Source of the DNA: Candidatus Rokuibacteriota bacterium
GTDB taxonomy: Bacteria; Methylomirabilota; Methylomirabilia; Rokubacteriales; CSP1-6
NCBI GenBank assembly: GCA_016209385.1
Contig: JACQWB010000136.1
Location: forward strand, 5,880-69,879
Length of the DNA: 64,000 bases
Direction of reading: 5' to 3'
In this document: one piece after another, positions 1 to 64,000 of the stretch
How the letters are laid out: each line of letters starts with the position of its first letter
How positions within the stretch are numbered: position 1 is the first letter of the stretch
The notes under the pieces: generated by a model
The model's database searches: none
What the model saw: only the letters and a program-made list of their open reading frames with translations
Told to the model about the DNA's origin: nothing
Made by a program: the position numbers and the translations under genes

Positions 1-343
1 AGAGCGCGAAGGCGCAGAAGTAGCGGGTCTGCGCGTGCTCCCTGAGACCCCGCACGTAGCCGATCGAGTAGACGGTGGTAAGCACCCAGAGCCCGGAGGA
101 GAGCGCCGCGAAGACGCACCCGAGGGCGTCGGCCCGGAGCACGAGCGGGAGGCCCGGGGCCAGCTCCACGAGCATCGTCTCGCGCACGATCCCCCGGCCT
201 GCTGCCGGCATCAAGGCGATGGCCAGCGCCGCTTGGAGCCCTGCCGCCAAGACACTCCAGGCCTCTCGGAGGGCGGGGCGCCGGGCCGAGAGCGGGATGA
301 GGACGGCGGCCAGCAGCGACGGGAGCAGCGCGAGCGCGGGCAC
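1..343 (-). CDS. Partial (5' end only) NuoL/MrpA/MrpD-like proton-antiporter membrane subunit. It runs off the window start. Hand translation of the minus strand is open through position 1.
   Basis: Hand translation gives ...VPALALLPSLLAAVL...LWVLTTVYSIGYVRGLREHAQTRYF.... This is typical of the N-terminus of NuoL/N/MrpA/D-family subunits. A GTG start lies 2 nt after the mrpD stop. Confidence 0.45.
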   Translation of the reverse strand, partial: MPALALLPSLLAAVLIPLSARRPALREAWSVLAAGLQAALAIALMPAAGRGIVRETMLVELAPGLPLVLRADALGCVFAALSSGLWVLTTVYSIGYVRGLREHAQTRYFCAFAL

Positions 344-345
344 GG

Positions 346-1818
346 CTACCCGACGCTCGAGGCGGCCGGAAGCAGCACCCGCGCCACGAGGGGCGCGCTC
401 CAGATCCCAACGGCTAGGATGCCAGCCACGGCGGCGAGGAGCGCCACAAGCATCGCTGGAGGCGCCTCGGCGCGCGGGCCCGCGTGCGAGCGGCTGTCCC
501 CGTGGCGCGCGAGGCACGCGTGCTCGACGACGCGCCACATGTAGACGGCCGTGAGGAGCCCGCCCCCCGCGATCACCGCGGCGAGGAGGGGCTGGCCCGC
601 CTCGATCGCCCCGACCAGCAGGTACCACTTGCTGAAGAAGCCCGCCGTCGGCGGGATACCGATCATGGAGAGCGCGGCGACGACGAGGCACACGGTCGTC
701 CAGGGCATGCGCTCCCGCATGAGGCGGAGGTCGGCGAGGGCCGGACCGCCGAGCCGCACCACGACCGCCCCGGCGACAAAGAAGAGGCAGCCCTTCATCA
801 GGGCGTGGCTCAGAATGTGGAGGTACGCCCCCGCCAGTCCCGGCTGGTTCGCCAGCCCCAGGCCCAGGGCGATGAAACCGACCTGGCTCACGCTCGAGTA
901 AGCCAGGAGCCGCCGCAGGTCGGACTGGCGCAGGGCGAGGACACCGCCCGCGACGACCGCCACGGCTCCGGCCCACGCGAGGACGCCGAGCGGGATCCGA
1001 CCGAGCGTCTCAGGGCCCCCGAGCACCGAGAAGAGGACCCGGGCGAGCGCGTAGGCGGCCACCTTCGTCGTCACCGGCGCCAGGAGCGCCGTCACGGCCG
1101 GCGGAGCGTAGGTGTAGGCGTCGGGAAGCCAGCCGTGGAGCGGGAAGAGCGCCATCTTGATGCCGAGGCCAATGACGAGGAATCCCACGGCGACCGCGAA
1201 GACGCGGGAGCCGGCCAGCTCCGGGAGACGGGCCGCGAGGTCGGCCATGTTGAGCGTTCCGGTCAGGACGTAGAGGTGCCCGACGCCGAGGAGATAGAAG
1301 GAGGCGCCCACGGTGCCGAGGAGGAGGTAGCGGAAGGCCGCCAGCAGCGCGCGCCCGCCGCCCGAGGCCACGAGCGCGTAGCTCGACAGCGAGGCCACCT
1401 CGAGGAAGACGAAGAGGTTGAAGAGGTCGCCCGTCACGACGATGCCCATGAGGCTCGCCAGAAAGAGGAGGACCAGCCCGTAGAACGCTCCCGCGCTCTC
1501 GGGCGCCCGGCGGGGCGGGGCGGCGTAGACGATCGCGAGCGCCACCATTCCCGAGACCGCAACGGCGACGAAGGCGCTCAGGTGATCCACCACCAGCTCG
1601 ATCCCCCAGGGTGCCGGCCAGCCGCCCACCGCGTAGCGCAGTTCTCCCTCCGCGAGGACGCGCTGGAGGGCGAGGAGGGCCAGCAGGGTGGTGGCCACCC
1701 CGGTGGCGACGGCCGTGGGGTAGACGACGCCCCGGCGAACCAGCCCGGCCACGGGGAGTGCCAGGGCGACGGAGAGGGGGACGACCGGCAGGAGGGCCGG
1801 GAGGTGATCGAGGAGCAT
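346..1818 (-). CDS. mrpD: Na+/H+ antiporter subunit D (MrpD/MnhD; NuoN/ND2-like membrane subunit).
   Basis: 490 aa polytopic membrane protein with the proton-pumping-subunit fold (FLEVASLSSYALVA, GIKMALFPLHGWLPDAY, SQVGFIALG motifs). It sits in the Mrp gene context. Confidence 0.85.
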   Translation of the reverse strand: MLLDHLPALLPVVPLSVALALPVAGLVRRGVVYPTAVATGVATTLLALLALQRVLAEGELRYAVGGWPAPWGIELVVDHLSAFVAVAVSGMVALAIVYAAPPRRAPESAGAFYGLVLLFLASLMGIVVTGDLFNLFVFLEVASLSSYALVASGGGRALLAAFRYLLLGTVGASFYLLGVGHLYVLTGTLNMADLAARLPELAGSRVFAVAVGFLVIGLGIKMALFPLHGWLPDAYTYAPPAVTALLAPVTTKVAAYALARVLFSVLGGPETLGRIPLGVLAWAGAVAVVAGGVLALRQSDLRRLLAYSSVSQVGFIALGLGLANQPGLAGAYLHILSHALMKGCLFFVAGAVVVRLGGPALADLRLMRERMPWTTVCLVVAALSMIGIPPTAGFFSKWYLLVGAIEAGQPLLAAVIAGGGLLTAVYMWRVVEHACLARHGDSRSHAGPRAEAPPAMLVALLAAVAGILAVGIWSAPLVARVLLPAASSVG

Positions 1819-2195
1819 TACATCCGCGCCTGGATGACGTCCTCTTCGAATGACTCGTAGGTCCGGTAGATGCGGATCAGCACGGCCAGGCCCACCCCGA
1901 GCGTGGCGACCATCACGACGATGGCGGTCAGCATGAGGGCGTGGGGGAGCGGGTTCATGAAGGCAGCCGCCGCACCGGTCCCGGCCGCGTCCTTTGGGAC
2001 AATGGGGAGGGTGGCGCCCCGCTTGGTGCTGGTGGCGACGAAGAAGAGGATGACGGCGGTCTGGAAGATGTTCATCCCGATGAGCTTCTTCAGCAGGTTG
2101 CCGTGGGTGATCATCGCGTGGAACCCCACCAGCAGGAGGAACACGTACACCCAGTAGGCGTAGTGGTGAGCCGCATAGGTCAGCTGGTCGATCAC
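1818..2195 (-). CDS. mrpC: Na+/H+ antiporter subunit C (MrpC/MnhC; NuoK-like).
   Basis: 125 aa, three TM segments; MnhC-like sequence (GMNIFQTAVILFFVA). It overlaps mrpD by 1 nt. Confidence 0.85.
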   Translation of the reverse strand: MIDQLTYAAHHYAYWVYVFLLLVGFHAMITHGNLLKKLIGMNIFQTAVILFFVATSTKRGATLPIVPKDAAGTGAAAAFMNPLPHALMLTAIVVMVATLGVGLAVLIRIYRTYESFEEDVIQARM

Positions 2196-2638
2196 GGCGC
2201 CTCTTCTCCTTCCCCGGCCTTCGCCAGACGGCAGAAGATAAGCGTGAGCGTGCCTGCGACCCCGATGGCGACGCCGATCTCGATCACCAGGATGCCGAGC
2301 GAGCGCGCCGCGGTTCCGCCCCCCGGGAATGGCAGGGCCGTGTAGTCGAGGAGCGCGCCGCCCAGGGCGAGGGTCGCGACGCCGGTCAGGGCGAACACCA
2401 ACACGCCGAGGCAGGCGAGGGCGAGCAGGACCCCTTCACGGGCCCGGCGGCGGAGCTCCTGCCTGCCAAGCGTGAGCCCGATGAGGATGTAGCTTGCCGC
2501 GAGGATCAGGCCGCCCTGGAACCCACCCCCCGGGCTTCCGTGCCCGTGGATCACGACGTAGAGGGCGAAGATCTGGATCGGGGGGACGAGCATGCGGGCG
2601 CCGGTCCGGACGATGACGCTGTCGTGCTCCCGGATCAC
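2192..2638 (-). CDS. mrpB: Na+/H+ antiporter subunit B (MrpB/MnhB). The start is uncertain (GTG near 2638, or ATG at 2593).
   Basis: MnhB-like TM protein (IQIFALYVVIHGHGSPGGGFQGGLILAASYIL). The track ORF extends to 2833, but its 5' part overlaps the upstream gene in another frame and looks non-coding. Confidence 0.7.
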   Translation of the reverse strand: MIREHDSVIVRTGARMLVPPIQIFALYVVIHGHGSPGGGFQGGLILAASYILIGLTLGRQELRRRAREGVLLALACLGVLVFALTGVATLALGGALLDYTALPFPGGGTAARSLGILVIEIGVAIGVAGTLTLIFCRLAKAGEGEEAP

Positions 2639-3162
2639 GGCTCGCGCCTCTCCAGCAGCAGCCAGCAAGCCAGGCCCGCGGTGAAGATCACGACGGTCTC
2701 GATCAGGGTGTCGTAGCCCCGGTAGTCCGCCAGCACGGCCGTCACGATGTTCGGCGCTCCCGTCTCGCGGTACCCCTCGCTCAGGTAGCGGGGGGAGACA
2801 TGCAGGCTCGCCGGGGAGCCCGGATCGCCCCACGCGGGGAACTCGTGGATGGCGACGACGAGCAGGCCGCCGAGCGCCAGCGCGGTCGCCAGGCTCGCGA
2901 TCCGGCCGCGCGGGGGGCGAGCCCGTTCGGTCCGCACGGTCCGGAGAAGGGTCGCCAGGAAGAAGACCGTGGAAGCCCCAGCCCCCACCATCGCTTCCGT
3001 GAAGGCGACGTCCACCGCTCCCATCCCGGCCCAGACCATCGACATCACGAGCCCGTAGGCGCTGAGAAGGAAGACCGCTCCCACGAGGTCCCTGACGCGC
3101 ACGGCGGCGAGCGCCAGCACCATCAGGAGCGTGAGGAAGAGATCGGTCAGGAGGACGCTCAT
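2635..3162 (-). CDS. MnhB-domain membrane protein (MrpA C-terminal-like / DUF4040 + MnhB).
   Basis: 175 aa. Contains the MnhB signature NIVTAVLADYRGYDTLIETVVIFTAG. It is the second MnhB-type gene in the operon. Confidence 0.65.
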   Translation of the reverse strand: MSVLLTDLFLTLLMVLALAAVRVRDLVGAVFLLSAYGLVMSMVWAGMGAVDVAFTEAMVGAGASTVFFLATLLRTVRTERARPPRGRIASLATALALGGLLVVAIHEFPAWGDPGSPASLHVSPRYLSEGYRETGAPNIVTAVLADYRGYDTLIETVVIFTAGLACWLLLERREP

Positions 3163-3196
3163 CCTTCGGAGGGGGGCGCGTTCGACGCAGTGAGTC

Positions 3197-3502
3197 TCAT
3201 CGGTGGTCCAGGGTCTCGCCGAGCGGGCGCTGGCCGGTGCGGAGGGCGGCCCGCGCGATGGCGTGGCTCGCGATGGGGTTGGTCAGAAAGAAGAAGAGCG
3301 CCACCAGCAGGACCTTCACGGTAGTCGGCGAGAGACCCTGCGACACGGCCACGCCCGCGAGGGTGAACAGCACGCCCAGCGTCTCGGCCTTGCTGAGGGC
3401 GTGCAGCCGCGTGTAGAAGTCGGGCAGCCTGAGCACCCCGAAGCTCGCGATGGCGGAGAAGAGTAGGCCGACCGCCAGGAGCGCCGTGATCAGCACCCCC
3501 AT
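3197..3502 (-). CDS. mrpG: Na+/H+ antiporter subunit G (MrpG/MnhG).
   Basis: 101 aa, MnhG-like (RLPDFYTRLHALSKAETLG). Confidence 0.8.
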   Translation of the reverse strand: MGVLITALLAVGLLFSAIASFGVLRLPDFYTRLHALSKAETLGVLFTLAGVAVSQGLSPTTVKVLLVALFFFLTNPIASHAIARAALRTGQRPLGETLDHR

Positions 3503-3505
3503 CGC

Positions 3506-3778
3506 TCACCGCCCGTCCAGGCGCTCGAAGTAGCGGGCACCCGCGACCACGCCCACGAAATTGAGCAGCGCGTATCCGAGAGCGATGTCCACAAACATGT
3601 CCAGCCGGCCGTAGACGGAGCCCACGAGCACCAGGATGGTGGTCGTGCTGGTCCCGAATCCGCTGAGTCCGAGCAGCCGGTCGAACACCGTGGGCCCGGC
3701 CGCCAGCCTGTGGACGTAGGCCAGCGCCAAGGCGGTCGCGCAGGCGGCCACCGCCACGAAGGTCGAGGTCAGGTCCAC
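3506..3778 (-). CDS. mrpF: Na+/H+ antiporter subunit F (MrpF/MnhF).
   Basis: 90 aa, three TM segments, MnhF-like. Confidence 0.8.
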   Translation of the reverse strand: MDLTSTFVAVAACATALALAYVHRLAAGPTVFDRLLGLSGFGTSTTTILVLVGSVYGRLDMFVDIALGYALLNFVGVVAGARYFERLDGR

Positions 3779-3800
3779 CGGCTTCCGTTCATCGGCACGC

Positions 3801-4307
3801 TCACGCCGGGCCCACAGCCCGCGCGACGCGTTCCTCCATCGCGCGGCCGAGCACGCCCCGCGCGGCCTCGCGCGTCAGCGCATGGACGACGAACTCGTCC
3901 CCTTCGACGTCCACCGTGATGGTCCCCGGCGTCAGCGTGATGGAGTTGCCCAGCGTGGTCCGGGCCACATCCCCGACGAGCGTCGTGCGGAACCGCACCA
4001 GCGCGGGCGCGATGGGAAGCCGGGGGTGCATGATGACCCAGGCGATCTGGAGGTTCGCCAGGACGATCTGCCAGAGGAGCCACGGCAGGTACGCAAGAAA
4101 GTGCCCCCACCGGATCGAGAAGGTGTAGACGGGCACGGGCCGCCCGGTCCGGTCCAGGCGCGTGCCGATCCACGCGAGGTCCCGGGTCAGGAAGGTCACG
4201 AGCGCGGCGGAAACGACGCCGAAGCCCACGTGCAACGCGTCGAGCTCCCCCGAAAACACGAACCAGAAGCCGAGGGACATGAGAAAGATGACGGCGGTAG
4301 GTTTCAT
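3801..4307 (-). CDS. mrpE: Na+/H+ antiporter subunit E (MrpE/MnhE). Start taken at the internal ATG (MKPTAVIF...).
   Basis: MnhE-like sequence (FLMSLGFWFVFSG...LTPGTITVDVEGDEFVVHAL). The 37 upstream codons of the track ORF have poor coding character. Confidence 0.75.
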   Translation of the reverse strand: MKPTAVIFLMSLGFWFVFSGELDALHVGFGVVSAALVTFLTRDLAWIGTRLDRTGRPVPVYTFSIRWGHFLAYLPWLLWQIVLANLQIAWVIMHPRLPIAPALVRFRTTLVGDVARTTLGNSITLTPGTITVDVEGDEFVVHALTREAARGVLGRAMEERVARAVGPA

Positions 4308-4467
4308 CTCGACCGGGCTCGCGTTCTTTCCGTTTCCCGCGCTGACAGCTTCACTACTATGCCCTGTCCCGTGGTTGCCTGCAAGCCCGTCGGCTCGATC
4401 GAGGCTCCTGCGGGGCACCCGGACGCCTCACGGCCTCGCGTTGAGCCCGTCGGCCTGGGCGCGACGA

Positions 4468-5892
4468 CTACACGACCTGCAGGTCGCGCTCAACAAGGAG
4501 CAGCCCTCCTTCGCGTGCCACCTTCCGCGTCTCTGGCGTAAATCCTTTCCGGCTGAAGAGGGCGAACGCTTCCTGACGCCCCTTCCGTCCCCACTGGACG
4601 CGGGCGGCCTTGGCCTTCAATTCCTGAAGAATATTGGTGCCAAGGGGTTTCGGGCTCCACTTCACCTCTCCGAACAGAATCGCGTTCTCCGCCTCGTTGA
4701 CGCCCACGATATCGATCCCGCCCTGGTCATCCCACCAGCGGCCGACCCTTTGGAGCCGGAACGGAAGCGCGTCGCTGCGGCGGATCGTCTCCCGCGCGAT
4801 GCGCTCGTAGGCCCGGCCCAGGAGATGCGGGAGGATCTGGCGGAACCGCTGGAGCGCCGGTCCGGTCTCGCCCAGGGCTAGGTCGCTGACGAAGGGGTAC
4901 ACGCACTCGAACCAGAGGGCAATGAAGGGGTCCTGGATGCTGTAGAGCGACCGCTTGGATCGCTGGGGCGCCTTCTCGGTGACCGGCACTTCGCGCACGA
5001 TGAGCTGGAGGTTCTCGAGCACATGGAGGTACTTATGGAGGACGTTCTTGGCCAGCCCGGTGTCGTTGATTATTTCGCCGAACTTGCGCTTGCCCTGGCT
5101 GAGGGCCCGGAGAATGGCCGCGTAGTTGCGGGGCTCGCGGAGTTCTTCCTTCAAAAGGAAATCCACCTCGCGGAAAAGAAAGGCGCCGGGCGTGAGGATC
5201 TGCCCCCGCACGTTTTCGTCCAGGCCGGCCCTCAGGTCGAACTGGCGGAGGTAGCCGGGCATTCCCCCCAGCAGCGCGTAAACCTCGACGCACTTTTCGA
5301 ACGACCAGCGCTTTGGAAGAAACTCGCGGACGCCTGAGAAATCCAACGGCAGCACCAGGAGGTCGCCCGTGCGCCGTCCGTAGAGCGGGGCGCGCTGGAC
5401 CAGGGTCTCCGACTCCATCATCGCCATCGAGGATCCGCAGAGGATCAGGCAGAGGGGAAGACGGCTCAGGGTCTCGTCCCACCCCTTCTGGAACAGCGAG
5501 GAGGTGGCGGGGTTGTTCTCGACAAGGTAGGGATACTCGTCAATGGCGAGCACGAGCTCATGAGGTTTCCTGGTCTTCCCTCGAGGCAGCCTTGCATTCA
5601 GGTACTCGAAGGCCTCCAGCCAGCCAGCGAAGCCTTTACGCCCGATAAACGGATCGTCAAAGTGTGTCCCGAGGCGGGCGGCGACCTCCTTGAGCTGGTC
5701 CGGGTCCGGCCGGCGGTCGGCGAGCACGTAGACAGCCGGCTTGTCGCGGATGAATCGCTTGAGAAGCTCCGTTTTCCCGACCCGGCGCTTTCCGTAAACG
5801 ATGAGCAGCTGCGGATCGCGGGCGCTCCAGCGCTGCTCCAGCCACCTCAGATCGATCTCCCGGTCGATGAACTTCATTGGCCCCTGGCCCAC
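4468..5892 (-). CDS. ATP-binding protein of the Arch_ATPase (AAA) + DUF234 family.
   Basis: Walker A motif GKRRVGKTEL, followed by a DUF234-type C-terminal region. Start is GTG at 5892 or ATG at 5877. Confidence 0.8.
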   Translation of the reverse strand: MGQGPMKFIDREIDLRWLEQRWSARDPQLLIVYGKRRVGKTELLKRFIRDKPAVYVLADRRPDPDQLKEVAARLGTHFDDPFIGRKGFAGWLEAFEYLNARLPRGKTRKPHELVLAIDEYPYLVENNPATSSLFQKGWDETLSRLPLCLILCGSSMAMMESETLVQRAPLYGRRTGDLLVLPLDFSGVREFLPKRWSFEKCVEVYALLGGMPGYLRQFDLRAGLDENVRGQILTPGAFLFREVDFLLKEELREPRNYAAILRALSQGKRKFGEIINDTGLAKNVLHKYLHVLENLQLIVREVPVTEKAPQRSKRSLYSIQDPFIALWFECVYPFVSDLALGETGPALQRFRQILPHLLGRAYERIARETIRRSDALPFRLQRVGRWWDDQGGIDIVGVNEAENAILFGEVKWSPKPLGTNILQELKAKAARVQWGRKGRQEAFALFSRKGFTPETRKVAREGGLLLVERDLQVV

Positions 5893-5896
5893 AGGA

Positions 5897-5930
5897 GTCT
5901 ACTCTAAAGTAGTATACTCCAAAGTAGACT
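5897..5930. promoter_or_regulatory. Palindromic, directly repeated operator-like site in the divergent intergenic region.
   Basis: AGTCTACT-CTAAAG-TAGTATACT-CCAAAG-TAGACT. The outer 8-bp arms are perfect inverted repeats. The centre AGTATACT is self-complementary. Internal direct repeat ACTCYAAAGTAG. Confidence 0.5.
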
Positions 5931-6014
5931 GTTTACGCGATATTACAGGGCACTCCGCCTCGCCCGGCTAGCGCTTCGGGCGTTCCCCGCCTGGACGCCC
6001 GGACCCACCTCCAA

Positions 6015-6034
6015 GTCTACTCTGGAGTATACGA
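6015..6034. promoter_or_regulatory. Second copy of the AGTCTACTCT..GGAGTATAC motif, flanked by an imperfect inverted repeat (6001-6012 / 6039-6050).
   Basis: AGTCTACTCTGGAGTATAC repeats the left arm and central palindrome of the 5897-5930 site. It lies ~120 bp closer to the kinase gene. Confidence 0.45.
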
Positions 6035-6238
6035 CCCAGGAGTAGGGTCCGGTTCCTTCAGAGCAGGCTCCGATGCGATCCGGCGCTGGAGGCCCGGCGA
6101 GCGTGACGAAATAGTTTGTCTGGGCCCCTCCGCGCCTGGTGCCCTCCGGCCGATAACTCTTGGGAGGACTGCCATGCGCGACCCCAGGGCGGGCGAATCG
6201 ACGGCGGTGGGCCGGGAGCGGGGCCGGAGGCCGGGCCG

Positions 6239-9200
6239 GTGAGCCTCCACCATGTCCTTCCGCTGGTGGCCTTCGGGCTGAACCTGGCCCTGGCCGCCCT
6301 CGCCCTCTTCCACAACGCCGGCAGCCGGCTCCACCGGGTGTTCACCTACTTCGTGTCGGCCATGGCGGTATGGAACCTGGGCGTCTTCATGCTGCGCCGC
6401 GCGCCCGACCCCTCCGCCGCTTACTTCTGGGAGGTGGCGATCCACGTCGGCGTCATCGCGATGCCCGCCTTCTACTACCACTTCGTGCTGATCTTCCTGG
6501 ACAGCACCGTGCGGCGGCGCCCCTGGCTGGTGACGGCCTACTTGGTGTCGGTCGTCTTCTCCGCCATCAACCTCAGCGGCGCCTCGGCCTTCATGCAGGG
6601 CGTGCTGGCCACGCCCTGGGGCTGGGCGCCGGCGGCTGGCCCGCTTTACAACGTCTTCTTCGCCTATTTCTACTTCTTCCTGCTGGCCGGCCTGCTTCAC
6701 CTGGCCGCCGCCTACCGCCGGGCCGGCTCCGGCTTCCGCCGCAACCGCATCAAGCTCGTGCTGCTGGGCGCCACGCTCACGATCGCTGGCGGGTTCGTGG
6801 ACATCATCCGCTTCACGCTGGCCCCCGTGGTGCCCGGGCTCGAGCGCGTCTACCCGGTCGGGATCCCGGCCAACCTGATCTGCGCCGTCATGTTCGGGAC
6901 TGCCATCGTGCGCTACCGGATGTTCGATCTCAGCGTGGTGGTGAAGAAGGTCGCCGTCTACGGCGCGGTCGGCGCGGCGGTGACGGCGGTCCTCATCGCG
7001 CTGACCTGGGTGGTGGAGCAGGCGTTCGGGCTCCACGGCGTCAGCGCGGTGTGGATCGTCGCGCCCCTGGGGCTGATCCTCACGCTGGTGCGCACGCCCC
7101 TGGGGCGCCCCCTGGAGGACTGGATCGAGCGGCTGGCCTTCGACAAGCCTCGGGGCTGCCACGACACGCTGGTGGACCTCAGCAAGCGCATGAGCATGAT
7201 GCTGGAGGTCGGCAGGTTGGTGGACACCCTGGTTCGCGGCCTGCTCCGGGGCATCCCCGTCACCCACTGCGCGCTGCTGGTCTACGACGACAAGGCCGAC
7301 GGCTTCGTGGTCTGCCGGGAAGAGACCACCAGCGGGGAGACGGCGGGGGTGCGGACCATCCCACGGAGCGGGCGAATCGTCTGCTGGCTGGAGCGGACCG
7401 AGGGGGTGCTGGTCAAGGAGGAGGCCATCCTGGACCGGCGCATCGCCCAGCACTTCGAGCCGGCCCTGAGCGAGCTGGAGGAGGTCAACGCCTCCCTCAT
7501 CGTGCCCATGAAGCTGGAGACCCGGGTGACGGGCATCCTGCTCCTGGGCGAAAAGCTCTCGGGCGCCATCTTCGACGGCCAGGAGCTGGAGCTGCTGTCG
7601 GTGCTGGCCAACCAGGCGGCGATCGCCATGGGCAACGCCCGGCTCTACGAGGAGGCCGAGCGCGAGCGCCGGCGCATCAAGGTCCTTTACGAGCTGGCCC
7701 GGCGGCTGGCCACCGCGAACGAGGCCGACCGGATCCTCGACCTGATCGTGGAGGAGACCAGCCGGTTGTTGGGCGTGGAGGTGGCAGGCCTGCGCCTGGT
7801 CGAGGAGGGGGATCTGGTTCTCAAGGCCTGGACGGGATCGCCGGGGGGCTTCCCCGTACGCCCCCGGCTCCGGATCGGGGAGAGCCTCACCGGGCGGGTG
7901 GTGGCCACCAACGCCCCCCTGGTAGTGGACGACGTCCTGGCCGAGCCCCGCTACGACCCCGACCACCGTCGGGCGGCCGAGGCCGCGGGGCTGCACAGCT
8001 TCCTGGGCGTGCCCATCGCGGGCAGCGACGGCGCCGCGGCAGGCGTCCTGTACGTCTACGCGCGGCGGCGGCCGTTCAGCGCCGATGAGGTGTCGCTCCT
8101 GGGAGCCTTCGCAGACCAGACCTCGGTACTCCTGGAGAAAAGCCGCATGGCCGCCGAGCGCAAGCAGGCTGAGGAGGCGCTGCGGCAGGGGGAGAAGCTG
8201 GCCACCATGGGCCAGCTGCTGGCCGGCGTGGCTCACGAGCTGAACAACCCGCTGACGGCCATCGTGGGCTACGCCACGCTGCTGAGCTCGACGCTGCCCG
8301 ACGGCTCGGCCAAGAGCGCTGCCGGGCACATCGAGACCGCCGCCCACCGCTGCGGACGCATCGTCCGCAACTTCCTGGCCCTGGCCCGCAAGCGCCCACC
8401 CGAGCGCAAGCGTGTGGCCCTCAACGAGGTGGTGACCGAGTCGGTGGAGCTGCTGGCCTACCCGCTCAGGGTGGACGACGTCAAGATCACCCAGGACCTG
8501 GCCGGCGATCTGCCGGACCTGTGGGCGGACCCCCACCAGCTGCAGCAGGTCGTGGTCAACCTGCTCACCAACGCCCACCACGCCGTGCGGCAGGTCGCCA
8601 CCCGCCGCCTCAGCGTGATGACGCGCCTCGACGCCGGGCGCGGCCGGGCCGTGCTTCGGGTGGCCGACACCGGGCCCGGGGTGCCGCCGGAGATCGGCGC
8701 GCGCATCTTCGAGCCGTTCTTCACCACCAAGCCCGTGGGGCAGGGCACCGGTCTCGGCCTCTCCCTCTGCCAGGGCATCGTGGAGAGCCACGGCGGCTCC
8801 ATCGCACTGGAGAGCCTCCCAGGTTACGGTGCGGTGTTCCGTGTGGAGGTGCCCGTGGAGCGCCCGCTGGCTCTGGAGCCGGGGGGAGCGGAGACGGCGA
8901 CGCCCGCTGCGGTCCCGGCCAGGACCATCCTGGTGGTGGACGACGAGGCGCCGGTGCGCAGCCTCCTCTCGGACGTGCTGGCCCTGGACGGCCACCGGGT
9001 CGGTGCCGCGCCGGACGCGCGGACCGCCCTCCGCATGCTGGACGACGGCCTCTACGACCTGATCGTCAGCGACATCCGCATGCCGGGCCTCGACGGTCCC
9101 GCCCTCTACCGCGAGGTGGAGCGGCGCCGGTTGTCCAGCCCGCCGATCTTTGTGTTCATGACCGGGGACGTGCTCGGCGCCGAGACGCTCAAGTTCCTCG

Positions 9201-9298
9201 AGCAGACCAGGGCGCGCTGCCTGAGCAAGCCCTTCAGCATGGACGACATCCGCCGCGCGATCCGGCAGGCCCTCAGCGAGGCCGCGGTCCTATCCTGA
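6239..9298 (+). CDS. Hybrid sensor histidine kinase: N-terminal 7TM receptor domain (7TMR-DISM type), two GAF domains, HisKA, HATPase_c and a C-terminal receiver domain.
   Basis: Seven predicted TM helices at the N-terminus. H-box [12 protein letters not shown]-box GTGLGLSL. C-terminal REC with DD...D...K. The track ORF opens at 6116 but the first plausible in-frame start is GTG 6239, so the start is uncertain. Confidence 0.85.
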
Positions 9299-9312
9299 GC
9301 CGGCCGGACGGG

Positions 9313-10539
9313 TCAGCGTCCGAGCGCGAGAATCGTGACCTCGGCCACGACCGGCGTGTTGAGGCCGCAGTCGTAGGCGATCTTGGGGCTCCCCAGCAGC
9401 GCATCCTCGACCGTCCCCGAGCCGGCGATGACGGTGCCGGTGACGGTGCGGTTGGTCTTGATGGTCACCGCGCCCGCCGCTGCGATGAGCCCCTGGTAGC
9501 CTCCCAGGGGATTTCCGCTGATGGTCGCGTTCCCCCCGGCGACGGTGAGGGTATTCGGGAGGAGCGGTTGGATCTGCGGCTGTCCGGGGATGGAGACGTC
9601 GCCGGTGGCCAGGATCGTGGTCTGCCACGGGGTCGAAGTGGTGCCGGGGCTGCCCGAGACTGTCGCGTTATCTTCCAGGTAGTAGACGCCCGTGTACGTC
9701 GAGCTGGTGCCGTACTCCCAGGTCGCCGGGATGCCCCCCTTGTAGGTCCAGCCCTGGTAGCTCATTCCGGGAAGCAGGAGCGTGAGCGGCATCCCGCTGC
9801 CGTCGAGCACCTGGCCGGTGGCCTTCATCTGGAAGATCTGGTTGGCCGGCAGGGTCGCTTGGGCCGTGGCCAGGAAATCCCCGGGATTGATGGCCCCGAT
9901 CCTCCGGGGCCGCTTTCCTCCGCCGCTGCCGGGTCCCACGGAAGCACTCCCGCTGAGGGCATATGAGCCGCTCGCGGTCGCGCTTCCCGTCACGATCGCG
10001 CTCCCGCCCACACTGAGCGCGTTGTTCGCATGGACGTTGCCGCAGGCCCCGCTCACGTTCGCGCTGCCGGACAGGGAGAGGTTGCCGTTGACCAGCATCG
10101 CGTACCGGTTCTGGAAGCTCAGGAGCGCCCTGACGGCCCGGCTCGCTGCAGCGCTGGAGCCGCTGGTCGTCCCGACTGCCACGACCCGGGCGGAGTTGGG
10201 GCCGGCGCTCTGGTACTGGACGGTGTAGCTGCCGACGCGCTCCAGCGTGGCCCCGGGCCCCGCGAGACCGGGCACAGCCGTCGCGGTGCTCGGGGCCGAC
10301 CCGATAAGCGTAGGGTCGGTCCTGAACACGTTGAACGCGTCCTCGAAGCCGGCTTCGGCGAGGTACTGCGCCTGCGTGCTCCGGAGCAGGTTGGCCGCGA
10401 TCTGGACCTCGCTCCCCCCGATGCTGAGGAGGGCGCTGGACAGGGCAGCCAGGAGCAGGAAGACCATCAGCGTCAGGACGAAGGCGACTCCGCCTTCGTC
10501 GCGCCAGCACCGGGACCACGGGAGCCGCGCGCGCGTCAT
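9313..10539 (-). CDS. pilX: Type IV pilus assembly protein PilX-like (minor pilin-associated).
   Basis: N-terminal hydrophobic segment followed by a long Ser/Gly/Thr-rich region. It is the last gene of the pilV-pilW operon. Confidence 0.6.
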   Translation of the reverse strand: MTRARLPWSRCWRDEGGVAFVLTLMVFLLLAALSSALLSIGGSEVQIAANLLRSTQAQYLAEAGFEDAFNVFRTDPTLIGSAPSTATAVPGLAGPGATLERVGSYTVQYQSAGPNSARVVAVGTTSGSSAAASRAVRALLSFQNRYAMLVNGNLSLSGSANVSGACGNVHANNALSVGGSAIVTGSATASGSYALSGSASVGPGSGGGKRPRRIGAINPGDFLATAQATLPANQIFQMKATGQVLDGSGMPLTLLLPGMSYQGWTYKGGIPATWEYGTSSTYTGVYYLEDNATVSGSPGTTSTPWQTTILATGDVSIPGQPQIQPLLPNTLTVAGGNATISGNPLGGYQGLIAAAGAVTIKTNRTVTGTVIAGSGTVEDALLGSPKIAYDCGLNTPVVAEVTILALGR

Positions 10540-11339
10540 CAGGTCAACGCCAGGTTCGGGGGCTTCACCCGCGTGGTCATCCGGCGGGCGCTCCCGTCGG
10601 GGCCCCGGACGGTGAGCGTGACCTCGATCTGCCGGATCGCATCGAGGGTGGTCGTGACAGCGGGCGGACTCGATCCGTCGAAGTACGTCAGCGTCAGCCC
10701 GGTCACGTTGGCGGCCAGGACCTCGGCTGTCCCCCCATTCAGGCTCCGGGTGAGCGTGTTCGCCGGGGCGGGATTGAAGGTGTAGGTCACGGTTTCCACC
10801 GCCCGAACAAGACTGCCCGCGGGATAGGTCTTGGCGAGGGCAGTGCCCAGGGTGATCGCGGTCCCCAGGACGGCGGTGATGGATCGGACCTCCCGTGCCG
10901 CACCGCTGTCGAGGTACACGTAGGCGCCCGGGACGAAGGCGGCCGCGCCGTCGGCCCCTGTCGCCCGGCTCACCGTGATCACGGTGCTCCCGCTGGAGGC
11001 GTCCAGCGCCAGCGTGTCTTCGTTGCCGTCGCTGTCGAGGGTGTTGGCGTCGGTGTCGCCGTAAAACGTGATGCTGCCGGACGTGGCTGCGGTGATGGCC
11101 GAGCCTGCGCCGCTCGCGCCGGTCCAGAAGGACCCGATGAAGCGAAAGTCGGACGCCATGCGGTCGAGGACGGCCCGGGAGGCGCTCTGGGCGTCTTCCA
11201 GGGAGACCGCGCGGGTGTAGGTCTGCTGGGCAACCTGGTAGATCCCCAGACTCGAGCTCGCGATCAGCCCGACGAGCGCCATGGTCACGAGCAGCTCGAC
11301 CAGGGAATAGCCGTCGTTGCGAGTCAGCACGCGCACCAC
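10539..11339 (-). CDS. pilW: Type IV pilus minor pilin PilW-like (prepilin-type N-terminal cleavage/methylation domain).
   Basis: N-terminus GYSLVELLVTMALVGLI is the classic class-III signal / N-methylation motif. Confidence 0.7.
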   Translation of the reverse strand: MVRVLTRNDGYSLVELLVTMALVGLIASSSLGIYQVAQQTYTRAVSLEDAQSASRAVLDRMASDFRFIGSFWTGASGAGSAITAATSGSITFYGDTDANTLDSDGNEDTLALDASSGSTVITVSRATGADGAAAFVPGAYVYLDSGAAREVRSITAVLGTAITLGTALAKTYPAGSLVRAVETVTYTFNPAPANTLTRSLNGGTAEVLAANVTGLTLTYFDGSSPPAVTTTLDAIRQIEVTLTVRGPDGSARRMTTRVKPPNLALT

Positions 11340-11350
11340 GGCAGGTTCTC

Positions 11351-11812
11351 CTACGGCCGCGCGGCGATGAGCGTGCTCACCGCCACGCCGCCCTCCCGAT
11401 TGATGCCCATCTGGGTCGGCAGGTTGAAGCCGACCGTGACCGTCACGGTCTTCATGTTCGCGGCCGGGACTCCGGTCTGGACTCTCACCTGCCGGATGAA
11501 GTTCGGATACCCCGGGATCGTGCCCGCCGGCTCATCGGGGAACCCCGTCGGAGTCGGGTCGCTCCCGTACTCATCGCCCGCGGGTGGTCCGACCCAGTAC
11601 TGGAGTCGTTTGACCGCCTCGAGCCGCTGCTGGGCCAGCATCGTGGCGGTCGAGACGTAGTAGCCCCGCGTAATCCCGGCGTGGCCAGCGGAGACGGCGG
11701 CTGCCGCGCCGCCACCCTGAACGGCCAGTGTGCCGGCCAGCCCCAGCAGGCCGACCACGAGGATCACGATCGCGACCAGCACCTCGACAAGCGTCAGGCC
11801 ACGCTCATCCAC
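11351..11812 (-). CDS. pilV: Type IV pilus modification protein PilV-like minor pilin.
   Basis: GLTLVEVLVAIVILVVGLLG prepilin motif. GTG start preceded by a GGAGGAGGAGGA Shine-Dalgarno sequence. Confidence 0.7.
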   Translation of the reverse strand: MDERGLTLVEVLVAIVILVVGLLGLAGTLAVQGGGAAAAVSAGHAGITRGYYVSTATMLAQQRLEAVKRLQYWVGPPAGDEYGSDPTPTGFPDEPAGTIPGYPNFIRQVRVQTGVPAANMKTVTVTVGFNLPTQMGINREGGVAVSTLIAARP

Positions 11813-12032
11813 GCTTGGTCCTCCTCCTCCGCTTGGGGGCCCGGGTACGCGCGGCGGTCGAGAATGAAACGCCGCCGCCGATCCGGTGCCCTACTGAGAG
11901 GAAGGGTAGGAAAAACCCTGGGGAAGCGGAATCAGGTGAAGTCCCGAATCGAACGGGGGAAAAACCCCGAGCCGCCAGCGCGGCGGTGTCGGCCGGGGCT
12001 CGGGGAAATCGGATCCGGTGCGGGGCACGCCG

Positions 12033-12311
12033 TCACTCCGGGCGAAGCAGCCTCGCCGCATGCTCCTCGAGGAAGATCACGTCGTCCGTGATCACCCGGA
12101 GCCGCGGCGGGTTCCCGTTGTTTCCGTCGACCGGCTCCAGGACGACTTTTCCTTTGATGACGAGGGACCCACGCTTGGTCCGGTAGCGGCTGATGGCCTG
12201 TGCGGCGGCTTCATCCCAGGCGATCAGCTTGACGGCCGCAACCGGGTCGTCCCGCACTACGGATTTGCCCTCCGTCACACCGCTCCCCTGCTTGCCGGCG
12301 GGATCCGGCAC
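12033..12311 (-). CDS. Small OB-fold protein resembling the core of single-stranded DNA-binding protein (SSB). Possibly N-terminally truncated.
   Basis: GSLVIKGKVVLEPVDGNNGNPPRLRVITDDVIFLEE parallels the SSB pattern G..V.V.GRL..R.W.D..G..RY..EVV.D.V.FL. High GC3. Confidence 0.35.
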   Translation of the reverse strand: MPDPAGKQGSGVTEGKSVVRDDPVAAVKLIAWDEAAAQAISRYRTKRGSLVIKGKVVLEPVDGNNGNPPRLRVITDDVIFLEEHAARLLRPE

Positions 12312-12352
12312 CCCTCGTCTTCAGGGATTGCAGGCCTGAAGCTGGGCGATGG

Positions 12353-12994
12353 CTATCGCCCAGCCGATGGCTGCGAAGACGCCACGGGGGTCAGCTCGCT
12401 CGCTGGCGCTGGCCTGCGATCGCGTTCAAAGGGGCTCCGTCGCTGCATCCCGCGGATTTTCTGCATCATCTCGTTCATCGGCTGCAGCATCTCGCCCAGA
12501 AGCTTTCCGAACGCCCCGATGATATCGTCGCGCTCGCTCCGGATCGTAGTGCTCTCCAGGCGGAGCCTCTCGCATTCTTGCTCGGTGGCCTCCACCCTCG
12601 CCCGCAACTGCTCGTTCTGCTCGAGCAGTCCATGGATGAGGCTGACCAGACTCTGGCTCTCCTGGAGAAGTCCCTGGACCCGGCCGAGGATGTGCTGGCC
12701 GTCTTCGGACCACTTGGTCAGTCGCTGTCGCGTCTCCATCACATGCGTTCCTTCCATATCGACCCCCGCGTCCTTCTCGCCGTCGTGCGGCGACGCCGAA
12801 CCATCCTGGTTTCGAACGCCCGTCCTGTCCGCGGTCTCCCATCTCGCTCCACCGCTGTCCCGATCCGACGCGGGACGCTCGGGGGCGACCGCGGGGGCGT
12901 CCTGCCTGCGCGCCCCTTGCAGCAGGGCGCGATCCCGTTCAGCTTGCGCGAGCGCCTTGAAAAATCTGCTCAAGGCTGTCCAGTACGGGCGCAA
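12353..12994 (-). CDS. Hypothetical coiled-coil protein.
   Basis: Heptad-rich region (LQESQSLVSLIHGLLEQNEQLRARVEATEQECERLRLE). It sits between the PilZ gene and the SSB-like gene in the same operon. Start uncertain. Confidence 0.4.
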   Translation of the reverse strand: MRPYWTALSRFFKALAQAERDRALLQGARRQDAPAVAPERPASDRDSGGARWETADRTGVRNQDGSASPHDGEKDAGVDMEGTHVMETRQRLTKWSEDGQHILGRVQGLLQESQSLVSLIHGLLEQNEQLRARVEATEQECERLRLESTTIRSERDDIIGAFGKLLGEMLQPMNEMMQKIRGMQRRSPFERDRRPAPASELTPVASSQPSAGR

Positions 12995-13001
12995 GACCCG
13001 C

Positions 13002-13787
13002 TCATCTCCCCTGGCTCACTCCCGGATGTGCCGTACGGCTCACGCCCCGACGTGCTCGAGCGGCGAGGTCCTTTCCCGCCGGTTGCTTGCCTCCGTCGTC
13101 CGCCACGCGCTTGGCGGTTCGCGTCCCATGGGCCTCAGCCTCAAGCTGCCTCAGGAAGTTCCGCCATTGAAGGCTGAGCATGCGGCTGGGGGGGAGGCGG
13201 AGCTCGAGCCCGAATTTCCGGAGCAGGGCCTGCCATCTGCCCTGATCGAATTCTTCGTCGCTGGGCATGATGGACGACGTCTTCAACGCGGCGGGCTGCC
13301 CCCGCTGGCCGGCCGTGGAGCTCGCGGGCGCTGCCCCGTTGGATCCGCCGCCCCGCTCCACCGGTGGGTTGGCTGGCAGGAGGTCTGGCTGCACTCCGGC
13401 GCCCCTGGGACTGCTCGGGTGGCTGTCCGGCGATCGCGCGCCTCCGAGCTGGCGAAGCAACTCCTGCCATTCGTCGAGAACGAGGCACCCCACGAGATCT
13501 TGGAGGTACTGTTGGTCCTCGACATCGGTGAAGTGGACGATCAGGCTCTCGGGAGTCGTTCGACGCACACGCCCCACGAGGGCCACTGGACGGTCCTCGC
13601 CGGGGAGGCGAAAGCGCACCTGTACGCAGGTCGCGTGCGGCAGCTTCCCCGTGTCGATCGGCAAAGCCACTCTGATCCCATCCGGGCTCACGTCTATCGT
13701 CTTTCCTCGCCACTGATAGCCGGCGGCTTCCAGGGCGACGTCAAACGTCGCGCGCACTCGAGGGTGTCGTCGTCGATTCGGTCTCAT
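13002..13787 (-). CDS. PilZ-domain protein (putative c-di-GMP receptor). Start taken at internal ATG 13787.
   Basis: RRHPRVRATFDVALE...GKTIDVSPDGIRVA is a PilZ motif (RxxxR ... D/NxSxxG). The track ORF's first 74 codons are the reverse complement of a repeat element and are not coding. Confidence 0.6.
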   Translation of the reverse strand: MRPNRRRHPRVRATFDVALEAAGYQWRGKTIDVSPDGIRVALPIDTGKLPHATCVQVRFRLPGEDRPVALVGRVRRTTPESLIVHFTDVEDQQYLQDLVGCLVLDEWQELLRQLGGARSPDSHPSSPRGAGVQPDLLPANPPVERGGGSNGAAPASSTAGQRGQPAALKTSSIMPSDEEFDQGRWQALLRKFGLELRLPPSRMLSLQWRNFLRQLEAEAHGTRTAKRVADDGGKQPAGKDLAARARRGVSRTAHPGVSQGR

Positions 13788-13920
13788 AGGATCCCCGGGC
13801 TCCACGATGCGGGTTTTCTCCCCCTGTGCTACGAACCATAGCCCGCGGGCATGGGAAGTGCTATCCGGGAAATCCCGGAATCGGGTGGAGGAAAACCCCC
13901 GGGCCGAGGGGGCCGCCACC

Positions 13921-14005
13921 GGACAATCGGAGGGGGCCTCGACGGCCCCCTCCGAGGCCTCCCCCAGGAATGGGTTGCGCGGGCGAAGCCCGCGCTCGAA
14001 GGGCT
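13921..14005 (+). repeat. Copy A of a dispersed hairpin-rich intergenic repeat (short form).
   Basis: GACAATCG-GAGGGGGCC-TCGAC-GGCCCCCTCC-GAGGCCTCCCCCAGGAATGG-GTTGCGCGGGCGAAGCCCGCGCTCGAAGGGC. It contains two perfect stem-loops. Confidence 0.85.
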
Positions 14006-14021
14006 TCACTTCGAGGCGCTC

Positions 14022-14714
14022 CTATCGGGCCGTGAAGAAGAGTATGCCCCGGTCGTCGCCGCCGAGGGTCAAATCGGTGGGTGCGGTCTCGAGCACGCCG
14101 TTGGGGCCCGCCGAGAGGATCCACCCCTTGGCGTTGGGGACGATCGGGGACCCGCTCGCCTCCATCGCCCCCACGCTGATGATATAGTTGTTCCCCCAGG
14201 GATCGGCGTGGAGCCGCGCGACGTACGCGCCCCTCCAGATCACCGTGCCGGTCGATGAGTAGTCGGTGTTGATGCCGGCTATAATTCCATCGGCGTTGGG
14301 GTTGTTTACGACAAGGTGGTTGAACGTATTGTTCCTCGCGGGGGTCGGCTCCTGGTTGAGCGCGAAGTTCCATGCGCCGGTGGCGTCCGTCGGATCGGGA
14401 GACGTGACGCTCGCCGGCACGCCGGAGCTCTCGCCCACCCGCAGGAACTTGAGGTTGTTGTTGTCGCCGGGCCCGGTGCCATTGATCGGGTCACAGTCGG
14501 CGGTGTTGCACGTCGGGTAGTGCCGCATGTCCCTCAAGAACTGGCTCAAGGCGGTCGCCAGCTCCGCCACGTCCACGTCCGCCTGCGTGAGGCGCGCATC
14601 ATCGAGCAGGTCGATCGCGAGCGGCAAGAAGATGGACGCGAGGATCCCCACGACCGCCAGAACGAAGACCATCTCCATCAGCGTGAACCCACCCTGGTCC
14701 CTCATTCGGTTCAT
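14022..14714 (-). CDS. Prepilin-type N-terminal cleavage/methylation domain protein (large type IV pilin / pseudopilin-like).
   Basis: N-terminus RDQGGFTLMEMVFVLAVVGILA is the GFTLxE class-III signal motif. 230 aa. Confidence 0.75.
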   Translation of the reverse strand: MNRMRDQGGFTLMEMVFVLAVVGILASIFLPLAIDLLDDARLTQADVDVAELATALSQFLRDMRHYPTCNTADCDPINGTGPGDNNNLKFLRVGESSGVPASVTSPDPTDATGAWNFALNQEPTPARNNTFNHLVVNNPNADGIIAGINTDYSSTGTVIWRGAYVARLHADPWGNNYIISVGAMEASGSPIVPNAKGWILSAGPNGVLETAPTDLTLGGDDRGILFFTAR

Positions 14715-14747
14715 CTTCTGTCCCTCCGCGCTCGAGTGCCGCCCTGG

Positions 14748-16163
14748 CTAGCCGTGAGCGGTTCGGACCATGTCTCGGTCGTCCGACCGTTCCGATCGCG
14801 TTCGTTGCCCGTGCGATGGTGCCGTCGTCTGAGCCGCCGGGAGGCGGATGGTGACGGTGGTCCCCCGTCCCGTGGCGCTCTCCATGGCGAGCTCGCCCCT
14901 GTACTGCTGGAGGATCCCGTAGGCCAGGCTGAGCCCGAGCCCCGTGCGCTGGGGCCCCTTGGTGGTGAAGAACGGCTCCAGCGCTCGCCGCCGCACTTCC
15001 TCGGACATCCCGGCGCCGGTATCGCTGACCGCGAGGCAGACCATCCGGTTCGCGAGGACAGTCCGAAGCGTGATCCGGCCGCCCCCCGGTACGGCCTCCA
15101 GGGCGTTCAGGATCAGGTTCATGACCACTTCCCGCAGGGCGACGGCGCTCGCCATCACCGGTGGGACATCCCCCGCCTCCAGGGCCGCATCGATCGGGAT
15201 GCCCTGGCCCTGGATCGGCGCCAGCCAGCGGACTCGCGTCATTTCCAGCGCGTCGGCAGCCACCTGGTTCAGGTCCACGGCCTCCGCCTCATCCACCGGC
15301 TGCATCTGCACGAATCGCTGGAGACGCCGCACCACCTCCGCCGCATCCGTGGCCGCCTGCTCCATCATCTTCAGGGAGTCCCGGGTGGCGGGCGCGTGTA
15401 CCGTCGGGAGCAGCAGCTCGATTCGCAAGAGCAGGACCGTCAGCAGGTTGTTCAGGTGGTGGGCGGCCCCGGCCCCCAGCTCCCCCAGAGCTCGCAGCGT
15501 TTCATCGCGCAGGCACTCCTCATGGGTCGCCTTGAGACCGGCCAATGCCCGCTGAGCTTCCGCATGGAGACGCGCGTGTTCGAGAGCCAAGGCCGCCAGC
15601 TCGCACACGGTTTGCGCGAGGTGGATCTCCTTGTCCTTGAATACGCGCCCCGCCCGGTCCCCGACCTCAAGCGCGCCGATCACCACCCCCGCGGCGATCA
15701 GCGGCACGGCCAGCGCCGCGCGATGGCCAGCCAGCTCGAGGTGGGCGCGCACGTCGGGCGTGAGCCTGACGCGGGGATCGGTGAGCTGGTTCGGCGTGAC
15801 GACCGGACGGCGCTTGCGAACGGCGAGACCGGCCAGGCCGGTGCGCCGCGGAAAGACTACGTGCGGACCGACGGTCGGCCCCACCTCGCCGGCCCAGGCC
15901 AGCACCTCGAGGGCCCCTGACTCCCGGTCCACGCGGTAGAGGGTGGCGTTCAGGGCCCGGAGCAGCGCGTGGATGCTGGCTGCTGTCTTCTGCCAGACCT
16001 GCTTCGGATCGAGCGGCCCGGAGAAGGGCCGTTCCGCATCCGGCGGGGTCTTGAGGCTGAGGATGGTGGAGGTTGCCTGCTGTGGGCTTTCAGCGGGACG
16101 AGGCTCGCCCCAATCTTCTCGATTGGGGCCCTGAGCCGATGAAGCCCTACCGGTCGAGTTCAT
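14748..16163 (-). CDS. GAF-domain sensor histidine kinase (HisKA + HATPase_c).
   Basis: H-box AAHHLNNLLTVLL. G-box GLGLSLAYG. Start at ATG 16163, preceded by a GGGAGAGAG Shine-Dalgarno sequence. The track ORF begins at 16253. Confidence 0.8.
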   Translation of the reverse strand: MNSTGRASSAQGPNREDWGEPRPAESPQQATSTILSLKTPPDAERPFSGPLDPKQVWQKTAASIHALLRALNATLYRVDRESGALEVLAWAGEVGPTVGPHVVFPRRTGLAGLAVRKRRPVVTPNQLTDPRVRLTPDVRAHLELAGHRAALAVPLIAAGVVIGALEVGDRAGRVFKDKEIHLAQTVCELAALALEHARLHAEAQRALAGLKATHEECLRDETLRALGELGAGAAHHLNNLLTVLLLRIELLLPTVHAPATRDSLKMMEQAATDAAEVVRRLQRFVQMQPVDEAEAVDLNQVAADALEMTRVRWLAPIQGQGIPIDAALEAGDVPPVMASAVALREVVMNLILNALEAVPGGGRITLRTVLANRMVCLAVSDTGAGMSEEVRRRALEPFFTTKGPQRTGLGLSLAYGILQQYRGELAMESATGRGTTVTIRLPAAQTTAPSHGQRTRSERSDDRDMVRTAHG

Positions 16164-16450
16164 GGCACCGCTCTCTCCCAGCGTCGTCACACCTACTCCT
16201 AGCCTTGTCACCCCATGAATAAACTCTGAGCCCCGCGGCATGAATCCGGTCAATCCCTCAGCCGAGGACGAGAAAAACCCTGACGGGGGGAGCAGGTGTT
16301 CGCTGCTGCCGGCTCGGGGGTTTCGCGTATTCCCGGCCGTCGTCCAAGCGGCGAGCCTGAGCGTTCTGACTTGCCTTTAATTTCGGGGGCTTCGCCCCTC
16401 GCTGGCAGGCCTCGGCCGCGCCGCGGCTTCAGGGATTCTCCGGAGCATGG

Positions 16451-16470
16451 AATCAGGTATTTACCTGATT
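16451..16470. promoter_or_regulatory. Perfect 9-bp inverted repeat with a 2-bp spacer (AATCAGGTA-TT-TACCTGATT) in the divergent HK / rsbR intergenic region.
   Basis: AT-rich palindrome in an otherwise ~70% GC region. Its half-site matches the GGAATCRGGTG motif seen upstream of other operons. Confidence 0.5.
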
Positions 16471-16518
16471 TCGCACGTCGCGCAGCTCGCCTAGGTTCAC
16501 CTCATGCTGCACTGCTGC

Positions 16519-16644
16519 GAGGTTCGAGCCGAGGGGCGTCGGCCATGCCGGAGGCAGGCCCGTCACGAGGCGAGGCCCAATGAGGTTCGAGCCGAGGGGC
16601 GTCGGCCATGCCGCAGGCAGGCCCGTCACGAGGCGAGGCCCAAT
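16519..16644 (+). repeat. Tandem direct repeat, 2 x 63 bp, one mismatch. It is homologous to the insertion module found in the long variants of the dispersed repeat.
   Basis: GAGGTTCGAGCCGAGGGGCGTCGGCCATGCC[G/C]GAGGCAGGCCCGTCACGAGGCGAGGCCCAAT occurs twice head-to-tail. Confidence 0.9.
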
Positions 16645-17078
16645 ATCGAAGCGCCAGCCCGGGGAGAGACGCGATGAAGCCGGACCAGACGGATCCATCC
16701 CCGCGGCGTCGCCGAACCAGGTGCGACGGCCAGCAGCGTCTTCGGGCGCCGCCCGCGCGACCGCCGGGTTGGAGCGCGCCGAGCAGGTGGTGGGGATGCT
16801 CTCGGCGCCATGGCCGGCCTTGACAACGTTGGCGGGATCACAGCAGAGTAAAAGATGACATTCGGACTTCTCCCTTCGGTCCAGCTATGAGACGATTGGT
16901 TTCCTTATGCGCGGGCATCCCTCGTCCCTCGAAGGGAGAGCAACCCGGAGGCCTTTCCCGCGAATGGCGCCCGGTGGTCCCTGACGAGGTGGGTCTCCTT
17001 GCTGGCCTCGGAGGCTCCCATCGACTTGACCAAGATAGTCCAGGCCTCCCCTGAGGTCTGCTAAGGAGGAAGGTGTCT

Positions 17079-17990
17079 ATGGCTGACACTCGAATGAGCT
17101 CGACCCCGGTTATCAGTCCGCCCGCTCGAGACGAATCCACCACGGTGCTCCTCCGCGAGCTGGTGGCGCACCTTCGGCAGAGCCGCACCCAGCTCCGCGA
17201 GGAATGGGCGCGGCGCATCACCGAGGCCAAGTTGCTGACGGCGATGACCCCGGAGGAGATCTTCGCCGAGGCCACGGCCGTGTACGACAACTACCTCGAG
17301 GCCCTGGAGACTGGATCGATCGAGGCCCTGGAAACCTACGCCCGCAACCTGTCAGAGCGGATCATTCCGCGAGGGGTCGAGACGCACGAGGTCGTGGGTA
17401 TCGTGCTCCTGCTCCGCGACGTGCTCGCCCGGTCGCTGTTCGCCAAGTACCAGCAAGACTTCCATCAGCTCAACCGCATCCTGGACGCCTACGAGCCTGC
17501 GGCCAACCGGATCGCCAACACGGTGGCCGTGGGCTTCGTCCAGGAGCGGGAGCGGGTCATCCGCCAGCAGCAGGAGGCGATCCGTGAGCTGTCCACTCCG
17601 GTGCTGCCGGTTCGGGAGCGGCTGCTGGTCCTCCCGGTTATCGGTATCATCGACCCCCAGCGCGCCAGGCAGCTGACGGAGCAGCTCCTCCGCGGCATCC
17701 GGATCAACCGCGCGAAGGTGGTGGTCATGGACATCACGGGCGTGCCGGCCATGGACGCCACGGTGGCCAACCACCTGGTGCAGACGGTGGAGGCCTCGCG
17801 GCTCCTGGGGGCCACTGTCATCGTCACCGGCCTGTCGCCCGAAATCGCCCAGACGCTGGTCAACATCGGCGTGGACCTGGGCAAGATGAACACGGTGGGC
17901 GACCTGCAGGGCGGCATCGAGGAGGCCGAGCGGCTGTTGGGTTACAAGGTCATCCCGATCACGGTTGAGGCGCCGGTAGCGACCTCATAG
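17079..17990 (+). CDS. rsbR: RsbR-like stressosome sensor protein (N-terminal non-haem globin-like sensory domain + C-terminal STAS domain).
   Basis: STAS region VLPVIGIIDPQRARQLTEQLL...VVVMDITGVPAMDATVANHL. AAGGAGGA Shine-Dalgarno sequence 8 nt upstream of ATG 17079. Confidence 0.8.
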   Translation: MADTRMSSTPVISPPARDESTTVLLRELVAHLRQSRTQLREEWARRITEAKLLTAMTPEEIFAEATAVYDNYLEALETGSIEALETYARNLSERIIPRGVETHEVVGIVLLLRDVLARSLFAKYQQDFHQLNRILDAYEPAANRIANTVAVGFVQERERVIRQQQEAIRELSTPVLPVRERLLVLPVIGIIDPQRARQLTEQLLRGIRINRAKVVVMDITGVPAMDATVANHLVQTVEASRLLGATVIVTGLSPEIAQTLVNIGVDLGKMNTVGDLQGGIEEAERLLGYKVIPITVEAPVATS

Positions 17991-18002
17991 CGCGAGGGGC
18001 CC

Positions 18003-18374
18003 ATGGCAGTCCCCATCCTCAAGCAGCGTGACTATCTGATCGCGAACATTCAAGCGGCGCTCACAGACGACGACCTGAGGAAACTCCGCGACGCATTGGT
18101 CGCGCAGGTCGGCGAGTTCCGCTCCCGCGGCGTCATCGTGGACGTCACGGCGTTGGACGTGATGGACTCGTTCGCCGTCCGCACCCTGCGCGATCTCGCG
18201 CACATGAGCCGCTTGCGTGGCGCCGAGACGGTCATCGTCGGCATTCAGCCGGAGGTGGCATTTGCGATGACCCAGCTGGGTCTGACGCTCGAGGGTGTGG
18301 CCACCGCACTCGACCTTGAGGAAGGGCTCGCGTACCTCGACCGAAAGACGAAGCGGAAAACGACGGTAAGATAA
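18003..18374 (+). CDS. rsbS: RsbS-like STAS-domain stressosome scaffold / anti-sigma-factor antagonist.
   Basis: 123 aa single STAS domain (VIVDVTALDVMDSFAVRTL). Confidence 0.8.
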   Translation: MAVPILKQRDYLIANIQAALTDDDLRKLRDALVAQVGEFRSRGVIVDVTALDVMDSFAVRTLRDLAHMSRLRGAETVIVGIQPEVAFAMTQLGLTLEGVATALDLEEGLAYLDRKTKRKTTVR

Positions 18375-18389
18375 GCGGGTCAGCGCACC

Positions 18390-18809
18390 GTGGCCAGCGC
18401 GCGTACGCTCGTTGAGAAGACGATTGTGCCCATCCGGTCGGATCGGGACATCGTGACCGCCCGCGAGCAGGGGCGCGGCGTGGCGTTGCTGTTGGGATTT
18501 TCGCCGACCGAGGTGACGCTGATCGCCACGGCGATCTCGGAGCTGGCGCGGAACATCGTCCTCTATGCAGGCACCGGGGAAATGGTGCTGGGGCTCGTGG
18601 AGGAGAGCAAGAAGCGCGGGATGGTTATCGTGGCTCGCGACGAAGGGCCGGGCATCGCCGACGTCCGGCGGGCCGTCGTGGACGGCTACTCCACCTCCGG
18701 CGGCCTGGGGCTGGGTTTGCCGGGGGTGAGACGGCTGATGGACGAGTTCGACATCTCGTCGGAGCTCGGCAAGGGCACGACCGTCACCATCAGGAAATGG
18801 AAACGGTGA
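18390..18809 (+). CDS. rsbT: RsbT-like serine kinase / switch protein (HATPase_c, GHKL fold).
   Basis: IRSDRDIVTAREQGR...TAISELARNIVLYA...GPGIAD match RsbT/RsbW-type kinases. Confidence 0.8.
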   Translation: MASARTLVEKTIVPIRSDRDIVTAREQGRGVALLLGFSPTEVTLIATAISELARNIVLYAGTGEMVLGLVEESKKRGMVIVARDEGPGIADVRRAVVDGYSTSGGLGLGLPGVRRLMDEFDISSELGKGTTVTIRKWKR

Positions 18810-19402
18810 TCGAGTGGGCCGTTGGGGCGCTCCCGCTGCCCGGGCAAACCGCATCCGGTGATCGCCATGTCGTCAAGCCCTTCTCCCACGGCGTCCTGGT
18901 CGCGGCGATCGACGGCTTAGGACACGGCGGGGAGGCCGCCTTCGCGGCCCAAATCGCGGTCACCACGCTGGAAACCTTCTCCCACGAGTCCCTCATCCCG
19001 CTGCTGAAACGGTGCCACGAAATGCTCCGCGCGACCCGGGGCGTCGTGATGAGCCTGGCAGCGTTCAACCCGCGCGACGAGACGATGACGTGGCTGGGCG
19101 TTGGGAACGTCGAAGGGATCCTGGTTCGCGCCGACCCTGACGCCAACCCGCGGCGGGAGGCGCTCCTCCTCCGGGGCGGCGTTGTCGGGGGCCAATTACC
19201 GGACCTCCGCGGCAGCATTTTCACGGTGGCGCCTGGCGACACCCTGATGCTCGCCACCGACGGGATCCGCCCCGAGTTCGCCGACACGGCGAACACGATC
19301 GGTGAGCCCCAGCAGATCGCCGATCACATCCTGGCGGAGTACGGTAAGGGCACGGACGACGCGCTGGTGGTGGTCGCGCGGTACGTGGGCAAGGCGGGAT
19401 GA
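18797..19402 (+). CDS. rsbX: PP2C-family (SpoIIE-type) phosphatase, RsbX-like feedback phosphatase.
   Basis: ASGDRHVV...VAAIDGLGHG...LATDGI are PPM motifs. It overlaps rsbT and the downstream kinase, indicating translational coupling. Confidence 0.75.
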   Translation: METVIEWAVGALPLPGQTASGDRHVVKPFSHGVLVAAIDGLGHGGEAAFAAQIAVTTLETFSHESLIPLLKRCHEMLRATRGVVMSLAAFNPRDETMTWLGVGNVEGILVRADPDANPRREALLLRGGVVGGQLPDLRGSIFTVAPGDTLMLATDGIRPEFADTANTIGEPQQIADHILAEYGKGTDDALVVVARYVGKAG

Positions 19403-20700
19403 AGGACGCCGTGCAGGCGCTCGCGGAAGAGTATACGGCGGCGTTGAAGGAGTACCTGGCCGGCCGGGAGGAAGCGCTTCTGCAGCGCGCCTACGAACTC
19501 GGACGCAAAGCGCTCGCCGGCGGGTTGGGCGTGGTGGAAATGGTCACGCTCCACCGGGAGGCCATGGTGAACGTCTCGCCTGCCGCGCTCGATCAAGTCG
19601 CGGAGGCTGTGAGCGCGGCGGGGAACTTCCTGGCGGAGAGCCTGTCGCCCTTCGAGATGACGCACCGCGGGTTCCGCGAAGCGAATGCCGCGCTGCAGGT
19701 GAGCGAGGCGCGCTATCGCGAGCTGTTCGAGAACGCCAACGACATCATCTTCACCACGGATCTCGAGGGGAACTTCACCTCGATCAATCGGGCCGGCGAG
19801 CAACTCAGCGGCTACCAGCGCGACGAGACGGCTTCGATGAGCTTCGCGGCGGTCATCGCACCCGAGGACCTCGAGCGGGCGTGGACGATGCTCCAGCGGA
19901 AGCTCACGGGCCAGGCGGAACGCACCAGTTACGAGTTAGAGATCCTTACGAAGGACGGGCGCCGTGTCCCGCTCGAAGTCAGTACCCGGCTGATCTACCA
20001 CGAGGGGAAGCCCGCCGGGATCCAGGGCATTGCCCGCGATGTGACCGAGCGCAAGCGGGCCGAGCAGGCGGTGCGCCGGCTGAACGAGGTGCTGGAGGAG
20101 GAAACGAGACGGCTCGCCCATGCGCTCCACGACGAGGCGGGGCAGCTCCTGGTCTCCGTGTACCTCGCGCTGGAAGAGATCGGACGCGAGCTGCCCGCTC
20201 GGGCCCGCGGGCGTCTCCAGGAGGTGACGGCGTTGCTCGACCAGATCGAGGAGCAACTGCGGAGGCTCTCCCACGAGCTCCGTCCCACGATTCTGGACGA
20301 CCTGGGGCTCGTGCCTGCGGTCGAATTCCTGGCAGGAAGGGTCGCCAAGCGGAGTGGACTCCGGATCGGCGTCGAGGGCTCGACGGGGGGGCGGCTGCCA
20401 CCGTTGATGGAGACCGCCCTGTACCGGAGCGTGCAGGAGGCCCTGGCCAACGTGGCGAGACACGCTCAGGCCACCCGCGTGAGGGTCCACCTCCGGCGGG
20501 AGGCCCGCGCGATCCGGTGTTCCGTCCGGGATGACGGTGTCGGCTTCGACGTGGGGACCGTCCTGGCGCGACGGGGCGACCGCGGCCTGGGGTTGGTCGG
20601 GATTCGGGAGCGGGCCGGCGCGTTAGGGGGCACGCTCGAGGTCATTTCCGCCCCCGGCCGGGGAACCGAGCTGCTCATCACGATTCCCCTGGGGACCTGA
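19399..20700 (+). CDS. Sensor histidine kinase with an N-terminal RsbU_N (RsbT-binding) domain, a PAS domain, a HisKA_3 (NarL-type) dimerisation domain and HATPase_c.
   Basis: N-terminal ~90 aa resemble the RsbU N-terminal domain. PAS region FENANDIIFTTDLEGNFTSINRA. H-box LAHALHDEAGQLL. G-box DRGLGLVGIRERA. ATGA overlap with rsbX. Confidence 0.8.
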   Translation: MKDAVQALAEEYTAALKEYLAGREEALLQRAYELGRKALAGGLGVVEMVTLHREAMVNVSPAALDQVAEAVSAAGNFLAESLSPFEMTHRGFREANAALQVSEARYRELFENANDIIFTTDLEGNFTSINRAGEQLSGYQRDETASMSFAAVIAPEDLERAWTMLQRKLTGQAERTSYELEILTKDGRRVPLEVSTRLIYHEGKPAGIQGIARDVTERKRAEQAVRRLNEVLEEETRRLAHALHDEAGQLLVSVYLALEEIGRELPARARGRLQEVTALLDQIEEQLRRLSHELRPTILDDLGLVPAVEFLAGRVAKRSGLRIGVEGSTGGRLPPLMETALYRSVQEALANVARHAQATRVRVHLRREARAIRCSVRDDGVGFDVGTVLARRGDRGLGLVGIRERAGALGGTLEVISAPGRGTELLITIPLGT

Positions 20701-20702
20701 CG

Positions 20703-21335
20703 ATGCCACTTCGGATCCTCTTGGCCGACGATCATCAGATCGTCCGTCAGGGGTTGAAAGCCATCCTCGAGCGGGAGGGGTTCGGCATCGCCGGCGAGGC
20801 GGCGGACGGCCACGAGGCAGTCCGGCTGGCCCGGGAGGTGTCCCCCGATGTGGCCGTCCTCGATCTCGCGATGCCGCTGCTGAACGGGCTGGGCGCAGCG
20901 CGCGAAATCCACCCGGCTTCCCCCCGGACGCGAACGATCCTGCTGACCATGCATACCGAGGACCAGTACATCCTGGAGGCCCTCCGGGCCGGATTCAAGG
21001 GGATCGTCTTAAAGAGTCAGGCCGCCGCGGACCTGGTCCAGGCGATCCGGGAGGTTTCCCGGGGAGGGATCTACCTGAGCCCCGGCGTCTCCCGCGCGGT
21101 GGTCGAGGCGTATCGGGCCAAGACCGAGCTTGTCGCCGATCCCCTCACTCCCCGGGAGCAAGAAGTCCTCCAGCTGATCGCCGAAGGAAAGACGACGAAG
21201 GAGATCGCGACCCTGCTCGGGGTCAGCGTCAAGACCGCGGAGTCCCACCGGACCCGGCTCATGGACAAGCTCGACATCCACGAGACCGCCAGCCTGGTCC
21301 GCTACGCCATCCGTCGGGGCCTGGTCGAGCCCTGA
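20703..21335 (+). CDS. NarL/FixJ-family response regulator (REC + LuxR-type HTH).
   Basis: ILLADDHQIVRQG...VAVLDLAMP...LTPREQEVLQLIAEGKTTKEIA. Confidence 0.85.
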   Translation: MPLRILLADDHQIVRQGLKAILEREGFGIAGEAADGHEAVRLAREVSPDVAVLDLAMPLLNGLGAAREIHPASPRTRTILLTMHTEDQYILEALRAGFKGIVLKSQAAADLVQAIREVSRGGIYLSPGVSRAVVEAYRAKTELVADPLTPREQEVLQLIAEGKTTKEIATLLGVSVKTAESHRTRLMDKLDIHETASLVRYAIRRGLVEP

Positions 21336-21552
21336 CCCCGGCGGCCCCCGCGGGCCGCCCCCTTTCCCGTTCAGGGGTTCCCCTCCCTTGTAATCCAGAG
21401 TTCACCGGATTGCCCTGCCCTGCGTGGAAAGGCCACACTTTCTTCGTACTTTACTATGTTGAGCACGGTTGATCGTCAGGCACGGTGGAAGCCGTCGGAG
21501 GGCTGGGTGCCCCACAAGGACGGGGATCGTCGTCTGCAGGGGAGACTTCGAG

Positions 21553-22185
21553 TTGCCGCTACGCATCCTCTTAGCTGACGACCACCTGATTGTTCGCCAG
21601 GGCGTCAAGGCGGTCCTCGAGCGCGAGGGGTTCGAGGTGGTCGCCGAGGCGGGAGACGGCCACGAGGCGGTCCAGATGGCCCGGGAGCATCATCCCGACG
21701 TGGCAGTCCTGGATCTTGCCATGCCGCTGCTGAACGGCCTGGATGCGGCGCGCGAGATTCCCCCCGTCTCGCCGCGGACGCGAACGATCCTGCTGACGGT
21801 GTACGCCGACGATCCGTACGTCGTGAAGGCGCTGCAGGCGGGGATCAGCGGCTACGTGTTGAAGACCCAGGCTGCGGCGGACCTCGTGCGGGCGATCCAG
21901 GAGGTCTCCCGGGGAGCGATCTACCTGAGCCCCGGCGTCTCCCGCACGGTCGTCGAGGCCTATCTGGCTAAGAGCGACCTCCCCCCCGACCCGCTGACCC
22001 CGCGGGAACGCGAGGTCCTACAGCTGATCGCCCAGGGGAAGCGGACGAAGGAGATCGCCCAGCTCTTGGGAATAGGGGTGAAGACCGCCGAGTCTCACCG
22101 GGCGCGGGTCATGGAGAAGCTGAACATTCACGAGACCGCCAGCCTGGTCCGCTACGCCGTCCGCCACGGCCTGATTCAGCCGTGA
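21553..22185 (+). CDS. NarL/FixJ-family response regulator, tandem paralogue of 20703-21335 (~70% identical). TTG start inferred by alignment with the paralogue.
   Basis: LPLRILLADDHLIVRQGVKAVLEREGF aligns with the paralogue's N-terminus. GGGGAG Shine-Dalgarno sequence upstream of TTG 21553. Confidence 0.8.
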   Translation: MPLRILLADDHLIVRQGVKAVLEREGFEVVAEAGDGHEAVQMAREHHPDVAVLDLAMPLLNGLDAAREIPPVSPRTRTILLTVYADDPYVVKALQAGISGYVLKTQAAADLVRAIQEVSRGAIYLSPGVSRTVVEAYLAKSDLPPDPLTPREREVLQLIAQGKRTKEIAQLLGIGVKTAESHRARVMEKLNIHETASLVRYAVRHGLIQP

Positions 22186-22502
22186 GCCGCCCTGGCTCGC
22201 GCGGGCTGCCTCTGACGAGGCACGAATGGCCCGTCGTCGCGGCATGCCTCCTCGCCTCCGCGCTCCTGGGAGGGGGACCCGTCCGGAGCGCCGACGGCAT
22301 GGACGCCGAGGTGACTCGCGAGATGCGCTACAGCAGAAACTTCCTGGAGCAGGGGCAGGCCGCCTTCGTTGAGATGGTTCAGGCCCTTGTGAAGCGTGGC
22401 TGCAAGACCAACCTGGCCTACGCCTACGCCAAAGAAGAGGAACCCGGCGTCATCGTGCTCGGCGTGAGATGCCTTGACTGGGCCGAGCAGGCTGCGCAAT
22501 AG
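22182..22502 (+). CDS. Small hypothetical secreted protein (106 aa).
   Basis: Hydrophobic N-terminal segment WPVVAACLLASALLGG. 4-nt overlap with the upstream regulator gene. Confidence 0.4.
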   Translation: MSRPGSRGLPLTRHEWPVVAACLLASALLGGGPVRSADGMDAEVTREMRYSRNFLEQGQAAFVEMVQALVKRGCKTNLAYAYAKEEEPGVIVLGVRCLDWAEQAAQ

Positions 22503-22570
22503 GTCCCCTCACCCGGGCGCAGCGCCCTCCTGAAGCGGAGCCGCGTTTCTAGATAGGCCGTGATGATTAG

Positions 22571-22737
22571 GAGCGTGTCGGAGTAATGCCCTTCGAGCGC
22601 GGGCTTCGCCCGTGCAATTGACTCGGGCCTCGCGCGGCGGGTGGCCTGCCTCGCGGCATGGCCGAACCCGCCACGCTCGAACCACCATTCCTGGGGGAGG
22701 CCTCGGAGGGGGCCGTCGAGGCCCCCTTCGATTGTTC
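22571..22737 (-). repeat. Copy B of the dispersed repeat. Long form with a ~70-bp internal module. Reverse orientation.
   Basis: The reverse complement matches copy A end-to-end. It has an insertion homologous to the 63-bp tandem unit at 16519-16644. Confidence 0.85.
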
Positions 22738-23040
22738 TAGCTGCAGCCCGGCCTTCAGCCGCCCTCTCCCGGCCCGCCATCCTCAGAGATCTTTCAGCGC
22801 AATTCCCGATCGAACTGCGTTAGGTTCGGGGATTTTCCGCCCCCCGATTGGAGCGTTCGACGGATTGTAAGCCTGCTGGCTCGCCGCCTAGCCTTTACGG
22901 AGGGCGGAATTTCGAGGCTGCCGACAACTCGGGAAGCACAAACAGGAGGGGCGGAAGATGTAAAGAACGGAGCGGACGAACCATTCAAGTCCACAGCTAG
23001 CAGGGAAAAATAGCCGGTAAACGGCCAGAGGAGAAACGCT

Positions 23041-24141
23041 ATGGCAGGAAGCGTTACTCGTAAGTTTTGCTTGCTCCTTCTCACGATCCTCCCGATCGCC
23101 TTGCTCGCACTTCCCACGCCCGCGCTGAGCCATGTCCTGGTCGAGAAGTTCTTCACCGCGCCGGACGGCGCCCCACTGCCGACCGACGCCGCCACGGGGC
23201 TTCCGCTCGTGCGAGCGGTGGTGGACGGAAGCGGGACGGTCGTCGCGACGGTTCCGCCGCGCGTCATTGCCGTCGTGGCCGCCCTGAACGAGACGGGGTT
23301 CCAGGCCAACTCGGCGCGGATGTTTGACACGCTGCCCGAGGAGTTCCGGCTGACCTCGCCCGACGTGAGTGCCGTCGGGGCCGTTCACGTCAGTGACACC
23401 GGGGAGGTCCTGGCCGAGGTCCCGTCGGCCCAGCTCGACGTGGTCGTGATGGGCAACGTGGTGGTCGTGACGATCTTGAACATGCCCGCGGCCATCGGGC
23501 GGGCGCTCGACCTTGGGGAGTCGATCCTCTTCCGGCTCGATCTGACCTCGACCCTGATCGGCACCTCCGGCGTGAGCTTCCCGCGCGTCGCCCGCAACGT
23601 CGCCGAGGTCTTCTTCTTCCCTCAGGTCAACCTGGAGGGCGGCCCGATCGGGCAAGGCGCGGCGGCCGAGCTGATCATCAGGGCCGAGGAGGAGGTGCCG
23701 CCTCCGCCGCAGGTCGAGGGGCGCATGACGGGTGGCGGGAGCGTGTTCACGGACACCGGCATGCGGGTGACCCATGGCTTCGAGCTGCATTGTGATGTGA
23801 ATCGGAAACCTAACCGCCTGCAGGTCAACTGGCATCCGGGCGGCGAGGCAAGCCATCGGTTCCACCTGCAGACGCTCACCTTTGCCCAGTGCACCGACGA
23901 CCCGACCATCTCGCCTAATCCCCCGGCGGCGCCGTTCGACACCTACGAAGGCAGGGGGACCGGGCTCGTTGACGGACAGCCCGGGGCCACGGCGGAGTGG
24001 GTGTTCACCGATGCCGGGGAACCCGGCACGAGCGACAGGATCCGCAGGCTGATCATCAGGGACGCCAGCGGAGCCGTCGTCCTCTTGATTCCCGAGCCGG
24101 GTAAGACGCTGACTTTTGGCAACCATCAGGCCCACAAGTAG
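23041..24141 (+). CDS. Hypothetical secreted protein (366 aa). No recognisable domain.
   Basis: Clear signal peptide MAGSVTRKFCLLLLTILPIALLALPTPALS. GAGGAG Shine-Dalgarno sequence. Good coding statistics. Confidence 0.55.
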   Translation: MAGSVTRKFCLLLLTILPIALLALPTPALSHVLVEKFFTAPDGAPLPTDAATGLPLVRAVVDGSGTVVATVPPRVIAVVAALNETGFQANSARMFDTLPEEFRLTSPDVSAVGAVHVSDTGEVLAEVPSAQLDVVVMGNVVVVTILNMPAAIGRALDLGESILFRLDLTSTLIGTSGVSFPRVARNVAEVFFFPQVNLEGGPIGQGAAAELIIRAEEEVPPPPQVEGRMTGGGSVFTDTGMRVTHGFELHCDVNRKPNRLQVNWHPGGEASHRFHLQTLTFAQCTDDPTISPNPPAAPFDTYEGRGTGLVDGQPGATAEWVFTDAGEPGTSDRIRRLIIRDASGAVVLLIPEPGKTLTFGNHQAHK

Positions 24142-24160
24142 CGGCCGCTGACCGGACCCA

Positions 24161-24190
24161 GGGGGAGAGCTCCGTGCGGGGCTCTCCCCC
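24161..24190 (+). terminator. Rho-independent terminator hairpin downstream of 23041-24141.
   Basis: GGGGGAGAGC-(10 nt loop)-GCTCTCCCCC is a perfect 10-bp stem. It is followed by a T-rich tract (CCTTTAGGGCATTTTCC). Confidence 0.6.
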
Positions 24191-24632
24191 GCTTCGCCTT
24201 TAGGGCATTTTCCTCGTTTCCTTTCCGGGATTCACCCGATTCCGGGTCTTCGGTACCGTGCGCTACGGTGAGAAAGAATCGACGCGAGCGCGGCTGCCTT
24301 TGAGGGGAGCGAAACGCTGAACCGGAACGCTCTGAGCGACTTTAAATCGGCGCTGACCTCCAGGCTGAACGTGAGAGTCGCCGTGAAGTGCCCTCGGACC
24401 AGCCATCGCTCGCGTTCGCTGAGTATCCTGGCGGCATAGACCGGTAACGAGGCGCCCGGCCTCGGCGCTCGGGTCGCAGGGGCAGGGGCGACGAGACCTC
24501 TTGCCTTCTCAGGCAGGGACTTGGTCGCCGGAGCAAAGAAGGTCCAAGACGCGTGCGGGGTTCGGCCTTCGAGACGGGGCGCGAACCAAAGGGGGCGAAG
24601 CCTTGCCAGGGGACGTCGAGTTCGAGGGAGAG

Positions 24633-25181
24633 ATGCGCGGCTGGCCGGTGAACAGTCGAGCGGAGAGCGCCCGGTCGGCCGAGGCAAAGTGGTACGCGCT
24701 CTGGACCCAGAGCAACTGCGAGCAGCTCGTACACGATCAGCTGGCGGCGAAGGGGTATCATCCGTTTCTTCCGAAGCTGGGCGCCTGGTCCAGGCGCGGG
24801 GGCGTGCGGCGTCTCATCGACGTTCCGATGTTCCGCGGGTACCTCTTCCTGAACCACACGATGGACAAGTCCAGTTACATCGAGGTGCTCAAGACGCGGG
24901 GCGTGGTCCGCGTTCTGGGGGAGCGGTGGGATCGCCTGGAGGTGGTCCCGGACAGCGAGATCGAAGCGATCCAGCGGGTTCTGCGCGTGCGCATCCCGGT
25001 TCTGCCGTATGCGTACTTGCGGGAAGGCCAGCGGGTGCGCATCACCGGCGGGCCGCTGGCAGATATCGAGGGCATCCTGGTGCAGCGCAGACCGAACAAA
25101 GGGCTGCTGGTTCTCTCCGTGGACCTGCTCAAGCGGAGCATCGCGGTGGAGGTCGATTGTACGCGCGTGGCCGCCGCGTAG
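24633..25181 (+). CDS. NusG-paralog transcription antiterminator (NGN + KOW domains; RfaH/UpxY/LoaP-like). First gene of the EPS operon.
   Basis: NGN region WYALWTQSNCEQLVHDQLAAKGYHPFLPKL...VPMFRGYLFL. KOW region GQRVRITGGPLADIEGIL. Confidence 0.75.
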   Translation: MRGWPVNSRAESARSAEAKWYALWTQSNCEQLVHDQLAAKGYHPFLPKLGAWSRRGGVRRLIDVPMFRGYLFLNHTMDKSSYIEVLKTRGVVRVLGERWDRLEVVPDSEIEAIQRVLRVRIPVLPYAYLREGQRVRITGGPLADIEGILVQRRPNKGLLVLSVDLLKRSIAVEVDCTRVAAA

Positions 25182-25267
25182 GCGCCTGGACCGGCGGTCC
25201 GCGGCACCGGCAGGGCGTGTGCTTTAGGAGTTGAAGAAGCGCGCAGTGGGATGCTATAAGCGACAGC

Positions 25268-26398
25268 ATGGCGATGCGGGCGGGAGGGGCCGCGCTGGCG
25301 GTCGTGCTCCTGGGAGCGGTGCTCGTCCCGGGCCTCGCCGGCGCTCAGCCTGGCGTCTTCGTGACTCCCTCCTTCTCCATCGCCGAGGTGTACGACGACA
25401 ACCTGTTCTTCACTCCCTCCCGACGCGAGAAGGACCTGATCTCGCGCTTCAGCCCGGGGATTCAGGCCGGCTACCAGTCCGTCCCGCTCACGCTCCTGGG
25501 TCGCTACACGTTCGACGCGGAGATCTATCCCGACCACCCGGAGCTGGACGACGCCCAGGTGCGCCAGGAAGCCGGGATCGAGTTCCGGTCCCGGCCAAAC
25601 CGGACGCTGACGCTGTCGTTCGACGGGGCATTCCTGGAAACGCAAACGCCCGGCCAGCTCAACGTGGCGACCGGCATTCTGGTGGGGCGGGTGCGCGCCC
25701 AGCGCCTCTCCGCCAAGCCCGGCGTCGCCTACGAGTTCGACCCCCTCACGGCCGGGGCTGCGGAGTACACGTTGACGGAGGACGAGCTGTCGGGGGGTGT
25801 CACGATCCTGACCCATGTCGGCGACCTTCGCCTCGACCGGCGGATCACGCCGCTGGACACGGGGAGCGTGGGCTATACCCTCCGCGAGTTCGACTTCGAC
25901 CCGGGCGGCACCACCACCTCCCATGCGGTCACGCTCGGCTGGACGCGCCAGCTCACGCCGCTGACGAGCCTCACGCTTCGCGGCGGACCCCGCTTCAGCG
26001 AGGGGTCGGTGGACCCGGAAGTCTCGGCCTCGATCCGCCATCGGCTCAGGCTCGGGGAGGTCTCGTTCACGTACTCGCGCAGCCAGACCACGGTCATCGG
26101 GCGGGCGGGCAGCGTGGACAACGAGGCCTTCATCGCCACCGCGGTGCTCGAGCCCCTGCCGTCGCTGGAGGTACGCGCCGCGCCGAGCCTCCTTCGGACC
26201 TTCGACGCCGACCGGGAAGCCAGGGTGTACGCGCTGGATCTGACGGCCGAATACAAGATCACGGCGTGGCTTTCCCTCGAAGGCGCCTACGAGTTCAGTT
26301 TCCAGGAGGGCGGCGTCAACGCGATACGCGACGAGGAGATCTCCCACAATATCATCCTGCTGCGGCTGACCGTCAAGCAGCCCTACCGCATTTACTAA
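25268..26398 (+). CDS. Outer-membrane beta-barrel protein of the EPS locus (EpsL-like).
   Basis: Signal peptide. Alternating amphipathic beta-strands throughout. C-terminus ends with the aromatic residue RIY. Confidence 0.65.
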   Translation: MAMRAGGAALAVVLLGAVLVPGLAGAQPGVFVTPSFSIAEVYDDNLFFTPSRREKDLISRFSPGIQAGYQSVPLTLLGRYTFDAEIYPDHPELDDAQVRQEAGIEFRSRPNRTLTLSFDGAFLETQTPGQLNVATGILVGRVRAQRLSAKPGVAYEFDPLTAGAAEYTLTEDELSGGVTILTHVGDLRLDRRITPLDTGSVGYTLREFDFDPGGTTTSHAVTLGWTRQLTPLTSLTLRGGPRFSEGSVDPEVSASIRHRLRLGEVSFTYSRSQTTVIGRAGSVDNEAFIATAVLEPLPSLEVRAAPSLLRTFDADREARVYALDLTAEYKITAWLSLEGAYEFSFQEGGVNAIRDEEISHNIILLRLTVKQPYRIY

Positions 26399-26400
26399 GA

Positions 26401-26498
26401 CAGTCGGAGGGGGCCTCGACGGCCCCCTCCGAAGCCTCCCCCACGAATCGGTTGCGCGGGCGAAGCCCGCGCTCGAAGGGCATTGACTCCGACACGCT
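26401..26498 (+). repeat. Copy C of the dispersed repeat (short form).
   Basis: CAGTCGGAGGGGGCCTCGACGGCCCCCTCCGAAGCCTCCCCCACGAATCGGTTGCGCGGGCGAAGCCCGCGCTCGAAGGGCATTGACTCCGACACGCT. Confidence 0.85.
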
Positions 26499-26618
26499 AC
26501 TAGGCGGTCGGTTTCCGCCCCCGTTCCTCGAGGGCCGCGCCTGTCGGCTTGAGCGGCAGGCGGCCTTCGCCCCACCCCGATTCTTCAAGCGACACGCCTC
26601 CCGATCCGGAGGAACGCC

Positions 26619-27224
26619 ATGGTGATTGCGCGGCTCGTTTGGCGACTCGTGATCCCGGCGCTCATCGTCGGCGCGACCGCGCTGGCCGTGGGACACGGCC
26701 GCGCGTGCGGTGAGGAAGGGGCCGCCGCCGTCGAGCCCGGCGATTACCGGATCGGGCCGGAGGACGTGCTCGACATCGCGGTCTGGAACAACACGGCGGT
26801 CAGCCGAACGGTCCCCGTGCGGCCGGACGGCAAGATCTCGCTCCCGCTCGTGAACGACATCCGGGCGGCGGGCCTGACGCCGATGCAGCTCCGGGATGTC
26901 CTGATGAAGAAGCTCGTGGAGTACATGCCTCAGCCCGAAGTGTCGGTCATCGTGCGGGAGGTGCGCAGCTTCAAGGTATCGGTTCTCGGCGAGGTGAAGA
27001 CGCCGGGTCGGTACGAGCTGCGGAGCCGGAGCACCGTGCTGGATGTCCTTGCCATGGCCGGCCCGTTCAGCGAGTTCGCCGCCCGCTCGCGGATCATCAT
27101 CCTCCGCCACGACGGCAGCAGCAGCATCAAGCGGATCCCGTTCAACTACAACACGGCCATCTCGGGGCACGTGAACGGGGAGAGCTTCTTCCTCCAGCCC
27201 GGGGACATCATCCTGGTGCCGTAG
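26619..27224 (+). CDS. Periplasmic polysaccharide export protein (Wza-like Poly_export + SLBB; EpsE-like).
   Basis: DYRIGPEDVLDIAVWNN...VRPDGKISLPLVNDIRAAGLTPMQL matches the polysaccharide-export family. Confidence 0.8.
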   Translation: MVIARLVWRLVIPALIVGATALAVGHGRACGEEGAAAVEPGDYRIGPEDVLDIAVWNNTAVSRTVPVRPDGKISLPLVNDIRAAGLTPMQLRDVLMKKLVEYMPQPEVSVIVREVRSFKVSVLGEVKTPGRYELRSRSTVLDVLAMAGPFSEFAARSRIIILRHDGSSSIKRIPFNYNTAISGHVNGESFFLQPGDIILVP

Positions 27225-27248
27225 CCGGCACCCTCGGGGGGGAACGAC

Positions 27249-27830
27249 ATGACGACTCGCGCGCGACTCGGTGCATTGCTGGTGATCCTGGCGGTGGGCG
27301 GGCCGGGTCTGGTCTCGGCCCAGCAACCCGGCAAGGCTCAGGAGCCGGGTGAATTCCGGATCGGGCCCGGGGACGTCCTGGAGATCTCCGTGTGGAACAA
27401 CGCGGCGCTCAGCCGAACGGTCCCCGTGCGGCCGGACGGCAAGATCTCCCTCCCGGTCCTGAACGACGTGCAGGCGGCGGGCCTCACCACGGTGGAGCTG
27501 CGGAACATCCTGAAGAAAAGCCTGGCCGCCTACGTCGCCGCTCCGGAGGTCTCCGTGATTGTCCGGGAGGTGCACAGCTTCGCGGTCTCGGTCGTTGGCG
27601 AGGTGAAGACACCCGGCCGCTACGAGCTCACGACTCGGAGCACGGTGCTGGATGCCCTTGCCATCGCCGGCCCGTTCAGCGACTTTGCCGCCCGCTCGCG
27701 GATCGTGATCCTGCGCAACGAGGGCGGGAAGACCAAGCGGATCCCGTTCAACTACAACAAGGCCGTCTTGGCGGACGGGCAGCAGGAGAACTTCTTCCTC
27801 CGGCCCGGCGACGTCATCGTGGTGCCGTAG
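27249..27830 (+). CDS. Second polysaccharide export protein, tandem paralogue of 26619-27224.
   Basis: Same motifs (EFRIGPGDVLEISVWNN...VRPDGKISLPVLNDVQAAGL), ~70-75% identity to its neighbour. Confidence 0.8.
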   Translation: MTTRARLGALLVILAVGGPGLVSAQQPGKAQEPGEFRIGPGDVLEISVWNNAALSRTVPVRPDGKISLPVLNDVQAAGLTTVELRNILKKSLAAYVAAPEVSVIVREVHSFAVSVVGEVKTPGRYELTTRSTVLDALAIAGPFSDFAARSRIVILRNEGGKTKRIPFNYNKAVLADGQQENFFLRPGDVIVVP

Positions 27831-27849
27831 GCGGTCCGGGGGGGGACGC

Positions 27850-29412
27850 GTGGCGCACGGCATGGCCGATCAGGCGCAACAGGGGTCCGGGGTCCACCTG
27901 GCGCAGGAAGTGTGGTCGCGCCGGAAGTGGTCGGCCATCCTGGTCTTCATGGCGACGTTCAGCCTGGTGGTCAGCGTCGTGAACTTCCTCCCGAGCATTT
28001 ACCGCGCCACGGCCACGGTGCTCATCGAGCGCGAGCAGGTCCCTGCGACGTTTGTCAGGCCCGCGGTCACCGTGGAGCTCGACACGAGGCTTCAGACCAT
28101 CAGCGAGCAGACCCTGAGCCGCGCGCGGCTGCTGGAGCTGGTCAACCTCTTCGACCTCTACCCGGAGGTGAAAGGCCGAGCTCCGCTTGAGCACATCGTC
28201 GAGCGGATGCGGCGCGATATCAAGCTCGAGCTCAAGCAGGTCGAGCACACGGTCGGGCGCGGCGCGACCGTCGCCTTCGCGCTCAGCTACCGCGGGCGCG
28301 ATCCGCAGAAAGTCGCCAACGTGGCCAACACGCTGGCGTCGTTCTACATCGAGGAGAACTGGAAGATCCGCGGGCGGCAGGCGACGGAGACGACCGAGTT
28401 CTTCAAAGTCCAGCTCGACGAGATGCGGAAGCGGCTGGAGGAGCAGGAACGCCGGGTCGGCGAGGCGAAGCGACGGTATCCCGGCGAGTCTCCTCCTCAG
28501 ATGCAGGCGAACCTGCTCACGCTGGAGCGGCTCAGCGCTCAGCTTCGGCTGAACATCGAACGGCTGACCCGGCTCATGGAGCGGAGGGAAATCCTGGCGC
28601 GGCAGCTCGCCGAGGCGGCTCCGCGCGGCGCGGGGGGCGGGCCCAGCGCCAGAGCGGATCGGCTCGGCAAGCTGAAGGAAGAGCTGATCGAGCTTCGCCG
28701 GAGTTACACCGAGAAGTACCCGGATGTGATCCGGTTGAAAGCGGAGATCGCCGCCCGGGAGCGCGAGGCCGAGGCGAAGCCGGACGCGGAGGCGGACCCC
28801 GCTGTCCAGCGGCTGCGGCGGTCACTCCGCGAGGCGGAGACCGATATCGACGCCCTCAAGGACGAGGAGAAGCGGCTGAAAGAGGCGATCGCCGCGTACC
28901 AGCGGCGGATCGAGAACACGGCGGTCCGGGAGCAGGAGTTCACCCAGCTCCTGCGGGATTACGAGACGATGAAAGACCTCTACAGCTCGCTGCTGAGGCG
29001 GTACACGGACGCCCAGCAGGCGGAACATTTGGAGCAGGACCAGAAGGGGGAGAAGTTCAGCATGCTGGATCGCGCCGTGGTGCCGAACCATGCGGTCGCG
29101 CCGAACCACTTCCGGCTGATCGCCATGGGCCTGATGCTTTCCCTGGCGCTGGCCGTCGGCGTGGTGGTGGCGGCCGAGCAGGTCGACACGTCGTTCCACA
29201 CGGTGGACAGCCTGCGGGGCTTCACGAGCGTCCCGGTGCTGGTGAGCATTCCGCCGATCGTCACCGACGACGATATCGTCCGGCAGCGCCGGCGCGCCTG
29301 GCTCATCGCGGCCGCTTCGGCTGTGGGTCTGCTCCTCATCGTCGGGATGTCCTATTTCATCGCGCACGGCAACGAGCAGCTCGTGTCGATGCTGGCGCGC
29401 GGCGGGTCGTAG
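27850..29412 (+). CDS. Polysaccharide chain-length determinant protein (Wzz / PCP family, EpsF-like).
   Basis: N-terminal TM segment, long coiled-coil periplasmic region, C-terminal TM segment. Confidence 0.8.
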   Translation: MAHGMADQAQQGSGVHLAQEVWSRRKWSAILVFMATFSLVVSVVNFLPSIYRATATVLIEREQVPATFVRPAVTVELDTRLQTISEQTLSRARLLELVNLFDLYPEVKGRAPLEHIVERMRRDIKLELKQVEHTVGRGATVAFALSYRGRDPQKVANVANTLASFYIEENWKIRGRQATETTEFFKVQLDEMRKRLEEQERRVGEAKRRYPGESPPQMQANLLTLERLSAQLRLNIERLTRLMERREILARQLAEAAPRGAGGGPSARADRLGKLKEELIELRRSYTEKYPDVIRLKAEIAAREREAEAKPDAEADPAVQRLRRSLREAETDIDALKDEEKRLKEAIAAYQRRIENTAVREQEFTQLLRDYETMKDLYSSLLRRYTDAQQAEHLEQDQKGEKFSMLDRAVVPNHAVAPNHFRLIAMGLMLSLALAVGVVVAAEQVDTSFHTVDSLRGFTSVPVLVSIPPIVTDDDIVRQRRRAWLIAAASAVGLLLIVGMSYFIAHGNEQLVSMLARGGS

Positions 29413-29423
29413 GGCCGAGCTCC

Positions 29424-30428
29424 ATGTACCTGGAATTCTTCGGCCTGAAGGCGAAGCCGTTCAACAACACGCCTGACCCGAAGTTTCTCTACCTCACGCC
29501 GGGTCATCGCGAGGCGCTGGCGCACCTCGTGTACGGGGTCCAGGAGCAGAAAGGGTTCATCGTGCTCACGGGTGAGGTGGGGACCGGCAAGACGACGCTG
29601 CTCCGCGCCCTGCTTGAGCGGCTCGACGGCAGCAACACGGCGGTTGCCTTCGTCTTCCACTCGGCCCTCTCGTTCGACGACGTCCTCGAGTACATGCTCG
29701 AGGACTTCGGCCTGGGGAAGGTCGGGAAGAGCCGGGTCGAATGCCTGGTCGCGCTGAACGACTTCCTGATCGAGCGGCGGCGCGTCGGCCAGAACACCGC
29801 CGTGATCCTCGACGAGGCCCAGAACCTGCATCCGTCGACGCTCGAGCAGATCCGGCTCCTCTCGAATGCCGAGACGGCCACGGACAAGCTGCTGCAGATC
29901 GTGCTGGTGGGCCAGCCGGAGCTCGGGGCCAAGCTGGAGCTTGCGGAGCTGCGCCAGCTCAGGCAGCGGATCGGGCTCCGCTGCGCCATCTCGCCGTTGA
30001 CGGCGGCGGAGACCGGGGACTACATCCGGAGCCGCCTCCGGATCGCGGGGGCGCGGGATCTCAGCCTCTTTACCGAGCGCGCGGTGCGCCGGATCGCGCA
30101 GTACGCGGGCGGGATTCCGCGTGTCGTGAACCTGGTCTGCGACCACTGTCTCCTCATCGGGTACGCCGACCAGACGCGGCGGATCGATCGCGACATCGTG
30201 GAGCGGGCGATCGAGTACTTCGAGGAGGGCGCGCTGGCGCTCCCGCGGCGACAGGGGTTCGCCGCGCTCGCGCCGCTGCGGGGATTCCGGTGGCTCGTCG
30301 GAGCGCTCATCGCCTCCGTGATCGGCATCCTCGCGGGGTTGGCGTTGCAGCCCGATGCGGTGGCGTACGTGTCCGATTTGGTGTCCGGATCGCTCTCGAG
30401 CCTCGCGGACGCGCTGGGCGCCCAATGA
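29424..30428 (+). CDS. AAA ATPase of the ExeA/GspA-like family (secretion ATPase subfamily associated with PEP-CTERM-type EPS loci).
   Basis: Walker A motif GEVGTGKTTLLRAL, Walker B motif AVILDEAQNL. Confidence 0.8.
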   Translation: MYLEFFGLKAKPFNNTPDPKFLYLTPGHREALAHLVYGVQEQKGFIVLTGEVGTGKTTLLRALLERLDGSNTAVAFVFHSALSFDDVLEYMLEDFGLGKVGKSRVECLVALNDFLIERRRVGQNTAVILDEAQNLHPSTLEQIRLLSNAETATDKLLQIVLVGQPELGAKLELAELRQLRQRIGLRCAISPLTAAETGDYIRSRLRIAGARDLSLFTERAVRRIAQYAGGIPRVVNLVCDHCLLIGYADQTRRIDRDIVERAIEYFEEGALALPRRQGFAALAPLRGFRWLVGALIASVIGILAGLALQPDAVAYVSDLVSGSLSSLADALGAQ

Positions 30429-31459
30429 GCGAATTTTTCAGGGCGCTCGAGCGAGCCGAACAGGAGCGCATCCTGCGGGAGCAGGCGCGCCAACGGGAAG
30501 CCGGTGCGGTCGCGGTCGAGCCTCCCGGTGACGTCGCACCAGAAGAGACCCCGCCGGCAGCGGCCCCGCCGACGGTCCAGGAGCCGGTGTCAACGGGCGT
30601 CGAGCGGCCGGTCGAGGTGGAGGTCAGCCAGCCGGAGGCGCGGTCCGAAGACGGAGCGGTTCCCGCTGGCGTCGATGGCCACATGGTGAGCCTCATCACC
30701 CCGAGGGCGTTCGCGGCGGAGCAGTATCGGCGGCTTCGCTATGTAGTCGAGCAGCTCCATGCGAATGCCAACCTTTCGGTCGTCGCGGTCACGAGTCCCT
30801 CGGTCGGTGATGGCAAGTCCGTCACCGCCATCAATCTCGCCGGCGCCCTCGCGCAGGCGGTCGACGGGAAGGTGCTCCTCGTCGAAGCGGACCTGCGCCG
30901 GCCGTCCGTCGCCCATAAGCTGGCGCTCGGCGAATCCGCGGGGCCCGGGCTCGTGCGGGCGATCCTGGACCCGAACCTGACCCTGGAGAGCGTGGTGTGC
31001 CGCCATCCGGTGTTCAATCTGTCGATCCTCCACGCCGGCCGGAGCGAGGCCGCTCCGTACGAGTTGCTGAAATCGCCGCGGCTCGGAGAGCTGATCGCGG
31101 ACGCGCGCCGTCGTTACGAGTACCTGGTGCTCGATATGCCTCCCTTGCTGGCGGTGCCCGATTGCCAGGAGCTCGCGCAGTGGGTGGACGGCTTCCTCAT
31201 CGTCGTGGCCGCCAACAGGACGCCGCGCAAGCTCGTCGAGGAATCCCTGAACCTCATCGAGCCGAACAAGGTTGTCGGGTTCGTATTCAACCGAGACGAT
31301 CGACCGCTCTCCGGGTACTACGCGTACTACTACGGCTACGGGCCCGCCGAGGGCGACCTGCTGGGATGGTGGGGCCGCGCCGCGAAAAAGCTCGAGGGGT
31401 CGATCCGGGGGCGGCGGTTCCTCCGGGGAGCGCGGCCCGCCCGGGCGCCGCGACGCTGA
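30425..31459 (+). CDS. Bacterial tyrosine (BY) autokinase, EpsG/Wzc cytoplasmic-domain type.
   Basis: Walker A motif TSPSVGDGKS. C-terminal tyrosine cluster SGYYAYYYGYG. ATGA start/stop overlap with the upstream ATPase gene. Confidence 0.8.
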   Translation: MSEFFRALERAEQERILREQARQREAGAVAVEPPGDVAPEETPPAAAPPTVQEPVSTGVERPVEVEVSQPEARSEDGAVPAGVDGHMVSLITPRAFAAEQYRRLRYVVEQLHANANLSVVAVTSPSVGDGKSVTAINLAGALAQAVDGKVLLVEADLRRPSVAHKLALGESAGPGLVRAILDPNLTLESVVCRHPVFNLSILHAGRSEAAPYELLKSPRLGELIADARRRYEYLVLDMPPLLAVPDCQELAQWVDGFLIVVAANRTPRKLVEESLNLIEPNKVVGFVFNRDDRPLSGYYAYYYGYGPAEGDLLGWWGRAAKKLEGSIRGRRFLRGARPARAPRR

Positions 31460-31466
31460 TCACGCT

Positions 31467-33299
31467 ATGTGCGGCATCGTCGGATACATCGGCCAGCGCG
31501 AGGCGATCTCGTTCCTGATCGGGGGCCTTCACCGCCTGGAGTACCGGGGGTACGACTCCGCCGGGATCGCCACGCTCGACGGGAGCCGTCTCGACGTGCG
31601 GAAGACGGTGGGGAAGATCGCCGCGCTGGAGGCCTTGATCGCCGCGGGCCGGCCCCAGGGAACCCTCGGGATCGCCCACACGCGCTGGGCGACCCACGGA
31701 CGCCCGTCGGATGCCAACGCGCACCCGCACGTGGATTGTGGCTCGCGACTCGCCATCGTCCACAACGGAATCATCGAGAACTACCGGGAGCTCCGCCAGT
31801 CCCTGGGCGCCCAGGGGCATCGCTTTCGCTCCCAGACGGATACGGAGGTCATCGCGCATCTCATCGAGCGCTACCGGGCGAACGGGCTGCCCGAGGCCGT
31901 ATGCCGGGCTGCCCGGGACCTGCGGGGCACGTATGCCGTGGCCTGCATCGGGGACGATGCCCCCGATCTGCTGGTCGCTCTCCGTCGGGGCAGCAGCCCC
32001 CTGGTCATCGGCTTCGGGAATCGGGAGATGTTCCTCGCCTCGGATATCCCGGCACTGCTGGGGGAGACGCGGGAAATCCTGGTCCTCGAGGAGGGTGAGG
32101 TCGCCCTCCTGACCCGTGGCGAGATCAGCATCCGCAGGCTCGACGGGATTCCCGTGCGGCGGACCCCGTCCGTCGTGCCCTGGGACGCAGAAGCGGCCGA
32201 GAAAGGGGGGTATCCGCACTTCATGCTCAAGGAGATCTTCGAGCAACCCGAGGCTGTCCGGAACACGATGCGGGATCGCGTGGACGCCGAGGCGGGGGAG
32301 ATCCACATCCCCGAGCTGGGACTCAGGGACTGGGAGCTGGCCGGGCTGAACCGTCTCTGCTTCGTCGCCTGTGGCACGTCCTGGCACGCGGCGCTGGTCG
32401 GAAAGTATCTGGTCGAAGAGTTCGCCCGGCTTCCCGTGGAGGTGGATATCGCGTCGGAGTTCCGCTATCGTCGGCCCGTCCTCGACGGCCGCGTGCTCAC
32501 GGTCCCGATCTCGCAGTCGGGAGAGACCGCCGATACGCTGGCGGCGCTACGCGAGGCCAGGGAGCAGGGATCCTGGGTGGTGGCCGTCTGTAACGTGGTC
32601 GGCAGCTCGCTGGCCCGCGAGGCCCACGGCGTCCTCTACACCCGTGCCGGGGTCGAGATCGGTGTGGCGTCCACCAAGGCGTTCACGGCGCAGATCACCG
32701 CGCTCATCCTCCTCGCCCTGAAGCTGGGCCTCGCGAGGGGCTTCACCGAGCCCGCGCTGGTTCGCCAGGCGGTCAAGGCGCTGGCGGAGACGCCCGACCT
32801 CATGACCGCGGTGCTCCAGCAGAGCGACGAGATCGGCAGGATCGCGGCCGGCTTCGCCGGGAGCCGGAACTTCCTCTACCTCGGGCGCGGCATCCACTAC
32901 CCTCTGGCCCTGGAGGGGGCCCTCAAGCTCAAAGAGATCTCCTACATCCATGCCGAAGGGTACCCGGCGGGCGAGATGAAGCACGGCCCGATCGCCCTCA
33001 TCGACCGGCATATGCCCGTCGTCGCTGTCGCCCCGCTGGGGCCCACCTACGAGAAGATGGCGAGCAACATCGAAGAGGTGAAAGCCCGGGACGGGACTGT
33101 GGTCGCGGTCGCGACGGAAGGGGACGAGGAGATCAGAGCCAAGGCCGACATCGTCATCCCCATCCCGCCAGCTCTGCACTGGATCCAGCCGCTGCTGGTT
33201 GCGCTGCCGCTCCAGCTCCTCGCCTATCACGCGGGGGTCTTGCGGGGTTGCGACGTGGATCAGCCGCGGAACCTCGCCAAGAGCGTGACGGTGGAGTGA
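31467..33299 (+). CDS. glmS: Glutamine--fructose-6-phosphate aminotransferase (isomerising).
   Basis: N-terminus MCGIVGY (catalytic Cys2). Two SIS domains. 610 aa. Confidence 0.9.
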   Translation: MCGIVGYIGQREAISFLIGGLHRLEYRGYDSAGIATLDGSRLDVRKTVGKIAALEALIAAGRPQGTLGIAHTRWATHGRPSDANAHPHVDCGSRLAIVHNGIIENYRELRQSLGAQGHRFRSQTDTEVIAHLIERYRANGLPEAVCRAARDLRGTYAVACIGDDAPDLLVALRRGSSPLVIGFGNREMFLASDIPALLGETREILVLEEGEVALLTRGEISIRRLDGIPVRRTPSVVPWDAEAAEKGGYPHFMLKEIFEQPEAVRNTMRDRVDAEAGEIHIPELGLRDWELAGLNRLCFVACGTSWHAALVGKYLVEEFARLPVEVDIASEFRYRRPVLDGRVLTVPISQSGETADTLAALREAREQGSWVVAVCNVVGSSLAREAHGVLYTRAGVEIGVASTKAFTAQITALILLALKLGLARGFTEPALVRQAVKALAETPDLMTAVLQQSDEIGRIAAGFAGSRNFLYLGRGIHYPLALEGALKLKEISYIHAEGYPAGEMKHGPIALIDRHMPVVAVAPLGPTYEKMASNIEEVKARDGTVVAVATEGDEEIRAKADIVIPIPPALHWIQPLLVALPLQLLAYHAGVLRGCDVDQPRNLAKSVTVE

Positions 33300-33414
33300 C
33301 GCGCAGCTCTCACGTTAGAGCCGATCCGTCGAACCTGATCGCGCTCGCGCCGCCCGTTCGCTCCAGCCCACAGGCAGCCAAGACCCTCTAACAGCGTGCT
33401 GAAAAACTCCACGC

Positions 33415-33525
33415 GAATGCTCGAAGGGTCCACTTGGGGACAGCCGAAGCGCTTCGGGCGCGGGCTTGGCCCGCGCAATCTCGGGGGGAGGTTCGGAAGG
33501 GGGGCGGAGCCCCCCTCCGAGGATC
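33415..33525 (-). repeat. Copy D of the dispersed repeat (degenerate).
   Basis: Retains both hairpins: GCGCGGGCTTGGCCCGCGC and GGAAGGGGGGCGGAGCCCCCCTCC. Confidence 0.55.
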
Positions 33526-33526
33526 G

Positions 33527-33784
33527 ATGATGGTTCGCAAGGAGAAACTCCGCGGCACGGGTCCGGCGTACCGGCAGGGGTATCCCAAGATGGCTCCCTG
33601 TCTCGGGTGGTGCAACCGGCTCCACATGTCCCAGGGGCCCGGTGACCGCTTCTGCGAGCTGTGCCGGAGGCGAAAGGAGAAGATCGCCGGGACATGCGGG
33701 GACCTCTCCACCGCAGGGGAACCGGAGGTGCGTGATGCTTCTCGTGCTGAGGCGAAGACGACGGGAGCTGCTCCGCGAGATTAG
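33527..33784 (+). CDS. Hypothetical small zinc-ribbon protein (85 aa).
   Basis: ATGATG start preceded by a GAGGA Shine-Dalgarno sequence. CxxxC-(13)-CxxC motif (CLGWC...FCELC). High GC3 over the first 65 codons. Confidence 0.3.
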   Translation: MMVRKEKLRGTGPAYRQGYPKMAPCLGWCNRLHMSQGPGDRFCELCRRRKEKIAGTCGDLSTAGEPEVRDASRAEAKTTGAAPRD

Positions 33785-33983
33785 GGAGGGCATCAGCGAG
33801 TTCTATCGGGAACGATCGGCGACCGGTGAAGCGTCGGAGTCGGCGGACGAGGTCATGCCGAGTACCCACGGGATCGGAACGCTAAAGATCGAGCAGGCAC
33901 AGCGTGAGACCGCGGGACACACCGTGGAGGCACGCAGACAGAAGGAGGAGGAGAACGATGGCGGAACCAGCGATGGTTCATAG
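33735..33983 (+). CDS. Hypothetical small charged protein (82 aa), overlapping the two flanking small ORFs.
   Basis: GGAGG Shine-Dalgarno sequence 7 nt upstream of the ATG. Moderate GC3. Confidence 0.25.
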   Translation: MLLVLRRRRRELLREIREGISEFYRERSATGEASESADEVMPSTHGIGTLKIEQAQRETAGHTVEARRQKEEENDGGTSDGS

Positions 33984-34188
33984 CGACGGAACGGTTCGTC
34001 ACCACGTATTGTTCGCCGACTGGTGGGTCGGCTACCAGGCACTCTACCCCCCGCAGCCGCCGTCGGCCTCTCGCGAGCGCGAGGCGCGGCGGAAGGCGCA
34101 CAGGCGGTTGACCCTGGCGCTGCGGAGAGTGGACGAAGACGGGAGGCCCCTGCGATCGAGCCGCGAGGCGCGTTCGGGTCAGCGCTGA
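33958..34188 (+). CDS. Hypothetical small protein (76 aa).
   Basis: Strong AAGGAGGAGGAG Shine-Dalgarno sequence immediately upstream of the ATG. Confidence 0.3.
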   Translation: MAEPAMVHSDGTVRHHVLFADWWVGYQALYPPQPPSASREREARRKAHRRLTLALRRVDEDGRPLRSSREARSGQR

Positions 34189-34229
34189 GTCGCGTGTGCG
34201 GCCGAGGGCAATGATCCGCATCTGGTCCC

Positions 34230-35642
34230 ATGTTCGCTGACCACACCGACGATTTCCATAGCTTCCGGGTCACCCGGAGCCTTGCCGGGCTTACCTCCAG
34301 GTTGGCGCCCGCGCTGGGCGTCGCCTTCACCCTGCTAGGGACCTTGTACGCGCTCTCTCCGAACGCCCGGGTCGCGGTCGCGGGCCTCCTGATCGGTGCC
34401 GGGCTCCTCCTGTTGCTCCGCGCGGTCTCCGATCGAGTCCCGCGAGCCCGTCCGCGCCGCGAGCGCGTGCTGATCGTGGGGACCGGCCCCGTTGCCCGGA
34501 AGTTGATCGAGGAGATCGAGGCCCGGCCATGCTGCCGCTACACTATCGTCGGCGTGGTGGATGAGGCCACGGCCTCCGCCGAAGCGTTCCGCCACCTGCT
34601 CCTGGGGCGGCTCGAGCGTCTCGGCAAGATCATCGGCGAAGTCCACCCCGACCGGATCATCGTCGCGCTGGCCGAGCAACGGGGGCGGTTGCCGGTCCGC
34701 GAGCTGCTGGCGGCCCGCGTGCGCGCCGGGATCGTCGTCGAGGACGCGGTGGAGGTCTACGAGCGCCTCACGGGGAAGCTCGCCATCGAATCGCTCACGC
34801 CGAGCAGCCTGATCTTCTCCAGGGATTTCCGGAAGTCCCGGGTCGCCCTGGTGGTCGGCCGCGGGCTGAGCATCCTCGCCGCGCTGATCGGCCTCGTCGG
34901 CCTCGCCCCGCTCCTCGGCCTGATCGTCCTGGCCATCAAGCTGGATTCACGCGGCCCGGTGTTCTTCGTCCAGGAGCGGGTGGGTCTCCGCGGCCGGCGC
35001 TTCAAACTCATCAAGTTCCGCACCATGCACCCGGCGGACCGCGCGACATCCGAGTGGGTGCAGGACAACGTCGATCGCATCACGCGGGCCGGGAGGTGGC
35101 TGCGAAAGTTTCGCCTCGACGAGCTTCCCCAGTTCGCGAATATCCTCCACGGCGACATGAACCTGGTCGGTCCGCGACCGCACCCGGTCTCGAACTACGA
35201 GCTGTTCGTGCTGGTGCATCGGAATCTCAACGACATCTCCGGCCAGGAGATTCCGTACTACTCCCTCCGGTCCGCGGTTCGGCCCGGGGTGACGGGCTGG
35301 GCGCAGATCCGCTACGGCTACGCCAACAACCTCGCGGAAGAGACGGAGAAGATGCGCTACGACCTGTACTACATCAAGCACATGTCGCTGTGGCTGGATC
35401 TCCGCATCGTGTTCGAAACCGTCAGGGTCATCCTCCTGGGTCATGGGGCCGAGGCGGCCGCTGCCTCGAGGCGCGAGGTCCCCGCCGGAACGGGCCGGCA
35501 ACGGGGGCTCGCAGCGCTCTCGAGCGCCGGTGGAAGCGGCTCCGACGGCGCGGGTGACGGAGGAGATCCGAAGCGCATCGGAGCGAGGGTGGCGGGTGTC
35601 TTTGGCGCGCGCAGAACGCGCCACATATCACGCTCCGCATGA
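34230..35642 (+). CDS. Priming polyprenyl-phosphate sugar phosphotransferase (WbaP/EpsB 'bacterial sugar transferase' family).
   Basis: TM-rich N-terminus, then the conserved C-terminal catalytic domain DELPQFANILHGDMNLVGPRP...GVTGWAQI. Confidence 0.85.
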   Translation: MFADHTDDFHSFRVTRSLAGLTSRLAPALGVAFTLLGTLYALSPNARVAVAGLLIGAGLLLLLRAVSDRVPRARPRRERVLIVGTGPVARKLIEEIEARPCCRYTIVGVVDEATASAEAFRHLLLGRLERLGKIIGEVHPDRIIVALAEQRGRLPVRELLAARVRAGIVVEDAVEVYERLTGKLAIESLTPSSLIFSRDFRKSRVALVVGRGLSILAALIGLVGLAPLLGLIVLAIKLDSRGPVFFVQERVGLRGRRFKLIKFRTMHPADRATSEWVQDNVDRITRAGRWLRKFRLDELPQFANILHGDMNLVGPRPHPVSNYELFVLVHRNLNDISGQEIPYYSLRSAVRPGVTGWAQIRYGYANNLAEETEKMRYDLYYIKHMSLWLDLRIVFETVRVILLGHGAEAAAASRREVPAGTGRQRGLAALSSAGGSGSDGAGDGGDPKRIGARVAGVFGARRTRHISRSA

Positions 35643-36577
35643 AGCCTGCCGCGACGAAGTTCCTCGTCTGCCCTGAATGCAAGTCGGAGCTGGGTCTCCG
35701 CGCGCAGATCCATGAAGGCCGCGAGGTCGTCGAGGGCGCTCTGGAGTGCCGGGGATGTGGTGTCGGGTACCCGATCGTCGGCGGTGTTCCCAGGTTCGTG
35801 AGGTCCGGCGCGTACGCGTCCAGCTTCGGGTACCAGTGGCATCGGTTTCGGACGGTGCAGCTGGACTCCGTCAGCGGAACGAGCCGGTCGGAGCGGGCCC
35901 TGGAGTCCACAACGGGGTGGACGGACGCGGATTACGGGGGTCGCCTCGTGCTCGACGCGGGGGTCGGCGCCGGCCGGTTCGCGGAGATCGTCGCGAAGAA
36001 GGGCGGAGAGGTGGTCGGGATCGACCTGACGACGGCGGTGGACGCGGCATACCTCAACATCGGCCGACACGAGAGAGTCCACCTGATTCAGGCCGACATC
36101 TTCGCGATGCCGTTTCGCGAGAGCACATTCGACCTGGCCTACTCGATCGGCGTGCTGCATCACACCCCGGATCCGCGGGCCGCCTTCGAGCGCGTTGCCG
36201 CCACGGTCAAGAAGGGCGGCGGGCTCGCCATCTACGTGTATCACGGCTACGGCTTCGCGCAGCGTTCTTCCGACCTGATTCGGAGGCTGACCACGCGCCT
36301 GCCCGCCCCGCTCATGATCGCGCTCGCCGCGGCAGCGATCCCTCTCTACTACCTCTATGGGGTGCCCGGACTCGGCAAGGTGCTGCAGCTTGTCTGCCCG
36401 ATCTCGTTGCACCCGAGCTGGCGCTGGCGCTGGCTGGACACGTTCGACTGGTACACGCCGACGTACCAGTGGAAGTTTCGCTATCCCGAAGTGATCCGCT
36501 GGTTTCGGGCGAACGGGTTCCTCGATATCGAAGCCTTCGATGACGCGATTCGGATCCGCGGGATCAAGACCGGGTGA
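35639..36577 (+). CDS. Class I SAM-dependent methyltransferase with an N-terminal Trm112-like zinc-ribbon.
   Basis: CPECKSEL...CRGCG zinc-ribbon, then LDAGVGAGRFAEIVAKKGGEVVGIDL (motif I). Confidence 0.7.
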   Translation: MKPAATKFLVCPECKSELGLRAQIHEGREVVEGALECRGCGVGYPIVGGVPRFVRSGAYASSFGYQWHRFRTVQLDSVSGTSRSERALESTTGWTDADYGGRLVLDAGVGAGRFAEIVAKKGGEVVGIDLTTAVDAAYLNIGRHERVHLIQADIFAMPFRESTFDLAYSIGVLHHTPDPRAAFERVAATVKKGGGLAIYVYHGYGFAQRSSDLIRRLTTRLPAPLMIALAAAAIPLYYLYGVPGLGKVLQLVCPISLHPSWRWRWLDTFDWYTPTYQWKFRYPEVIRWFRANGFLDIEAFDDAIRIRGIKTG

Positions 36578-37695
36578 AGGGTGAGGCCTTGAGCGCGCCG
36601 CACTACGTGGTCGAGTACCACGAGCACACCGGCCTCTACCGGTGGCGGGTCGCCCCCGGGGAGCGGCTTTTGCTCCCGACGGGGCGACCTGCCCGCCGAG
36701 CTCCCAACGTCGTCGCGCTGGGAGGCGGAACCGGGCTCCCCGTCGTCCTGCAAGGCCTGAAGCAAGCCCTCCTTCCCCGCCGATGGCCGGGGGAATCGCC
36801 GCGGGATCAGGACCGGGACCGTCTCACCGCCATCGTGACGGTTGCGGACGACGGGGGAAGCTCGGGCCGCCTCCGACAGGCGTACCGGGTGCTCGCCCCC
36901 GGCGATATCCGCAACTGCCTCCTCGCCCTCGCGGAAGGCGATTCCACGGTGGGGGCGATCTTCGGCTTCCGCTTCAATGGCGGGAACGAGCTGGCGGGCC
37001 ACACGCTCGGCAATCTCATCCTGACGGCCCTGAGCCAGCTCGAGAGCGACTTTCTCAAGGCGGTCGAGCGGGCGAGCGACATCCTCGCGATCCGGGGGCG
37101 GGTCCTGCCGTCCACACTGGACGACGTCACCCTCCTGGCCGAGTTCGCCGACGGGAGCCGAGTGGAAGGCGAATCACGGATCGCGGCGGTCCGTCGCCCC
37201 ATCCGGCGAGTCCGTCTTCAGCCGGAAACCGCCCGGGCGCTGCCCCAGGCCCTGGACGCCATCGCTGCGGCGGACCTGATCGTGATCGGGCCGGGGAGCC
37301 TCTACACGAGCCTTTTGCCAACCCTGCTGGTGAAAGAGCTGGCGGAGGCCATCGCTCGCTCTCGGGCCCGGGTGGTGCTGGTGATGAACCTCATGACCGA
37401 GCCGGGAGACACCGACGGCTACACCGCCGCGGACTTCCTCCAGGCGCTACGCCGTCATACCCCCCAGGTGCCCATTCACGCGGTGCTCGTCAACAGCGCC
37501 AGGATCCCCGGGGAGCTGAGCGAGCGGTACGCGGCGGAGGGCGCCGCCCCGATGCCCGTGGAGGTGGAAGTCCTCAAGGCGGTCGGGTGCCGGCCGGTGG
37601 AGCGGGATCTCCTTGGCGGGGGTCCGCTGGTTCGGCACGATCCGCAGAAGCTCGCGCGGGCGGTGCTGGAGCTGGCGGCTGGGGTGCCGGAATGA
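36574..37695 (+). CDS. YvcK/CofD-family protein (UPF0052; gluconeogenesis factor-like).
   Basis: VVALGGGTGL...TVADDGGSSGRLR core motifs. Confidence 0.75.
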   Translation: MKGEALSAPHYVVEYHEHTGLYRWRVAPGERLLLPTGRPARRAPNVVALGGGTGLPVVLQGLKQALLPRRWPGESPRDQDRDRLTAIVTVADDGGSSGRLRQAYRVLAPGDIRNCLLALAEGDSTVGAIFGFRFNGGNELAGHTLGNLILTALSQLESDFLKAVERASDILAIRGRVLPSTLDDVTLLAEFADGSRVEGESRIAAVRRPIRRVRLQPETARALPQALDAIAAADLIVIGPGSLYTSLLPTLLVKELAEAIARSRARVVLVMNLMTEPGDTDGYTAADFLQALRRHTPQVPIHAVLVNSARIPGELSERYAAEGAAPMPVEVEVLKAVGCRPVERDLLGGGPLVRHDPQKLARAVLELAAGVPE

Positions 37696-39002
37696 ATCAG
37701 GCGGAGCTTGCGGAGCTGATCCGAAATCACACCGCACGCCTGACCGTCGTCGGCCAGGGGTACGTGGGTCTCCCGCTGGCGGTCGAGTTCGCCCGTGCGG
37801 GATTTCCCGTGAGCGGCCTCGACACGGATGCGCACCGGGTCACCGCTCTCAACGCGGGCGGGCTGCACAGCCCGGACGTGGACGTGAAAGACCTGGTGGC
37901 GCTGCTCCGCGACGGTCGGTACGCGGCGACGTCGGACGTCTCCGTCCTCGACCGGAGCGACGTCGTGGTGATCTGCGTGCCGACGCCGCTCCGGAAGTCG
38001 AAGGACCCGGACATCTCCTTCGTCGTCGCGGCGGCAGAGCAGGTCGCCGCCAGGTCCAGGCCTGGCCAGCTCGTTGTTCTGGAATCCACGACCTACCCGG
38101 GGACCACCGAGGAGCTGCTCCGCCCCATGTTCGAGGCCCGGGGAGCCAAGGTCGGGGTGGACGTGTTCCTGGCCTTCTCGCCCGAGCGAATCGACCCGGG
38201 GAACCGGACCTTCAGGCTCCGCGACATTCCGAAGGTGGTGGGGGGCGTCACCCCGGCCTGCGGCCGCATGGCGGCCTTGCTCTACCGGCAGATCAGCGTC
38301 ACGGTCATCGAGGTCTCGAGCCCCAAGGTGGCCGAGCTTGCCAAGCTCTACGAGAACGTCTTCAGGAACGTCAACATCGCGCTGGCGAACGAGTTCGCCC
38401 TCATGTGCCGCCGCCTGGGCGTGAGTACGCGCGAGGTGATTGACGCGGCCGCCACGAAGCCCTTCGGCTTTCTCGCCTTCTATCCGGGCCCGGGCATCGG
38501 GGGCCATTGCATCGGCGTGGACCCGTTCTACCTTGCGTGGAAGATCCGCCTGAACGGGTACGAGGCCCGCTTCATCCACCTCGCCGACGAAATCAACCGC
38601 GCCATGCCCGCCTACGTGGTGGAGCTGGTGGCCGACGCCTTGAACCGGCGGCGGCGCTGCCTGAACGGCGCCAGGATCCTCGTGCTCGGGGTCGCGTACA
38701 AGCGCGGGGTCGGGGACATCCGCGAGTCTCCGGCTCTGGAGATCCTCGCGCGGCTCCGCGAAAAAGGGGCGCAGGCTTCGTACGCGGACCCCTACGTCCC
38801 CGCGGTCACGCTCGGCGGGGTCGTCCTCAAGGCCGTGGAGCCCACGGATCAGGTCCTCGCGTCGGCCGACTGTGTGCTGATCCTCACCGACCACCGCGAG
38901 TTCGATTACCGACGGGTCGTGGAGATGGCGTCCCTTGTCGTGGACACGCGGAGTGCCACCCGGGGGATCCCCGCGCCGGACGGGCGGGTCGTCACGTTGT
39001 AG
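37692..39002 (+). CDS. UDP-N-acetyl-D-hexosamine (ManNAc/GlcNAc) 6-dehydrogenase (WecC/WbpA/TviB family).
   Basis: Rossmann motif LTVVGQGYVGLPLA. Catalytic Cys motif GPGIGGHCIGVDP. ATGA overlap with the upstream gene. Confidence 0.85.
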   Translation: MNQAELAELIRNHTARLTVVGQGYVGLPLAVEFARAGFPVSGLDTDAHRVTALNAGGLHSPDVDVKDLVALLRDGRYAATSDVSVLDRSDVVVICVPTPLRKSKDPDISFVVAAAEQVAARSRPGQLVVLESTTYPGTTEELLRPMFEARGAKVGVDVFLAFSPERIDPGNRTFRLRDIPKVVGGVTPACGRMAALLYRQISVTVIEVSSPKVAELAKLYENVFRNVNIALANEFALMCRRLGVSTREVIDAAATKPFGFLAFYPGPGIGGHCIGVDPFYLAWKIRLNGYEARFIHLADEINRAMPAYVVELVADALNRRRRCLNGARILVLGVAYKRGVGDIRESPALEILARLREKGAQASYADPYVPAVTLGGVVLKAVEPTDQVLASADCVLILTDHREFDYRRVVEMASLVVDTRSATRGIPAPDGRVVTL

Positions 39003-39020
39003 ATGAACCGCGAATCCCAG

Positions 39021-39230
39021 GAGCGTGTCCGAGTAATGCCGCCGGGGAAATTCCATCGCGTCCGAGCGCGGGCTCTGCCCGCGCAATTGACTCCGGGCTC
39101 GTGCGGCGGGTGGCCTGCCTCGCGGCATGGCCGAACCCGCCACGCTCGAACCACCATTCCTGGGGGAGGCCTCGGAGGGGGCCCGGGTACCCACGCCGGA
39201 GGCGTGGGTGTCCCCCTCCGATGGGGCTAG
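39021..39230 (-). repeat. Copy E of the dispersed repeat. Long form with extra inserted segments and an enlarged terminal hairpin.
   Basis: GAGCGTGTCCGAGTAATGCC...GGCATGGCCGAACCCGCCACGCTCGAACCACCATTCCTGGGGGAGGCCTCGGAGGGGGCC...CCCCCTCC. Confidence 0.8.
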
Positions 39231-39231
39231 G

Positions 39232-40566
39232 ATGAACCCGAATTCCCCTCCGGCAGGGTGGCGGTCCGGTTTGGTGCAGGAACGCCGTGATCGGTCGGTG
39301 GCTCCTGCCGTGGCCGCTCCCAACGTCCCTGATGGCTCCGTGCCGTTCTGGGGCCTCATGACGTTCACCTTCATTTTGTTGCTCGCGCCCCAGAGCCTCG
39401 TTCCGGCCCTCGCCCCCTTACGCATCGCGCTGGTCACGGCCGGCCTGGCCATCGCGGCGCATCTGGGTGGTCGCTTCGTCCGCGGGCGGCCGTTCATGAG
39501 CCTCACCCGGGAGGTGTGGATCACCGCGTGCCTGGTCGGATGGGCGATCGTCACACTCCCGCTCTCCTACTGGCCGGGAGGGAGCGTGTCGCTTCTTCTC
39601 GGCCAGTACTTCAAAGCGCTCGCGGTCTTCTGGCTGATCGGCAACGTCGTGACCAGCCTTCCGAGGGTCCGGCTGCTGACGCAGGGGCTGAGCCTGATGG
39701 CGGTGCCCCTGGCCGTCTCGGGGGTCAGCAACTATCTCTCGGGTGAGTTCATCGCCGGGGGAGTGCACAGGCGCATCCACGGCTTCGACGCGCCGCTGAC
39801 CGGCAATCCAAACGATCTGGCGCTGATGCTCAGCCTGATCCTCCCGTTGAGCGTGGCGCTCGTGCTGGCAACCCGGAGGCCCCTGCTTCGTGTCCTGCTG
39901 CTCGGCAGCGTGGTGCTGAGCGTGGTCGGGGTGATCGTGACGTTCTCCCGGGGAGGGTTTCTGGCCCTGTCGACGATCGTCGCCATGTATCTGTGGAAGC
40001 TCCGGGGGCGGCGGGAATGGGGCTGGGCCCTGGCGGTGCCCCTCGTCGTGCTGGCGGGTCTGCCGTTCCTCCCGGAGGGGTACGTCGGACGCCTGGAGAC
40101 GATTACCGATATTCAGTCTGACCCGACCGGATCCGCACAGGCGCGGTGGACCGACTTGAACGCCGCGACGAGCTTCGTGCTCGCAAATCCGATCGTCGGA
40201 GCCGGGGTAGGCATGAACGCGCTGGCCCTGAACGAGCTGAGAGGGGCGACGTGGAGGGAAGTCCATAACGTGTATCTCGAGTACGCGGTGGACCTGGGCC
40301 TTCCCGGGCTCGTGCTGTTCCTGGTCCTCGTGTTCGGCTGCCTCAGGTGCGCGACGTTCGTTCAGCGGCGCTCCGCCGGAGTGCCGGCGCTCCGGGAACT
40401 GTTCTACCTCGCGGAAGGAATCCAGATCAGTCTCGCCGCGTTTGCCGTTGCCGCTCTCTTCTATCCGGCCGCCTACCACTTCTACTTCTATTACCTCGGC
40501 GGCCTGGCGGTGGCGGTCAAGGCGGTGTACGAGGCGGGCGCCCACCGGACCGGCCTGGACCGGTAA
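39232..40566 (+). CDS. O-antigen ligase / Wzy-like polymerase-family membrane protein.
   Basis: ~11 TM segments with a large periplasmic loop (Wzy_C-like). The track ORF starts inside repeat copy E; start taken at ATG 39232. Confidence 0.7.
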   Translation: MNPNSPPAGWRSGLVQERRDRSVAPAVAAPNVPDGSVPFWGLMTFTFILLLAPQSLVPALAPLRIALVTAGLAIAAHLGGRFVRGRPFMSLTREVWITACLVGWAIVTLPLSYWPGGSVSLLLGQYFKALAVFWLIGNVVTSLPRVRLLTQGLSLMAVPLAVSGVSNYLSGEFIAGGVHRRIHGFDAPLTGNPNDLALMLSLILPLSVALVLATRRPLLRVLLLGSVVLSVVGVIVTFSRGGFLALSTIVAMYLWKLRGRREWGWALAVPLVVLAGLPFLPEGYVGRLETITDIQSDPTGSAQARWTDLNAATSFVLANPIVGAGVGMNALALNELRGATWREVHNVYLEYAVDLGLPGLVLFLVLVFGCLRCATFVQRRSAGVPALRELFYLAEGIQISLAAFAVAALFYPAAYHFYFYYLGGLAVAVKAVYEAGAHRTGLDR

Positions 40567-40623
40567 TCGCTCCAGCGACCGGGAGTGGGATCGGTATCCG
40601 TGGAGCATCCAGGGAGGCGGGCC

Positions 40624-41871
40624 ATGGACGGGGAACGGATCAGGCTCCTCGAGTTCGTCGCGCTGTTTGCCGTCGGCGGGACGGAACGGCATGTGGTCAA
40701 CCTGGCGCGGGGACTCGACCCCGCACGGTTCGAGCTGCAGCTGGCGTGCTTGAAGCGGTCTGGACACTTCCTCGGCGAGCTCGAGGCATGCCGGGTCCCG
40801 ATCCTGGAATACGGGATCAACAGCCTCTACAAGCTCAATACCTTCAAAGCGCAGCTGAGATTTGCCAGGTTCCTGAGAGATAACCGGATCGGGATCATGC
40901 ATTCGTACGGCTTCTACTGCAACGTCTTCGCGATACCGGCCGCCCGCCTGGCCGGCGTGCCCGTCATCGTGGCTTCGATCCGGGACATGGGGGATGTGTG
41001 GACTCCCATCCAGCGGCGCCTCCAGCGGGCCGTCTGCCGTCTGGCCCACTGTGTCCTGGTGAACGCGGAGGCGGTGAAGCAGCGGCTGATCGCGGAGGGG
41101 TACAGCCCGAAGAAGATCGCGGTCATCAGAAACGGGATCGCGCTGTCCAGGTTCCAGCGGCAGCGCGAAGGGGCGGCGGTGCGTCGGGAGATCGGACTTC
41201 CGCCGGCCGCGCCCGTGGTGGTCGTGCTGTCACGGTTAATCCGCATGAAAGGAATCGAGTACTTCCTGGAAGCGGCCGCCATCGTGTCGCGGCGGATTCC
41301 CGAGGCGCGGTTTCTGATCGTCGGAGACAGCGTGTGTTACCGGGATCGGACGCAGGTGGTGGGGGACCGCGCGTATCGGAGTGAGCTGGAGGAGTACGCG
41401 CGCCGCCTGGGCGTGGGCCAGCGCGTGGTGTTCACCGGGTTCAGGCTGGATGTGCCCGACCTGCTTTCGGAGGCCGCGATCTCCGTGCTTCCGTCGCTGA
41501 GCGAAGGGCTCTCCAACGTGCTGCTCGAATCGATGGCGGCCGGGGTGCCCGTCGTCGCCACGAACGTGGGGGGCAACCGGGAGGCCGTGGAGGACGGGGT
41601 CACGGGATGGCTGGTGCCGCCGCGTGACGCGCGGGCGCTGGCGCATGCGGTTGGCGTGCTGCTCGGGAACCCGGCTCTGGCGGCGCGCTTCGGCCGAGCC
41701 GGACGGCAGCGGGTCGCCGAGCACTTCTCGCTCCAAGGCATGGTACGGGAGACGGAGCGCCTGTACCTCAAGCTGGTGGGAGACGGCCGGTCGACGCCCG
41801 CTGCCGAAGCCGGCGCGGCAGGTGACGCTGGGCCAGGCGAGACGGACCCGGTCATGAGGGAGGCACGGTGA
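40624..41871 (+). CDS. Glycosyltransferase family 4 (GT-B fold).
   Basis: E-x7-E region SLSEGLSNVLLESMAAGVPVVAT. GGGAGG Shine-Dalgarno sequence upstream of ATG 40624. Confidence 0.8.
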   Translation: MDGERIRLLEFVALFAVGGTERHVVNLARGLDPARFELQLACLKRSGHFLGELEACRVPILEYGINSLYKLNTFKAQLRFARFLRDNRIGIMHSYGFYCNVFAIPAARLAGVPVIVASIRDMGDVWTPIQRRLQRAVCRLAHCVLVNAEAVKQRLIAEGYSPKKIAVIRNGIALSRFQRQREGAAVRREIGLPPAAPVVVVLSRLIRMKGIEYFLEAAAIVSRRIPEARFLIVGDSVCYRDRTQVVGDRAYRSELEEYARRLGVGQRVVFTGFRLDVPDLLSEAAISVLPSLSEGLSNVLLESMAAGVPVVATNVGGNREAVEDGVTGWLVPPRDARALAHAVGVLLGNPALAARFGRAGRQRVAEHFSLQGMVRETERLYLKLVGDGRSTPAAEAGAAGDAGPGETDPVMREAR

Positions 41872-43154
41872 AGGCGGCGGCAGCGGTCGTCGTGCCCGGG
41901 GATAGATCGCCCGCGACTCCCGCGTGGCGTGTGGAAACCATCTCCGATTTCAACTCCTTCCTGGATGCGGAGGCGGCCTGGAATGACGTTGTCGAAGCCG
42001 CCGGGATCGATCACCCGTTTCTGAGCCACGAGTGGGTGCGCACGTGGTGGGAGTCCTTCGGCGCCGGCAAGGAGCTTCACATTCTCGTCGTGAAGGCCGG
42101 CGGGGAGCCGGTCGCGATCGCTCCGTTGATGCGGAGCGTCGGGTGGATGTATGGCGTGCGGGTGCGCCGGCTCCAGTTCATCTCGAACGACCACACCCCC
42201 CGCTGCGACTTCATCATCGCGCGTCGAGCAGGCGACGCGTACCGGGCGATCTGGCGCGCGCTGTCGAGGGAGCAGGGCCTCTGGGACGTGCTCGAGCTGA
42301 ATCAGCTACAGGCCGGCTCGCGCAGTCTGGACGAGCTTTCGAGGCTGGCGGCCCGGGACGGATTCCGCATCGGTCTCTGGCGCTCGGCCGAGTCTCCTTA
42401 CGTGCCCCTGGTCGGAACGTGGGAGAGCTACCTGAAGGGGCTCCGCAGCCATCACCGGGCCAATCTGCGCAACCGGCTCAAACGGCTGAGCCGGCTCGGA
42501 CAGGTGGAGCTCGAGGTCGTTGCGCCGGATGAGCGACTGGGAAGCGCCCTGGAAGCGGGGCTGCGACTCGAGGCCGCCGCGTGGAAGGGAGAAGCCGGGA
42601 CCGCCATTCGCTGCCACCCCGCGGTCCACGCGTTTTACACAAGGCTTGCGGAGCGAGCGGCGCGGCGCGGCTGGCTGCGCCTGTCCTTCATGGCCATTGG
42701 TGACCGGCGGATCGCATTCAGTTACTCCCTGTGCTACAGGAACAGACTCTATCTGCTCAAGATCGGCTACGACCCGGAGTATGCCCAGTATTCGCCGTTC
42801 AATCTGCTTTGCGACGGGGTCCTGCGCAAGGCGTTCGCGGAGGGGTTGGCCGAATGTGATTTCATGGGGACGAAGGACAAGTGGAAACTGGAATGGACAA
42901 GGGAAACGCGGCCGCACTACTGGCTGTTTCTGTTCCCCAACGCCATGGGCCCGCGGCTCATCCACTGGGCGAAGTTCCAGCTGGTCCCGAGACTTCAGCG
43001 GCACCGGCTTTACCTGTCGCTTCGCGATACCGTGTTGCGCGCAAGAGGCAGGACCAACGGACTGACGCCTCCAGACCGAAGAACCTCCGGCGACGGCGCC
43101 GGTAGCCAGGTCGCGACCGCGCGGCCGCTGATCGGCGGGGGGGAAGCCCCATAA
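41868..43154 (+). CDS. FemAB-like GNAT-fold protein (Acetyltransf_6 / BioF2-like; PEP-CTERM-locus-associated subfamily).
   Basis: LSHEWVRTWWESFG...LLKIGYDPEYAQYSPFNLL is typical of the FemAB / CelD-like family. Confidence 0.75.
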   Translation: MKAAAAVVVPGDRSPATPAWRVETISDFNSFLDAEAAWNDVVEAAGIDHPFLSHEWVRTWWESFGAGKELHILVVKAGGEPVAIAPLMRSVGWMYGVRVRRLQFISNDHTPRCDFIIARRAGDAYRAIWRALSREQGLWDVLELNQLQAGSRSLDELSRLAARDGFRIGLWRSAESPYVPLVGTWESYLKGLRSHHRANLRNRLKRLSRLGQVELEVVAPDERLGSALEAGLRLEAAAWKGEAGTAIRCHPAVHAFYTRLAERAARRGWLRLSFMAIGDRRIAFSYSLCYRNRLYLLKIGYDPEYAQYSPFNLLCDGVLRKAFAEGLAECDFMGTKDKWKLEWTRETRPHYWLFLFPNAMGPRLIHWAKFQLVPRLQRHRLYLSLRDTVLRARGRTNGLTPPDRRTSGDGAGSQVATARPLIGGGEAP

Positions 43155-43156
43155 AG

Positions 43157-44296
43157 ATGTACGTGCCGGCATGGCCGGGCCTCGACCCAGCCTACCTCGT
43201 TCGGTGGCGCACCGCAGAACACGCTCCGTTCCCGCTGAACGCGCCGAAGCGCGCGTATTTCTATCGGGCGCGGAATGCGATTTACCACCTGTTCCGTGCC
43301 CTGGGCGGCCAGAACGGGAAGACCGTTCTCGTGCCCGACTACCACAGTGGCAACGAAGTCTGGGCGATCCGCGCCGCCGGGGCCGCCATACGCTATTACC
43401 GCGTGGGTCGGAACCTGGAACCGGATCTCGAGTACTTGAGACGCGTGTGCAGATCCGCCGACCCGGGCGCGTTGTTCATCATTCACTATCTGGGCTGGCC
43501 TCAACCGGTGAAGGAACTCCTGGCCTTGTGTCAGGAGCGGGGAATGCTCCTGATCGAGGATTGTGCGCTTTCGCTCCTCAGCGAGACCCGTGGGCGACCC
43601 CTCGGGACGTTCGGCCAGTACGCGGTGTTCTGCCTGTACAAGAGCTTGCCGCTGCCGCACGGCGGGCTGCTCGTCCAGAACGATCACGTGCTGGAGGAGC
43701 TGACCAGGCTCGAGCTGAAGCCATGCGGTGTGGCGTCGGTCGCGGGCAGAACCGCGGAGTTGATGCTGGAGTGGCTCCGGGCGCGGTCGGATTCTCCCGC
43801 GCGGATGCTGTTTTCCCTCAAGCGAGGGACCGGGCGGGTGCTGACTGCGCTCGGCGTCGACCGATTGCCGGTCGGTGAGATCGGGTTCGATCTGTCGAGC
43901 GTGAACGTCGGGATCTCGCCCCTGAATCTCGGCCTGTTGCGGCGGTTTGACTATGAGGCCATACGCCGGAGACGTCGGGAGAATTTCCGGCGGCTGCGCG
44001 AGAAGCTGGTTGGCAAAGCCACGCTGTTGGACAAAGAGCTTGAGGAGGGCGTGTGTCCCCTGTTCTTTCCGATTCTGGTCCCGGACAAACGGTTCGCCGC
44101 CCGGGCGTTACGCGAGCGCGGAATCGCCGCGGTCGAGTTCTGGAACTACGGTGATCCCGGGGCGGAGGGGAAGGAGTTCGCGGATGCCCGGTTCCTTCGC
44201 GCCCATGTTCTCGAGCTGCCGATCCATCAGGACATCACGCCGGCTCAGGTCAGTTACATGGCGGATCAGGTGGTGCGCCTGAAGCTGTATTTCTAG
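43157..44296 (+). CDS. DegT/DnrJ/EryC1/StrS-family aminotransferase-like protein (PLP fold).
   Basis: LLIEDCALSL...GQYAVFCLYKSLPLPHGGLL parallels the DegT motif around the PLP lysine. Confidence 0.55.
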   Translation: MYVPAWPGLDPAYLVRWRTAEHAPFPLNAPKRAYFYRARNAIYHLFRALGGQNGKTVLVPDYHSGNEVWAIRAAGAAIRYYRVGRNLEPDLEYLRRVCRSADPGALFIIHYLGWPQPVKELLALCQERGMLLIEDCALSLLSETRGRPLGTFGQYAVFCLYKSLPLPHGGLLVQNDHVLEELTRLELKPCGVASVAGRTAELMLEWLRARSDSPARMLFSLKRGTGRVLTALGVDRLPVGEIGFDLSSVNVGISPLNLGLLRRFDYEAIRRRRRENFRRLREKLVGKATLLDKELEEGVCPLFFPILVPDKRFAARALRERGIAAVEFWNYGDPGAEGKEFADARFLRAHVLELPIHQDITPAQVSYMADQVVRLKLYF

Positions 44297-44394
44297 GACA
44301 ATCGGAGGGGGCCTGGACGGCCCCCTCCGAGGCCTCCCCCAGGAATCTGTTGCGCGGGCTAAGCCCGCGCTCGAAGGGCATACTCCGACAGGCT
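44297..44394 (+). repeat. Copy F of the dispersed repeat (short form).
   Basis: GACAATCGGAGGGGGCCTGGACGGCCCCCTCCGAGGCCTCCCCCAGGAATCTGTTGCGCGGGCTAAGCCCGCGCTCGAAGGGCATACTCCGACAGGCT. Confidence 0.85.
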
Positions 44395-44408
44395 TTTAGC
44401 CAGGCCTG

Positions 44409-45590
44409 ATGCGGTTTGCGAGCATGGTCGAGAGGATAGAGGATCCGGCGGGCTTTGAGAAGCTCAGGGACGAGTGGGACGAGCTGCTCGAGGAGAGCGC
44501 GTCCAACTGTCTGTTCCTGACCTGGGAATGGCTGCACACGTGGTGGAGACATCTGGGGGAAGGCCGGCAGCTATCGCTGATTGCGGTTCGGTGCGAGGGC
44601 CGGCTGATCGCGGTGGCGCCGCTAACCGTGAGGCCGCGTCGAGTCACCGGCCTGGTTCCGTTTCGGGTACTCGAATTCCTTGGAACCGGCAGCGTCGGGT
44701 CCGATTACCTGGACCTCATCATCAGGCGAGGGCGGGAGCGGGAAGCGATACGCGCCCTCGTGGAGCATCTGGCCGACGGAAAGCTCATGCTGGAGCTGGC
44801 CCAGGTGAACAGGCATTCGTGTCTGGCCGCGGGCCTGGCCACGCAGCTGATGCTGCGAGGCTGGCGGCGCAGCCGGGCGACGACGGACATCTGCCCGTTC
44901 ATACGATTATCCGGCCACTCCTGGCAATCCTATCTCGCGACCCTGGGCGCGGAACACCGCTACAACTTCGGCCGGAGGCTGAGGAACCTGACGAAGCGGT
45001 TTGACGTACGTTTCGAACGAGTGGCATGGGAAGAGCAGCGCAGGACGACGCTGTCGGCCCTCTTCGCGCTGCACGACGTGCGCTGGCGGGAACGAGGGGG
45101 GTCCACGGCCTTTTGCACTCCTGGCCTTCGCTCGTTCCATGAGGAGGTCAGCCGTTTAGCGCTTCAGCGCGGCTGGCTGCGCCTCTTTGTCCTGCGGGTT
45201 GACGGGAAACCTGCGGCAGCGCTCTACGGATTCGCCTACGGACGGACCTTTTACTTCTATCAGGCGGGCTTCGACCCCTGCTACACCAAGCAGAGCGTGG
45301 GTCTCGTCACCCTGGGCCTCGCCATACAGAACGCGATCGAAGAGGGCGTGGACGAATTTGATCTGCTGCACGGGGACGAGCAGTACAAGTTGCATTGGGC
45401 GCGTGAGGCGCGCGAACTCGAACGGGTCGAGCTGTACCCCCCTCGCGTGCGAGGACTGCTCTACGAGGGCGCCGTGGAGCTGGGTCGAGCCGCGCGAAGA
45501 CTGGCGCGGCGCGTGCTCCCGAACGCGATCGTGAAGAAGATCGAGACTGGAGGACCGATTGATCTGTGGAAATGGCGTACGGCTGCGTAG
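44409..45590 (+). CDS. Second FemAB-like GNAT-fold protein (paralogue of 41868-43154).
   Basis: LTWEWLHTWWRHLG...FYQAGFDPCYTKQSVGLV. Confidence 0.75.
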   Translation: MRFASMVERIEDPAGFEKLRDEWDELLEESASNCLFLTWEWLHTWWRHLGEGRQLSLIAVRCEGRLIAVAPLTVRPRRVTGLVPFRVLEFLGTGSVGSDYLDLIIRRGREREAIRALVEHLADGKLMLELAQVNRHSCLAAGLATQLMLRGWRRSRATTDICPFIRLSGHSWQSYLATLGAEHRYNFGRRLRNLTKRFDVRFERVAWEEQRRTTLSALFALHDVRWRERGGSTAFCTPGLRSFHEEVSRLALQRGWLRLFVLRVDGKPAAALYGFAYGRTFYFYQAGFDPCYTKQSVGLVTLGLAIQNAIEEGVDEFDLLHGDEQYKLHWAREARELERVELYPPRVRGLLYEGAVELGRAARRLARRVLPNAIVKKIETGGPIDLWKWRTAA

Positions 45591-46725
45591 CCTGATCAAA
45601 AGCGGCGTCGCGCGCGCGGCGACCTGGACGAGAGCTGAGCGGTTGGCGCGCGTCCTGGGCGATGGGGAACGGATGCCTCTGGTGGTCTGTTACCACCGGG
45701 TGGTCGAGCATTTTGATCCGGACGAGAGGACTGTGATGCCCGCGATGCTGATCAGTCGCGGAGTGCTCGAGCGACACCTGGACTGGATCGGGCTGCGGTT
45801 CCGCTTCATCTCGCTCGACGAGCTAGGATCGCGGCTGGAGTCCGGGGAGCCGTTCGACGGGCCGGTGGCCGCCGTCACGTTCGACGATGGCTACAGCGAT
45901 GTGTACGAGAACGCGTTCCCGATCCTGAAGCGAAAAGGCATCCCCGCGGCGTTTTTCGTCATTACGGACCTGATCGGCACCTCGCGCCTGCCGGTGTACG
46001 ACAGGCTCTACCTGTTGCTCGCAGAGAGGTTTGCGAAATGGGGTTCGGTCATGTCCCGCACGCCTGGTCCACGAGCGAGCGGCAAACGGGCGAGCCCGCG
46101 CGGCACGGTGCCCACCTGTCTGGGCGAGAGCCCTGTCGGCGTGCTGGGCGCGCTGCTCGATGCGTTGTCCCAGAGCGAAATCGAGCGCGTGATCGAGGCG
46201 CTCGAAGCCGGGTGCGAGGTGGACCAGCGCGGGCTGGACGGAGCTCGCCCTGCGAGCTGGGAGATGGTCGCCGAGATGTGCCGCGCCGGGATGACGATCG
46301 GGTCGCACACGCGGAGCCATGTCCTGCTGCCGAACGAACACGAAGAAAAGGTGCTGGAGGAGATCGCGGGCTCGCGGCGAGAACTGGAGAGCCGACTCGG
46401 AGTACCGGTCAACCATTTCGCGTATCCGAGCGGGCGCTTCAATGCGGCGGTGGTTCGGGCGGTCGCGGCTCGCGGGTACCGCTTCGGCTATACCGTGTGT
46501 CGGCACCGTGACGATCGCTATCCGTTGCTGACGATCCCGCGGCGGGTCCTGTGGGAGAATTCGTGCCTCGACGGGCGCGGGCTCTTTTCCCCGGCCATCA
46601 TGCACTGCCAGGCTCACGGGCTCTTCGACCATTTCGCGCCCGCGTGCGAGCAGGATCACGGCTGGCCGAACGGCCAGACCGGCGCGTCTCGCGTCGTGTT
46701 GGACCTCGGGCCAGCGGGCGGCTAG
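45559..46725 (+). CDS. Polysaccharide deacetylase (NodB homology domain). Start uncertain, alternative at 45673.
   Basis: AVTFDDGYSDVYENAFPILKRKGIPAAFFV...GSHTRSH are NodB motifs. Confidence 0.75.
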   Translation: MICGNGVRLRSLIKSGVARAATWTRAERLARVLGDGERMPLVVCYHRVVEHFDPDERTVMPAMLISRGVLERHLDWIGLRFRFISLDELGSRLESGEPFDGPVAAVTFDDGYSDVYENAFPILKRKGIPAAFFVITDLIGTSRLPVYDRLYLLLAERFAKWGSVMSRTPGPRASGKRASPRGTVPTCLGESPVGVLGALLDALSQSEIERVIEALEAGCEVDQRGLDGARPASWEMVAEMCRAGMTIGSHTRSHVLLPNEHEEKVLEEIAGSRRELESRLGVPVNHFAYPSGRFNAAVVRAVAARGYRFGYTVCRHRDDRYPLLTIPRRVLWENSCLDGRGLFSPAIMHCQAHGLFDHFAPACEQDHGWPNGQTGASRVVLDLGPAGG

Positions 46726-46730
46726 ACCTC

Positions 46731-48224
46731 ATGGATTCAGCCTTCAGGCCGGCGTTGCTGTTGATGTCAGGACGGGCATTGGCCTTCGCCGCGACGTTCT
46801 TCATCCCCGTCGTGCTCGTCAGGATCTTCGCCCCGGCGGAATTCGGCACGTATAAGCAGCTGTTTTTGATTTGCGCGACGTTGTACGGCATCGCTCAGGT
46901 GGGGATGGCGGAGAGCCTGTTTTACTTCCTCCCCTCGGGTCAGCGGGACGCGGCGAGATACGTCGTCAATTCGATGCTCGTGCTGGCAGCGGCCGGGCTG
47001 GCTTGCCTCGGGCTTCTGGAGCTCGGCGGGTCGGCGATTTCGCACTGGCTGAGCAACAGCGAGCTGGCACCGCATCTCCCGTTCATCGGGATATACCTGC
47101 TCCTGCTGCTGGTCTCGGCCGTGCTCGAGATCGTCATGATATCGCGGCAGCGCTACTTCCTGGCGTCCAGCTCGTACGCGCTTTTCGACGTGCTGCGAGC
47201 GGTCCTGTTCCTGATTCCCGCACTCCTGCTGCGCCGGCTGGAGTGGCTGATCCTGGGTGGGGTGGTCTCCGCGGCGCTGCGCTTTTGCGCGGTCCTTCTG
47301 TATCTGAGGCGCGAGTTTCACGGTGAACTCAAGCCGGATGCGGCGCTGCTGAAGGAGCAAGTGGCCTATGCCTTGCCGTTCCAGCTGTGGGTCCTCGTCG
47401 AGATCGTGCAAGCGAACTTCCATCAGTACGCGGTGTCCTATGGCTTCGACGCGGCGACCTTCGCGATCTACGCCGTGGGCTGCTTTCAGATACCGGCGGT
47501 CGACTGGGTCACGACATCCGCGGGCAACGTGATGATGGTCCGGATGAGCGAGAAGATCGGGGACGGCCAACGGGAGTCTGTGCCGGGGATATGGCGGGAT
47601 GTGACGCGGAACCTCGCGCTGATCTTTTTCCCGCTCGTGGGTTTGCTACTGGTCGCGGCGCCCGAGCTTATTGTCTTCCTCTTCACGGAGACCTACCGCG
47701 CCAGCGTCCCGCTGTTCATGATCTGGTCGGCGGCGCTCGTGCTGGCTGCGTTTCAGACCGATGCGGCCCTGCGCGTGTACGCGGAAACCCGATTTCTGTT
47801 CGGGGTCAGTACCCTGCGGCTCGTGCTGATTACGGGGTTGATCGGCGGGTTCCTGTCCGCCTTTCACATGCTGGGCGCGGTGCTGGTGACCGTCCTCGCG
47901 ATGGTGGTCGGCAAGGTGCTGGCATTGGCGCGGATCAAGCGGCTCCTGGGGGTCGGCGTGGCCGAGTTTCTGCCGTGGAGGAGCCTCGCGGCGATTGTCG
48001 CGGTTGCGGCCGCGGCCGGAGCGGTGGCGCTCGGCGTGAAATCGCAGATGGAGCTATCGACGCTCCCGGTGTTGGTGACGACCAGCCTCGTGTACGCGGC
48101 CTCGTATGCCGGTCTGTCCTGGTGGTTGGGCCTGTTCGGCGAGACGGGAACAATGGTGGTCACGCGGTGGCTGCAGCGACCGTCCGTGGGCCCGGCCCAG
48201 GCCACCGGGGCGGATCGAGGGTAG
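46731..48224 (+). CDS. Wzx-type oligosaccharide flippase / polysaccharide biosynthesis membrane protein.
   Basis: ~12-14 TM helices. The start ATG 46731 lies 6 nt after the upstream stop. Confidence 0.7.
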   Translation: MDSAFRPALLLMSGRALAFAATFFIPVVLVRIFAPAEFGTYKQLFLICATLYGIAQVGMAESLFYFLPSGQRDAARYVVNSMLVLAAAGLACLGLLELGGSAISHWLSNSELAPHLPFIGIYLLLLLVSAVLEIVMISRQRYFLASSSYALFDVLRAVLFLIPALLLRRLEWLILGGVVSAALRFCAVLLYLRREFHGELKPDAALLKEQVAYALPFQLWVLVEIVQANFHQYAVSYGFDAATFAIYAVGCFQIPAVDWVTTSAGNVMMVRMSEKIGDGQRESVPGIWRDVTRNLALIFFPLVGLLLVAAPELIVFLFTETYRASVPLFMIWSAALVLAAFQTDAALRVYAETRFLFGVSTLRLVLITGLIGGFLSAFHMLGAVLVTVLAMVVGKVLALARIKRLLGVGVAEFLPWRSLAAIVAVAAAAGAVALGVKSQMELSTLPVLVTTSLVYAASYAGLSWWLGLFGETGTMVVTRWLQRPSVGPAQATGADRG

Positions 48225-48232
48225 GGCGGAGT

Positions 48233-50155
48233 ATGTGCGGCATTGCGGGGATAGCGAGCTTCGGCGGGCGGCCCGTTTCGGTGGATGAGGTGCGGGCGAT
48301 GTGCGACGCGCTGGTCCATCGCGGGCCCGATGACAACGGGTTCTACGCGGGTCCGGGGGTCGCGCTCGGGATGCGCCGCCTGAGCATCATAGACCTCGAG
48401 ACCGGGCGCCAGCCGATCCGGAACGAGGACGGGTCGGTATGGGTGGTGTTCAACGGGGAAATTTATAACTTCAGGGAGCTGCGCCGGGAATTGGAGCAGC
48501 GTGGGCACCGCTTTTACACGGCGACGGATAGCGAGACGATCGTGCACCTGTACGAGGAAGACGGGGCGCGCTGCGTGGAGAAAATGCGCGGCATGTTCGC
48601 GTTTGCCGTGTGGGACGCGCGGCGCCGGCAACTGCTGCTCGCTCGCGACCGCCTGGGGATCAAGCCGCTGTATTACGCGGAGCTTGGCGGGAGGCTGGTC
48701 TTCGGCTCCGAGCTGAAGGCGATTCTCCAGCTGCCCGAGGCCGGCCGCAGCCTGAACTGGAACGCGGTCAACCACCTCTTCGTGTCTCTGTCCACGTCCC
48801 GGTCCGAGAGCATCATCGCGGGCATCCGGAAGCTCGAGCCGGGGCACGTGTTGACGGTATCAGCGGAGCGCGGGTCCGTCATCGAGAGCTATTGGGATGT
48901 GAGGTTCGAGCCCGACTACGGGCGCAGCGAGGGGTATTTCGTGGAGCGGCTCCGCGAGCTGCTCGACGAGTCCGTGACCCTGCACCTGGTCAGCGATGTG
49001 CCGCTGGGAGCCTTTCTGAGCGGTGGGATCGATTCGAGCTCGGTGGTGGCGACAATGGCCCGGGTGGCCTCAGGCCCGGTGAAGACCTTCTCCATCGGCT
49101 TCTCAGATGACGATTACAACGAGCTGGGCTATGCCCGCCGCGTGGCGGAGGACTTCGGCACCGAGCACCACGAGCTGCTCCTCCAGCCAGATGTGGTCGA
49201 GATCCTTGACGAGCTCGCCTGGTACCTGGACGAGCCGTTCGGCGACTCCTCGGCAATCCCGACCTACATGGTGTCGAAGGTGGCGTCGGAGCACGTGACC
49301 GTGGTGCTGTCCGGGGACGGGGGGGACGAGCTGTTCGCCGGCTACGACAAGTACGTGGTGGAAAAGAAGGAACGGAAATATCGGTTCGTGCCCGCCCCCA
49401 TGCGCAGAGGGCTCGGCATCATCGCCGGCATGATGCCGGAGGGGATGAGAGGACGGAACTTCTTGCGGCACATCTCGCTGGCGGATGTCGAACGGTACCT
49501 GGACGCGGGGACGCTCTTCAGGCTGGGCGAACAGAAGAAGCTGTTCCGGCCCGAGGTGGTCGAGATGTTCTCGGGGTATGACCCCTGGCGGCGGGAGAAG
49601 GAATACCTGGTGGGGACGAACGGCAACTGGCTGTCGACGCTCCAGTATCTGGACTTCAAGACGTATCTCCCGCTCGATATCCTCACCAAAGTGGATCGGA
49701 TGAGCATGGCCCATTCCATCGAAGCGCGTCCGCCGCTGCTCGATCACAAGCTGGTCGAGTTCGCGGCGACGATTCCGCCGGAGCTGAAGCTGCGCAACGG
49801 CACGACGAAGGACATCTTCAAGCGCGCCATGCGCGGAATCTTGCCCGACGCGATCATCGACAGGCCGAAGCGCGGCTTCGCCATCCCCCTGGGGCGCTGG
49901 TTCAGAGGGCAGCTCGGCGGGTTCGTCCGCGAACTGCTGCTGTCCGAGCGGAGCCGGCGCCGCGGGATCTTCAACGGAGCTTACATCGAGGAGCTTCTGC
50001 GCCGGCCCGAACGCGGCCGTGAGCTGGACCTGCAGCTCTGGACGCTGATCTCGTTCGAGCTGTGGTGCCGGACGTTCCTCGATACCGGGCCGAGGAGAGC
50101 CGCTGTTGGAGCGAGCGCCGCGTTCCGAAGGCAACCTGAAGGGAGGGCAACATGA
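48233..50155 (+). CDS. asnB: Asparagine synthetase (glutamine-hydrolysing) family amidotransferase (EPS-associated AsnB / WbpS-like).
   Basis: MCGIAG (catalytic Cys2), SGGIDSS PP-loop, 640 aa. Confidence 0.9.
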   Translation: MCGIAGIASFGGRPVSVDEVRAMCDALVHRGPDDNGFYAGPGVALGMRRLSIIDLETGRQPIRNEDGSVWVVFNGEIYNFRELRRELEQRGHRFYTATDSETIVHLYEEDGARCVEKMRGMFAFAVWDARRRQLLLARDRLGIKPLYYAELGGRLVFGSELKAILQLPEAGRSLNWNAVNHLFVSLSTSRSESIIAGIRKLEPGHVLTVSAERGSVIESYWDVRFEPDYGRSEGYFVERLRELLDESVTLHLVSDVPLGAFLSGGIDSSSVVATMARVASGPVKTFSIGFSDDDYNELGYARRVAEDFGTEHHELLLQPDVVEILDELAWYLDEPFGDSSAIPTYMVSKVASEHVTVVLSGDGGDELFAGYDKYVVEKKERKYRFVPAPMRRGLGIIAGMMPEGMRGRNFLRHISLADVERYLDAGTLFRLGEQKKLFRPEVVEMFSGYDPWRREKEYLVGTNGNWLSTLQYLDFKTYLPLDILTKVDRMSMAHSIEARPPLLDHKLVEFAATIPPELKLRNGTTKDIFKRAMRGILPDAIIDRPKRGFAIPLGRWFRGQLGGFVRELLLSERSRRRGIFNGAYIEELLRRPERGRELDLQLWTLISFELWCRTFLDTGPRRAAVGASAAFRRQPEGRAT

Positions 50156-50309
50156 AAGTGGCCCACCTGATCGCTGCTGCCCTGATCGTGTTCGGGGTGG
50201 GAGCCGCGGTTGCCGGATCCCGGTTGGTGTGTTTGATCCGTTGACAGGGGAGGAGGCGCGCGCGGGAAGCCGGCGTGGAGCGGAAATCTCGACCGCGCCG
50301 CCCCGCGTC

Positions 50310-51374
50310 ATGCGTCCGAGAATGGGACTGGTGGCGGCCTGCCTGGACATTCTCGGGGGCCAGGGGATCCAGGCGCGCGCGCTGCTCGAGAATCTTCGAA
50401 ACGATCGCTACAAGGTAACCTTTGTTCCGATCAACCCCCCCTTTCCGCGGGGGCTCCGGTGGATTCGCCGCTGCCCGTATGTCCGGACGCTCCTGAACCA
50501 GGCGCTCTACCTCCCGCGCCTCGTTCGCCTTCGCCGGGCTGACGTCGTGCACATTCTTTCCGCCTCCTACTGGTCCTTTCTGCTCGCGCCGGCGCCGGCG
50601 ATCCTGGCGGGGCGAATGCTCGGGAAACGGGTCGTCTTGAACTACCACAGCGGCGAGGCGGAGGACCACCTCGCGCGCTGGGGCGTGCTGGTCCACCCCT
50701 GGTTGGCTCTGGTCGACGAGCTTGTCGTGCCGTCGGAGTACCTGCGGGGGGTGTTCGCGCGCCACGGCTATCGGGCCCGCGTGATCCCGAATGTCGTGGA
50801 CACGTCCCACTTTGGCTATCGGGAGCGGATGCCGCTGCGGCCGCGGCTTCTGTCCACCCGGAACCTGGAGCCCTACTACCGGGTGGACGTCACCATCGAG
50901 GCCTTCGCGCTCCTCAAGGCCCGGTATCCGGACGCGACCCTGACCGTCGCGGGCTACGGCAGCGCGGAGGGGAGGCTGCGGCGGCTTGCGGCCTCCATCG
51001 GAACCCCGGGGATCCGGTTTGTCGGACGGATCGAGCCCCCCGCGATGCCCGGACTCTACGGGGGAGCCGACATTTTCGTCAACTCTTCCATCCTCGACAA
51101 CCAGCCGGTGTCGGTGCTGGAGGCGTTCGCGGCCGGGCTCCCCGTGGTGTCCACAGCCGCCGGTGATCTCGCGAACCTGGTTCGCGACGGCGAGACCGGC
51201 CTCACTGTCCCCCCGGAAGACCCGGCGGCGATGGCCTTGGCCATCGCCGCCCTCCTCGAGGAGCCCGACCGCGCACGATCCCTGGCCCGGCGCGCCCGGC
51301 AGGAAGTCGAAAAGCACACCTGGCCTCACACGCGCGAGGCGTGGGCGGCCGTCTATTCGGGCGAAGCGACATGA
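50310..51374 (+). CDS. Glycosyltransferase family 4.
   Basis: NSSILDNQPVSVLEAFAAGLPVVSTAAG (E-x7-E-like). Start ATG 50310; the track ORF begins at 50106. Confidence 0.8.
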   Translation: MRPRMGLVAACLDILGGQGIQARALLENLRNDRYKVTFVPINPPFPRGLRWIRRCPYVRTLLNQALYLPRLVRLRRADVVHILSASYWSFLLAPAPAILAGRMLGKRVVLNYHSGEAEDHLARWGVLVHPWLALVDELVVPSEYLRGVFARHGYRARVIPNVVDTSHFGYRERMPLRPRLLSTRNLEPYYRVDVTIEAFALLKARYPDATLTVAGYGSAEGRLRRLAASIGTPGIRFVGRIEPPAMPGLYGGADIFVNSSILDNQPVSVLEAFAAGLPVVSTAAGDLANLVRDGETGLTVPPEDPAAMALAIAALLEEPDRARSLARRARQEVEKHTWPHTREAWAAVYSGEAT

Positions 51375-51407
51375 AGCCGGGCAGGCTGGCCTGGGGTCTC
51401 AGGACCC

Positions 51408-53609
51408 ATGGGCTCCCCCCATACTGAGCGGAGCCCGCGGCGGGGCATGAGGCGGGGCCGGCTTCGGGCGATGGGCATCACCGAGCTGGCGGTTCGAGGT
51501 CGGCAGGAGGCCTCGAAGTGGTGGGAGCGGATCCATGCCCGTGCCGGGACGGGACATCTCGATGGGGTCTCGAGGCTGCTTGATGATCGCGTTCTGGAGG
51601 CCGGTCCCGACCGCTTCTTCGAGGGCGCCGTGAGCGCCGACACGCCGGGGCTCCTCTGCGACAGGATGGCCGAGGCCTGCGCGCGGGCGATCGCCCGTGC
51701 CGACGCGGCCTGCCGCGGTCAGTTTGATTTGCTGGGCTACTGCGGGCTCTTCTTTGGCGACCCCGTGGACTGGCACCTGGACCCTGTCTCCGGGCGCCGG
51801 GCGCCGCGCGTGCACTGGAGCCGGCTCGATCCCCTTGACCCCGCCGCCGTGGGCGACAGCAAGGTGGTCTGGGAGCTGAACCGGCACCAGTGGCTGGTCC
51901 ACCTCGGCCAGGCGTACCGGTTGACGGGCGACGAGCGCTACGCGGCAGCGTTCGCCAGGTTCATCCGCGAATGGATGCGCGCCAATCCCAGGGGCATCGG
52001 CCTCAACTGGGCGAGCAGCCTCGAAGTCGCGCTGCGCCTCATTTCCTGGTGCTGGGCGCTGTTTCTCTTCCGTGGCTCGGCCGCGCTGTCCCGCGACCTG
52101 TTCGCGGCCATGGTCGGGGGGATCCGGGCTCACGCCTCGCACGTGGAGCGCTATCTCTCCTACTACTTCTCGCCGAACACCCATCTCACCGGGGAGGCGC
52201 TCGGCCTCTTCTACGCCGGGGTCCTCTTCCCGGAGCTCCGCTCGGCTGGACGTTGGAGTGAGTTGGGCGCTCGGATCCTGGTGGAGCAGAGCGAGCGACA
52301 GGTGCTCCCGGACGGCGTCTACTTCGAGGAGTCCACCTGCTACCAGCGTTACGCCGTGGAAATTTATCTCCACTTCCTCATCCTGGCCGCGCGGAACGGG
52401 GTCCCCGTCTCGACGGCCGTGAGCGCGCGCGTCCAGCGGATGCTCGACTTCCTCCTGGCTGTCCGTTGGCCCGACGGCTCGATCCCGCAGATCGGAGACG
52501 CCGACGGCGGATGGCTCGTGCCCCTCGCCCCGAGGGCGCCCGACGATTTCCGGGGCGTCTTTTCCACCGCTGCGGCCTTCTTCGGTCGGCCCGATTACGC
52601 CTGGGCGGCCGGTGTGCTGGCGCCCGAGACGGTATGGCTTCTTGACCCGGCGGCGCTGAAGGCCTTCGAGGCCCTCCAGCCCGCTCCCCCGGCGACGGCC
52701 CATTCGCGCCTCTTCCCCGACGGGGGATACGCCGTGATGCGGAGCGGCTGGGAGGCCCGCGCCCACCAGCTCATCTTCGACGTGGGCCCTCTCGGTGATC
52801 CGGTGAGTGGGGGGCACGGGCACGCCGACCTCCTGAGTATCCAGTGTGCCGTCTTCGGCGAGCCGTGCCTCGTGGACGCCGGAACCTTCTCCTATACCGC
52901 TGACCGGCGCTGGCGAGACTTCTTCAGGAGCACGGCGGCCCACAGCACGGTCACGGTGGACGGCCAGGAGCAGGCCGTGCCTGCCGGGCCCTTCGCCTGG
53001 GAGGAGCGGCCGCGGGCCCGATTGCTCCAGTGGCTCTCCACCGAGGCCTTCGACTTTGCCGATGCCGAGCACGACGCCTACAGCCGCCTCCAGGATCCGG
53101 TGCGCCACCGGCGCAGGGTGCTCTTCGTCAAGCCCCGGTACTGGGTCCTGGTCGATGACCTCGAGGGCGCGGCCGAGCACCTGGTGGAGCTGCGGTTTCA
53201 GTTCGTGCAGGTCGACGTCGGCGTCGACCCCTCCCTCTGGGCGCGTGCCCAAGGGGCGAGGGGATGGGGGCTCTTCATCCGGCCATTCGCCCCGGTGGCC
53301 CTCAAGGCGGATGTCCGCGAGGGAGAACTTGCGCCGATTCAGGGCTGGGTGTCGCTCGATTACGGCCAGCGCCTGCCGGCGCCCGTGTTGATTTACTCGA
53401 CCGTGACTCGCCTCCCCCTGCGGATCGCCACGCTGCTCTTCCCTGTCGAGCATCCTCTGGCCGCCCCTCCTGCCGTTTCTCCGCTGGTCAGTGAAGGGCG
53501 ATGGCCCGTAGGTCTCGCCTTTGGGGACAGGCAAGAGAGCATCCGTTTTGATGACCGAGGCTTCGCCGTTACGAATTGGTCGGAACCGGGTCACGAGGGA
53601 GGGACATGA
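51408..53609 (+). CDS. Heparinase II/III-like family protein.
   Basis: Alpha/alpha toroid-like N-terminal half (NRHQWLVHLGQAY...NWASSLEVALRLISW). Central region GGHGHADLLS is typical of the Hepar_II_III domain. Confidence 0.7.
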   Translation: MGSPHTERSPRRGMRRGRLRAMGITELAVRGRQEASKWWERIHARAGTGHLDGVSRLLDDRVLEAGPDRFFEGAVSADTPGLLCDRMAEACARAIARADAACRGQFDLLGYCGLFFGDPVDWHLDPVSGRRAPRVHWSRLDPLDPAAVGDSKVVWELNRHQWLVHLGQAYRLTGDERYAAAFARFIREWMRANPRGIGLNWASSLEVALRLISWCWALFLFRGSAALSRDLFAAMVGGIRAHASHVERYLSYYFSPNTHLTGEALGLFYAGVLFPELRSAGRWSELGARILVEQSERQVLPDGVYFEESTCYQRYAVEIYLHFLILAARNGVPVSTAVSARVQRMLDFLLAVRWPDGSIPQIGDADGGWLVPLAPRAPDDFRGVFSTAAAFFGRPDYAWAAGVLAPETVWLLDPAALKAFEALQPAPPATAHSRLFPDGGYAVMRSGWEARAHQLIFDVGPLGDPVSGGHGHADLLSIQCAVFGEPCLVDAGTFSYTADRRWRDFFRSTAAHSTVTVDGQEQAVPAGPFAWEERPRARLLQWLSTEAFDFADAEHDAYSRLQDPVRHRRRVLFVKPRYWVLVDDLEGAAEHLVELRFQFVQVDVGVDPSLWARAQGARGWGLFIRPFAPVALKADVREGELAPIQGWVSLDYGQRLPAPVLIYSTVTRLPLRIATLLFPVEHPLAAPPAVSPLVSEGRWPVGLAFGDRQESIRFDDRGFAVTNWSEPGHEGGT

Positions 53610-54502
53610 TGCGCAGGCTGAAGGCGGAGGCTAGACCCTCCGGGAGCGCGTCTCGAACATGCGCAACGTATTCGGACTGGGACGTATACTCCTTCGGACT
53701 GGAGTTAGGACTCCGCAGCCTGCCGGTCGCGCCCCGCGAAGGGATTAAGAGACTGATCTTACCGGTCGAGTACGTGCGCTGCGCTGAGTTCCGGTATGTG
53801 CTCAGACACCTCGATGTGAGATCGGGGCACCTCGTGCTCGATATCGGGAGTCCCAAGCTCCTCTCACTGTTCTTGGCGGCTCGGCTCCGCCCGCGAGTAT
53901 ACGCCACCGACCTCCTCGACTACTTCTTTGGCACGTATGGCGCATACGCCGACAGTGTGCTTGGCCTGAACCGAGACCACTACCGGATGGAGACTCAGGA
54001 TGCCCGCGCCTTGACATATCCCGACGAGTCGTTTGATCGGGTGTTTTCCGTCTCGACGATTGAGCACATCCCCCGCGATGGAGACCGTGCGGCCATGCAG
54101 GAAATTGCCCGAGTACTAAGGCCCGGAGGGATCTGCTGCCTGACGGTCCCGTGGAGCGACAGAGGCTACCTTGAAGAATTTAAGCGACGCGGCGATGCCG
54201 ACGCGTATTGGAGCGCTTCTGGCGACGAGATGATTTTCTACCAGAGAGCCTACGACCGGGTGACGCTCGAGCGCCGTCTCCTCAGGCACGGCGGCTTAGA
54301 AACTGTAGACGTGAGCTTTTGGGGAGAGCGGCGGGTTGCGGTAGAGCATGTGCTTTCGAATCGGAGACTGCCCCGAGCACTTCGCTGGGCGATGCTCCCC
54401 CTGCACTTCCCGTTGAGTCGGTGGTTCTTACGGGAGCTGACGGAGGCGGAACCGTCACGGAAGAAAGTCGCTTGCATTACGCTCCGCAAGCCTGCCGATT
54501 AA
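53606..54502 (+). CDS. Class I SAM-dependent methyltransferase.
   Basis: VLDIGSPKLL (motif I-like) ... DRVFSVSTIEHI ... LRPGGICCLTVP. ATGA overlap with the heparinase-like gene. Confidence 0.6.
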   Translation: MMRRLKAEARPSGSASRTCATYSDWDVYSFGLELGLRSLPVAPREGIKRLILPVEYVRCAEFRYVLRHLDVRSGHLVLDIGSPKLLSLFLAARLRPRVYATDLLDYFFGTYGAYADSVLGLNRDHYRMETQDARALTYPDESFDRVFSVSTIEHIPRDGDRAAMQEIARVLRPGGICCLTVPWSDRGYLEEFKRRGDADAYWSASGDEMIFYQRAYDRVTLERRLLRHGGLETVDVSFWGERRVAVEHVLSNRRLPRALRWAMLPLHFPLSRWFLRELTEAEPSRKKVACITLRKPAD

Positions 54503-54655
54503 CAATCAGTCTCCACGATGTGTGGGATTGTCGGCATCTGCTCAGGGTAACGGCATGTACAAGGTTCCAGTTACGTTTCCGCCTGAGCAGTCGCGAGGGT
54601 ACAGGCTCATGACCGTTCTGACGCATTTTCGTTCGGAAGCGAGATAAGCGGAGCC

Positions 54656-56581
54656 ATGTGCGGGATTGTCGGCATCGTCAAGCTGAATCCACGCGAGAGC
54701 GCTGAGGAAGCGCGGCTCAAGGGGATGCGGGATGTCCTGCGACATCGGGGGCCCGATGGCGAGGGGCTGTGGATCGACGGCCCGGTCGGGCTCGGGATGC
54801 GCCGGCTGGCCATCGTGGACGTGGCGGGAGGCCACCAGCCCATGGCCAACGAGGATGAGACGGCCTGGATCGTCTACAACGGAGAGATCTACAACCACCG
54901 GGTGCTCCGTCCCGAGCTCGAGGCACGGGGCCACCGCTACCGGACACGGAGCGACACGGAGACGATCCTCCATCTCTACGAGGAGGACGGGGAGCGCTGT
55001 GTCGAGCGGCTCCAGGGGATGTTCGCGTTCGCGCTCTGGGACCGCGCCCGCGGGCGGCTTCTCCTGGCGCGGGACCGGCTCGGGATCAAGCCGCTCTACT
55101 ACGCCTGCACTGACGAGGAGCTGCTCTTCGCCTCGGAGATCAAGGCGATCCTGGCCGCGGGTCCCATCCGGCCCGCGCTGAACGCGGCGATCCTTCCTGA
55201 GTTCCTGGCCACGCGCTTCGTCGCCGGAGAGGAGACCTTCTTCCGCGGCGTGCGGAAGCTCTTGCCCGGGCGGACGCTCGCGTGGTCGCCTGCCGAGGGG
55301 TTCTCCGAGCGCCGGTACTGGCGGCCGCCGCCGGGCACGCGCGACGCCGGGATGACGCTCGAGGAGCACGCCCGCGAGGTGCGCGCGCGGCTCGAGGCCG
55401 CCGTCAGGAGCCACCTGATGAGCGACGTGCCGCTCGGCCTGTTCCTTTCCGGGGGGATCGATTCGAGCGGGCTGGCCGCCCTGATGGCGCCCATGGTGAG
55501 GGAGCCCATCCGCACCTTTGCCGTCGGCTTCTCCGATCCCGAGGCGAACGAGCTGGCCTACGCCCGTCTCGCCGCGCGCGCGGTGGGAGCGGAGCACCAC
55601 GAGGTGATCGTTTCCCCCGGGGAGTTCTTCGAGGCTCTCCCGCGGCTGGTCTGGCAGGAGGACGAGCCCATCGCGTTCCCCTCCAGCGTGCCGCTCTACT
55701 TCGTGTCCCAGCTCGCCCGCGACCACGTCAAGGTGGTGCTGACCGGGGAGGGAGCCGATGAGCTGTTCCTCGGCTACAACCGCTACCGGGTGACGGCCTG
55801 GAACGAGCGGCTCGGGCAGGCGTACTGGGCACTCGCTCCCCGAACGGTCCGGAGCACGGTGCGCCGACTCACACAGGATCTGCCGCGGGCGCTGGGCCGG
55901 TACGCCGAGCGGACATTCCTCGCCCTCGAGCCCGGGCCCCGGAAGCTCTTCTTCGAGAACTTCGCCGTCTTCCCTGAACTCCTCCAGCACCGCCTCCTTG
56001 CCGACCCGCGGCTTCTGGCTGCCCGGGATCCCTACGCGGAAGAGCTTCGCTGCTACGCGGAGGCCGGCGGCGGAACCCTCGACCAGATGAGCCGCGCGGA
56101 CCTCCAGACCTACCTGGTCGAGCTGCTCATGAAGCAGGACCAGATGAGCATGGCGGCCTCGATCGAGAGTCGGGTGCCGTATCTGGATCATGAGTTCGTC
56201 GAGCATGTGGTGGGGATCCCGGGACGTTTCAAGCTCCGCGGCTGGCGGACCAAGGCTGTGCTCAGGGAAGCGCTGCGTGGCCTCGTGCCGGGGACGATCC
56301 TCACACGGCGGAAGATGGGGTTCCCGGTGCCCGTGGGGCGATGGTTCCGGGGCCCGTTCTGGCCGATCATCGAGGAGTTCGTCCTGGGGCCGCGCGCCCT
56401 CGACAGGAGGCTCTTCGAAACGTCCGCGGTCGAGCGGCTTGCCGACGAGCACCGGGCCGGCCCCGGCGCGCACGGCGATCGCCTCTGGCTCCTCGTGAAC
56501 CTGGAGATCTGGCAGCGGATCTTCCTCGACGGCGAAGACCCGACGGCGGTCACGTGGCCGGGAGCGCGCCAGCGGGCGTGA
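54656..56581 (+). CDS. asnB: Second asparagine synthetase-family amidotransferase (paralogue of 48233-50155).
   Basis: MCGIVGIV, SGGIDSS, 641 aa. Confidence 0.9.
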   Translation: MCGIVGIVKLNPRESAEEARLKGMRDVLRHRGPDGEGLWIDGPVGLGMRRLAIVDVAGGHQPMANEDETAWIVYNGEIYNHRVLRPELEARGHRYRTRSDTETILHLYEEDGERCVERLQGMFAFALWDRARGRLLLARDRLGIKPLYYACTDEELLFASEIKAILAAGPIRPALNAAILPEFLATRFVAGEETFFRGVRKLLPGRTLAWSPAEGFSERRYWRPPPGTRDAGMTLEEHAREVRARLEAAVRSHLMSDVPLGLFLSGGIDSSGLAALMAPMVREPIRTFAVGFSDPEANELAYARLAARAVGAEHHEVIVSPGEFFEALPRLVWQEDEPIAFPSSVPLYFVSQLARDHVKVVLTGEGADELFLGYNRYRVTAWNERLGQAYWALAPRTVRSTVRRLTQDLPRALGRYAERTFLALEPGPRKLFFENFAVFPELLQHRLLADPRLLAARDPYAEELRCYAEAGGGTLDQMSRADLQTYLVELLMKQDQMSMAASIESRVPYLDHEFVEHVVGIPGRFKLRGWRTKAVLREALRGLVPGTILTRRKMGFPVPVGRWFRGPFWPIIEEFVLGPRALDRRLFETSAVERLADEHRAGPGAHGDRLWLLVNLEIWQRIFLDGEDPTAVTWPGARQRA

Positions 56582-56639
56582 GCCATCGGCGGGCTGGTGA
56601 ACCTGGGCGCATGATACGAGCGCTGGGAGGGGGGCAACG

Positions 56640-57497
56640 ATGGTGATAGGGACGAGCAAGGCGACCGGCAAATCTCGCGAGAAACGTTGGGACGAAGAAG
56701 CCGGCTTCTTCGACGATGCGGCTCGAAGGATCGATCCTGGGACTCTGCGCACGGATCCCCTGACGTTCCGGCGTTATTCCAGCGCGGTCTTACGCAAGCG
56801 CTTCAGCATAGAGTTCCGCATCAGGATCTTGGGTGCCATGAAGGACAAGACCATCCTCGATGTAGGCTGCGGAGACGGCCGCAACGCGGTGTTATTCGCG
56901 AAGCTCGGAGCGAAGGTCACCGGCATTGATCTCTCGGCTGAGGCCCTCCAGGTCGCCCGACTCCGTGCCGAGGTCAACGGCGTGTCGGACCGCCTCACCT
57001 TCGTCTGTACTCCCGTTGAGACAGCGGACCTACCGGATAACTCGTTCGATATTGCCTGGGGGGACGGCATCCTGCACCACGTGATTGACGAGCTGGAGCT
57101 CGTCATGGGTCGCTTGGTCCTCTGGGTCAAGCCGGAGGGTTTTCTTCTGTTCTCGGAGCCCGTCAACCTGTTCCCACCGCTGCGGCGACTCCGACAGATG
57201 ATCCCTGTGCACACCGAAGCTACGCCGGGCGAGCGTCCCCTTCTGAGAGCGGAGGTCGACATGCTCCGGCAATACTTCCTCGACCTTCGGATGAGGCACT
57301 ATCATCTTCTCGGCCGCCTTGACCAGTTCATCCTCGTCAACTGTAACTACGAGAAATCCCCGGCCTTCCGGAGGGCGATCGTGAGCTGGACCGACCTCAT
57401 CGACTACGCCCTCCTGTCCCTGCCCCTCTTCAAGAACTTGGGCGGCAGCTGCGTGATGTACGGCCATCCGAACCAGAGGAGAAACTCACGCGGATGA
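56640..57497 (+). CDS. Class I SAM-dependent methyltransferase.
   Basis: [28 protein letters not shown] (motif I). Confidence 0.75.
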
Positions 57498-57770
57498 GCG
57501 GGCGAATCGACGGGCAAGTCCGAGAGCGGAAATGGTAGCGTGATGAGCCCGCAGTTGTCGGGGGCATGGCTCGCGTGTATGTCGACGGCCGCTTCCATGC
57601 TGAGGTAGACACCTACGCGGCCGTGGATCAGCCGCAGTCTGTCCTGTACACGACGAGTGGCCTGCCGGCAGGGACCCACACCCTCACGATCGAGGTGACC
57701 GGGACCAAGAACGCGGCGTCGGGCGGTGCCTGGGTGTGGGTGGATGCGTTTGAAATTTCGCCCTGACCCG

Positions 57771-58739
57771 ATGAGGTGGCGGGAGCGTCTCGAGCGCGGG
57801 TTCTTCCTGGTGGAGCGCGTGGTCACGGCGCTCCTCTACTCGTGGTGCGTCGCGCGGGAGCGCTTCGGGAGAGGGGCGAGAGTGCCGATCTTGATGTACC
57901 ACCAGGTCGGCGATCCCCTGAGGGGAGTCAGGGCGTGTCAGGATTGCGTCTCTCCCGGCTGCTTCACCCGGCAGCTGCGCGCCATCCTCAGAGCGGGGTA
58001 TCGGGTGATCTCGCTCGGGCAGCTCGTCCGCTGGCTCGACGCTTCACCCGATGCGCTGAAACGCTGCGTCGTCCTCACCTTCGATGACGGCTTCCGCGGC
58101 CAGTTCAGGAACGCCTATCCCGTCCTTCGGCGGTACGGGGTCCCCGCCACGTTCTTCCTCATCGCCGGGTATATCGGGACAGACACGTTCTTCCCCCACC
58201 TCGGCCTCGCGGGCAGGCCGGATGGCGGGAGGGATGGGGCGCTCTCGGACTGGCGTCCGCTCTCCTGGGACGAGGCGAAGGGGCTGGCTCGAAACGGCAT
58301 GGAGATCGGCTCCCACAGCGTGTCCCACCGATCGCTGGGGCGCATGGGGAGGGACGAGGCGGCGGCCGAGGTCCGGCGGTCGAAGGAGATCCTGGAGGAG
58401 CGCCTGGGCATCCGCGTCGAGGGCTTCGCGTATCCGTTCGGATCGCGCGCCTACCGTGACTTCGATCGGGGCGTCCAGGAGCTGCTCCGTGAAGCCGGCT
58501 ATCGCGTTGCCTGTACGACGGTGGTGGGCCGAAACAGCGGGGGCGCGGACCGCCTGGCGCTCCGCCGCATTCCGGTGGAGGAAGCGGACGGGCCCTTCCG
58601 CATCCGCTGCAAGCTCGTGGGCGCGTACGACTGGGTGGGCGCGGTCAAGGCGCTCTGGCAGCGCCTGGTGCCGCGCGAGGAGAGCGTTGACCTCGAACTG
58701 GCCGCGCCTCAGGCGTCGGCTCGTGGGAGCGCGTCGTGA
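57771..58739 (+). CDS. Second polysaccharide deacetylase (NodB domain). Start uncertain (the track ORF begins at 57726).
   Basis: VVLTFDDGFRGQFRNAYPVLRRYGVPATFF...GSHSVSH. Confidence 0.75.
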   Translation: MRWRERLERGFFLVERVVTALLYSWCVARERFGRGARVPILMYHQVGDPLRGVRACQDCVSPGCFTRQLRAILRAGYRVISLGQLVRWLDASPDALKRCVVLTFDDGFRGQFRNAYPVLRRYGVPATFFLIAGYIGTDTFFPHLGLAGRPDGGRDGALSDWRPLSWDEAKGLARNGMEIGSHSVSHRSLGRMGRDEAAAEVRRSKEILEERLGIRVEGFAYPFGSRAYRDFDRGVQELLREAGYRVACTTVVGRNSGGADRLALRRIPVEEADGPFRIRCKLVGAYDWVGAVKALWQRLVPREESVDLELAAPQASARGSAS

Positions 58740-60025
58740 GTGTCCTGGTTACGGACGCGAGCGGCAACCACGCGCTGGCGGTGGTCAGGTCGCTCGGCCG
58801 GCGGGGGATCCGCGTGGCCGCGGCCGACAGCGCGTGGTGGGCGAAGAGCTTCTTCAGCCGCTACTGCGCGCGCCGAGCCCTCCATCCGTCGCCGGCGGGG
58901 GGAGTGGACGCGTTCGTGAGCGGACTCTGCCGGATCCTCGACGAGGTCAGGCCGATGATGCTGATGCCGATGACCGAGCGGACCATCCTTGCGCTCATGG
59001 TCAGGCGAGAGGAGATCGAATCCCGGGTCGCCCTGGCCCCGCTCCCCGCTCCGGAAGCGCTCTCCGTCGTCTTCGACAAGCACGCGACGATCGAGCTGGC
59101 CACGTCTCTCGGCGTTCCGGTGCCGAAGACGCTTCGCCTCTCCGGCCTGGAGGATCTGGACCGGCTTCGCTCCGAGATCTCGTTCCCCGCGGTGATCAAG
59201 CCGAGGCGGTCCGAGATCTGGACGGCCGACGACCGGATCGTGCCGGGCGGGCCCGTCGAGTACTGCTTCAGCGCCGAGGAGCTGGAGGCGAAGTATCTGG
59301 CCGTTCACCGCAGGGCGCCGCTGCCGCTCATCCAGGAGTTCATCCCGGGCGAGGGGTACGGGGTCTCGGTCCTGTACCGCCGCGGGCGGCTCAAGGCGCT
59401 GTTCGCGCACCGGCGGCTCCGGATGATTCGCCCCACCGGCTCGGGAAGCTCGCTGCGCGAGAGCATCGCCCCTCCGCCGGCCATGGTGGATGCCGCGCGG
59501 GCGCTCCTGGACGCGCTCGCATGGCACGGCGTCGCCATGGTGGAGTTCAAGCTGGACGCGCGGGATGGCACACCGAAGCTGATGGAGGTCAACGGCCGCT
59601 TCTGGAACTCGGTCCCCCTCGCGGTGGCCGCCGGCGTGGATTTTCCCTTTCTCCTGTACCGCCTCGCGGTGGACGGTGATGTGCGTGAGCACCTGGAGTA
59701 CCGGGTGGGAGTGCAAAGCCGGTGGCTCGTCGGGGATGTCCGGCACCTGGTGGAGGTGCTCGGCGGGAAGCCGCGGGGATGGGCCGACGGATTTCCCTCG
59801 CGCTGGAGAACGCTGCGGGACTTCATGAAATTTTTCGGACGGGACATGCACTACGACGAATTCTGGCTGTCGGACCCGCTTCCGCTGTTTGCGGATTTCG
59901 CCGACTTCTTCTTTCGCCAGGTCCCCCAGCGCCTCGTCCCGCGCCGCCCCACAGCCGTCGAGGAGAAGCCGGCGTGCGAATTCGCCCCGAGTCGGATGGG
60001 AGGGCCATGCGGATTCTCTGGGTGA
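58736..60025 (+). CDS. ATP-grasp fold enzyme.
   Basis: FPAVIKPRRS ... LIQEFIPGEGYGVSVLY ... MVEFKLDARDGTPKLMEVNGRF is typical of the ATP-grasp family. Confidence 0.65.
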   Translation: MSVLVTDASGNHALAVVRSLGRRGIRVAAADSAWWAKSFFSRYCARRALHPSPAGGVDAFVSGLCRILDEVRPMMLMPMTERTILALMVRREEIESRVALAPLPAPEALSVVFDKHATIELATSLGVPVPKTLRLSGLEDLDRLRSEISFPAVIKPRRSEIWTADDRIVPGGPVEYCFSAEELEAKYLAVHRRAPLPLIQEFIPGEGYGVSVLYRRGRLKALFAHRRLRMIRPTGSGSSLRESIAPPPAMVDAARALLDALAWHGVAMVEFKLDARDGTPKLMEVNGRFWNSVPLAVAAGVDFPFLLYRLAVDGDVREHLEYRVGVQSRWLVGDVRHLVEVLGGKPRGWADGFPSRWRTLRDFMKFFGRDMHYDEFWLSDPLPLFADFADFFFRQVPQRLVPRRPTAVEEKPACEFAPSRMGGPCGFSG

Positions 60026-61902
60026 AGGTGGGCGGCCTCTGGCCCCTCACGAGCGGGGGGCGCCTCCGCAGCTTTCACATCGTCTCCGAGCTGTCGCGTC
60101 GTCACCGGCTGATCCTGCTCACGACCCATGGTCCGGCTGACGATCCTGGCGCGCTCGCCGCGCGTCTGCCGCGCTGCGAGCGGATCGTGTCGCTGCCGTA
60201 CGCGATCCCGAAGTACCGGAGCGCCGGCTTCGCGCTCGCCGTGCTGCGGTCGTGGCTCTCGCCCCTCCCGGTGGACATCCTGAGGTTTCGTGTCCCGTCG
60301 CTTTCCGGCGAGGTTCGCCGGATCCAGGGGAGCGAGAAAGTGGACGTATGCGTGGCGGATTTTCTGAGCGCCACGCCCAACGTCCCGCTGGACGGCCCGG
60401 TCCCGGTGGTGCTTTTCGCCCACAACGTTGAGCACATGATCTGGAAGCGCCTGAGCGAGAACGAGCCGCGGCTGTGGAGGCGGCTGCTCCTCGAGATCGA
60501 ATGGCGGAAGATGCGGCGGTACGAGGCCGACGTCTGTCGCCGGGCCGCATCCACGATCACGGTCTCGGATCTCGATCGCGCCCTGCTGCTCGCGTTGGCC
60601 CCGACCGCCCGCATGTGGGTGACCCCGACCGGCGTCGATACGTCCTATTTCGTGCCGGATGGAAGGCGGGAGGCTCGCGCGGCGGTCGTCTTCACCGGGT
60701 CCATGGACTGGTACCCGAACGAGGACGCCGTTCTCTGGTTCGTGGACGCGGTCCTGCCCCGGATCCGTCGTGAAGTGCCGGAGGCGTCGTTTACCGTGGT
60801 CGGCCGGAACCCGACTCGGCGCCTGCTGGCCGCGGTCGCGGAAGCAGGCGTTCGGGTGACGGGAACCGTGGATGATGTCCGGCCGTACATCGCGGAGGCC
60901 GCGGTGTACGCCGTGCCGCTCAGGATCGGCGGGGGAACGCGGCTCAAGATCTTCGAGGCGCTCGCGATGGGAAAGGCGGTGGTCTCGACCGCGGTCGGCG
61001 CCGAGGGTCTTCCGCTCGCTCCCGGCGAAAACTTCCTCCAGGCGGACGAACCGGAGGAGTTCGCCCGCGCGGTCGTCTCTCTCCTGAGGGATCCGGCGCG
61101 GCGGCGGCAGCTCGGCATGGCGGGACGGCGGCTGGTCGAGGAGCGCTACGCCTGGCCGGAGGTGACACGCCGGTTCGCTGGGCAGTGCGGGGAAGCGGCC
61201 GCGATCACGCTCCCGGGGAAGAGCAACGCTCGAGACTTCGCCGGACTCCGAGAACCCTTCGGCAAGGCGCTCGCCAGACGGATCCTTCCGCGCGTGCTCG
61301 TCGGCCACCTCCGCGCGTTCCGGACGCTTCGCCCCCGTGACTGGCCGCGCTACTGGACGCTGAGGCTCCGGCGGGCGCTCCCCGCACGGCGAAACGGCCT
61401 GCCCGGGCCGGGTGCAGCGATCCGTTCCGTCCTGTTCGTCTGCCGGGGGAACGTGATTCGGAGTCCAATGGCCGCCGCGCTGCTCAGGCGGCAGCTCGCC
61501 GGTTCTCGGGGCGGTGCGATCTCGGTCGCGTCCGCGGGGCTTCGCGCGGTTGCCGGAGAGCCGGCGGACCCCCGGGCGCGGCGGGTTGCCGGACGGTTCG
61601 GCGTCTCGCTGGAGGACCATCGGGCCCAGCCGTTGACGCCCGAGCTGGTGGCGCAGGCGGACATGATCGTCGCCATGGATTCCCTCATTGCAGCCGAGCT
61701 GCGGGGACGGTACGCGGCTGCGCGGCGCAAGACCGTCCTGCTCGGGGAAATCGCGGACCCCTACGACGGCGACGAGAGCGGGCTCGGCCGCTGCTACGAG
61801 CGTGTCGAGTCTGTCGTTCAGCAGCTCGCGTCCGGGCTCGCCCCGGCGGAGGAACACGGAACCGGCCCGGATGGACCGGGTCAGGGAGGTGATCGGAGTT
61901 GA
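60007..61902 (+). CDS. Fusion protein: N-terminal GT4 glycosyltransferase + C-terminal low-molecular-weight protein-tyrosine phosphatase (Wzb-like).
   Basis: GT4 region GGGTRLKIFEALAMGKAVVST. PTP P-loop VLFVCRGNVIRSP (CX5R-S) and the D-P-Y loop ADPYDGD. Single uninterrupted 631-codon frame. GGGAGGG Shine-Dalgarno sequence upstream of ATG 60007. Confidence 0.8.
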   Translation: MRILWVKVGGLWPLTSGGRLRSFHIVSELSRRHRLILLTTHGPADDPGALAARLPRCERIVSLPYAIPKYRSAGFALAVLRSWLSPLPVDILRFRVPSLSGEVRRIQGSEKVDVCVADFLSATPNVPLDGPVPVVLFAHNVEHMIWKRLSENEPRLWRRLLLEIEWRKMRRYEADVCRRAASTITVSDLDRALLLALAPTARMWVTPTGVDTSYFVPDGRREARAAVVFTGSMDWYPNEDAVLWFVDAVLPRIRREVPEASFTVVGRNPTRRLLAAVAEAGVRVTGTVDDVRPYIAEAAVYAVPLRIGGGTRLKIFEALAMGKAVVSTAVGAEGLPLAPGENFLQADEPEEFARAVVSLLRDPARRRQLGMAGRRLVEERYAWPEVTRRFAGQCGEAAAITLPGKSNARDFAGLREPFGKALARRILPRVLVGHLRAFRTLRPRDWPRYWTLRLRRALPARRNGLPGPGAAIRSVLFVCRGNVIRSPMAAALLRRQLAGSRGGAISVASAGLRAVAGEPADPRARRVAGRFGVSLEDHRAQPLTPELVAQADMIVAMDSLIAAELRGRYAAARRKTVLLGEIADPYDGDESGLGRCYERVESVVQQLASGLAPAEEHGTGPDGPGQGGDRS

Positions 61903-63224
61903 TGCGCGTGAGCGTCTTCGGGCTGGGATACGTCGGATGCGTGAGCGGGGCCTGCCTGGCGAGGGCAGGACACGAGGTGGTCGGGGTCGATGTGAACTCG
62001 GAGAAGGTGGCGATGGTCAACGCCGGCTCGTCGCCGATCGTGGAGCCCGGGCTGGGCGACCTGCTGGCCGAGGTCGTCGGGGCCGGCCGGCTGAGGGCCA
62101 CGGTCTCGAGCGAGGAGGCTGTTGAGGGCTCGGACCTCGCGCTGGTCTGTGTCGGCACGCCGGGGCGCCCCAACGGGCAGCTGAACGTGGAGGCCGTGGC
62201 GCGCGTCGGGAGCGAAATCGGTCGGGCCCTCGCCGGGCGGCCGGACCCGTACACGGTCGTGCTCCGGAGCACCGTCCTTCCCGGAACCACGGAGCGGGTC
62301 CTCGTCCCCGCCCTCCTCGCGGGCGTCGGGGCGGAGTCGGGATCCCGCCTGCGAGTGGCTGTCAATCCGGAGTTCATGCGCGAGGGTTCCGCCCTGCGGG
62401 ACTTCGCGCATCCTCCGCTCACGCTGGTGGGGTGCGAGGATCCGGAAACCGCCTCCCAGCTCCGGTCGCTCTACGCGGCTGTCGATGCGCCATTCATCGC
62501 CACAGCGACGAAGACGGCGGAGATGGTCAAGTACGTGTCGAACGCCTTCCACGCGCTCAAGATCTGCTTTGCCAACGAGATCGGTGACGTGTGCGCGGCG
62601 CTGGGCGTCGACGCCCACGAGGTGATGCGCATCTTCCTCCTGGACAGGAAACTCAACGTGTCCGAGGCGTACCTGCGCCCGGGGTTCGCCTTCGGCGGCT
62701 CGTGCCTGCCGAAGGACCTCCGGGCGTTGCTCTACCGCGCGCGCGCCGCCGACATCGGCGTCCCGCTGCTGTCCGCAGTCCTGCCCTCGAATGAGGGGCA
62801 GATCCGACGGGCGGTGGAGGCGGTCCTGGAAACGCGAATGCGACGGGTGGGAGTGGTGGGCCTCGCCTTCAAGCCCGGGACCGACGACCTCAGGGAAAGC
62901 CCAATGGTTGCGCTCGTGGAAGCGCTCATCGGCAAGGGGTGTGACGTGCGCGTTCTCGACGCGGATGTCTCGATCGCCCGGCTGGTCGGAGCGAATCGCC
63001 GCTACATCGAGGAGGAGATCCCGCATATCGCGTCGCTGATGTGCCAGGACGTGGCGACGCTGCTCGCCCACGCCGAGGTGCTGGTGATCGGCAACCCCAG
63101 CCCGGAGGTGGCGCGGGCCCTGGCGGCGGTCGGCCCTCACCAGGTCGTCGTCGATCTCACGCGGGGCGCAGTCGACCGGCGGGCAGGGCCGGGTGAGGGG
63201 GGTCCCCTGCGATGCGTCGAATAG
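61899..63224 (+). CDS. Nucleotide-sugar 6-dehydrogenase (UDP-glucose / GDP-mannose dehydrogenase family).
   Basis: MRVSVFGLGYVGCVSG Rossmann motif. Catalytic motif GFAFGGSCLPKD. Confidence 0.85.
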   Translation: MMRVSVFGLGYVGCVSGACLARAGHEVVGVDVNSEKVAMVNAGSSPIVEPGLGDLLAEVVGAGRLRATVSSEEAVEGSDLALVCVGTPGRPNGQLNVEAVARVGSEIGRALAGRPDPYTVVLRSTVLPGTTERVLVPALLAGVGAESGSRLRVAVNPEFMREGSALRDFAHPPLTLVGCEDPETASQLRSLYAAVDAPFIATATKTAEMVKYVSNAFHALKICFANEIGDVCAALGVDAHEVMRIFLLDRKLNVSEAYLRPGFAFGGSCLPKDLRALLYRARAADIGVPLLSAVLPSNEGQIRRAVEAVLETRMRRVGVVGLAFKPGTDDLRESPMVALVEALIGKGCDVRVLDADVSIARLVGANRRYIEEEIPHIASLMCQDVATLLAHAEVLVIGNPSPEVARALAAVGPHQVVVDLTRGAVDRRAGPGEGGPLRCVE

Positions 63225-64000
63225 CCGTCGTTCTCGGCGTCGTGACGACCTGGTGCCTGTCCGCCGCGCTGGCCTTCGGGGAGGCTGGCGGCGAGGTGGA
63301 CATCGTCGTGCCCCCGCCCGAGGAGGTCCTGCCAGTGACGGAGCTGATCCCGCCCCCCGTCGACGTGCCGCCTCCCGGAGTCGCGCTCCCACCGCTCGTC
63401 CTCCCCGAACTCCCGCGCCCCGGAGTCGAAACCGCGCTGGCGCCACCGTCAGGCAGGGTCATTCTGGTGCCGCCGGGGGGCGATTTCCAGGAAGCCCTCA
63501 ACGTCGCCCAACCCGGTGATATTATCGGGCTTCCCGCCGGGTCCACGTTCGTCGGAAACTTCACGCTTCCCAACAAAGGAGGAGCGGACTGGATCTATAT
63601 CGTCACCGCTTCGTACGTGGACCTCCCCCCTCCCGGTTCCCGCGTGTCGCCCGCGCACGCGAGCCTCATGCCCAAGATCGTGAGTCCGAACACTGAACCG
63701 GCGATTCGCACGGACATGGGGGCGCACCACTACCGCCTTGTTGGCATCGAGGTCACAACCACGAGCCCGAGGAATTTCAATCTCATCCACCTCGGGTCCA
63801 CGGGGCAGACCTCGCTCGACCAGGTGCCCACCGATATCATCATCGACCGTTGCTACATCCACGGCGCGCCGAGCGCGGACGTACGCCGGGGCATCGCGTT
63901 GAACGGCGCCCGCATGGCGGTCATCGATTCGCATCTGTCCGACTTCCACGAGCTCGGGGTGGATTCCCAGGCGGTTGGCGGGTGGAACGGTACCGGCCCG
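63212..64000 (+). CDS. Partial secreted protein with a Pro-rich linker and a right-handed parallel beta-helix (pectin-lyase-like) region. It runs off the window end.
   Basis: Hand translation: signal peptide MRRIAVVLGVVTTWCLSAALAFGEA, PPPEEVLPVTELIPPPVDVPPPGV, then DIIIDRCYIHGAPSADVRRGIALNGARMAVIDSHLSD. This ORF is not in the supplied track because it has no stop in the window. Confidence 0.5.
   Translation, partial: MRRIAVVLGVVTTWCLSAALAFGEAGGEVDIVVPPPEEVLPVTELIPPPVDVPPPGVALPPLVLPELPRPGVETALAPPSGRVILVPPGGDFQEALNVAQPGDIIGLPAGSTFVGNFTLPNKGGADWIYIVTASYVDLPPPGSRVSPAHASLMPKIVSPNTEPAIRTDMGAHHYRLVGIEVTTTSPRNFNLIHLGSTGQTSLDQVPTDIIIDRCYIHGAPSADVRRGIALNGARMAVIDSHLSDFHELGVDSQAVGGWNGTGP

Follow-up and report, generated by a model that had tools for sequence, protein, structure and literature searches.

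The window analysed here, a 64 kb stretch of DNA from the genome of a Rokubacteria soil bacterium, contains seven genes at positions 17079–22185, in the order rsbR-rsbS-rsbT-rsbX-kinase-RR1-RR2 (Table 1). All seven lie on the + strand with a GC3 of 0.81–0.90, all encode proteins with the expected Pfam domains, and Pfam, NCBIfam, and PDB matches were obtained for each product. A previous sequence-only reading described rsbRSTX as a contiguous, overlapping array; the array is indeed contiguous, however only rsbT and rsbX (13 nt) and rsbX and the kinase gene (4 nt) overlap, with the remaining junctions being gaps of 12, 15, and 2 nt. The ATGA overlap reported between rsbX and the kinase gene is present at 19399–19402 and is conserved, with this start-stop overlap indicating coupled expression. 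The same reading proposed two tandem NarL-type regulators, and a REC-GerE pair is present, although the start of RR2 needed correction: the most likely start is TTG 21553, preceded by a GGGGAGA Shine-Dalgarno sequence and yielding 210 residues, so that RR1 and RR2 would be parted by a 217-nt spacer.

Table 1. Features of the cassette and its surroundings, in window positions.
Feature	Position	Strand	Description
Palindrome TCAGGTATTTACCTGA	16453..16468		Perfect; candidate operator of the stressosome operon
rsbR	17079..17990	+	Non-haem globin-like N-domain, helical linker, C-terminal STAS
rsbS	18003..18374	+	Single STAS domain (Pfam)
rsbT	18390..18809	+	GHKL serine kinase/switch protein; HATPase_c_2
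rsbX	18797..19402	+	Single-domain PP2C phosphatase, SpoIIE family
Kinase	19399..20700	+	Cytoplasmic; RsbU_N-PAS-HisKA_3-HATPase_c (Pfam)
RsbU_N of kinase	19426..19659	+	Residues 10-87; presumed RsbT docking/dimerisation domain
Motif PFEMTHRGF	19648..19674	+	Near-invariant; kinase residues 84-92, start of linker helix
PAS of kinase	19711..20043	+	Residues 105-215; between linker and DHp helix
RR1	20703..21335	+	NarL/LuxR-type, REC + GerE HTH; 2 nt past kinase stop
RR2	21553..22185	+	REC + GerE paralogue of RR1, 75% identical; most likely start
NusG paralog	24501..25181	+	UpxY/RfaH/LoaP-like; specialised antiterminator at the head of the EPS locus
Leader element AAGGGGGCGAAGCC	24589..24605	+	Conserved, with a TTG after it; precedes the NGN domain of the NusG paralog
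EPS biosynthesis/export locus	25268..63224	+	XrtA/PEP-CTERM-like; proposed target of the cassette

We consider, with a probability of roughly 65%, that the seven genes constitute one signalling cassette, in which a minimal stressosome (RsbR, RsbS, RsbT, and RsbX) has a NarL-type two-component system as its output. No sigma-70-family, further STAS, RsbV, or RsbW-like gene was found among the ~56 ORFs scanned across the window, in agreement with the earlier claim, and no RsbU_N protein of the cassette carries a PP2C domain. The position given for the module, between pilus-related genes and an EPS locus, also holds, with prepilin-motif proteins and a PilZ protein encoded upstream and the ~38 kb EPS locus downstream.

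The translation of rsbR begins at ATG 17079, preceded by AAGGAGG. Its product matches the RsbRD_N family weakly (Pfam) and carries the STAS domain at residues 176–268, with Listeria RsbR aligning over the full length (E = 5e-36). RsbR, and not RsbT or RsbS, is the best-conserved component, sharing 80–91% identity with orthologues of other phyla despite saturation of the synonymous sites. The canonical phospho-threonines are absent, with the T171 position occupied by Pro in 52 of 57 orthologues and the T205 position by Ala in the window protein, and the Bacillus activation scheme is thus not applicable unchanged. RsbS, which is matched by MtS (2VY9), retains the phospho-acceptor Ser56 (codon 18168–18170), aligned with S56 of Listeria and S59 of B. 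subtilis and invariant in 64/64 orthologues. Equally invariant in RsbT are the N-box Asn55 and G1 Asp84, as well as Arg25 and Arg29, equivalent to the RsbU-binding residues R19 and R23 of B. subtilis. The closest solved relatives of RsbX are MtX (3ZT9, E = 1e-16) and B. subtilis RsbX (3W40, E = 1e-8).

The proposal that the kinase begins with an RsbU-like domain is borne out by Pfam, with PF08673 (RsbU_N) scoring 45.6 bits (E = 8e-12) against a gathering cutoff of 25.5 bits, and by sequence matches to 2J70/1W53. Residues 1–96 form a four-helix AlphaFold model (pLDDT 92), the best PDB fold matches of which are the RsbU N-domains 2J6Z, 1W53, 2J6Y, and 2J70, with TM values of 0.60–0.67 to 2J6Z/1W53. 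Pfam likewise finds the PAS domain and catalytic core that had been described, with HisKA_3 spanning residues 237–298 and HATPase_c residues 338–432. The predicted phospho-histidine is His244 (codon 20128–20130), with the H-box, N, G1, and G2 positions unchanged across 106 homologues. In the full model (pLDDT 86.6) the PAS-kinase fold resembles YF1 and the DHp-CA part resembles DesK/VraS, whilst helix 4 of RsbU_N runs unbroken into the PAS domain. The PFEMTHRGF motif lies within a continuous helix (residues 64–111) and is kept in PAS-containing and PAS-less kinases alike, the latter, including those of the gammaproteobacterial loci L069 and L077, being ~310-aa proteins in which ...REAN.AL is joined straight to R.LNE.LEEE.... 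The B. subtilis RsbU residues contacting RsbT are not conserved in the alignment (Y28 is Gln29 and I78 is Ser83), and the docking of RsbT is thus proposed from domain homology and co-occurrence.

This cassette is shared by dozens of species spread over about ten phyla. In most of the 80 loci compared, drawn from Methylomirabilota, Acidobacteriota, Nitrospirota, Binatia, Verrucomicrobiota, Gemmatimonadota, Dormibacterota, and Proteobacteria, rsbR-S-T-X lies directly 5' of the kinase gene and a REC-GerE regulator directly 3'. An RR1 orthologue immediately follows the kinase in nearly all loci, and 23 have a second full-length REC-GerE gene within 6 kb. RsbU_N in the kinase is associated with upstream rsbS and rsbT (58/3/1/8; Fisher p = 1.5e-7, uncorrected for phylogeny), with stressosome genes likewise missing where kinases of the family are without RsbU_N. 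Furthermore, L075, L080, and at least 80 protein clusters have the N-domain and linker of RsbR fused directly to this HisKA_3 kinase core. Synteny, co-occurrence, and these fusions support a functional link from stressosome to kinase, as the sequence-only reading had suggested. That reading was right that such wiring had been noted bioinformatically, however “a few lineages” understates its documentation (PMC9237108, PMC12143880): rsbRSTX followed by an RsbU_N-bearing kinase has been described by Pané-Farré 2005, Heinz 2022 (PMC9237108), and Ho & Bradshaw 2025 (PMC12143880), and the present locus thus joins this group as a new member, distinguished by an inserted PAS. Stressosome-to-two-component wiring is widespread, strongly conserved, and recurrently found beside EPS genes.

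The palindrome TCAGGT-N4-ACCTGA may serve as the operator for the stressosome operon. In the window it sits in an 825-nt divergent intergenic region between a GAF kinase gene (−) and rsbR (+), and with up to 1 mismatch allowed 32 of 59 loci have it ahead of rsbR, at a distance of 54–620 nt, compared with 9 sites elsewhere in 1.27 Mb. At some loci it also occurs just upstream of a second receiver gene, and in L003, L005, L011, and L013 it lies between divergent wza-wzi genes and rsbR. No clear enrichment was seen at the NusG-paralog promoter (4 sites versus 1 expected, 2 mismatches allowed). The NusG paralog adjoins the cassette in many loci and is conserved, with the leader element present in 13 loci, in one copy each and always upstream of this gene. 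The true start of the NusG paralog is uncertain, TTG 24603 being possible. The EPS locus encodes an outer-membrane barrel, two Wza-like exporters, a chain-length determinant, and an AAA ATPase, together with a priming transferase, a Wzy-like protein, glycosyltransferases, FemAB-like GNATs, deacetylases, amidotransferases, a heparinase-like lyase, and UDP-sugar dehydrogenases.

The mechanism that follows is modelled on the B. subtilis and Moorella systems, and we infer from it the assembly of the complex, the docking of RsbT, the sign of regulation, phosphotransfer, and the operator assignment. The STAS domains of RsbR and RsbS would form a core holding the switch kinase RsbT, which, upon a cue at the strongly conserved RsbR N-domain, would phosphorylate RsbS Ser56 and leave the complex. 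RsbT binds RsbU_N and its linker and activates through linker rigidification (PMC12143880); free RsbT may similarly dock on the dimeric four-helix RsbU_N and invariant PFEMTHRGF linker of the kinase, changing how rigid the long helix through PAS into DHp is, or its register. This would shift the balance between His244 autophosphorylation and phosphatase activity, and the kinase would set how far Asp54 of RR1, and probably of RR2, is phosphorylated. The regulators would bind DNA as dimers, most likely at TCAGGT-N4-ACCTGA upstream of rsbR (autoregulation) and at neighbouring EPS promoters, making the EPS genes a putative target, with RsbX resetting the system by dephosphorylating RsbS-P.

It is improbable, in our view, that, within a co-transcribed stressosome and two-component system, the kinase is controlled mainly by PAS or RsbT-dependent phosphorylation and RsbU_N acts merely as a dimerisation module instead of receiving RsbT. 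The well-formed PAS between RsbU_N and DHp could be the dominant kinase input, the equivalents of Y28 and I78 are not conserved, and Heinz 2022 suggests that the downstream kinase is transiently phosphorylated in a case in which a stable RsbT interaction was not found. However, PAS-less orthologues retain RsbU_N and the invariant linker and still lie behind rsbRSTX, indicating that PAS is dispensable for coupling. Furthermore, the presence of RsbU_N follows that of rsbS/rsbT, the RsbT equivalents of R19/R23 are invariant, and the highest N-terminal conservation falls where the domain meets the linker, the place of RsbT contact in RsbU. Slightly less probable still is that the kinase is one of several RsbT targets, with the main output being a classical RsbU-type phosphatase and an RsbV/RsbW/sigma partner switch elsewhere in the genome. 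Our view covers 64 kb of that genome, and downstream in some related Binatia loci there are a lone receiver and one more RsbT/RsbW-like kinase; against this, sigma, RsbV, and RsbW genes are absent from the window, rsbRSTX, kinase, and regulator travel as a unit across phyla, and the rsbX/kinase overlap argues for coupled expression.

Control of surface structures, as originally suggested, is supported in part by the recurrent neighbourhood: of the 57 loci whose flanks were long enough, 24, spread over at least six lineages, have 2 or more EPS markers within 10 kb. Conversely, the absence of such markers from the other 33 and from the Nitrospirota, Verrucomicrobiota, and Proteobacteria loci, and the position of the palindrome, nearly always upstream of rsbR or a second receiver gene, would fit a cassette that controls itself alone or a dispersed stress regulon beside coincidental EPS and pilin-like neighbours. 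We regard this as unlikely, albeit less so than the preceding alternatives, with EPS genes recurring beside the cassette in varying orientation in Rokubacteria, Binatia, Terriglobia, other Acidobacteriota, and Dormibacterota, and the palindrome of one clade lying in a promoter region that the cassette has in common with the divergent wza-wzi genes.

The EPS locus is led by a NusG paralog, as are polysaccharide operons headed by UpxY/RfaH/LoaP paralogs. The NCBIfam entries for these paralogs and for XrtA/PEP-CTERM loci are NF033644, TIGR01955, and TIGR03007/03013/03015/03027/03108; the best hits of the window locus fall in the XrtA/PEP-CTERM-associated families, at scores below the curated cut-offs. 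The window yielded no exosortase gene, and the PrsK/PrsR and EpsA usual to XrtA/PEP-CTERM loci are here replaced or supplemented by the stressosome cassette. The cassette shares with the RsbR-RsbS-RsbT-RsbU-RsbV-RsbW-SigB-RsbX pathway of B. subtilis and Listeria the RsbS phospho-serine, an RsbX-type phosphatase, the catalytic residues and RsbU-binding arginines of RsbT, and the RsbU_N fold, whilst differing in the position of rsbX directly after rsbT and in lacking T171 (Pro) and T205 (Ala) equivalents in RsbR.

In Vibrio vulnificus, VvD1-VvD2 are likewise two-component proteins after rsbRSTX, with a PAS in the downstream kinase (PMC9237108); however, VvRsbR is a haem globin-coupled O2 sensor, VvD1 lacks RsbU_N, and an RsbT-VvD1 interaction was not detected. 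The published survey covers globin-coupled (haem) RsbR only, whereas the window RsbR is of the non-haem RsbR/RsbRD type. Output modules of rsbRSTX are known to carry RsbU_N (Heinz 2022, PMC9237108), and Ho & Bradshaw 2025 (PMC12143880, Fig. 5E) present an AlphaFold dimer of an RsbU_N kinase (MBI3545564.1). The “NreB”-type RsbU_N kinases that adjoin rsbT/stressosome genes of Proteobacteria (PMC9237108 Fig. 3; PMC12143880 Fig. 5E) embody the same concept and kinase class: RsbU_N is tied through a helical linker to a HisKA_3/HATPase core, and the gene comes after rsbRSTX. The PAS-less orthologues resemble these; the window kinase differs by its PAS, inserted in the linker, and by the two regulators encoded after it. 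In Moorella thermoacetica, a Firmicute (Quin et al. 2012, cited in PMC12143880 and PMC4976288), MtR-MtS-MtT-MtX-MtG has the same order, with the RsbU_N effector last; MtG is RsbU_N-GAF-GGDEF, its GAF placed like the PAS of the window kinase before the catalytic output, which in Moorella is a diguanylate cyclase making c-di-GMP and in this Rokubacteria MAG is a HisKA_3 kinase with LuxR-type regulators.

Gene calling by high third-position GC, in a window of 64–72% GC content, recovers rsbR, rsbS, rsbT, and an rsbX-type phosphatase gene in succession, as the sequence-only reading had proposed, with all four bearing the expected domains as judged by Pfam and PDB relatives. The description of this array as overlapping holds for the rsbT/rsbX junction (13 nt) and the rsbX/kinase junction, where the proposed ATGA overlap (4 nt) is real and is kept in annotated contigs of relatives, but not elsewhere, with gaps of 12, 15, and 2 nt at the remaining cassette junctions. 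The PAS domain and HisKA_3/HATPase core ascribed to the kinase are matched by Pfam, and the two tandem NarL-type regulators, RR1 and RR2, both carry REC and GerE domains, although a 217-nt spacer precedes RR2. The noted lack of RsbU PP2C, RsbV, RsbW, and sigma-B genes is borne out among the ~56 window ORFs, the protein with RsbU_N bearing a kinase instead, and the same ORFs, from across the whole 64-kb window, encode neither a sigma factor nor another STAS protein, and none of them is RsbW-like or an anti-sigma gene. A SigB-type partner switch is not present in the window, where RsbU_N is joined to a kinase without a PP2C, and the claim of a stressosome wired to a NarL-type two-component system is confirmed as observed and supported as interpreted. 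Two small ORFs following RR2 have neither a Pfam match nor a counterpart in related loci, and are not counted in the system. No RNA family was found across the whole window (Rfam, gathering threshold), a sigma-70 promoter scan of positions 16200–25300 returned no site, and terminator-like sites occur at or below chance.

Coordinates, strands, and domain content of the cassette and of other features of the window
Feature	Position	Strand	Domains or remarks
Mrp-type Na+/H+ antiporter operon	346-4418	-	
ATPase/DUF234 protein	4468-5892	-	
Large hybrid kinase	6116-9298	+	7TM region, two GAF, HisKA, HATPase, REC
Prepilin-motif gene region	9313-16253	-	
PilZ ORF	13002-14009	-	
REP/MITE-like repeat, copy	13922-14024	+	
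Palindrome	16453-16468		TCAGGT-N4-ACCTGA, perfect
63-nt tandem duplication	16519-16644		98% identical
rsbR	17079-17990	+	ATG 17079, 8 nt behind AAGGAGG
rsbS	18003-18374	+	STAS (Pfam)
rsbT	18390-18809	+	HATPase_c / HATPase_c_2 (Pfam)
rsbX-type PP2C	18797-19402	+	SpoIIE-type PP2C (Pfam)
Kinase, 433 aa	19399-20700	+	RsbU_N 10-87, PAS 105-215, HisKA_3 237-298, HATPase_c 338-432 (Pfam)
RR1	20703-21335	+	REC 94 bits, GerE 65.5 bits (Pfam)
RR2	ORF from 21469, probable TTG start 21553, end 22185	+	REC 99.3 bits, GerE 67.4 bits (Pfam)
Small ORF	22182-22502		
REP/MITE-like repeat, copy	22568-22740	-	
Repeat segment	22653-22683		
Small ORF	23041-24141		
NusG paralog	24501-25181		
AACCRAAGGGGGCGAAGCC element, then TTG	24589-24605		
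REP/MITE-like repeat, copy	26395-26484	+	
AACCRAAGGGGGCGAAGCC element, 2-mismatch copy	33498-33511		before priming transferase
EPS paralog pairs	36642-63224		
Asparagine-synthase-like amidotransferase	about 48330-50155		
Asparagine-synthase-like amidotransferase	about 54656-56581		
EPS glycosyltransferase ORF	59722-61902		
UDP-glucose dehydrogenase ORF	61899-63224		
tRNA-Gln(CTG) call, 91 nt	62058-62148		ARAGORN

The N-terminus of the kinase had been likened to that of RsbU, with a search against Pfam RsbU_N (PF08673) named beforehand as the check; the family is matched at 45.6 bits against a gathering cutoff of 25.5 bits, and is listed for nearly all of 120 homologues. By sequence alone, the similarity to the B. 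subtilis RsbU N-domain is weak (2J70, E = 0.02; 1W53, E = 0.033). When the whole kinase is modelled with AlphaFold (pLDDT 86.6), it has four N-terminal helices, with the last (residues 64–111) unbroken into the PAS domain, and a second long helix (216–264) running into the DHp domain. As a fold search with the whole-kinase model returned PAS-kinase and DesK-like matches only and was uninformative on the N-domain, the N-domain was modelled alone. The model of residues 1–96 (pLDDT 92.2) adopts a four-helix fold like that of 1W53, with 2J6Z as the best PDB match (probability 0.93, TM 0.60/0.66), and 1W53, 2J6Y, and 2J70 in the top 13 of 350,542 chains, with weak E-values (0.5–1.4) as expected for a small helical domain.

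The contact residues of B. subtilis RsbU are not conserved in the kinase, with Y28, I74, and I78 replaced by Gln29, Ala79, and Ser83. RsbT, by contrast, keeps Arg25 and Arg29 in all of 64 orthologues, 41 of which also have Asp at the position of Asp98; we take these residues to be the equivalents of B. subtilis R19, R23, and D92. RsbT R19, R23, and D92 have been implicated in RsbU binding, with RsbT also reported in contact with linker residues T89, R91, G92, and Q94 of RsbU (PMC12143880). The most conserved stretch of the kinase N-terminal region, PFEMTHRGF (residues 84–92), lies at the domain/linker junction, and the contacted RsbU linker starts a few residues past the end of the alignment of RsbU to the kinase.

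The remainder of the kinase has Pfam scores of 31.3 bits for HisKA_3 and 53.1 bits for HATPase_c, a DHp-CA fold resembling DesK/VraS, and residues H244, N351, D378, G380, G382, G398, and G401 invariant in 106 sequences. The family occurs in two forms, of ~433 aa with a PAS domain and of ~310 aa without one. In the shorter form the stretch PFEMTHRGFREAN.AL is joined straight to R.LNE.LEEE..RIAHALHDE, so that linker meets DHp directly and the PAS domain is a clean insertion in the linker. Among the related loci collected from other genomes (L001–L086), the PAS-less form is found in L055–L086 (e.g. L056 10001–10927 and L069 8147–9088), and is common in Binatia, Nitrospirota, Verrucomicrobiota, Proteobacteria, and some Acidobacteriota.

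The four-domain architecture of the window kinase recurs in more than 100 protein-database clusters at 55–71% identity, and scanning one genome per GTDB species yielded at least 586 relatives. The best 80 loci of these, which were compared, come from Rokubacteria/Methylomirabilota, Acidobacteriota, Nitrospirota, Binatia, Gemmatimonadales, Verrucomicrobiota, Dormibacterota, Gamma-/Deltaproteobacteria, and others. Searches by tblastn, with the window proteins as queries, place rsbR-S-T-X directly upstream and a REC-GerE gene directly downstream of the kinase in almost every locus that has sufficient flank, in agreement with annotated contigs. Among 70 loci with sufficient upstream sequence, rsbS and rsbT precede 58 kinases that have RsbU_N and one that lacks it, and are not upstream of three and eight such kinases, respectively (Fisher p = 1.5e-7, phylogeny ignored). 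Indirectly, this co-occurrence favours binding of RsbT by the RsbU_N domain. The acidobacterial locus L020 (5667–8055) has rsbS and rsbT only before its RsbU_N-PAS kinase, with rsbR and rsbX not adjacent and an insertion in the RsbU_N domain. In Binatia (L056 11749–13082, also L053 and L058), RR1 and the NusG paralog are separated by three genes, for a lone receiver, for an OmpR-type winged-helix protein that stands alone, and for a second kinase, RsbT/RsbW-like and 37–42% identical to RsbT.

Two acidobacterial genes (L075 9443–10705 and L080 3430–4473) fuse the N-domain and linker of RsbR, 64–68% identical to window RsbR, directly to the kinase family's HisKA_3/HATPase core, without STAS and without RsbU_N, and are followed by an RR1 orthologue. 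This architecture is present in at least 80 database clusters, some annotated as RsbRD_N + HisKA_3 + HATPase_c. By the Rosetta-stone argument, these fusions are the strongest independent support for the RsbR sensor and the kinase family acting in one pathway.

The stressosome proteins themselves are readily recognised. RsbR has a STAS domain (54.4 bits, Pfam) and aligns with Listeria RsbR over its full length (E = 5e-36), RsbS aligns with the Listeria, Bacillus, and Moorella proteins, RsbT, a small GHKL serine kinase, retains intact N and G boxes with invariant Asn55, Asp84, Gly86, and Gly88, and the solved structures closest to the single-domain RsbX are those of Moorella MtX (3ZT9) and the B. 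subtilis protein (3W40). Ser56 of RsbS, in a DSF motif, corresponds to Listeria S56, is invariant in 64 of 64 orthologues, and is the counterpart of the phosphorylatable serine S59 of B. subtilis. RsbR phosphorylation is central to the Bacillus model. In contrast to B. subtilis RsbR, with its phospho-threonines T171 and T205, the window protein is missing both equivalents: Pro195 stands at the former, where 52 of 57 orthologues have Pro, and Ala229 at the latter (Ser in 30 and Ala in 24 of 57). From these alignments, RsbR phosphorylation is probably not part of the mechanism in this clade.

Across ~10 phyla in L001–L086, RsbR is conserved far above the kinase and RsbX of the same operon. Window RsbR shares 80–91% identity with its orthologues from other phyla (a Terriglobia locus, at 68%, is the exception), compared with 69–90% for RsbS, 63–77% for RR1, 54–73% for RsbT, 50–67% for the kinase, and 44–64% for RsbX. 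Such identity between phyla could be attributed to recent horizontal transfer, however fourfold-degenerate sites of rsbR are near composition-expected identity, and thus near saturation, and the adjoining rsbX and kinase genes are only 44–67% identical. The state of the fourfold-degenerate sites marks the conservation as purifying selection on an old divergence, and recent transfer is rejected. Conservation extends over the whole protein, with mean identities of 85% in the N-terminal ‘sensor’ domain, 91% in the linker, and 90% in STAS. The N-domains are the variable part of Firmicute RsbR proteins, whereas that of the cassette RsbR is conserved, a reversal of the Firmicute pattern, and this extreme conservation hints at a common ligand or partner.

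RR1 and RR2 share 75% identity across 210 residues; their alpha-1 helices are nearly the same, and the DD...D54 receiver motifs are visible in their alignment. In 23 loci, another full-length REC-GerE gene follows within 6 kb, and a neighbour-joining tree without support values suggests several duplications of different ages, with the window pair appearing older than the split from the L010 lineage. Together these place the duplication as recurrent and retained, and not peculiar to the window genome.

When the regions ahead of rsbR were aligned, they proved to share a palindrome, TCAGGT-N4-ACCTGA. Allowing at most one mismatch, 32 of 59 loci, representing at least seven lineages, have it at a distance of 54–620 nt upstream of rsbR. 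Elsewhere in 1.27 Mb it occurs at nine sites, six of them just after RR1 or before a second receiver gene. It is a likely candidate operator. As a 7-4-7 inverted repeat suits a dimeric GerE-type regulator, autoregulation of the cassette by RR1/RR2 would be the simplest reading. The perfect copy in the window lies 610 nt from rsbR owing to inserted repeats, probably the 63-nt tandem duplication in the long rsbR upstream region, a duplication partly related to a repeat segment beyond RR2. Upstream of the RsbR-kinase fusion genes, one site with two mismatches is present in L075 and none was found in L080.

That the cassette controls surface structures in a stress-gated manner, as had been suggested, draws partial support from its surroundings, two or more EPS markers being no further than 10 kb from the cassette in 24 of the 57 loci whose flanks are long enough, spanning Rokubacteria, Binatia, Terriglobia, other Acidobacteriota, and Dormibacterota; no EPS neighbours were seen in the Nitrospirota, Verrucomicrobiota, or proteobacterial loci. 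In L003, L005, L011, and L013 the palindrome lies between divergent wza-wzi genes and rsbR. At the NusG-paralog promoter, where it was sought as a direct link between regulator and EPS genes, the palindrome is not clearly enriched (four sites with at most two mismatches against one expected), and the best candidates at this promoter in the window have three mismatches. EPS control by the cassette is a plausible proposal.

The NusG paralog heading the EPS locus best matches the UpxY family, followed by RfaH and LoaP (NCBIfam). The best NCBIfam matches of the ~38 kb of EPS genes are TIGR03007, 03013, 03015, 03016, 03027, 03097, and 03108, mostly below curated cut-offs; these families are XrtA/PEP-CTERM-associated, and no exosortase was seen among the window ORFs scanned. 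A near-invariant element, AACCRAAGGGGGCGAAGCC with a TTG after it, precedes the NGN domain of the NusG paralog by ~85 nt, and is found once per locus in 13 related loci, roughly 60–300 nt upstream of that domain. It could be a Shine-Dalgarno sequence with a TTG start, a small GGGGC-GAA-GCCUU hairpin, or an ops-like recruitment site; a second copy, with two mismatches, precedes the priming transferase gene. The EPS locus is also rich in paralog pairs, including two asparagine-synthase-like amidotransferases, two UDP-sugar dehydrogenases, two FemAB-like GNATs, and two polysaccharide deacetylases, and one glycosyltransferase ORF reads through into a low-molecular-weight phosphotyrosine phosphatase domain. 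A tRNA-Gln called within the UDP-glucose dehydrogenase ORF is probably a false positive.

On the other side of the cassette lie three prepilin-motif (N_methyl) proteins, a bactofilin-like protein, a PilZ-domain protein, and a GAF histidine kinase, preceded by a large hybrid kinase that adjoins the ATPase/DUF234 gene and the antiporter operon. A dispersed intergenic REP/MITE-like repeat of ~90–170 nt is present in three copies, 88–98% alike, with two GC-rich hairpins, TCGGAGGGGGCC...GGCCCCCTCCGA and GCGCGGGCGAAGCCCGCGC. The PilZ ORF runs into one copy, so its true start is probably internal.

We tentatively read the window as holding the Rokubacteria copy of an ultra-conserved soil-bacterial stressosome cassette, a reading to which, taken whole, we give a probability of only about 0.3. 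The RsbR sensor, ~85% identical across ~10 phyla and elsewhere fused to the same kinase type, would detect a universal intracellular cue; signalling would proceed by phosphorylation of RsbS only, without the RsbR threonines; and EPS/capsule would be controlled via autoregulated NarL-type regulators and a NusG-paralog antiterminator with its own conserved leader element. The family may prove a tractable means of finding the signal and output of stressosomes outside the Firmicutes, offering a single operon that leads cleanly from sensor to transcription factor, natural ‘short-circuit’ sensor-kinase fusions, a candidate operator, and cultivable relatives, e.g. Nitrospira and Acidobacteriota. If the EPS link is true, the cassette would couple the sensing of stress to the production of matrix in soil phyla that are abundant and mostly uncultured.

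To our knowledge, stressosomes outside the Firmicutes are barely understood, with the activating signal or output firmly known for none, and the Moorella system (RsbU_N-GAF-GGDEF) is the sole non-sigma output studied biochemically. Our literature search found neither a paper on this cassette family from Rokubacteria, Acidobacteriota, or Nitrospirota nor one describing a stressosome-EPS link of the type seen here. Heinz et al. 2022 described the four-gene rsbRSTX module as widespread and followed by diverse output modules, including phosphorelays, with some of the downstream proteins bearing RsbU_N (PMC9237108). Ho & Bradshaw 2025 showed that RsbT binds RsbU_N and the linker, activating by rigidifying the latter, and noted RsbU_N kinases in stressosome operons, with an AlphaFold dimer of an ‘NreB’ kinase presented (PMC12143880). 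The wiring of a stressosome to an RsbU_N kinase is therefore of an already published kind, to which the window adds a member, with the PAS insertion and paired regulators being modest variations. The searchable literature does not extend to the family's breadth, to how extremely RsbR is conserved, to its lost phospho-sites, the sensor-kinase fusions, the candidate operator, and the recurrent EPS neighbourhood.

Follow-up and report, generated by a model that had tools for sequence, protein, structure and literature searches.

The cluster analysed here raises the question of whether a polysaccharide locus whose core is closest to XrtA/PEP-CTERM-associated families, and in which no exosortase is in view, depends on an exosortase encoded elsewhere or is complete in itself. 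We consider it likely that it constitutes a self-contained Wzx/Wzy EPS/capsule operon, placed on a divergent branch that is sister to the XrtA/PEP-CTERM-associated EPS loci. Gene calling based on third-codon-position GC outlined some 31 genes on the forward strand, from about 24.6 kb to the end of the window (the whole 64-kb stretch of DNA analysed), most of them overlapping or spaced by less than 60 nt (Table 1). The host is an uncultured soil/groundwater bacterium (Rokubacteria).

An earlier note on this DNA had delimited the cluster to 24633-63224, which proves too narrow: the conserved regulators at 17073-22185 belong with it, and its 3' end lies beyond the window, where the last gene (g31) is cut off and related loci carry on with a GT2 gene. 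All the families named in that note were found at the superfamily level, including its accessory set of a heparinase II/III-like protein, an ATP-grasp enzyme, three methyltransferases, a YvcK protein and a DegT-like enzyme. The genes it had missed encode the UpxY/RfaH-like antiterminator, GlmS, two NDP-sugar dehydrogenases, the Wzx flippase, the LMW phosphotyrosine phosphatase (LMW-PTP) fused to the third GT4 and a conserved secreted protein.

Table 1. Features of the cluster and of its regulators, with position in the window, strand and supporting model or method (scores in bits, against the cut-off where given).
Feature	Position	Strand	Model or method
STAS	17073-17990	+	NCBIfam
STAS	18003-18374	+	NCBIfam
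Anti-sigma kinase	18390-18809	+	NCBIfam
SpoIIE/PP2C phosphatase	18797-19402	+	Pfam SpoIIE, 50.8
PAS-HisKA_3 kinase	19399-20700	+	NCBIfam
LuxR/GerE response regulators (two)	20703-21335, 21469-22185	+	NCBIfam
Putative leader element	24559-24609	+	10-bp hairpin (24559-24587), then invariant 25-mer
g01, UpxY/RfaH/LoaP-like specialised NusG paralogue (operon antiterminator)	24633-25181	+	PF02357
g02, 18-stranded outer-membrane beta-barrel (376 aa)	25268-26398	+	AlphaFold2, Foldseek
g03, short D1D2 (Class 3) OPX, 201 aa	26619-27224	+	Poly_export + SLBB
g04, short D1D2 (Class 3) OPX, 193 aa	27249-27830	+	Poly_export + SLBB
g05, polysaccharide co-polymerase (PCP, chain-length determinant)	27850-29412	+	TIGR03007, PF13807
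g06, ExeA/GspA-like P-loop ATPase, one C-terminal TM helix	29424-30428	+	TIGR03015
g07, cytoplasmic BY-kinase	30425-31459	+	TIGR03018, TIGR01007
g08, GlmS (glutamine-fructose-6-phosphate transaminase)	31467-33299	+	TIGR01135
g10, priming polyprenyl-phosphate glycosylphosphotransferase (PGT)	34230-35642	+	TIGR03025, PF02397
g11, Trm112-domain methyltransferase	35639-36577	+	
g12, YvcK/GlmR-like UDP-GlcNAc-binding protein	36574-37695	+	TIGR01826, 350 vs 196
g13, NDP-(N-acetyl)hexosamine 6-dehydrogenase-like	37692-39002	+	TIGR03026, 417 vs 189.8
g14, Wzy_C/O-antigen-ligase-like membrane protein	39127-40566	+	PF04932
g15, GT4	40585-41871	+	TIGR03088, 190.7 vs 409
g16, FemAB-like GNAT	41868-43154	+	PF13480
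g17, divergent DegT-like PLP enzyme	43157-44296	+	PF01041, 59.7
g18, FemAB-like GNAT	44409-45590	+	PF13480
g19, NodB deacetylase	45559-46725	+	
g20, Wzx-type MOP flippase	46731-48224	+	PF13440
g21, AsnB	48233-50155	+	TIGR03108, TIGR01536
g22, GT4	50106-51374	+	
g23, heparinase II/III-like (HepII/III-like)	51408-53609	+	PF16889, PF07940
g24, methyltransferase	53576-54502	+	
g25, AsnB	54656-56581	+	TIGR03108, TIGR01536
g26, methyltransferase	56640-57497	+	
66-aa ORF, single beta-sandwich-like repeat	57566-57766	+	Repeat homology
g27, NodB deacetylase	57726-58739	+	NCBIfam
g28, ATP-grasp ligase	58736-60025	+	NCBIfam; weak PDB matches to ATP-grasp enzymes
g29, GT4 (stp1-like) fused to C-terminal LMW phosphotyrosine phosphatase	60007-61902	+	TIGR03087, PF01451
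g30, UDP-glucose 6-dehydrogenase (UGDH)	61899-63224	+	PF03721, PF00984, PF03720
g31, conserved secreted protein, family unassigned, cut by window end	63212-64000	+	Signal peptide

The regulatory block is present in identical order (46-82% amino acid identity) upstream of L168, an orthologous locus in which the order of the regulators, NusG, export module, GlmS, PGT, YvcK, dehydrogenase, Wzy, GT4 and GNAT genes is kept, and at least 11 loci from gammaproteobacteria or myxobacteria also have homologues of its genes beside the 3' cassette. Family scans of the window did not find the canonical regulators PrsK, PrsR and PrsT. The g01 product matched the NusG domain (PF02357, 60.6 bits vs 22.2) and fell short of the UpxY model (NF033644, 91.9 against 100), presenting 59% identity with the product of the L168 NusG gene. 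Its longest ORF begins at 24501, but the true start is probably the ATG at 24633, 24 nt downstream of the 25-mer ACCAAAGGGGGCGAAGCCTTGCCAG (24585-24609). The 17-nt core of this 25-mer occurs once in the window (chance expectation 0.01) and, among 170 loci, only in L168, L086 and L088, always directly upstream of a homologous NusG-like gene. The adjacent hairpin shows compensatory changes in 4 of its 10 pairs; because only four sequences are compared, the evidence for a conserved leader element ahead of g01 is just suggestive.

The export module begins with a protein whose AlphaFold2 model (pLDDT 91.5, pTM 0.84) encompasses a signal peptide followed by some 18 strands, with outer-membrane porins of the OccD/OprD type as best Foldseek matches (TM ~0.5). 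It scored below cut-off with TIGR03016 (43 bits vs 90.85) and PF10082 (22.4 vs 23.7), a domain present in many of its homologues. The barrel g02 is the predicted porin partner of the OPX proteins g03 and g04, which contain only the Poly_export and SLBB domains and score 138 and 142 bits with TIGR03027 (cut-off 180) and 141 and 148 bits with their top NCBIfam match, EpsY (NF041843, cut-off 320). A composite translocon formed by short OPX proteins and an 18-strand barrel has been published (PMC9601211, PMC9603273), and the D1D2-only OPX proteins of the window, lying beside the modelled barrel, match it. The co-polymerase g05 (TIGR03007, 264.8 bits vs 278.85; PF13807 GNVR, 35.9 bits) has TM segments at residues 26-44 and 420-438, bounding a periplasmic region of about 375 aa. 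The ATPase g06 (TIGR03015, 294.5 vs 324.5) carries GEVGTGKTT and DEAQ motifs and has a fully identical (100%) counterpart in a MAG named 'Candidatus Rokubacteria bacterium', and the kinase g07 (TIGR03018, 147 vs 230.65; TIGR01007, 105.9 vs 108.05) has a Walker A motif and, C-terminally, the tyrosine cluster YYAYYYGY.

The OPX genes form a tandem pair in the window (66% mutual identity) and a single copy in relatives. Internal paralogy, described earlier as extensive, does exist in the form of such pairs, but its extent was overstated: only the OPX pair is recent, the remaining pairs share 29-42% identity, and the two AsnB copies each have their own counterparts in relatives.

Downstream of the export module, g08 matched TIGR01135 with 811 bits (cut-off 418), occupies the same place in L168 (75% identity) and would supply amino-sugar precursors. 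[quoted passage not shown] The priming enzyme g10 exceeded the cut-off of TIGR03025 (326.5 vs 295.55; PF02397, 203 bits) and not that of TIGR03013 (336.9 vs 393.35). Similarly, g14, with about 10 TM segments, matched PF04932 (71.4 vs 31.7) and scored below the cut-off of TIGR03097 (127 vs 188). The flippase g20, also with about 10 TM segments, matched PF13440 over its full length (42.3 vs 23), and UDP-glucose 6-dehydrogenase is 55-79% identical across relatives.

Both GNATs matched PF13480 (123 and 134 bits), and g17, aligned with TlmJ, has a lysine where other DegT-family enzymes carry the PLP lysine. The 3' cassette recurs, with identities of 55-80%, in MAGs whose labels span many phyla. The AsnB proteins scored 662 and 546 bits with TIGR03108 (cut-off 816.9) and about 531 bits with TIGR01536 (cut-off 267), and g23 matched PDB heparinase III with E = 1.6e-32. 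The 66-aa ORF shares 37-67% identity with a repeat found in one to three copies per locus in L033, L004, L058, L028, L051 and L070, with two copies in frame within a 678-aa ORF in L033, and is probably a gene remnant. The GT4-phosphatase fusion g29 (TIGR03087, 245.4 vs 316.65; PF01451, 92.9 bits; CRGNVIRS and DPYDG motifs) recurs in only about 7 of 80 relatives, and its phosphatase domain may be a Wzb-like partner of the BY-kinase. The g31 product had no match in Pfam or PDB; its homologues (38-68% identity; about 530-580 aa at full length) lie 3' of UGDH in most related loci, followed by GT2.

XrtA/PEP-CTERM-associated families provided the best matches for the export/regulatory core and several enzymes. 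The claim that all marker families are present holds at the superfamily level but is otherwise too strong: all 11 XrtA-specific NCBIfam models that matched window genes, although each is the best match for its gene, did so below their curated cut-offs (TIGR03006 with only 21-29 bits against 276), and TIGR03019 had no match in the window. The earlier note had proposed trusted cut-offs of XrtA-family HMMs as its own test; because every XrtA-specific model fell short of them and TIGR03019 was unmatched, the result formally speaks against its assignment. General models (TIGR03025, PF13440, PF04932, PF02563 with SLBB, TIGR01536, TIGR03026 and TIGR01826) did score above cut-off. L085, a relative that bears an exosortase, yields nearly identical sub-threshold scores, and therefore the cut-offs do not discriminate in this lineage and do not exclude a link to an exosortase.

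Family scans, an HMM built on 120 exosortase sequences and a tail scan that included a positive control identified no exosortase or PEP-CTERM protein in the window, directly extending from 39 kb to all 64 kb the absence reported previously. This locus has no exosortase among its components, and there is about an even chance that one is encoded elsewhere in the genome. Three close relatives of the export module (L085, L167 and a 9.7-kb contig) do adjoin an exosortase, the ATPases of these modules sharing 65-70% identity with that of the window, and a textbook PEP-CTERM protein adjoins L169, in which an export module of the window's type is joined directly to an AsnB-GT4-HepII/III-AsnB cassette. 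These neighbours show a genuine link between the lineage and the exosortase/PEP-CTERM system, and functional coupling is plausible. Judged by its score with the XrtA model (143 bits, cut-off 208), the exosortase of these relatives is not XrtA but an unclassified subtype. Neither exosortase nor PEP-CTERM protein is in view in L168, L083, L170 and L096, and no exosortase is in view in any of the 80 loci sharing the 3' cassette, so that its absence is no anomaly but normal among relatives of this locus.

These observations bear on the reading implicit in the earlier note, in which xrtA or an unclassified exosortase and its PEP-CTERM substrates would lie elsewhere in the same genome and the polymer would act only with the sorted proteins, which g14 might glycosylate. 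The 11 best-matching models, the scores of L085 and the neighbours of L085, L167, L169 and the 9.7-kb contig all favour such dependence, but the sensitive searches of the window, the relatives with none in view, the missing PrsK/PrsR/PrsT and the non-XrtA score of the relatives' exosortase weigh against it, and we regard it as a tentative alternative that is rather doubtful. The interpretation in the earlier note is partly supported: it stands in the closeness of the core to XrtA/PEP-CTERM families, in the lack of an exosortase and in the link of close relatives to that system, and gives way on the cut-offs, PrsK/PrsR/PrsT and the extent of the paralogy.

It is improbable that the cluster is a mosaic of two pathways or polymers, with an export and GlcNAc-uronate module (24.6-41 kb) and a horizontally acquired cassette (45.5-64 kb). 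The cassette does travel alone across phyla, sometimes accompanied by Wzy, GT4 and Wzx genes of its own (L064, L066, L074), and a 930-nt non-coding gap follows the GlmS gene, but the window holds a single PGT, Wzx, Wzy-like protein, PCP with kinase and export apparatus, its genes are all co-directional with small gaps, its GC shows no discontinuity, and in L169 this type of export module is linked straight to the cassette. Even less probable is an LPS O-antigen or protein O-glycosylation locus with g14 as a WaaL- or PglL-type ligase. The g14 product matches the 'O-antigen ligase' family PF04932, has a 'putative O-glycosylation ligase' as best NCBIfam match and could be a ligase instead of a polymerase; however, OPX, PCP-2-type, BY-kinase, LMW-PTP and outer-membrane barrel proteins together form a signature of capsule/EPS export and not of O-antigen ligation (PMC9601211), and g14 is needed as Wzy because no other polymerase candidate was found in the window gene set.

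For the self-contained Wzx/Wzy operon, gene content, folds, motifs, synteny and the lack of an exosortase in the window are observations, and from them we infer an order of steps, a polymer chemistry and a mode of regulation. GlmS and the YvcK/GlmR-like protein would raise UDP-GlcNAc supply, the two NDP-sugar 6-dehydrogenases would provide uronic acids, and the PGT would prime undecaprenyl phosphate. Three GT4 enzymes and the GT2 expected just past the window would build the repeat unit, with decoration by the AsnB-type amidotransferases, ATP-grasp enzyme, FemAB-like GNATs, DegT-like enzyme, NodB deacetylases and methyltransferases. The polymer can reasonably be predicted, from these enzymes, to contain amino sugars and uronic acids and to be amidated, de-N-acetylated, methylated and possibly aminoacylated. 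The unit would be flipped by Wzx and polymerised by the Wzy_C protein, with chain length controlled by the PCP, the BY-kinase and the GT4-fused LMW phosphatase, and would exit through a composite translocon of the short periplasmic OPX proteins and the 18-strand barrel. The NusG-type antiterminator and the leader could allow read-through of an operon of at least 39 kb, and the upstream partner-switching module and two-component system may govern expression. Exosortase would be dispensable for synthesis or export of the polymer; in Aquincola, EPS is made and released despite disruption of RpoN1, which drives PEP-CTERM gene expression (PMC9850573).

Overall, the cluster is large yet essentially ordinary, and it resembles 'exosortase-linked' clusters. 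The XrtA/PEP-CTERM (exosortase A)-associated EPS loci of Proteobacteria, reportedly described by Haft et al. in 2006, share with it the best-match families for the barrel, OPX, PCP, ATPase, BY-kinase, PGT, O-ligase-like protein, GT4 (stp1, stp2) and AsnB, and a roughly similar order, with the export core first and the decorating enzymes, AsnB and stp1 after it. Unlike them, the window lacks xrtA, EpsI, a PEP-CTERM gene and PrsK/PrsR/PrsT or sigma-54 control, scores below cut-off with all XrtA-specific models, has as its predicted regulators a partner-switching module, LuxR-type two-component proteins and a paralogue of NusG, and adds GlmS, YvcK, HepII/III-like, ATP-grasp, Wzx and the GT4-PTP fusion. 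The floc EPS clusters of Zoogloea and Aquincola are examples of such loci (PMC9850573). A further PEP-CTERM-associated system, related but of a type of its own, is the Methylobacillus eps cluster.

The zooglan-related Sphingomonadales exoPS BGC, described with epsSMASH and discussed alongside PEP-CTERM/exosortase (bioRxiv 10.64898/2025.12.21.693542), likewise combines Wzx/Wzy with PCP, kinase, phosphatase and OPX, but differs in taxon and enzyme content and contains an xrtA homologue; exosortase/PEP-CTERM systems in genomes without that BGC have been suggested to depend on other exoPS clusters (same source). The EPS system of Myxococcus xanthus, with its EpsY/EpsX (WzaX/WzpX) composite translocon and Class 3 OPX (PMC9601211, PMC9603273, PMC12819527), shares Wzx/Wzy, a D1D2-only OPX of about 200 aa adjacent to an 18-strand barrel, a PCP whose periplasmic region is long, and control by a BY-kinase. 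It differs in enzyme set, regulators and phylum, and the window has two tandem OPX proteins, an ExeA-like ATPase and a smaller barrel (376 aa) with no detectable sequence homology. Finally, although the UpxY model is narrowly missed, UpxZ is absent and the leader motif is unrelated to ops, the cluster resembles Bacteroides UpxY-headed capsule loci and RfaH- and LoaP-operons in that a specialised NusG paralogue, preceded by a putative conserved leader, opens a very long polysaccharide operon whose genes all point the same way.

The G+C content stays between 64 and 73% across the whole window, without a compositional break, and raw ORF lists were therefore crowded with spurious frames. Genes called from third-position GC and frame plots outlined an uninterrupted series of ~31 genes, all on the forward strand, running from ~24.5 kb to the end of the window. 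Neighboring genes mostly overlap by 4 nt or are spaced by less than 60 nt, and the sole long gap (930 nt) lies 3' of glmS. An earlier note, made from the sequence alone, had described positions 24633-63224 as a PEP-CTERM/exosortase-type exopolysaccharide (EPS) locus lacking an exosortase and showing extensive paralogy. NCBIfam and Pfam scans recovered every protein family it had named and revealed several it had missed. Among these are a UpxY/RfaH-like NusG paralog at the operon head, GlmS, a pair of NDP-sugar 6-dehydrogenases, a MOP-type Wzx flippase and a conserved secreted protein, incomplete at the window end; the third GT4 enzyme also carries a low-molecular-weight (LMW) phosphotyrosine phosphatase as a fusion partner.

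The enzyme complement is that of a Wzx/Wzy EPS operon of familiar type, related to XrtA-type loci as a divergent sister and located in a phylum that has received little study. A priming glycosyltransferase (PGT; TIGR03025, 326.5 bits, cut-off 295.55), a MOP-family flippase (PF13440, 42.3 bits, cut-off 23) and a Wzy-type polymerase candidate (PF04932, 71.4 bits, cut-off 31.7) with ~10 TM segments, whose sequence fits a polymerase or a ligase alike, together make up the predicted core of the pathway. The putative control module comprises a PCP (GNVR, 35.9 bits; TIGR03007, 264.8 bits) with a periplasmic span of ~375 aa, a BY-kinase with intact Walker A motif and YYAYYYGY tail, and an apparently cognate LMW phosphatase (LMWPc, 92.9 bits) with intact CX5R and DPYDG motifs. 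The GxxGxGKTT and DEAQ motifs of the ExeA-like ATPase are likewise intact. The GT4-phosphatase fusion was observed in only ~7 of 80 homologous loci, the remaining loci aligning to the GT4 portion alone.

For export, the operon encodes two OPX proteins (g03, 201 aa; g04, 193 aa) consisting only of Poly_export and SLBB domains, with PF02563, PF10531 and PF22461 spanning them end to end. Judged from their sequences, both would belong to the OPX proteins of ~200 aa or less that lack an outer membrane-spanning domain. The gene located 220 nt upstream of g03 encodes a protein (g02) modeled as a ~18-strand barrel (AlphaFold2, pLDDT 91.5, pTM 0.84), with porin-like Foldseek matches that singled out neither AlgE nor any specific porin family; the model thus points to g02 as the adjacent 18-stranded outer membrane β-barrel. 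The OPX tandem (66% identity) is peculiar to this genome, with one copy in relatives, and is the only recent duplicate, so that the claim of extensive paralogy is overstated. The AsnB copies share 42% identity, each with its own separate counterparts in relatives, and the remaining pairs are as divergent as 29% (GNATs), 31% (dehydrogenases) and 37% over 111 aa (NodB proteins).

The comparison with an orthologous locus from Methylomirabilota (L168) indicated that the operon is part of a longer unit. L168 presents the same upstream gene order as the window (STAS-STAS-anti-sigma-SpoIIE-HK-RR-RR) and then retains the window order of NusG, OPX, PCP, ATPase, kinase, GlmS, PGT, YvcK, dehydrogenase, Wzy, GT4 and GNAT, with 46-82% identity from the regulators through the GNAT. 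The ATPase of the window matches a protein of a 'Candidatus Rokubacteria bacterium' MAG at 100% identity, and for other window genes, too, the closest full-length relatives are found in Methylomirabilota/Rokubacteria MAGs. Because L168 keeps the regulator order, and because homologs of the anti-sigma, kinase and response regulator genes flank the 3' cassette of the operon (its AsnB, HepII/III-like, GT4, UGDH and neighboring genes) elsewhere, the locus begins near 17.1 kb, and not at the previously proposed 5' boundary of 24.6 kb.

The first of the 31 co-directional genes encodes an NGN-domain protein (g01; PF02357, 60.6 bits, cut-off 22.2) that scores just under the UpxY cut-off (91.9 bits against 100), and its sequence and position at the head of a polysaccharide operon are those expected of a specialized NusG paralog (UpxY/RfaH/LoaP). 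Just upstream of its gene, a hairpin of 10 bp precedes a 25-mer that is invariant. Within the window the core of this leader occurs once (chance expectation 0.01), and it was detected elsewhere only in L168, L086 and L088, the three loci with a close homolog of the NusG-like gene; the hairpin presents compensatory changes at 4 pairs among the four sequences. On four sequences, we hypothesize that this candidate element serves to recruit the antiterminator or acts as its leader. A promoter and terminator scan of the 22-35 kb region returned counts not above those of shuffled sequence.

Coordinates of features identified in the window and in related loci
Feature	Sequence	Position	Strand	Remarks
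Mrp-type multisubunit cation/proton antiporter genes	window	346-4418	-	subunits D, C, B, E
Protein without family match	window	4468-5892	-	474 aa; adjoins Mrp antiporter genes
Gene cluster that may encode minor pilins or a pseudopilus	window	9313-14714	-	GspG-like pseudopilin gene (14022-14714), then five ORFs of 153-408 aa without NCBIfam match
Terminator-like hairpin	window	22703-22731	+	12-bp stem, 9 G-C pairs; ~520 nt 3' of second response-regulator gene, 5' of g00
Signal-peptide protein g00	window	23041-24141	+	just upstream of antiterminator gene
Candidate leader element	window	24559-24609		25-mer: ACCAAAGGGGGCGAAGCCTTGCCAG
GlmS-PGT gap	window	33300-34229		~150 nt at equivalent position of L168
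Hairpin in GlmS-PGT gap	window	33496-33518		9 bp, G/C-rich, no U-tract; read by eye
ORF in GlmS-PGT gap	window	33530-33787		85 aa, Cys-rich; homologs in no locus
ORF in g26-g27 gap	window	57566-57766	+	66 aa
GT4-phosphatase fusion gene	window	60007-61902		Wzb-like phosphatase; also in L003-L007, L011, L013
ARAGORN tRNA-Gln, probably a false positive	window	62058-62148	+	91 nt; inside UGDH gene, no Rfam support
Two conserved proteins 3' of exosortase	L085	11798-13825		456 aa and ~215 aa
Two conserved proteins 3' of exosortase	L167	10946-12988		456 aa and ~215 aa
Conserved ~65-aa protein	L085	1061-1258		upstream of barrel gene
Conserved ~65-aa protein	L167	125-313		upstream of barrel gene
Conserved ~65-aa protein	L169	4446-4661		upstream of barrel gene
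Conserved ~65-aa protein	L083	2289-2486		upstream of barrel gene

The GlmS-PGT gap matched no Rfam family and showed no conservation among relatives; the possibility that it holds a missing PGT N-terminus was discarded, since none is encoded there. The ORF in the g26-g27 gap contains a single copy of a β-sandwich-like repeat that is present in 1-3 copies per locus in relatives, with two in frame within a 678-aa ORF of L033, and is probably a remnant.

The absence of an exosortase and of PEP-CTERM proteins was borne out across all 64 kb. NCBIfam and/or Pfam scans of ~50 genes detected no exosortase (TIGR03109 for XrtA, or any TIGR02602/PF09721 member), tblastn searches of the window with a genuine exosortase from a relative returned no match, and a profile HMM of 120 exosortase sequences matched none of the six-frame ORFs, even at E ≤ 10. 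A scan of the window for the C-terminal PEP, TM and basic-tail arrangement of PEP-CTERM substrates (TIGR02595/PF07589) also yielded 0 matches; the same scan recovered the sole genuine PEP-CTERM protein in the 170 fetched loci. The NCBIfam scan identified neither PrsR nor PrsT, and the window kinases scored 97 and 74 bits against a PrsK cut-off of 300.

The product of the gene preceding the operon (g00) contains an IPEPG sequence near its end and was considered as a decayed PEP-CTERM protein. This was rejected, as no frame restores a TM helix or basic tail, and the IPEPG residues form part of an unrelated conserved domain of ~145 aa (residues 220-366), in which PEP aligns with a non-conserved VSGxL. 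The domain has no Pfam or NCBIfam model, and searches returned 1,512 representative homologs, 290 of them at E ≤ 1e-30. Most of the best-matching proteins (145-1,781 aa) carry it at their very C-terminal end. Invariant in the domain are two cysteines and a GNHQ.H terminus, and the modules that precede it are of adhesin or surface type (SdrD_B, DUF11, SpaA, HYR, cadherin, PKD and PA14). It could represent a previously undescribed C-terminal domain for anchoring or for matrix binding; L168 lacks it, and a single-sequence AlphaFold2 model was unusable (pLDDT 42.7).

The missing exosortase had been highlighted as an anomaly of the locus. Among sampled loci with an ATPase at least 65% identical to that of the window, an exosortase was identified in L085, L167 and one 9.7-kb contig. 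In L085, where the ATPase is 70% identical, a bona fide exosortase lies 4.4 kb downstream; it scores above the cut-off of the general exosortase model (TIGR02602, 132 bits against 105.6), but matches no named subtype (XrtC 175/300, XrtA 143/208). Furthermore, L169 encodes a textbook PEP-CTERM protein (C-terminal end …IPEPGTLLLIGSGLAGLGAWSRKKLRK) adjoining the barrel gene, together with the AsnB-GT4-HepII/III-AsnB cassette of the window. The lineage hence appears to be genuinely connected to exosortase systems. Neither an exosortase nor a PEP-CTERM protein was found within 10 kb in L083, L170, L096 or the orthologous L168. The exosortase occupies a variable part of the locus, and relatives with none in view outnumber those that have it; its absence from the window is ordinary.

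Directly 3' of the unclassified exosortase, L085 and L167 share two conserved proteins without family assignment (79% and 66% identity), which may be exosortase partners. A conserved ~65-aa protein (…AAGxLCSAEDELxAAGYxLWSxELRxLIDII…), found in four related loci and not in the window, L168 or L170, was discarded as a marker of exosortase-linked loci, since it is also present in L083, where no exosortase is in view.

Scores for the XrtA-specific families bear on the same question. None of the 12 NCBIfam models reached its curated cut-off, and TIGR03019 had no match among the window genes. The other 11 were the top match for their gene, yet all fell below cut-off, some narrowly (TIGR03007, 264.8 bits against 278.85; TIGR03015, 294.5 against 324.5) and some widely (TIGR03088, 190.7 against 409.05; TIGR03006, 21-29 against 276.2); the scores of the others were 336.9 against 393.35 (TIGR03013), 43 against 90.85 (TIGR03016), 147 against 230.65 (TIGR03018), 138-142 against 180 (TIGR03027), 245.4 against 316.65 (TIGR03087), 127.1 against 188.1 (TIGR03097) and 546-662 against 816.9 (TIGR03108). 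The earlier note had named scores under the trusted cut-offs as grounds for abandoning its assignment; such scores were formally obtained, but they are non-diagnostic in this lineage, because the scores of L085, which carries an exosortase, are nearly equal to those of the window (ATPase 300, OPX 141, kinase 142, barrel 67), with the PCP alone reaching its cut-off. The XrtA-specific cut-offs thus do not tell loci with an exosortase from loci without one in this lineage, a point useful for annotation.

Using the third GT4 as anchor, 80 GTDB loci were fetched that share the 3' cassette, in the order NodB-Wzx-AsnB-GT4-HepII/III-[MT]-AsnB-…-GT4-UGDH-secreted protein-GT2 at 55-80% amino acid identity, in MAGs labeled as Methylomirabilota, Acidobacteriota, Gemmatimonadota, Binatia, Gammaproteobacteria, Myxococcota and Actinomycetota; an exosortase was in view in none of the 80. 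Its spread at this level of identity points to a widespread, uncharacterized polymer. Homologs of the anti-sigma, histidine kinase and LuxR-type response regulator proteins (41-69% identity) adjoin the AsnB/HepII-III/GT4/UGDH cassette in gammaproteobacterial and myxobacterial MAGs (L045, L060, L064, L066, L068, L074-L077, L079 and L081), which suggests that the association between regulators and cassette is kept across phyla.

The prediction, made in the earlier note, of a uronic acid-rich polymer that is amidated, aminoacylated, methylated and partially de-N-acetylated is reasonable in view of the encoded enzymes. The two 6-dehydrogenases would imply uronic acids. AsnB-like and ATP-grasp enzymes, as in the WbpS and Cj1438 types, give rise to uronamides and amide-linked substituents. 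The NodB enzymes would carry out de-N-acetylation, and the HepII/III-like protein, which matches heparinase III in the PDB (E = 1.6e-32), could mediate chain trimming or C5 epimerization; neither g16, one of the GNATs, nor a full-length homolog of the secreted protein gave a match in PDB sequence searches. The co-occurrence of GlmS with a YvcK/GlmR-like protein, a pair kept in L168, suggests a boosted UDP-GlcNAc supply, GlmR having been proposed to stimulate GlmS and to be antagonized by UDP-GlcNAc (PMC7525490, PMC6171935).

Overall, most of what the earlier note had observed stands, and its interpretation does so in part. A more encompassing reading, which we consider speculative and on balance unlikely, is that of an exosortase-independent sister lineage of XrtA-type EPS systems that, with a mobile cassette, makes an uncharacterized polymer, with expression driven by a dedicated NusG paralog that acts on the conserved leader RNA and with control by partner switching. 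The cassette (two AsnB, a HepII/III-like lyase or epimerase, GT4 enzymes, UGDH, the unassigned secreted protein and a GT2), present in MAGs labeled as many phyla, would be horizontally mobile, and its product would be an amidated amino-sugar/uronic-acid polymer common in soil and groundwater bacteria.

The Rokubacteria and Methylomirabilota are abundant and uncultured, with little-known cell surfaces, and the locus provides an almost full inventory of the components behind one envelope polysaccharide. Minor curiosities are the fusion of a GT4 to a phosphatase, the OPX genes in tandem, the putative leader, the cassette shared between phyla and the unassigned C-terminal domain of g00; current understanding is not overturned by these results. 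In canonical systems in which RpoN1, which drives PEP-CTERM gene expression, has been disrupted, EPS is still made, but is released instead of cell-bound (PMC9850573), in agreement with an autonomous polymer pathway.

What the first reader, a model, noticed from the sequence alone, without database searches (positions are those of the whole stretch)
60007..61902. GT4 glycosyltransferase fused to a Wzb-like low-molecular-weight phosphotyrosine phosphatase
One uninterrupted 631-codon gene encodes a complete GT4 domain. After a ~90-aa linker it encodes a complete LMW-PTP domain, with the CX5R(S) P-loop VLFVCRGNVIRSP and the Asp-containing DPY loop ADPYDGD. The locus also encodes a BY-kinase (30425-31459) with a C-terminal tyrosine cluster, the normal Wzb substrate. 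No free-standing wzb is visible in the window. Fusing the phosphatase to a glycosyltransferase would physically couple the Wzc/Wzb phosphorylation cycle, which controls polymerisation and export, to a sugar-addition step. I am not aware of a characterised example.
Basis: seen in the sequence. Interest (0 to 1): 0.7.

Follow-up and report, generated by a model that had tools for sequence, protein, structure and literature searches.

The report
Glycosyltransferase fused to Wzb-like phosphatase
A soil Rokubacteria genome encodes a sugar-adding enzyme joined in one protein to the tyrosine phosphatase that normally resets the polysaccharide-export kinase; the join looks real and recurs in nature, but the same phosphatase is also joined to other neighbouring enzymes or stands alone, so this is a new variant of a known system, not a new mechanism.

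Summary
Window 60007-61902 (+) is one open 631-codon gene with a complete GT4 glycosyltransferase (best family: stp1, TIGR03087, below cutoff) and a complete LMW-PTP domain. The P-loop (C479/R485/S486) and the D584-P-Y loop are intact and invariant in relatives. The locus is an XrtA-like Wzx/Wzy polysaccharide cluster with a split BY-kinase (Y cluster YYAYYYGY) and no other LMW-PTP in 64 kb.

The interpretation needs revising.
- The "90-aa linker" is about 25 disordered residues plus a conserved two-helix extension that belongs to the phosphatase; stand-alone ~212-aa homologues carry it too.
- The window's closest relatives have the same gene order with GT and phosphatase as separate, overlapping genes. 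The window's fusion is a singleton junction with a net +22 nt, no stop and no start.
- GT-PTP fusions are not monophyletic (0/200 bootstraps), so fusion or fission recurred.
- The same phosphatase is fused to an ATP-grasp enzyme in 40 of 150 representatives, and also to a Wzx flippase, a GNAT and Ugd.
- In 74 of 80 species-representative loci the GT has no adjacent phosphatase.

The best reading is a Wzb-like phosphatase fused to whichever operon neighbour precedes it, not a GT-specific coupling. I found no paper on it. I rate it a new variant of a known kind, of moderate interest.

The parts
60007..61902 (+). Fused gene, 631 aa plus stop (NCBI MBI4609218.1, annotated only as 'glycosyltransferase')
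   Evidence: GC3 periodicity.
60007..61209 (+). GT4 / GT-B glycosyltransferase domain (aa 1-401), stp1-like
   Evidence: Pfam PF13439 and PF13692. TIGR03087 scores 245 bits against a cutoff of 316.65. AF2 pLDDT is mostly >90. Foldseek matches GT4 enzymes at TMt about 0.7. It is 68-73% identical to ~403-aa stand-alone orthologues.
61210..61278 (+). True linker or junction (aa 402-424), disordered and not conserved
   Evidence: pLDDT <50 for residues 405-422. It occupies the place of the stop/start overlap of split relatives. The window has a net +22 nt, no stop codon and no ATG/GTG/TTG.
61279..61377 (+). Conserved Arg-rich two-helix extension of the phosphatase module (aa 425-457; motif K/R-x-L-P ... 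R-A-x-R-x-L ... Y-W-x-L-R)
   Evidence: Homologous to the N-terminus of stand-alone 205-235-aa PTPs. Helices have pLDDT 84-93 in the full model and 86-91 without the GT, with pTM 0.83. No counterpart in solved LMW-PTPs.
61426..61842 (+). LMW-PTP core (aa 474-612)
61441..61464 (+). P-loop C479-R-G-N-V-I-R485-S486
   Evidence: C, G, N, R, S and P are invariant in 36 fused and 40 stand-alone homologues. Position 5 is Val/Ile, the pTyr type, not the Thr of arginine phosphatases (PMC7772506).
61756..61764 (+). D584-P-Y general-acid loop
   Evidence: D584 and P585 are invariant in fused and stand-alone homologues.
30425..31459 (+). Cytoplasmic BY-kinase (XrtA-associated TyrKin-like), the presumed substrate; Y cluster at 31316-31339
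   Evidence: TIGR03018 scores 147 bits, below its cutoff of 230.65; TIGR01007 scores 105.9, just below its cutoff of 108.05. Walker A/A'/B, O-motif and YYAYYYGY are present.
27850..29412 (+). Chain-length determinant (PCP), the membrane partner of the split BY-kinase
   Evidence: TIGR03007 at 264.8 bits, cutoff 278.85.
58736..60025 (+). ATP-grasp gene directly upstream; its orthologues are the commonest fusion partner of this phosphatase elsewhere
   Evidence: phmmer and Pfam on representatives; locus L090.
61899..63224 (+). NDP-sugar (UDP-glucose-type) dehydrogenase, overlapping the stop of the fused gene (TGATG); a conserved downstream neighbour
   Evidence: TIGR03026 at 386 bits. Overlap sequence. 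Synteny.

Best explanation
The gene encodes a cytoplasmic bifunctional protein in an XrtA-like, Wzx/Wzy-dependent exopolysaccharide locus of a Candidatus Rokubacteria MAG. The N-terminal stp1-like GT4 domain adds a sugar to the lipid-linked repeat unit. The C-terminal module is a Wzb-like low-molecular-weight phosphotyrosine phosphatase with its own conserved N-terminal helical hairpin. It most likely dephosphorylates the tyrosine cluster of the locus's split BY-kinase, and possibly other kinase substrates such as the adjacent Ugd-type dehydrogenase, so resetting the kinase assembly/disassembly cycle that controls polymerisation and export. The fusion arose from two translationally coupled, overlapping neighbour genes (GT then PTP) through a small indel that removed the stop and start codons. 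It is one of many alternative arrangements of this phosphatase: stand-alone, or fused to GT, ATP-grasp, Wzx, GNAT or Ugd. Its likely consequence is fixed 1:1 co-expression and tethering of the phosphatase to the cytoplasmic biosynthetic machinery, not a mechanism specific to this GT. Shown: ORF integrity, domain identity, conserved catalytic residues, fold, synteny, split relatives, multiple fusion partners. Inferred: phosphatase activity, its substrate, and the functional consequence of tethering.
Against: No biochemical data exist for any member. The window's own junction is a singleton: cluster of 1, no independent assembly found. All family assignments to XrtA-system models are below curated cutoffs, and no exosortase is present in the window. 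The tree is a simple NJ tree; support for the window protein's placement is only 66%, and 45.5% for separating the main fused group. The inter-domain geometry is not resolved (pTM 0.68), so a specific GT-PTP interface cannot be excluded. The role of the helical hairpin is unknown.
Confidence: 0.6

Rival explanations
1. GT-specific coupling. The phosphatase is fused to this GT because the GT step itself is regulated by tyrosine phosphorylation, or because the GT docks the phosphatase onto the Wzc-like kinase, so that sugar addition and the kinase cycle are mechanistically linked.
For: GT then PTP adjacency with overlapping stop/start in all four close split loci examined. Repeated GT-PTP fusion. 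A large fused group that retains both intact domains. BY-kinases are known to phosphorylate polysaccharide-pathway enzymes such as Ugd (PMC2516531, listed).
Against: The same phosphatase is fused to ATP-grasp in 40 of 150 representatives, and also to Wzx, a GNAT and Ugd. 74 of 80 species-representative loci have the orthologous GT followed directly by Ugd, with no phosphatase within 3 kb. The extension folds confidently without the GT. The linker is disordered and unconserved.
Confidence: 0.17
2. Artefact. In the real genome the two genes are separate as in the closest relatives, and the fusion in this MAG contig is a sequencing or assembly indel.
For: The protein is a cluster of one from one contig. 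No independent assembly with the same junction was found. The nearest relatives are split, and a 1-nt frame change would be enough to fuse ATGA-overlapping genes. The two other fused proteins nested among split relatives (P0002, P0021) are also singletons.
Against: The length difference to the nearest split loci is about 22 nt, not a single base. No stop exists in the GT frame. No ATG/GTG/TTG exists in the PTP frame before the conserved K-x-L-A-R-R-I-L-P segment. In the two alternative frames the first stops lie 80-100 nt inside the conserved extension, which would give an overlap far longer than the 1-22 nt seen in relatives. GC3 stays highest in the same frame across the junction. The fused architecture is independently real in at least 33 other clusters, several with multiple members and contigs.
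Confidence: 0.1
3. The LMWPc domain is not a protein-tyrosine phosphatase here. It could be a phosphoarginine phosphatase, an arsenate reductase, or a phosphatase acting on a phosphorylated sugar or lipid product of the GT, by analogy with synthase-phosphatase fusions such as sucrose-phosphate or trehalose-phosphate synthase/phosphatase.
For: The LMWPc superfamily includes ArsC and YwlE-type enzymes, with weak hits. GT-phosphatase fusions exist in compatible-solute pathways (my own knowledge, not tested). The subfamily lacks the second P-loop cysteine and has an unusual extension.
Against: The best sequence and structure matches are EPS tyrosine phosphatases (AmsI, Wzb). P-loop position 5 is Val/Ile, not Thr. 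The DPY acid loop is conserved. ArsC models score only 17-21 bits. The phosphatase also occurs fused to non-GT partners and stand-alone in the same loci. A BY-kinase with a Y cluster and no other LMW-PTP is present.
Confidence: 0.07

Closest known systems
Wzb / AmsI / Etp-type LMW-PTPs of Wzy-dependent capsule and EPS loci (E. coli K30 Wzb 2wmy, Erwinia AmsI 4d74, Vibrio Wzb 7dhd)
   Different: Only 32-36% identical, and far below the NCBIfam equivalog cutoffs (60-75 bits against 243-247). It lacks the second P-loop Cys (CxGNxCRS becomes CxGN[IV][IM]RS). It carries a conserved N-terminal two-helix extension absent from all solved LMW-PTPs. Here it is fused to a GT.
TIGR03087 'stp1' PEP-CTERM/XrtA-system glycosyltransferase (GT4)
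   Same: Best-scoring family over the full GT length (residues 12-389 against profile positions 10-389 of 397). The neighbours are best hits to XrtA-system families: ChnLen, ATPase, TyrKin, EpsB_2, O-ligase, stp2, amidotransferase, export protein.
   Different: The score of 245 is below the cutoff of 316.65. No exosortase or PEP-CTERM protein was found in the window. It is extended by a phosphatase module.
Stand-alone 'long' LMW-PTPs (205-235 aa) encoded just downstream of the stp1-like GT in Rokubacteria, NC10 and Acidobacteria MAGs (e.g. P0121, P0122, P0134, P0144)
   Same: Orthologous module: the same helical extension, P-loop, DPY loop and operon position between the GT and the Ugd-type dehydrogenase; 50-57% identity.
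   Different: They are separate genes that overlap the GT stop by 1-22 nt in another frame. In the window the stop and start are gone and the two are one polypeptide.
ATP-grasp-LMWPc fusion proteins (~585-640 aa) of related EPS loci (e.g. P0249 in L090)
   Same: The same phosphatase subfamily, with its extension, sits at the C-terminus of an EPS-operon enzyme. The partner is the orthologue of window gene 58736-60025.
   Different: The N-terminal partner is an ATP-grasp ligase rather than a GT. This form is much more diverse at 50% identity (40 representatives against 1).

Membership tests
LMW-PTP (Pfam PF01451, class II Cys-based PTP) | Profile match above the curated threshold | tested here: met
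   92.9 bits against a gathering score of 23.2, residues 475-608 covering the whole profile.
LMW-PTP (Pfam PF01451, class II Cys-based PTP) | N-terminal P-loop C-X5-R-(S/T) and a DP(Y) loop with the general-acid Asp | tested here: met
   C479-RGNVI-R485-S486 and D584-P-Y. These residues are invariant in 36 fused and 40 stand-alone homologues.
LMW-PTP (Pfam PF01451, class II Cys-based PTP) | LMW-PTP fold | tested here: met
LMW-PTP (Pfam PF01451, class II Cys-based PTP) | Phosphotyrosine (not phosphoarginine or arsenate) specificity | tested here: inconclusive
   P-loop position 5 is Val/Ile as in pTyr enzymes, not the Thr of YwlE and DARP. ArsC models score only 17-21 bits. Enzyme activity cannot be tested here.
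Wzb / Etp equivalogs (NCBIfam NF007520, NF008486) | Score above the equivalog cutoff | tested here: not met
   60.5 and 74.7 bits against cutoffs of 243 and 247. It is Wzb-like by fold and context, not an orthologue of enterobacterial Wzb.
Wzb-like function (cognate phosphatase of a BY-kinase) | Co-located BY-kinase with a C-terminal Tyr cluster and docking O-motif; dephosphorylation of that kinase | tested here: inconclusive
   The kinase, with Walker A/A'/B, EQYRRLR and YYAYYYGY, lies about 29 kb upstream in the same locus, and this is the sole LMWPc in the window. Dephosphorylation cannot be tested with these tools.
GT4 / GT-B glycosyltransferase | Two Rossmann-like domains matching the GT4 N-terminal and GT1 C-terminal profiles; GT-B fold | tested here: met
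   PF13439, PF13692, PF13524 and PF00534 are all above gathering cutoffs. Foldseek matches PimA, MshA, BshA and PglA at TMt about 0.7. The family motif VPLRIGGGTR...E317 is invariant in the fused homologues.
TIGR03087 stp1 (PEP-CTERM/XrtA-system GT) | Score above the curated cutoff | tested here: not met
   245.4 bits against 316.65. It is the best hit but below the cutoff.
TIGR03087 stp1 (PEP-CTERM/XrtA-system GT) | Genome or locus carries exosortase XrtA and PEP-CTERM proteins | tested here: inconclusive
   No exosortase hit among the ORFs scanned, and no PEP-CTERM-like C-terminus in the six-frame scan of the window. The rest of the genome is not available.

The most novel reading that the evidence does not exclude
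The long LMW-PTP with its helical hairpin may be a dedicated module that is delivered, by translational coupling or outright fusion, to the individual cytoplasmic enzymes of this polysaccharide pathway (GT, ATP-grasp ligase, GNAT, Wzx, Ugd). On this reading those enzymes are themselves tyrosine-phosphorylated by the BY-kinase. The set of natural fusion partners would then be a 'Rosetta stone' list of BY-kinase substrates or interaction partners, and would show how the kinase/phosphatase cycle is wired into repeat-unit synthesis.
Probability: 0.2. Interest if true: 0.7.

Novelty: new variant of a known kind. Interest (0 to 1): 0.42.

Why it matters
How the Wzc/Wzb phosphorylation cycle connects to the rest of the Wzx/Wzy machinery is still described as unresolved (PMC9800525). 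Natural fusions of the phosphatase to specific pathway enzymes are evidence from gene arrangement that it sits with the cytoplasmic biosynthetic enzymes. They also nominate concrete partners to test: the stp1-like GT, the ATP-grasp ligase, Wzx and Ugd. In addition, the work defines an undescribed LMW-PTP subfamily, with an N-terminal helical hairpin and no second P-loop cysteine, that is common in uncultured soil phyla. The value is limited because every member is from a MAG or metagenome, none is characterised, and the variety of partners suggests the GT fusion itself may be functionally neutral.

Tried and rejected
- I looked for an independent assembly of the window's junction with two codon-degenerate scans of metagenome contigs (ARDFAGLREPFGKAL and EPFGKALARRILP). 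Both found nothing.
- The mixed alignment A2 could not seed search for related loci, so I used the fused-only alignment A3 instead.
- The afdb50 fold library was unavailable, so I could not get UniProt names or organisms for the long-PTP fold.
- Four literature searches for a described GT-LMW-PTP fusion, or for a PTP in PEP-CTERM systems, found nothing relevant. The epsSMASH preprint only mentions a generic tyrosine phosphatase.
- I found no exosortase or PEP-CTERM proteins in the window.
- I first assumed that the ~600-aa representatives found with the PTP query were GT fusions. phmmer and Pfam showed nearly all are ATP-grasp fusions.
- I rejected the idea that the 90-aa segment is a linker.
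- I rejected a single origin for the fusion.
Full report
**1. Observation**

Window 60007-61902 (+) is a single open reading frame of 631 codons. A longer ORF reaching back to 59722 is not the gene. The extra 95 codons have GC3 of 0.47, against 0.86 in the GT part, and ATG 60007 is preceded by GGGAGGG. GC3 stays highest in the same frame through the junction (0.78), the extension (0.85) and the phosphatase (0.84).

Pfam places a GT4 N-domain (PF13439, residues 26-213), a GT1-type C-domain (PF13692, residues 226-362) and a full LMWPc domain (PF01451, residues 475-608, 92.9 bits) on the protein. All are above gathering thresholds. The protein is 100% identical to MBI4609218.1 from a Candidatus Rokubacteria MAG, which is annotated only as 'glycosyltransferase'.

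**2. Surroundings**

Positions 24.5-63.2 kb form one plus-strand polysaccharide locus:
- a UpxY/RfaH-like antiterminator
- two short OPX-like export genes
- a chain-length determinant (27850-29412)
- an XrtA-associated ATPase-like gene
- a cytoplasmic BY-kinase (30425-31459)
- GlmS
- a priming phosphoglycosyl transferase (34230-35642)
- an O-antigen-ligase-like gene and several GT4 genes
- FemAB/GNAT-like genes
- a Wzx-like flippase (46551-48224)
- two AsnB-type amidotransferases and a heparinase-II/III-like protein
- methyltransferases and deacetylases
- an ATP-grasp enzyme (58736-60025)
- the fused gene
- a Ugd-type dehydrogenase whose start overlaps the fused gene's stop (TGATG)

Most best hits are to XrtA/PEP-CTERM-system families, but all are below curated cutoffs. 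I found no exosortase or PEP-CTERM protein in the window.

The kinase has Walker A, A' and B motifs, the ExxRxxR O-motif (EQYRRLR) and the Tyr cluster YYAYYYGY. An HMM built from 120 diverse LMW-PTPs finds only one LMWPc domain in all six frames of the 64 kb. This confirms that there is no free-standing wzb of that type.

**3. What the 'linker' is**

Searching with the C-terminal 242 aa returns stand-alone phosphatases of 205-235 aa that cover about 80% of the query. These align with the window protein from residue ~421 on (KALARRILPRVLVGHLRAFRTL...WPRYW against MMDAKGLAKQILPPGVLIHLRAARTL...WPLYW).

AlphaFold2 gives:
- a confident GT (pLDDT mostly >90)
- a disordered stretch at 405-422
- two confident helices at 429-440 and 443-457
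- a confident phosphatase core

**4. Is the phosphatase intact and of which kind?**

C479, G481, N482, R485, S486, P487, D584 and P585 are invariant across 36 fused proteins. The corresponding positions are invariant (Pro487 nearly so) across 40 stand-alone ones.

The closest solved sequences are AmsI (E 1.5e-17) and Wzb. The model superposes on E. coli K30 Wzb with TMt 0.91 and rmsd 1.1 A. P-loop position 5 is Val/Ile, as in pTyr enzymes. The Thr that confers phosphoarginine specificity in YwlE and DARP is absent (PMC7772506). Arsenate-reductase models score only 17-21 bits.

The subfamily lacks the second P-loop cysteine of classical LMW-PTPs. It falls far below the Wzb and Etp equivalog cutoffs. 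It is therefore Wzb-like by fold and context, not a Wzb orthologue.

**5. Fused versus split in relatives**

Of the 120 best 90%-identity clusters, 36 are fused (~630 aa, both domains) and 84 are ~403-aa GTs.

All four contexts examined for close GT-only relatives show the same gene order: amidotransferase, deacetylase, ATP-grasp, GT, LMWPc (211-226 aa), Ugd. These are an NC10 MAG, a JGI soil contig, the L003-5 contigs, and GCA_001917855.1. In all of them the GT and PTP genes overlap by 1-22 nt in different frames. Three contexts from the main fused group show the same synteny with the fused gene.

In an NJ tree of the GT domain:
- 33 fused proteins lie outside the GT-only clade.
- The window protein, P0002 and P0021 each sit singly among split relatives.
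- Monophyly of all fused proteins appears in 0 of 200 bootstraps.
- P0002 groups with split P0037 and P0049 at 96%.
- The window protein groups with split P0038, P0039 and P0046 at 66%.

The phosphatase half of the window protein is likewise closest to the stand-alone phosphatases of those same split loci. Fusion or fission has therefore happened several times.

**6. Is the window's own fusion real?**

Relative to the nearest split loci, the window has about 22 extra nucleotides in the GT tail. Since 22 is 1 mod 3, this is the shift needed to bring the PTP frame into the GT frame. There is no stop codon, and no ATG/GTG/TTG before the conserved K-x-L-A-R-R-I-L-P segment. The other two frames first stop 80-100 nt inside the conserved extension. 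This is not what a single-base error in an ATGA-overlap arrangement would leave behind.

However, the protein is a cluster of one, and two degenerate scans for its junction peptide in the metagenome collection found nothing. Read-level confirmation is still needed. I put the artefact reading at about 10%.

**7. The finding that changes the interpretation**

I ran an exhaustive HMMER search of 1.84 billion representatives with the extension plus PTP, followed by Pfam and phmmer with the window's own proteins as probes. The 150 best representatives at 50% identity break down as follows:

| Architecture | Representatives |
|---|---|
| Stand-alone (≤260 aa) | 85 |
| C-terminal fusion to an orthologue of the window's ATP-grasp gene (58736-60025) | 40 |
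| Fused to the stp1-like GT | 1 |
| Fused to an Acetyltransf_6 (FemAB-like) enzyme | 1 |
| Fused to a Wzx-type flippase | 1 |
| Followed by Ugd in the same polypeptide (partial sequence) | 1 |
| >260 aa with an N-terminal part not matched by the window probes | 21 |

One ATP-grasp-PTP fusion lies in a related EPS locus with a priming transferase, a DUF3473 deacetylase, Wzx, AsnB and Wzy.

Conversely, in 80 loci from GTDB species representatives that encode the stp1-like GT, only 2 are fused. In 74 there is no LMWPc within 3 kb; in the ten loci I examined the Ugd-type dehydrogenase lies directly or closely downstream of the GT in nine.

The phosphatase is thus a movable operon module that fuses to whichever gene precedes it, and the GT works without it in most lineages.

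**8. Mechanism**

Most likely (confidence about 0.6), the protein is a bifunctional cytoplasmic enzyme. The GT adds a sugar to the lipid-linked repeat unit. The Wzb-like module dephosphorylates the Y cluster of the locus's BY-kinase, allowing re-assembly of the kinase ring, as described for Wzc and Wzb (PMC9800525). It may also act on other kinase substrates; Ugd is a known BY-kinase substrate in E. coli (PMC2516531).

The fusion fixes 1:1 expression and keeps the phosphatase with the cytoplasmic biosynthetic enzymes. The activity, the substrate and any benefit of tethering are all inferred.

A coupling specific to this GT (about 0.17), an assembly artefact (about 0.10) and a non-PTP function of the domain (about 0.07) are the rivals.

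**9. Novelty and verdict**

The architecture is already present, unremarked, in public databases; JGI auto-annotates it as 'protein-tyrosine-phosphatase/glycosyltransferase'. I found no paper describing it.

It is a new variant of a known kind: a Wzb-like phosphatase subfamily with a helical hairpin that is prone to fuse with EPS-operon neighbours in uncultured soil phyla. Interest is moderate. The fusions could serve as natural pointers to the partners of the kinase/phosphatase cycle. But the diversity of partners and the split state in the nearest relatives argue against the specific coupling mechanism that made the finding look striking.

Noticed in passing
P0244 (from; not in the window): A 1679-aa protein with PEP-utilizers and PPDK_N domains followed by five tandem LMWPc domains (337 bits in total). 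This is an odd multi-phosphatase architecture.
   Followed up: no
window 26619-27224 and 27249-27830 (+): Two tandem short (193-201 aa) OPX-like export genes. Both hit EpsY and TIGR03027 pepcterm_export below cutoff. They lie directly upstream of the chain-length determinant.
   Followed up: no
window 24501-25181 (+): A UpxY/RfaH/LoaP-like NusG-family antiterminator at the head of the polysaccharide operon. It is preceded by two NarL-type response regulators and a PAS histidine kinase (19399-22185).
   Followed up: no
window 30425-31459 (+), residues 306-344: The BY-kinase carries a basic tail of about 39 aa after the Tyr cluster (YYAYYYGY at 298-305). The cluster is therefore not at the extreme C-terminus, as it is in Wzc.
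   Followed up: no
window 61441-61464 and homologues: The whole long-PTP subfamily has CxGN[IV][IM]RS instead of the classical CxGNxCRS. The second P-loop cysteine, thought to protect LMW-PTPs against oxidation, is missing.
   Followed up: partly
window 24.5-63.2 kb: Nearly every gene's best NCBIfam hit is an XrtA/PEP-CTERM-system family, but all are below cutoff. No exosortase or PEP-CTERM protein is in the window. This may be an XrtA-like EPS pathway without exosortase, or the exosortase may be encoded elsewhere.
   Followed up: partly
window 35639-37695 (+): A Trm112-like zinc-ribbon fused to a class I methyltransferase, and a YvcK/CofD-like UDP-GlcNAc-binding protein, sit inside the EPS operon next to a second NDP-sugar dehydrogenase (about 37.7-39.0 kb).
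   Followed up: no
L012-L089 (GTDB species-representative loci): The conserved core around the stp1-like GT is AsnB-type amidotransferase, GT, then Ugd-type dehydrogenase, across Acidobacteriota, Gemmatimonadota and Gammaproteobacteria MAGs. The phosphatase appears as an insertion between GT and Ugd only in a subset.
   Followed up: partly
window 6116-9298 (+): A large hybrid sensor kinase with an N-terminal 7TM region, GAF domains, HisKA/HATPase and a receiver domain, unrelated to the finding.
   Followed up: no
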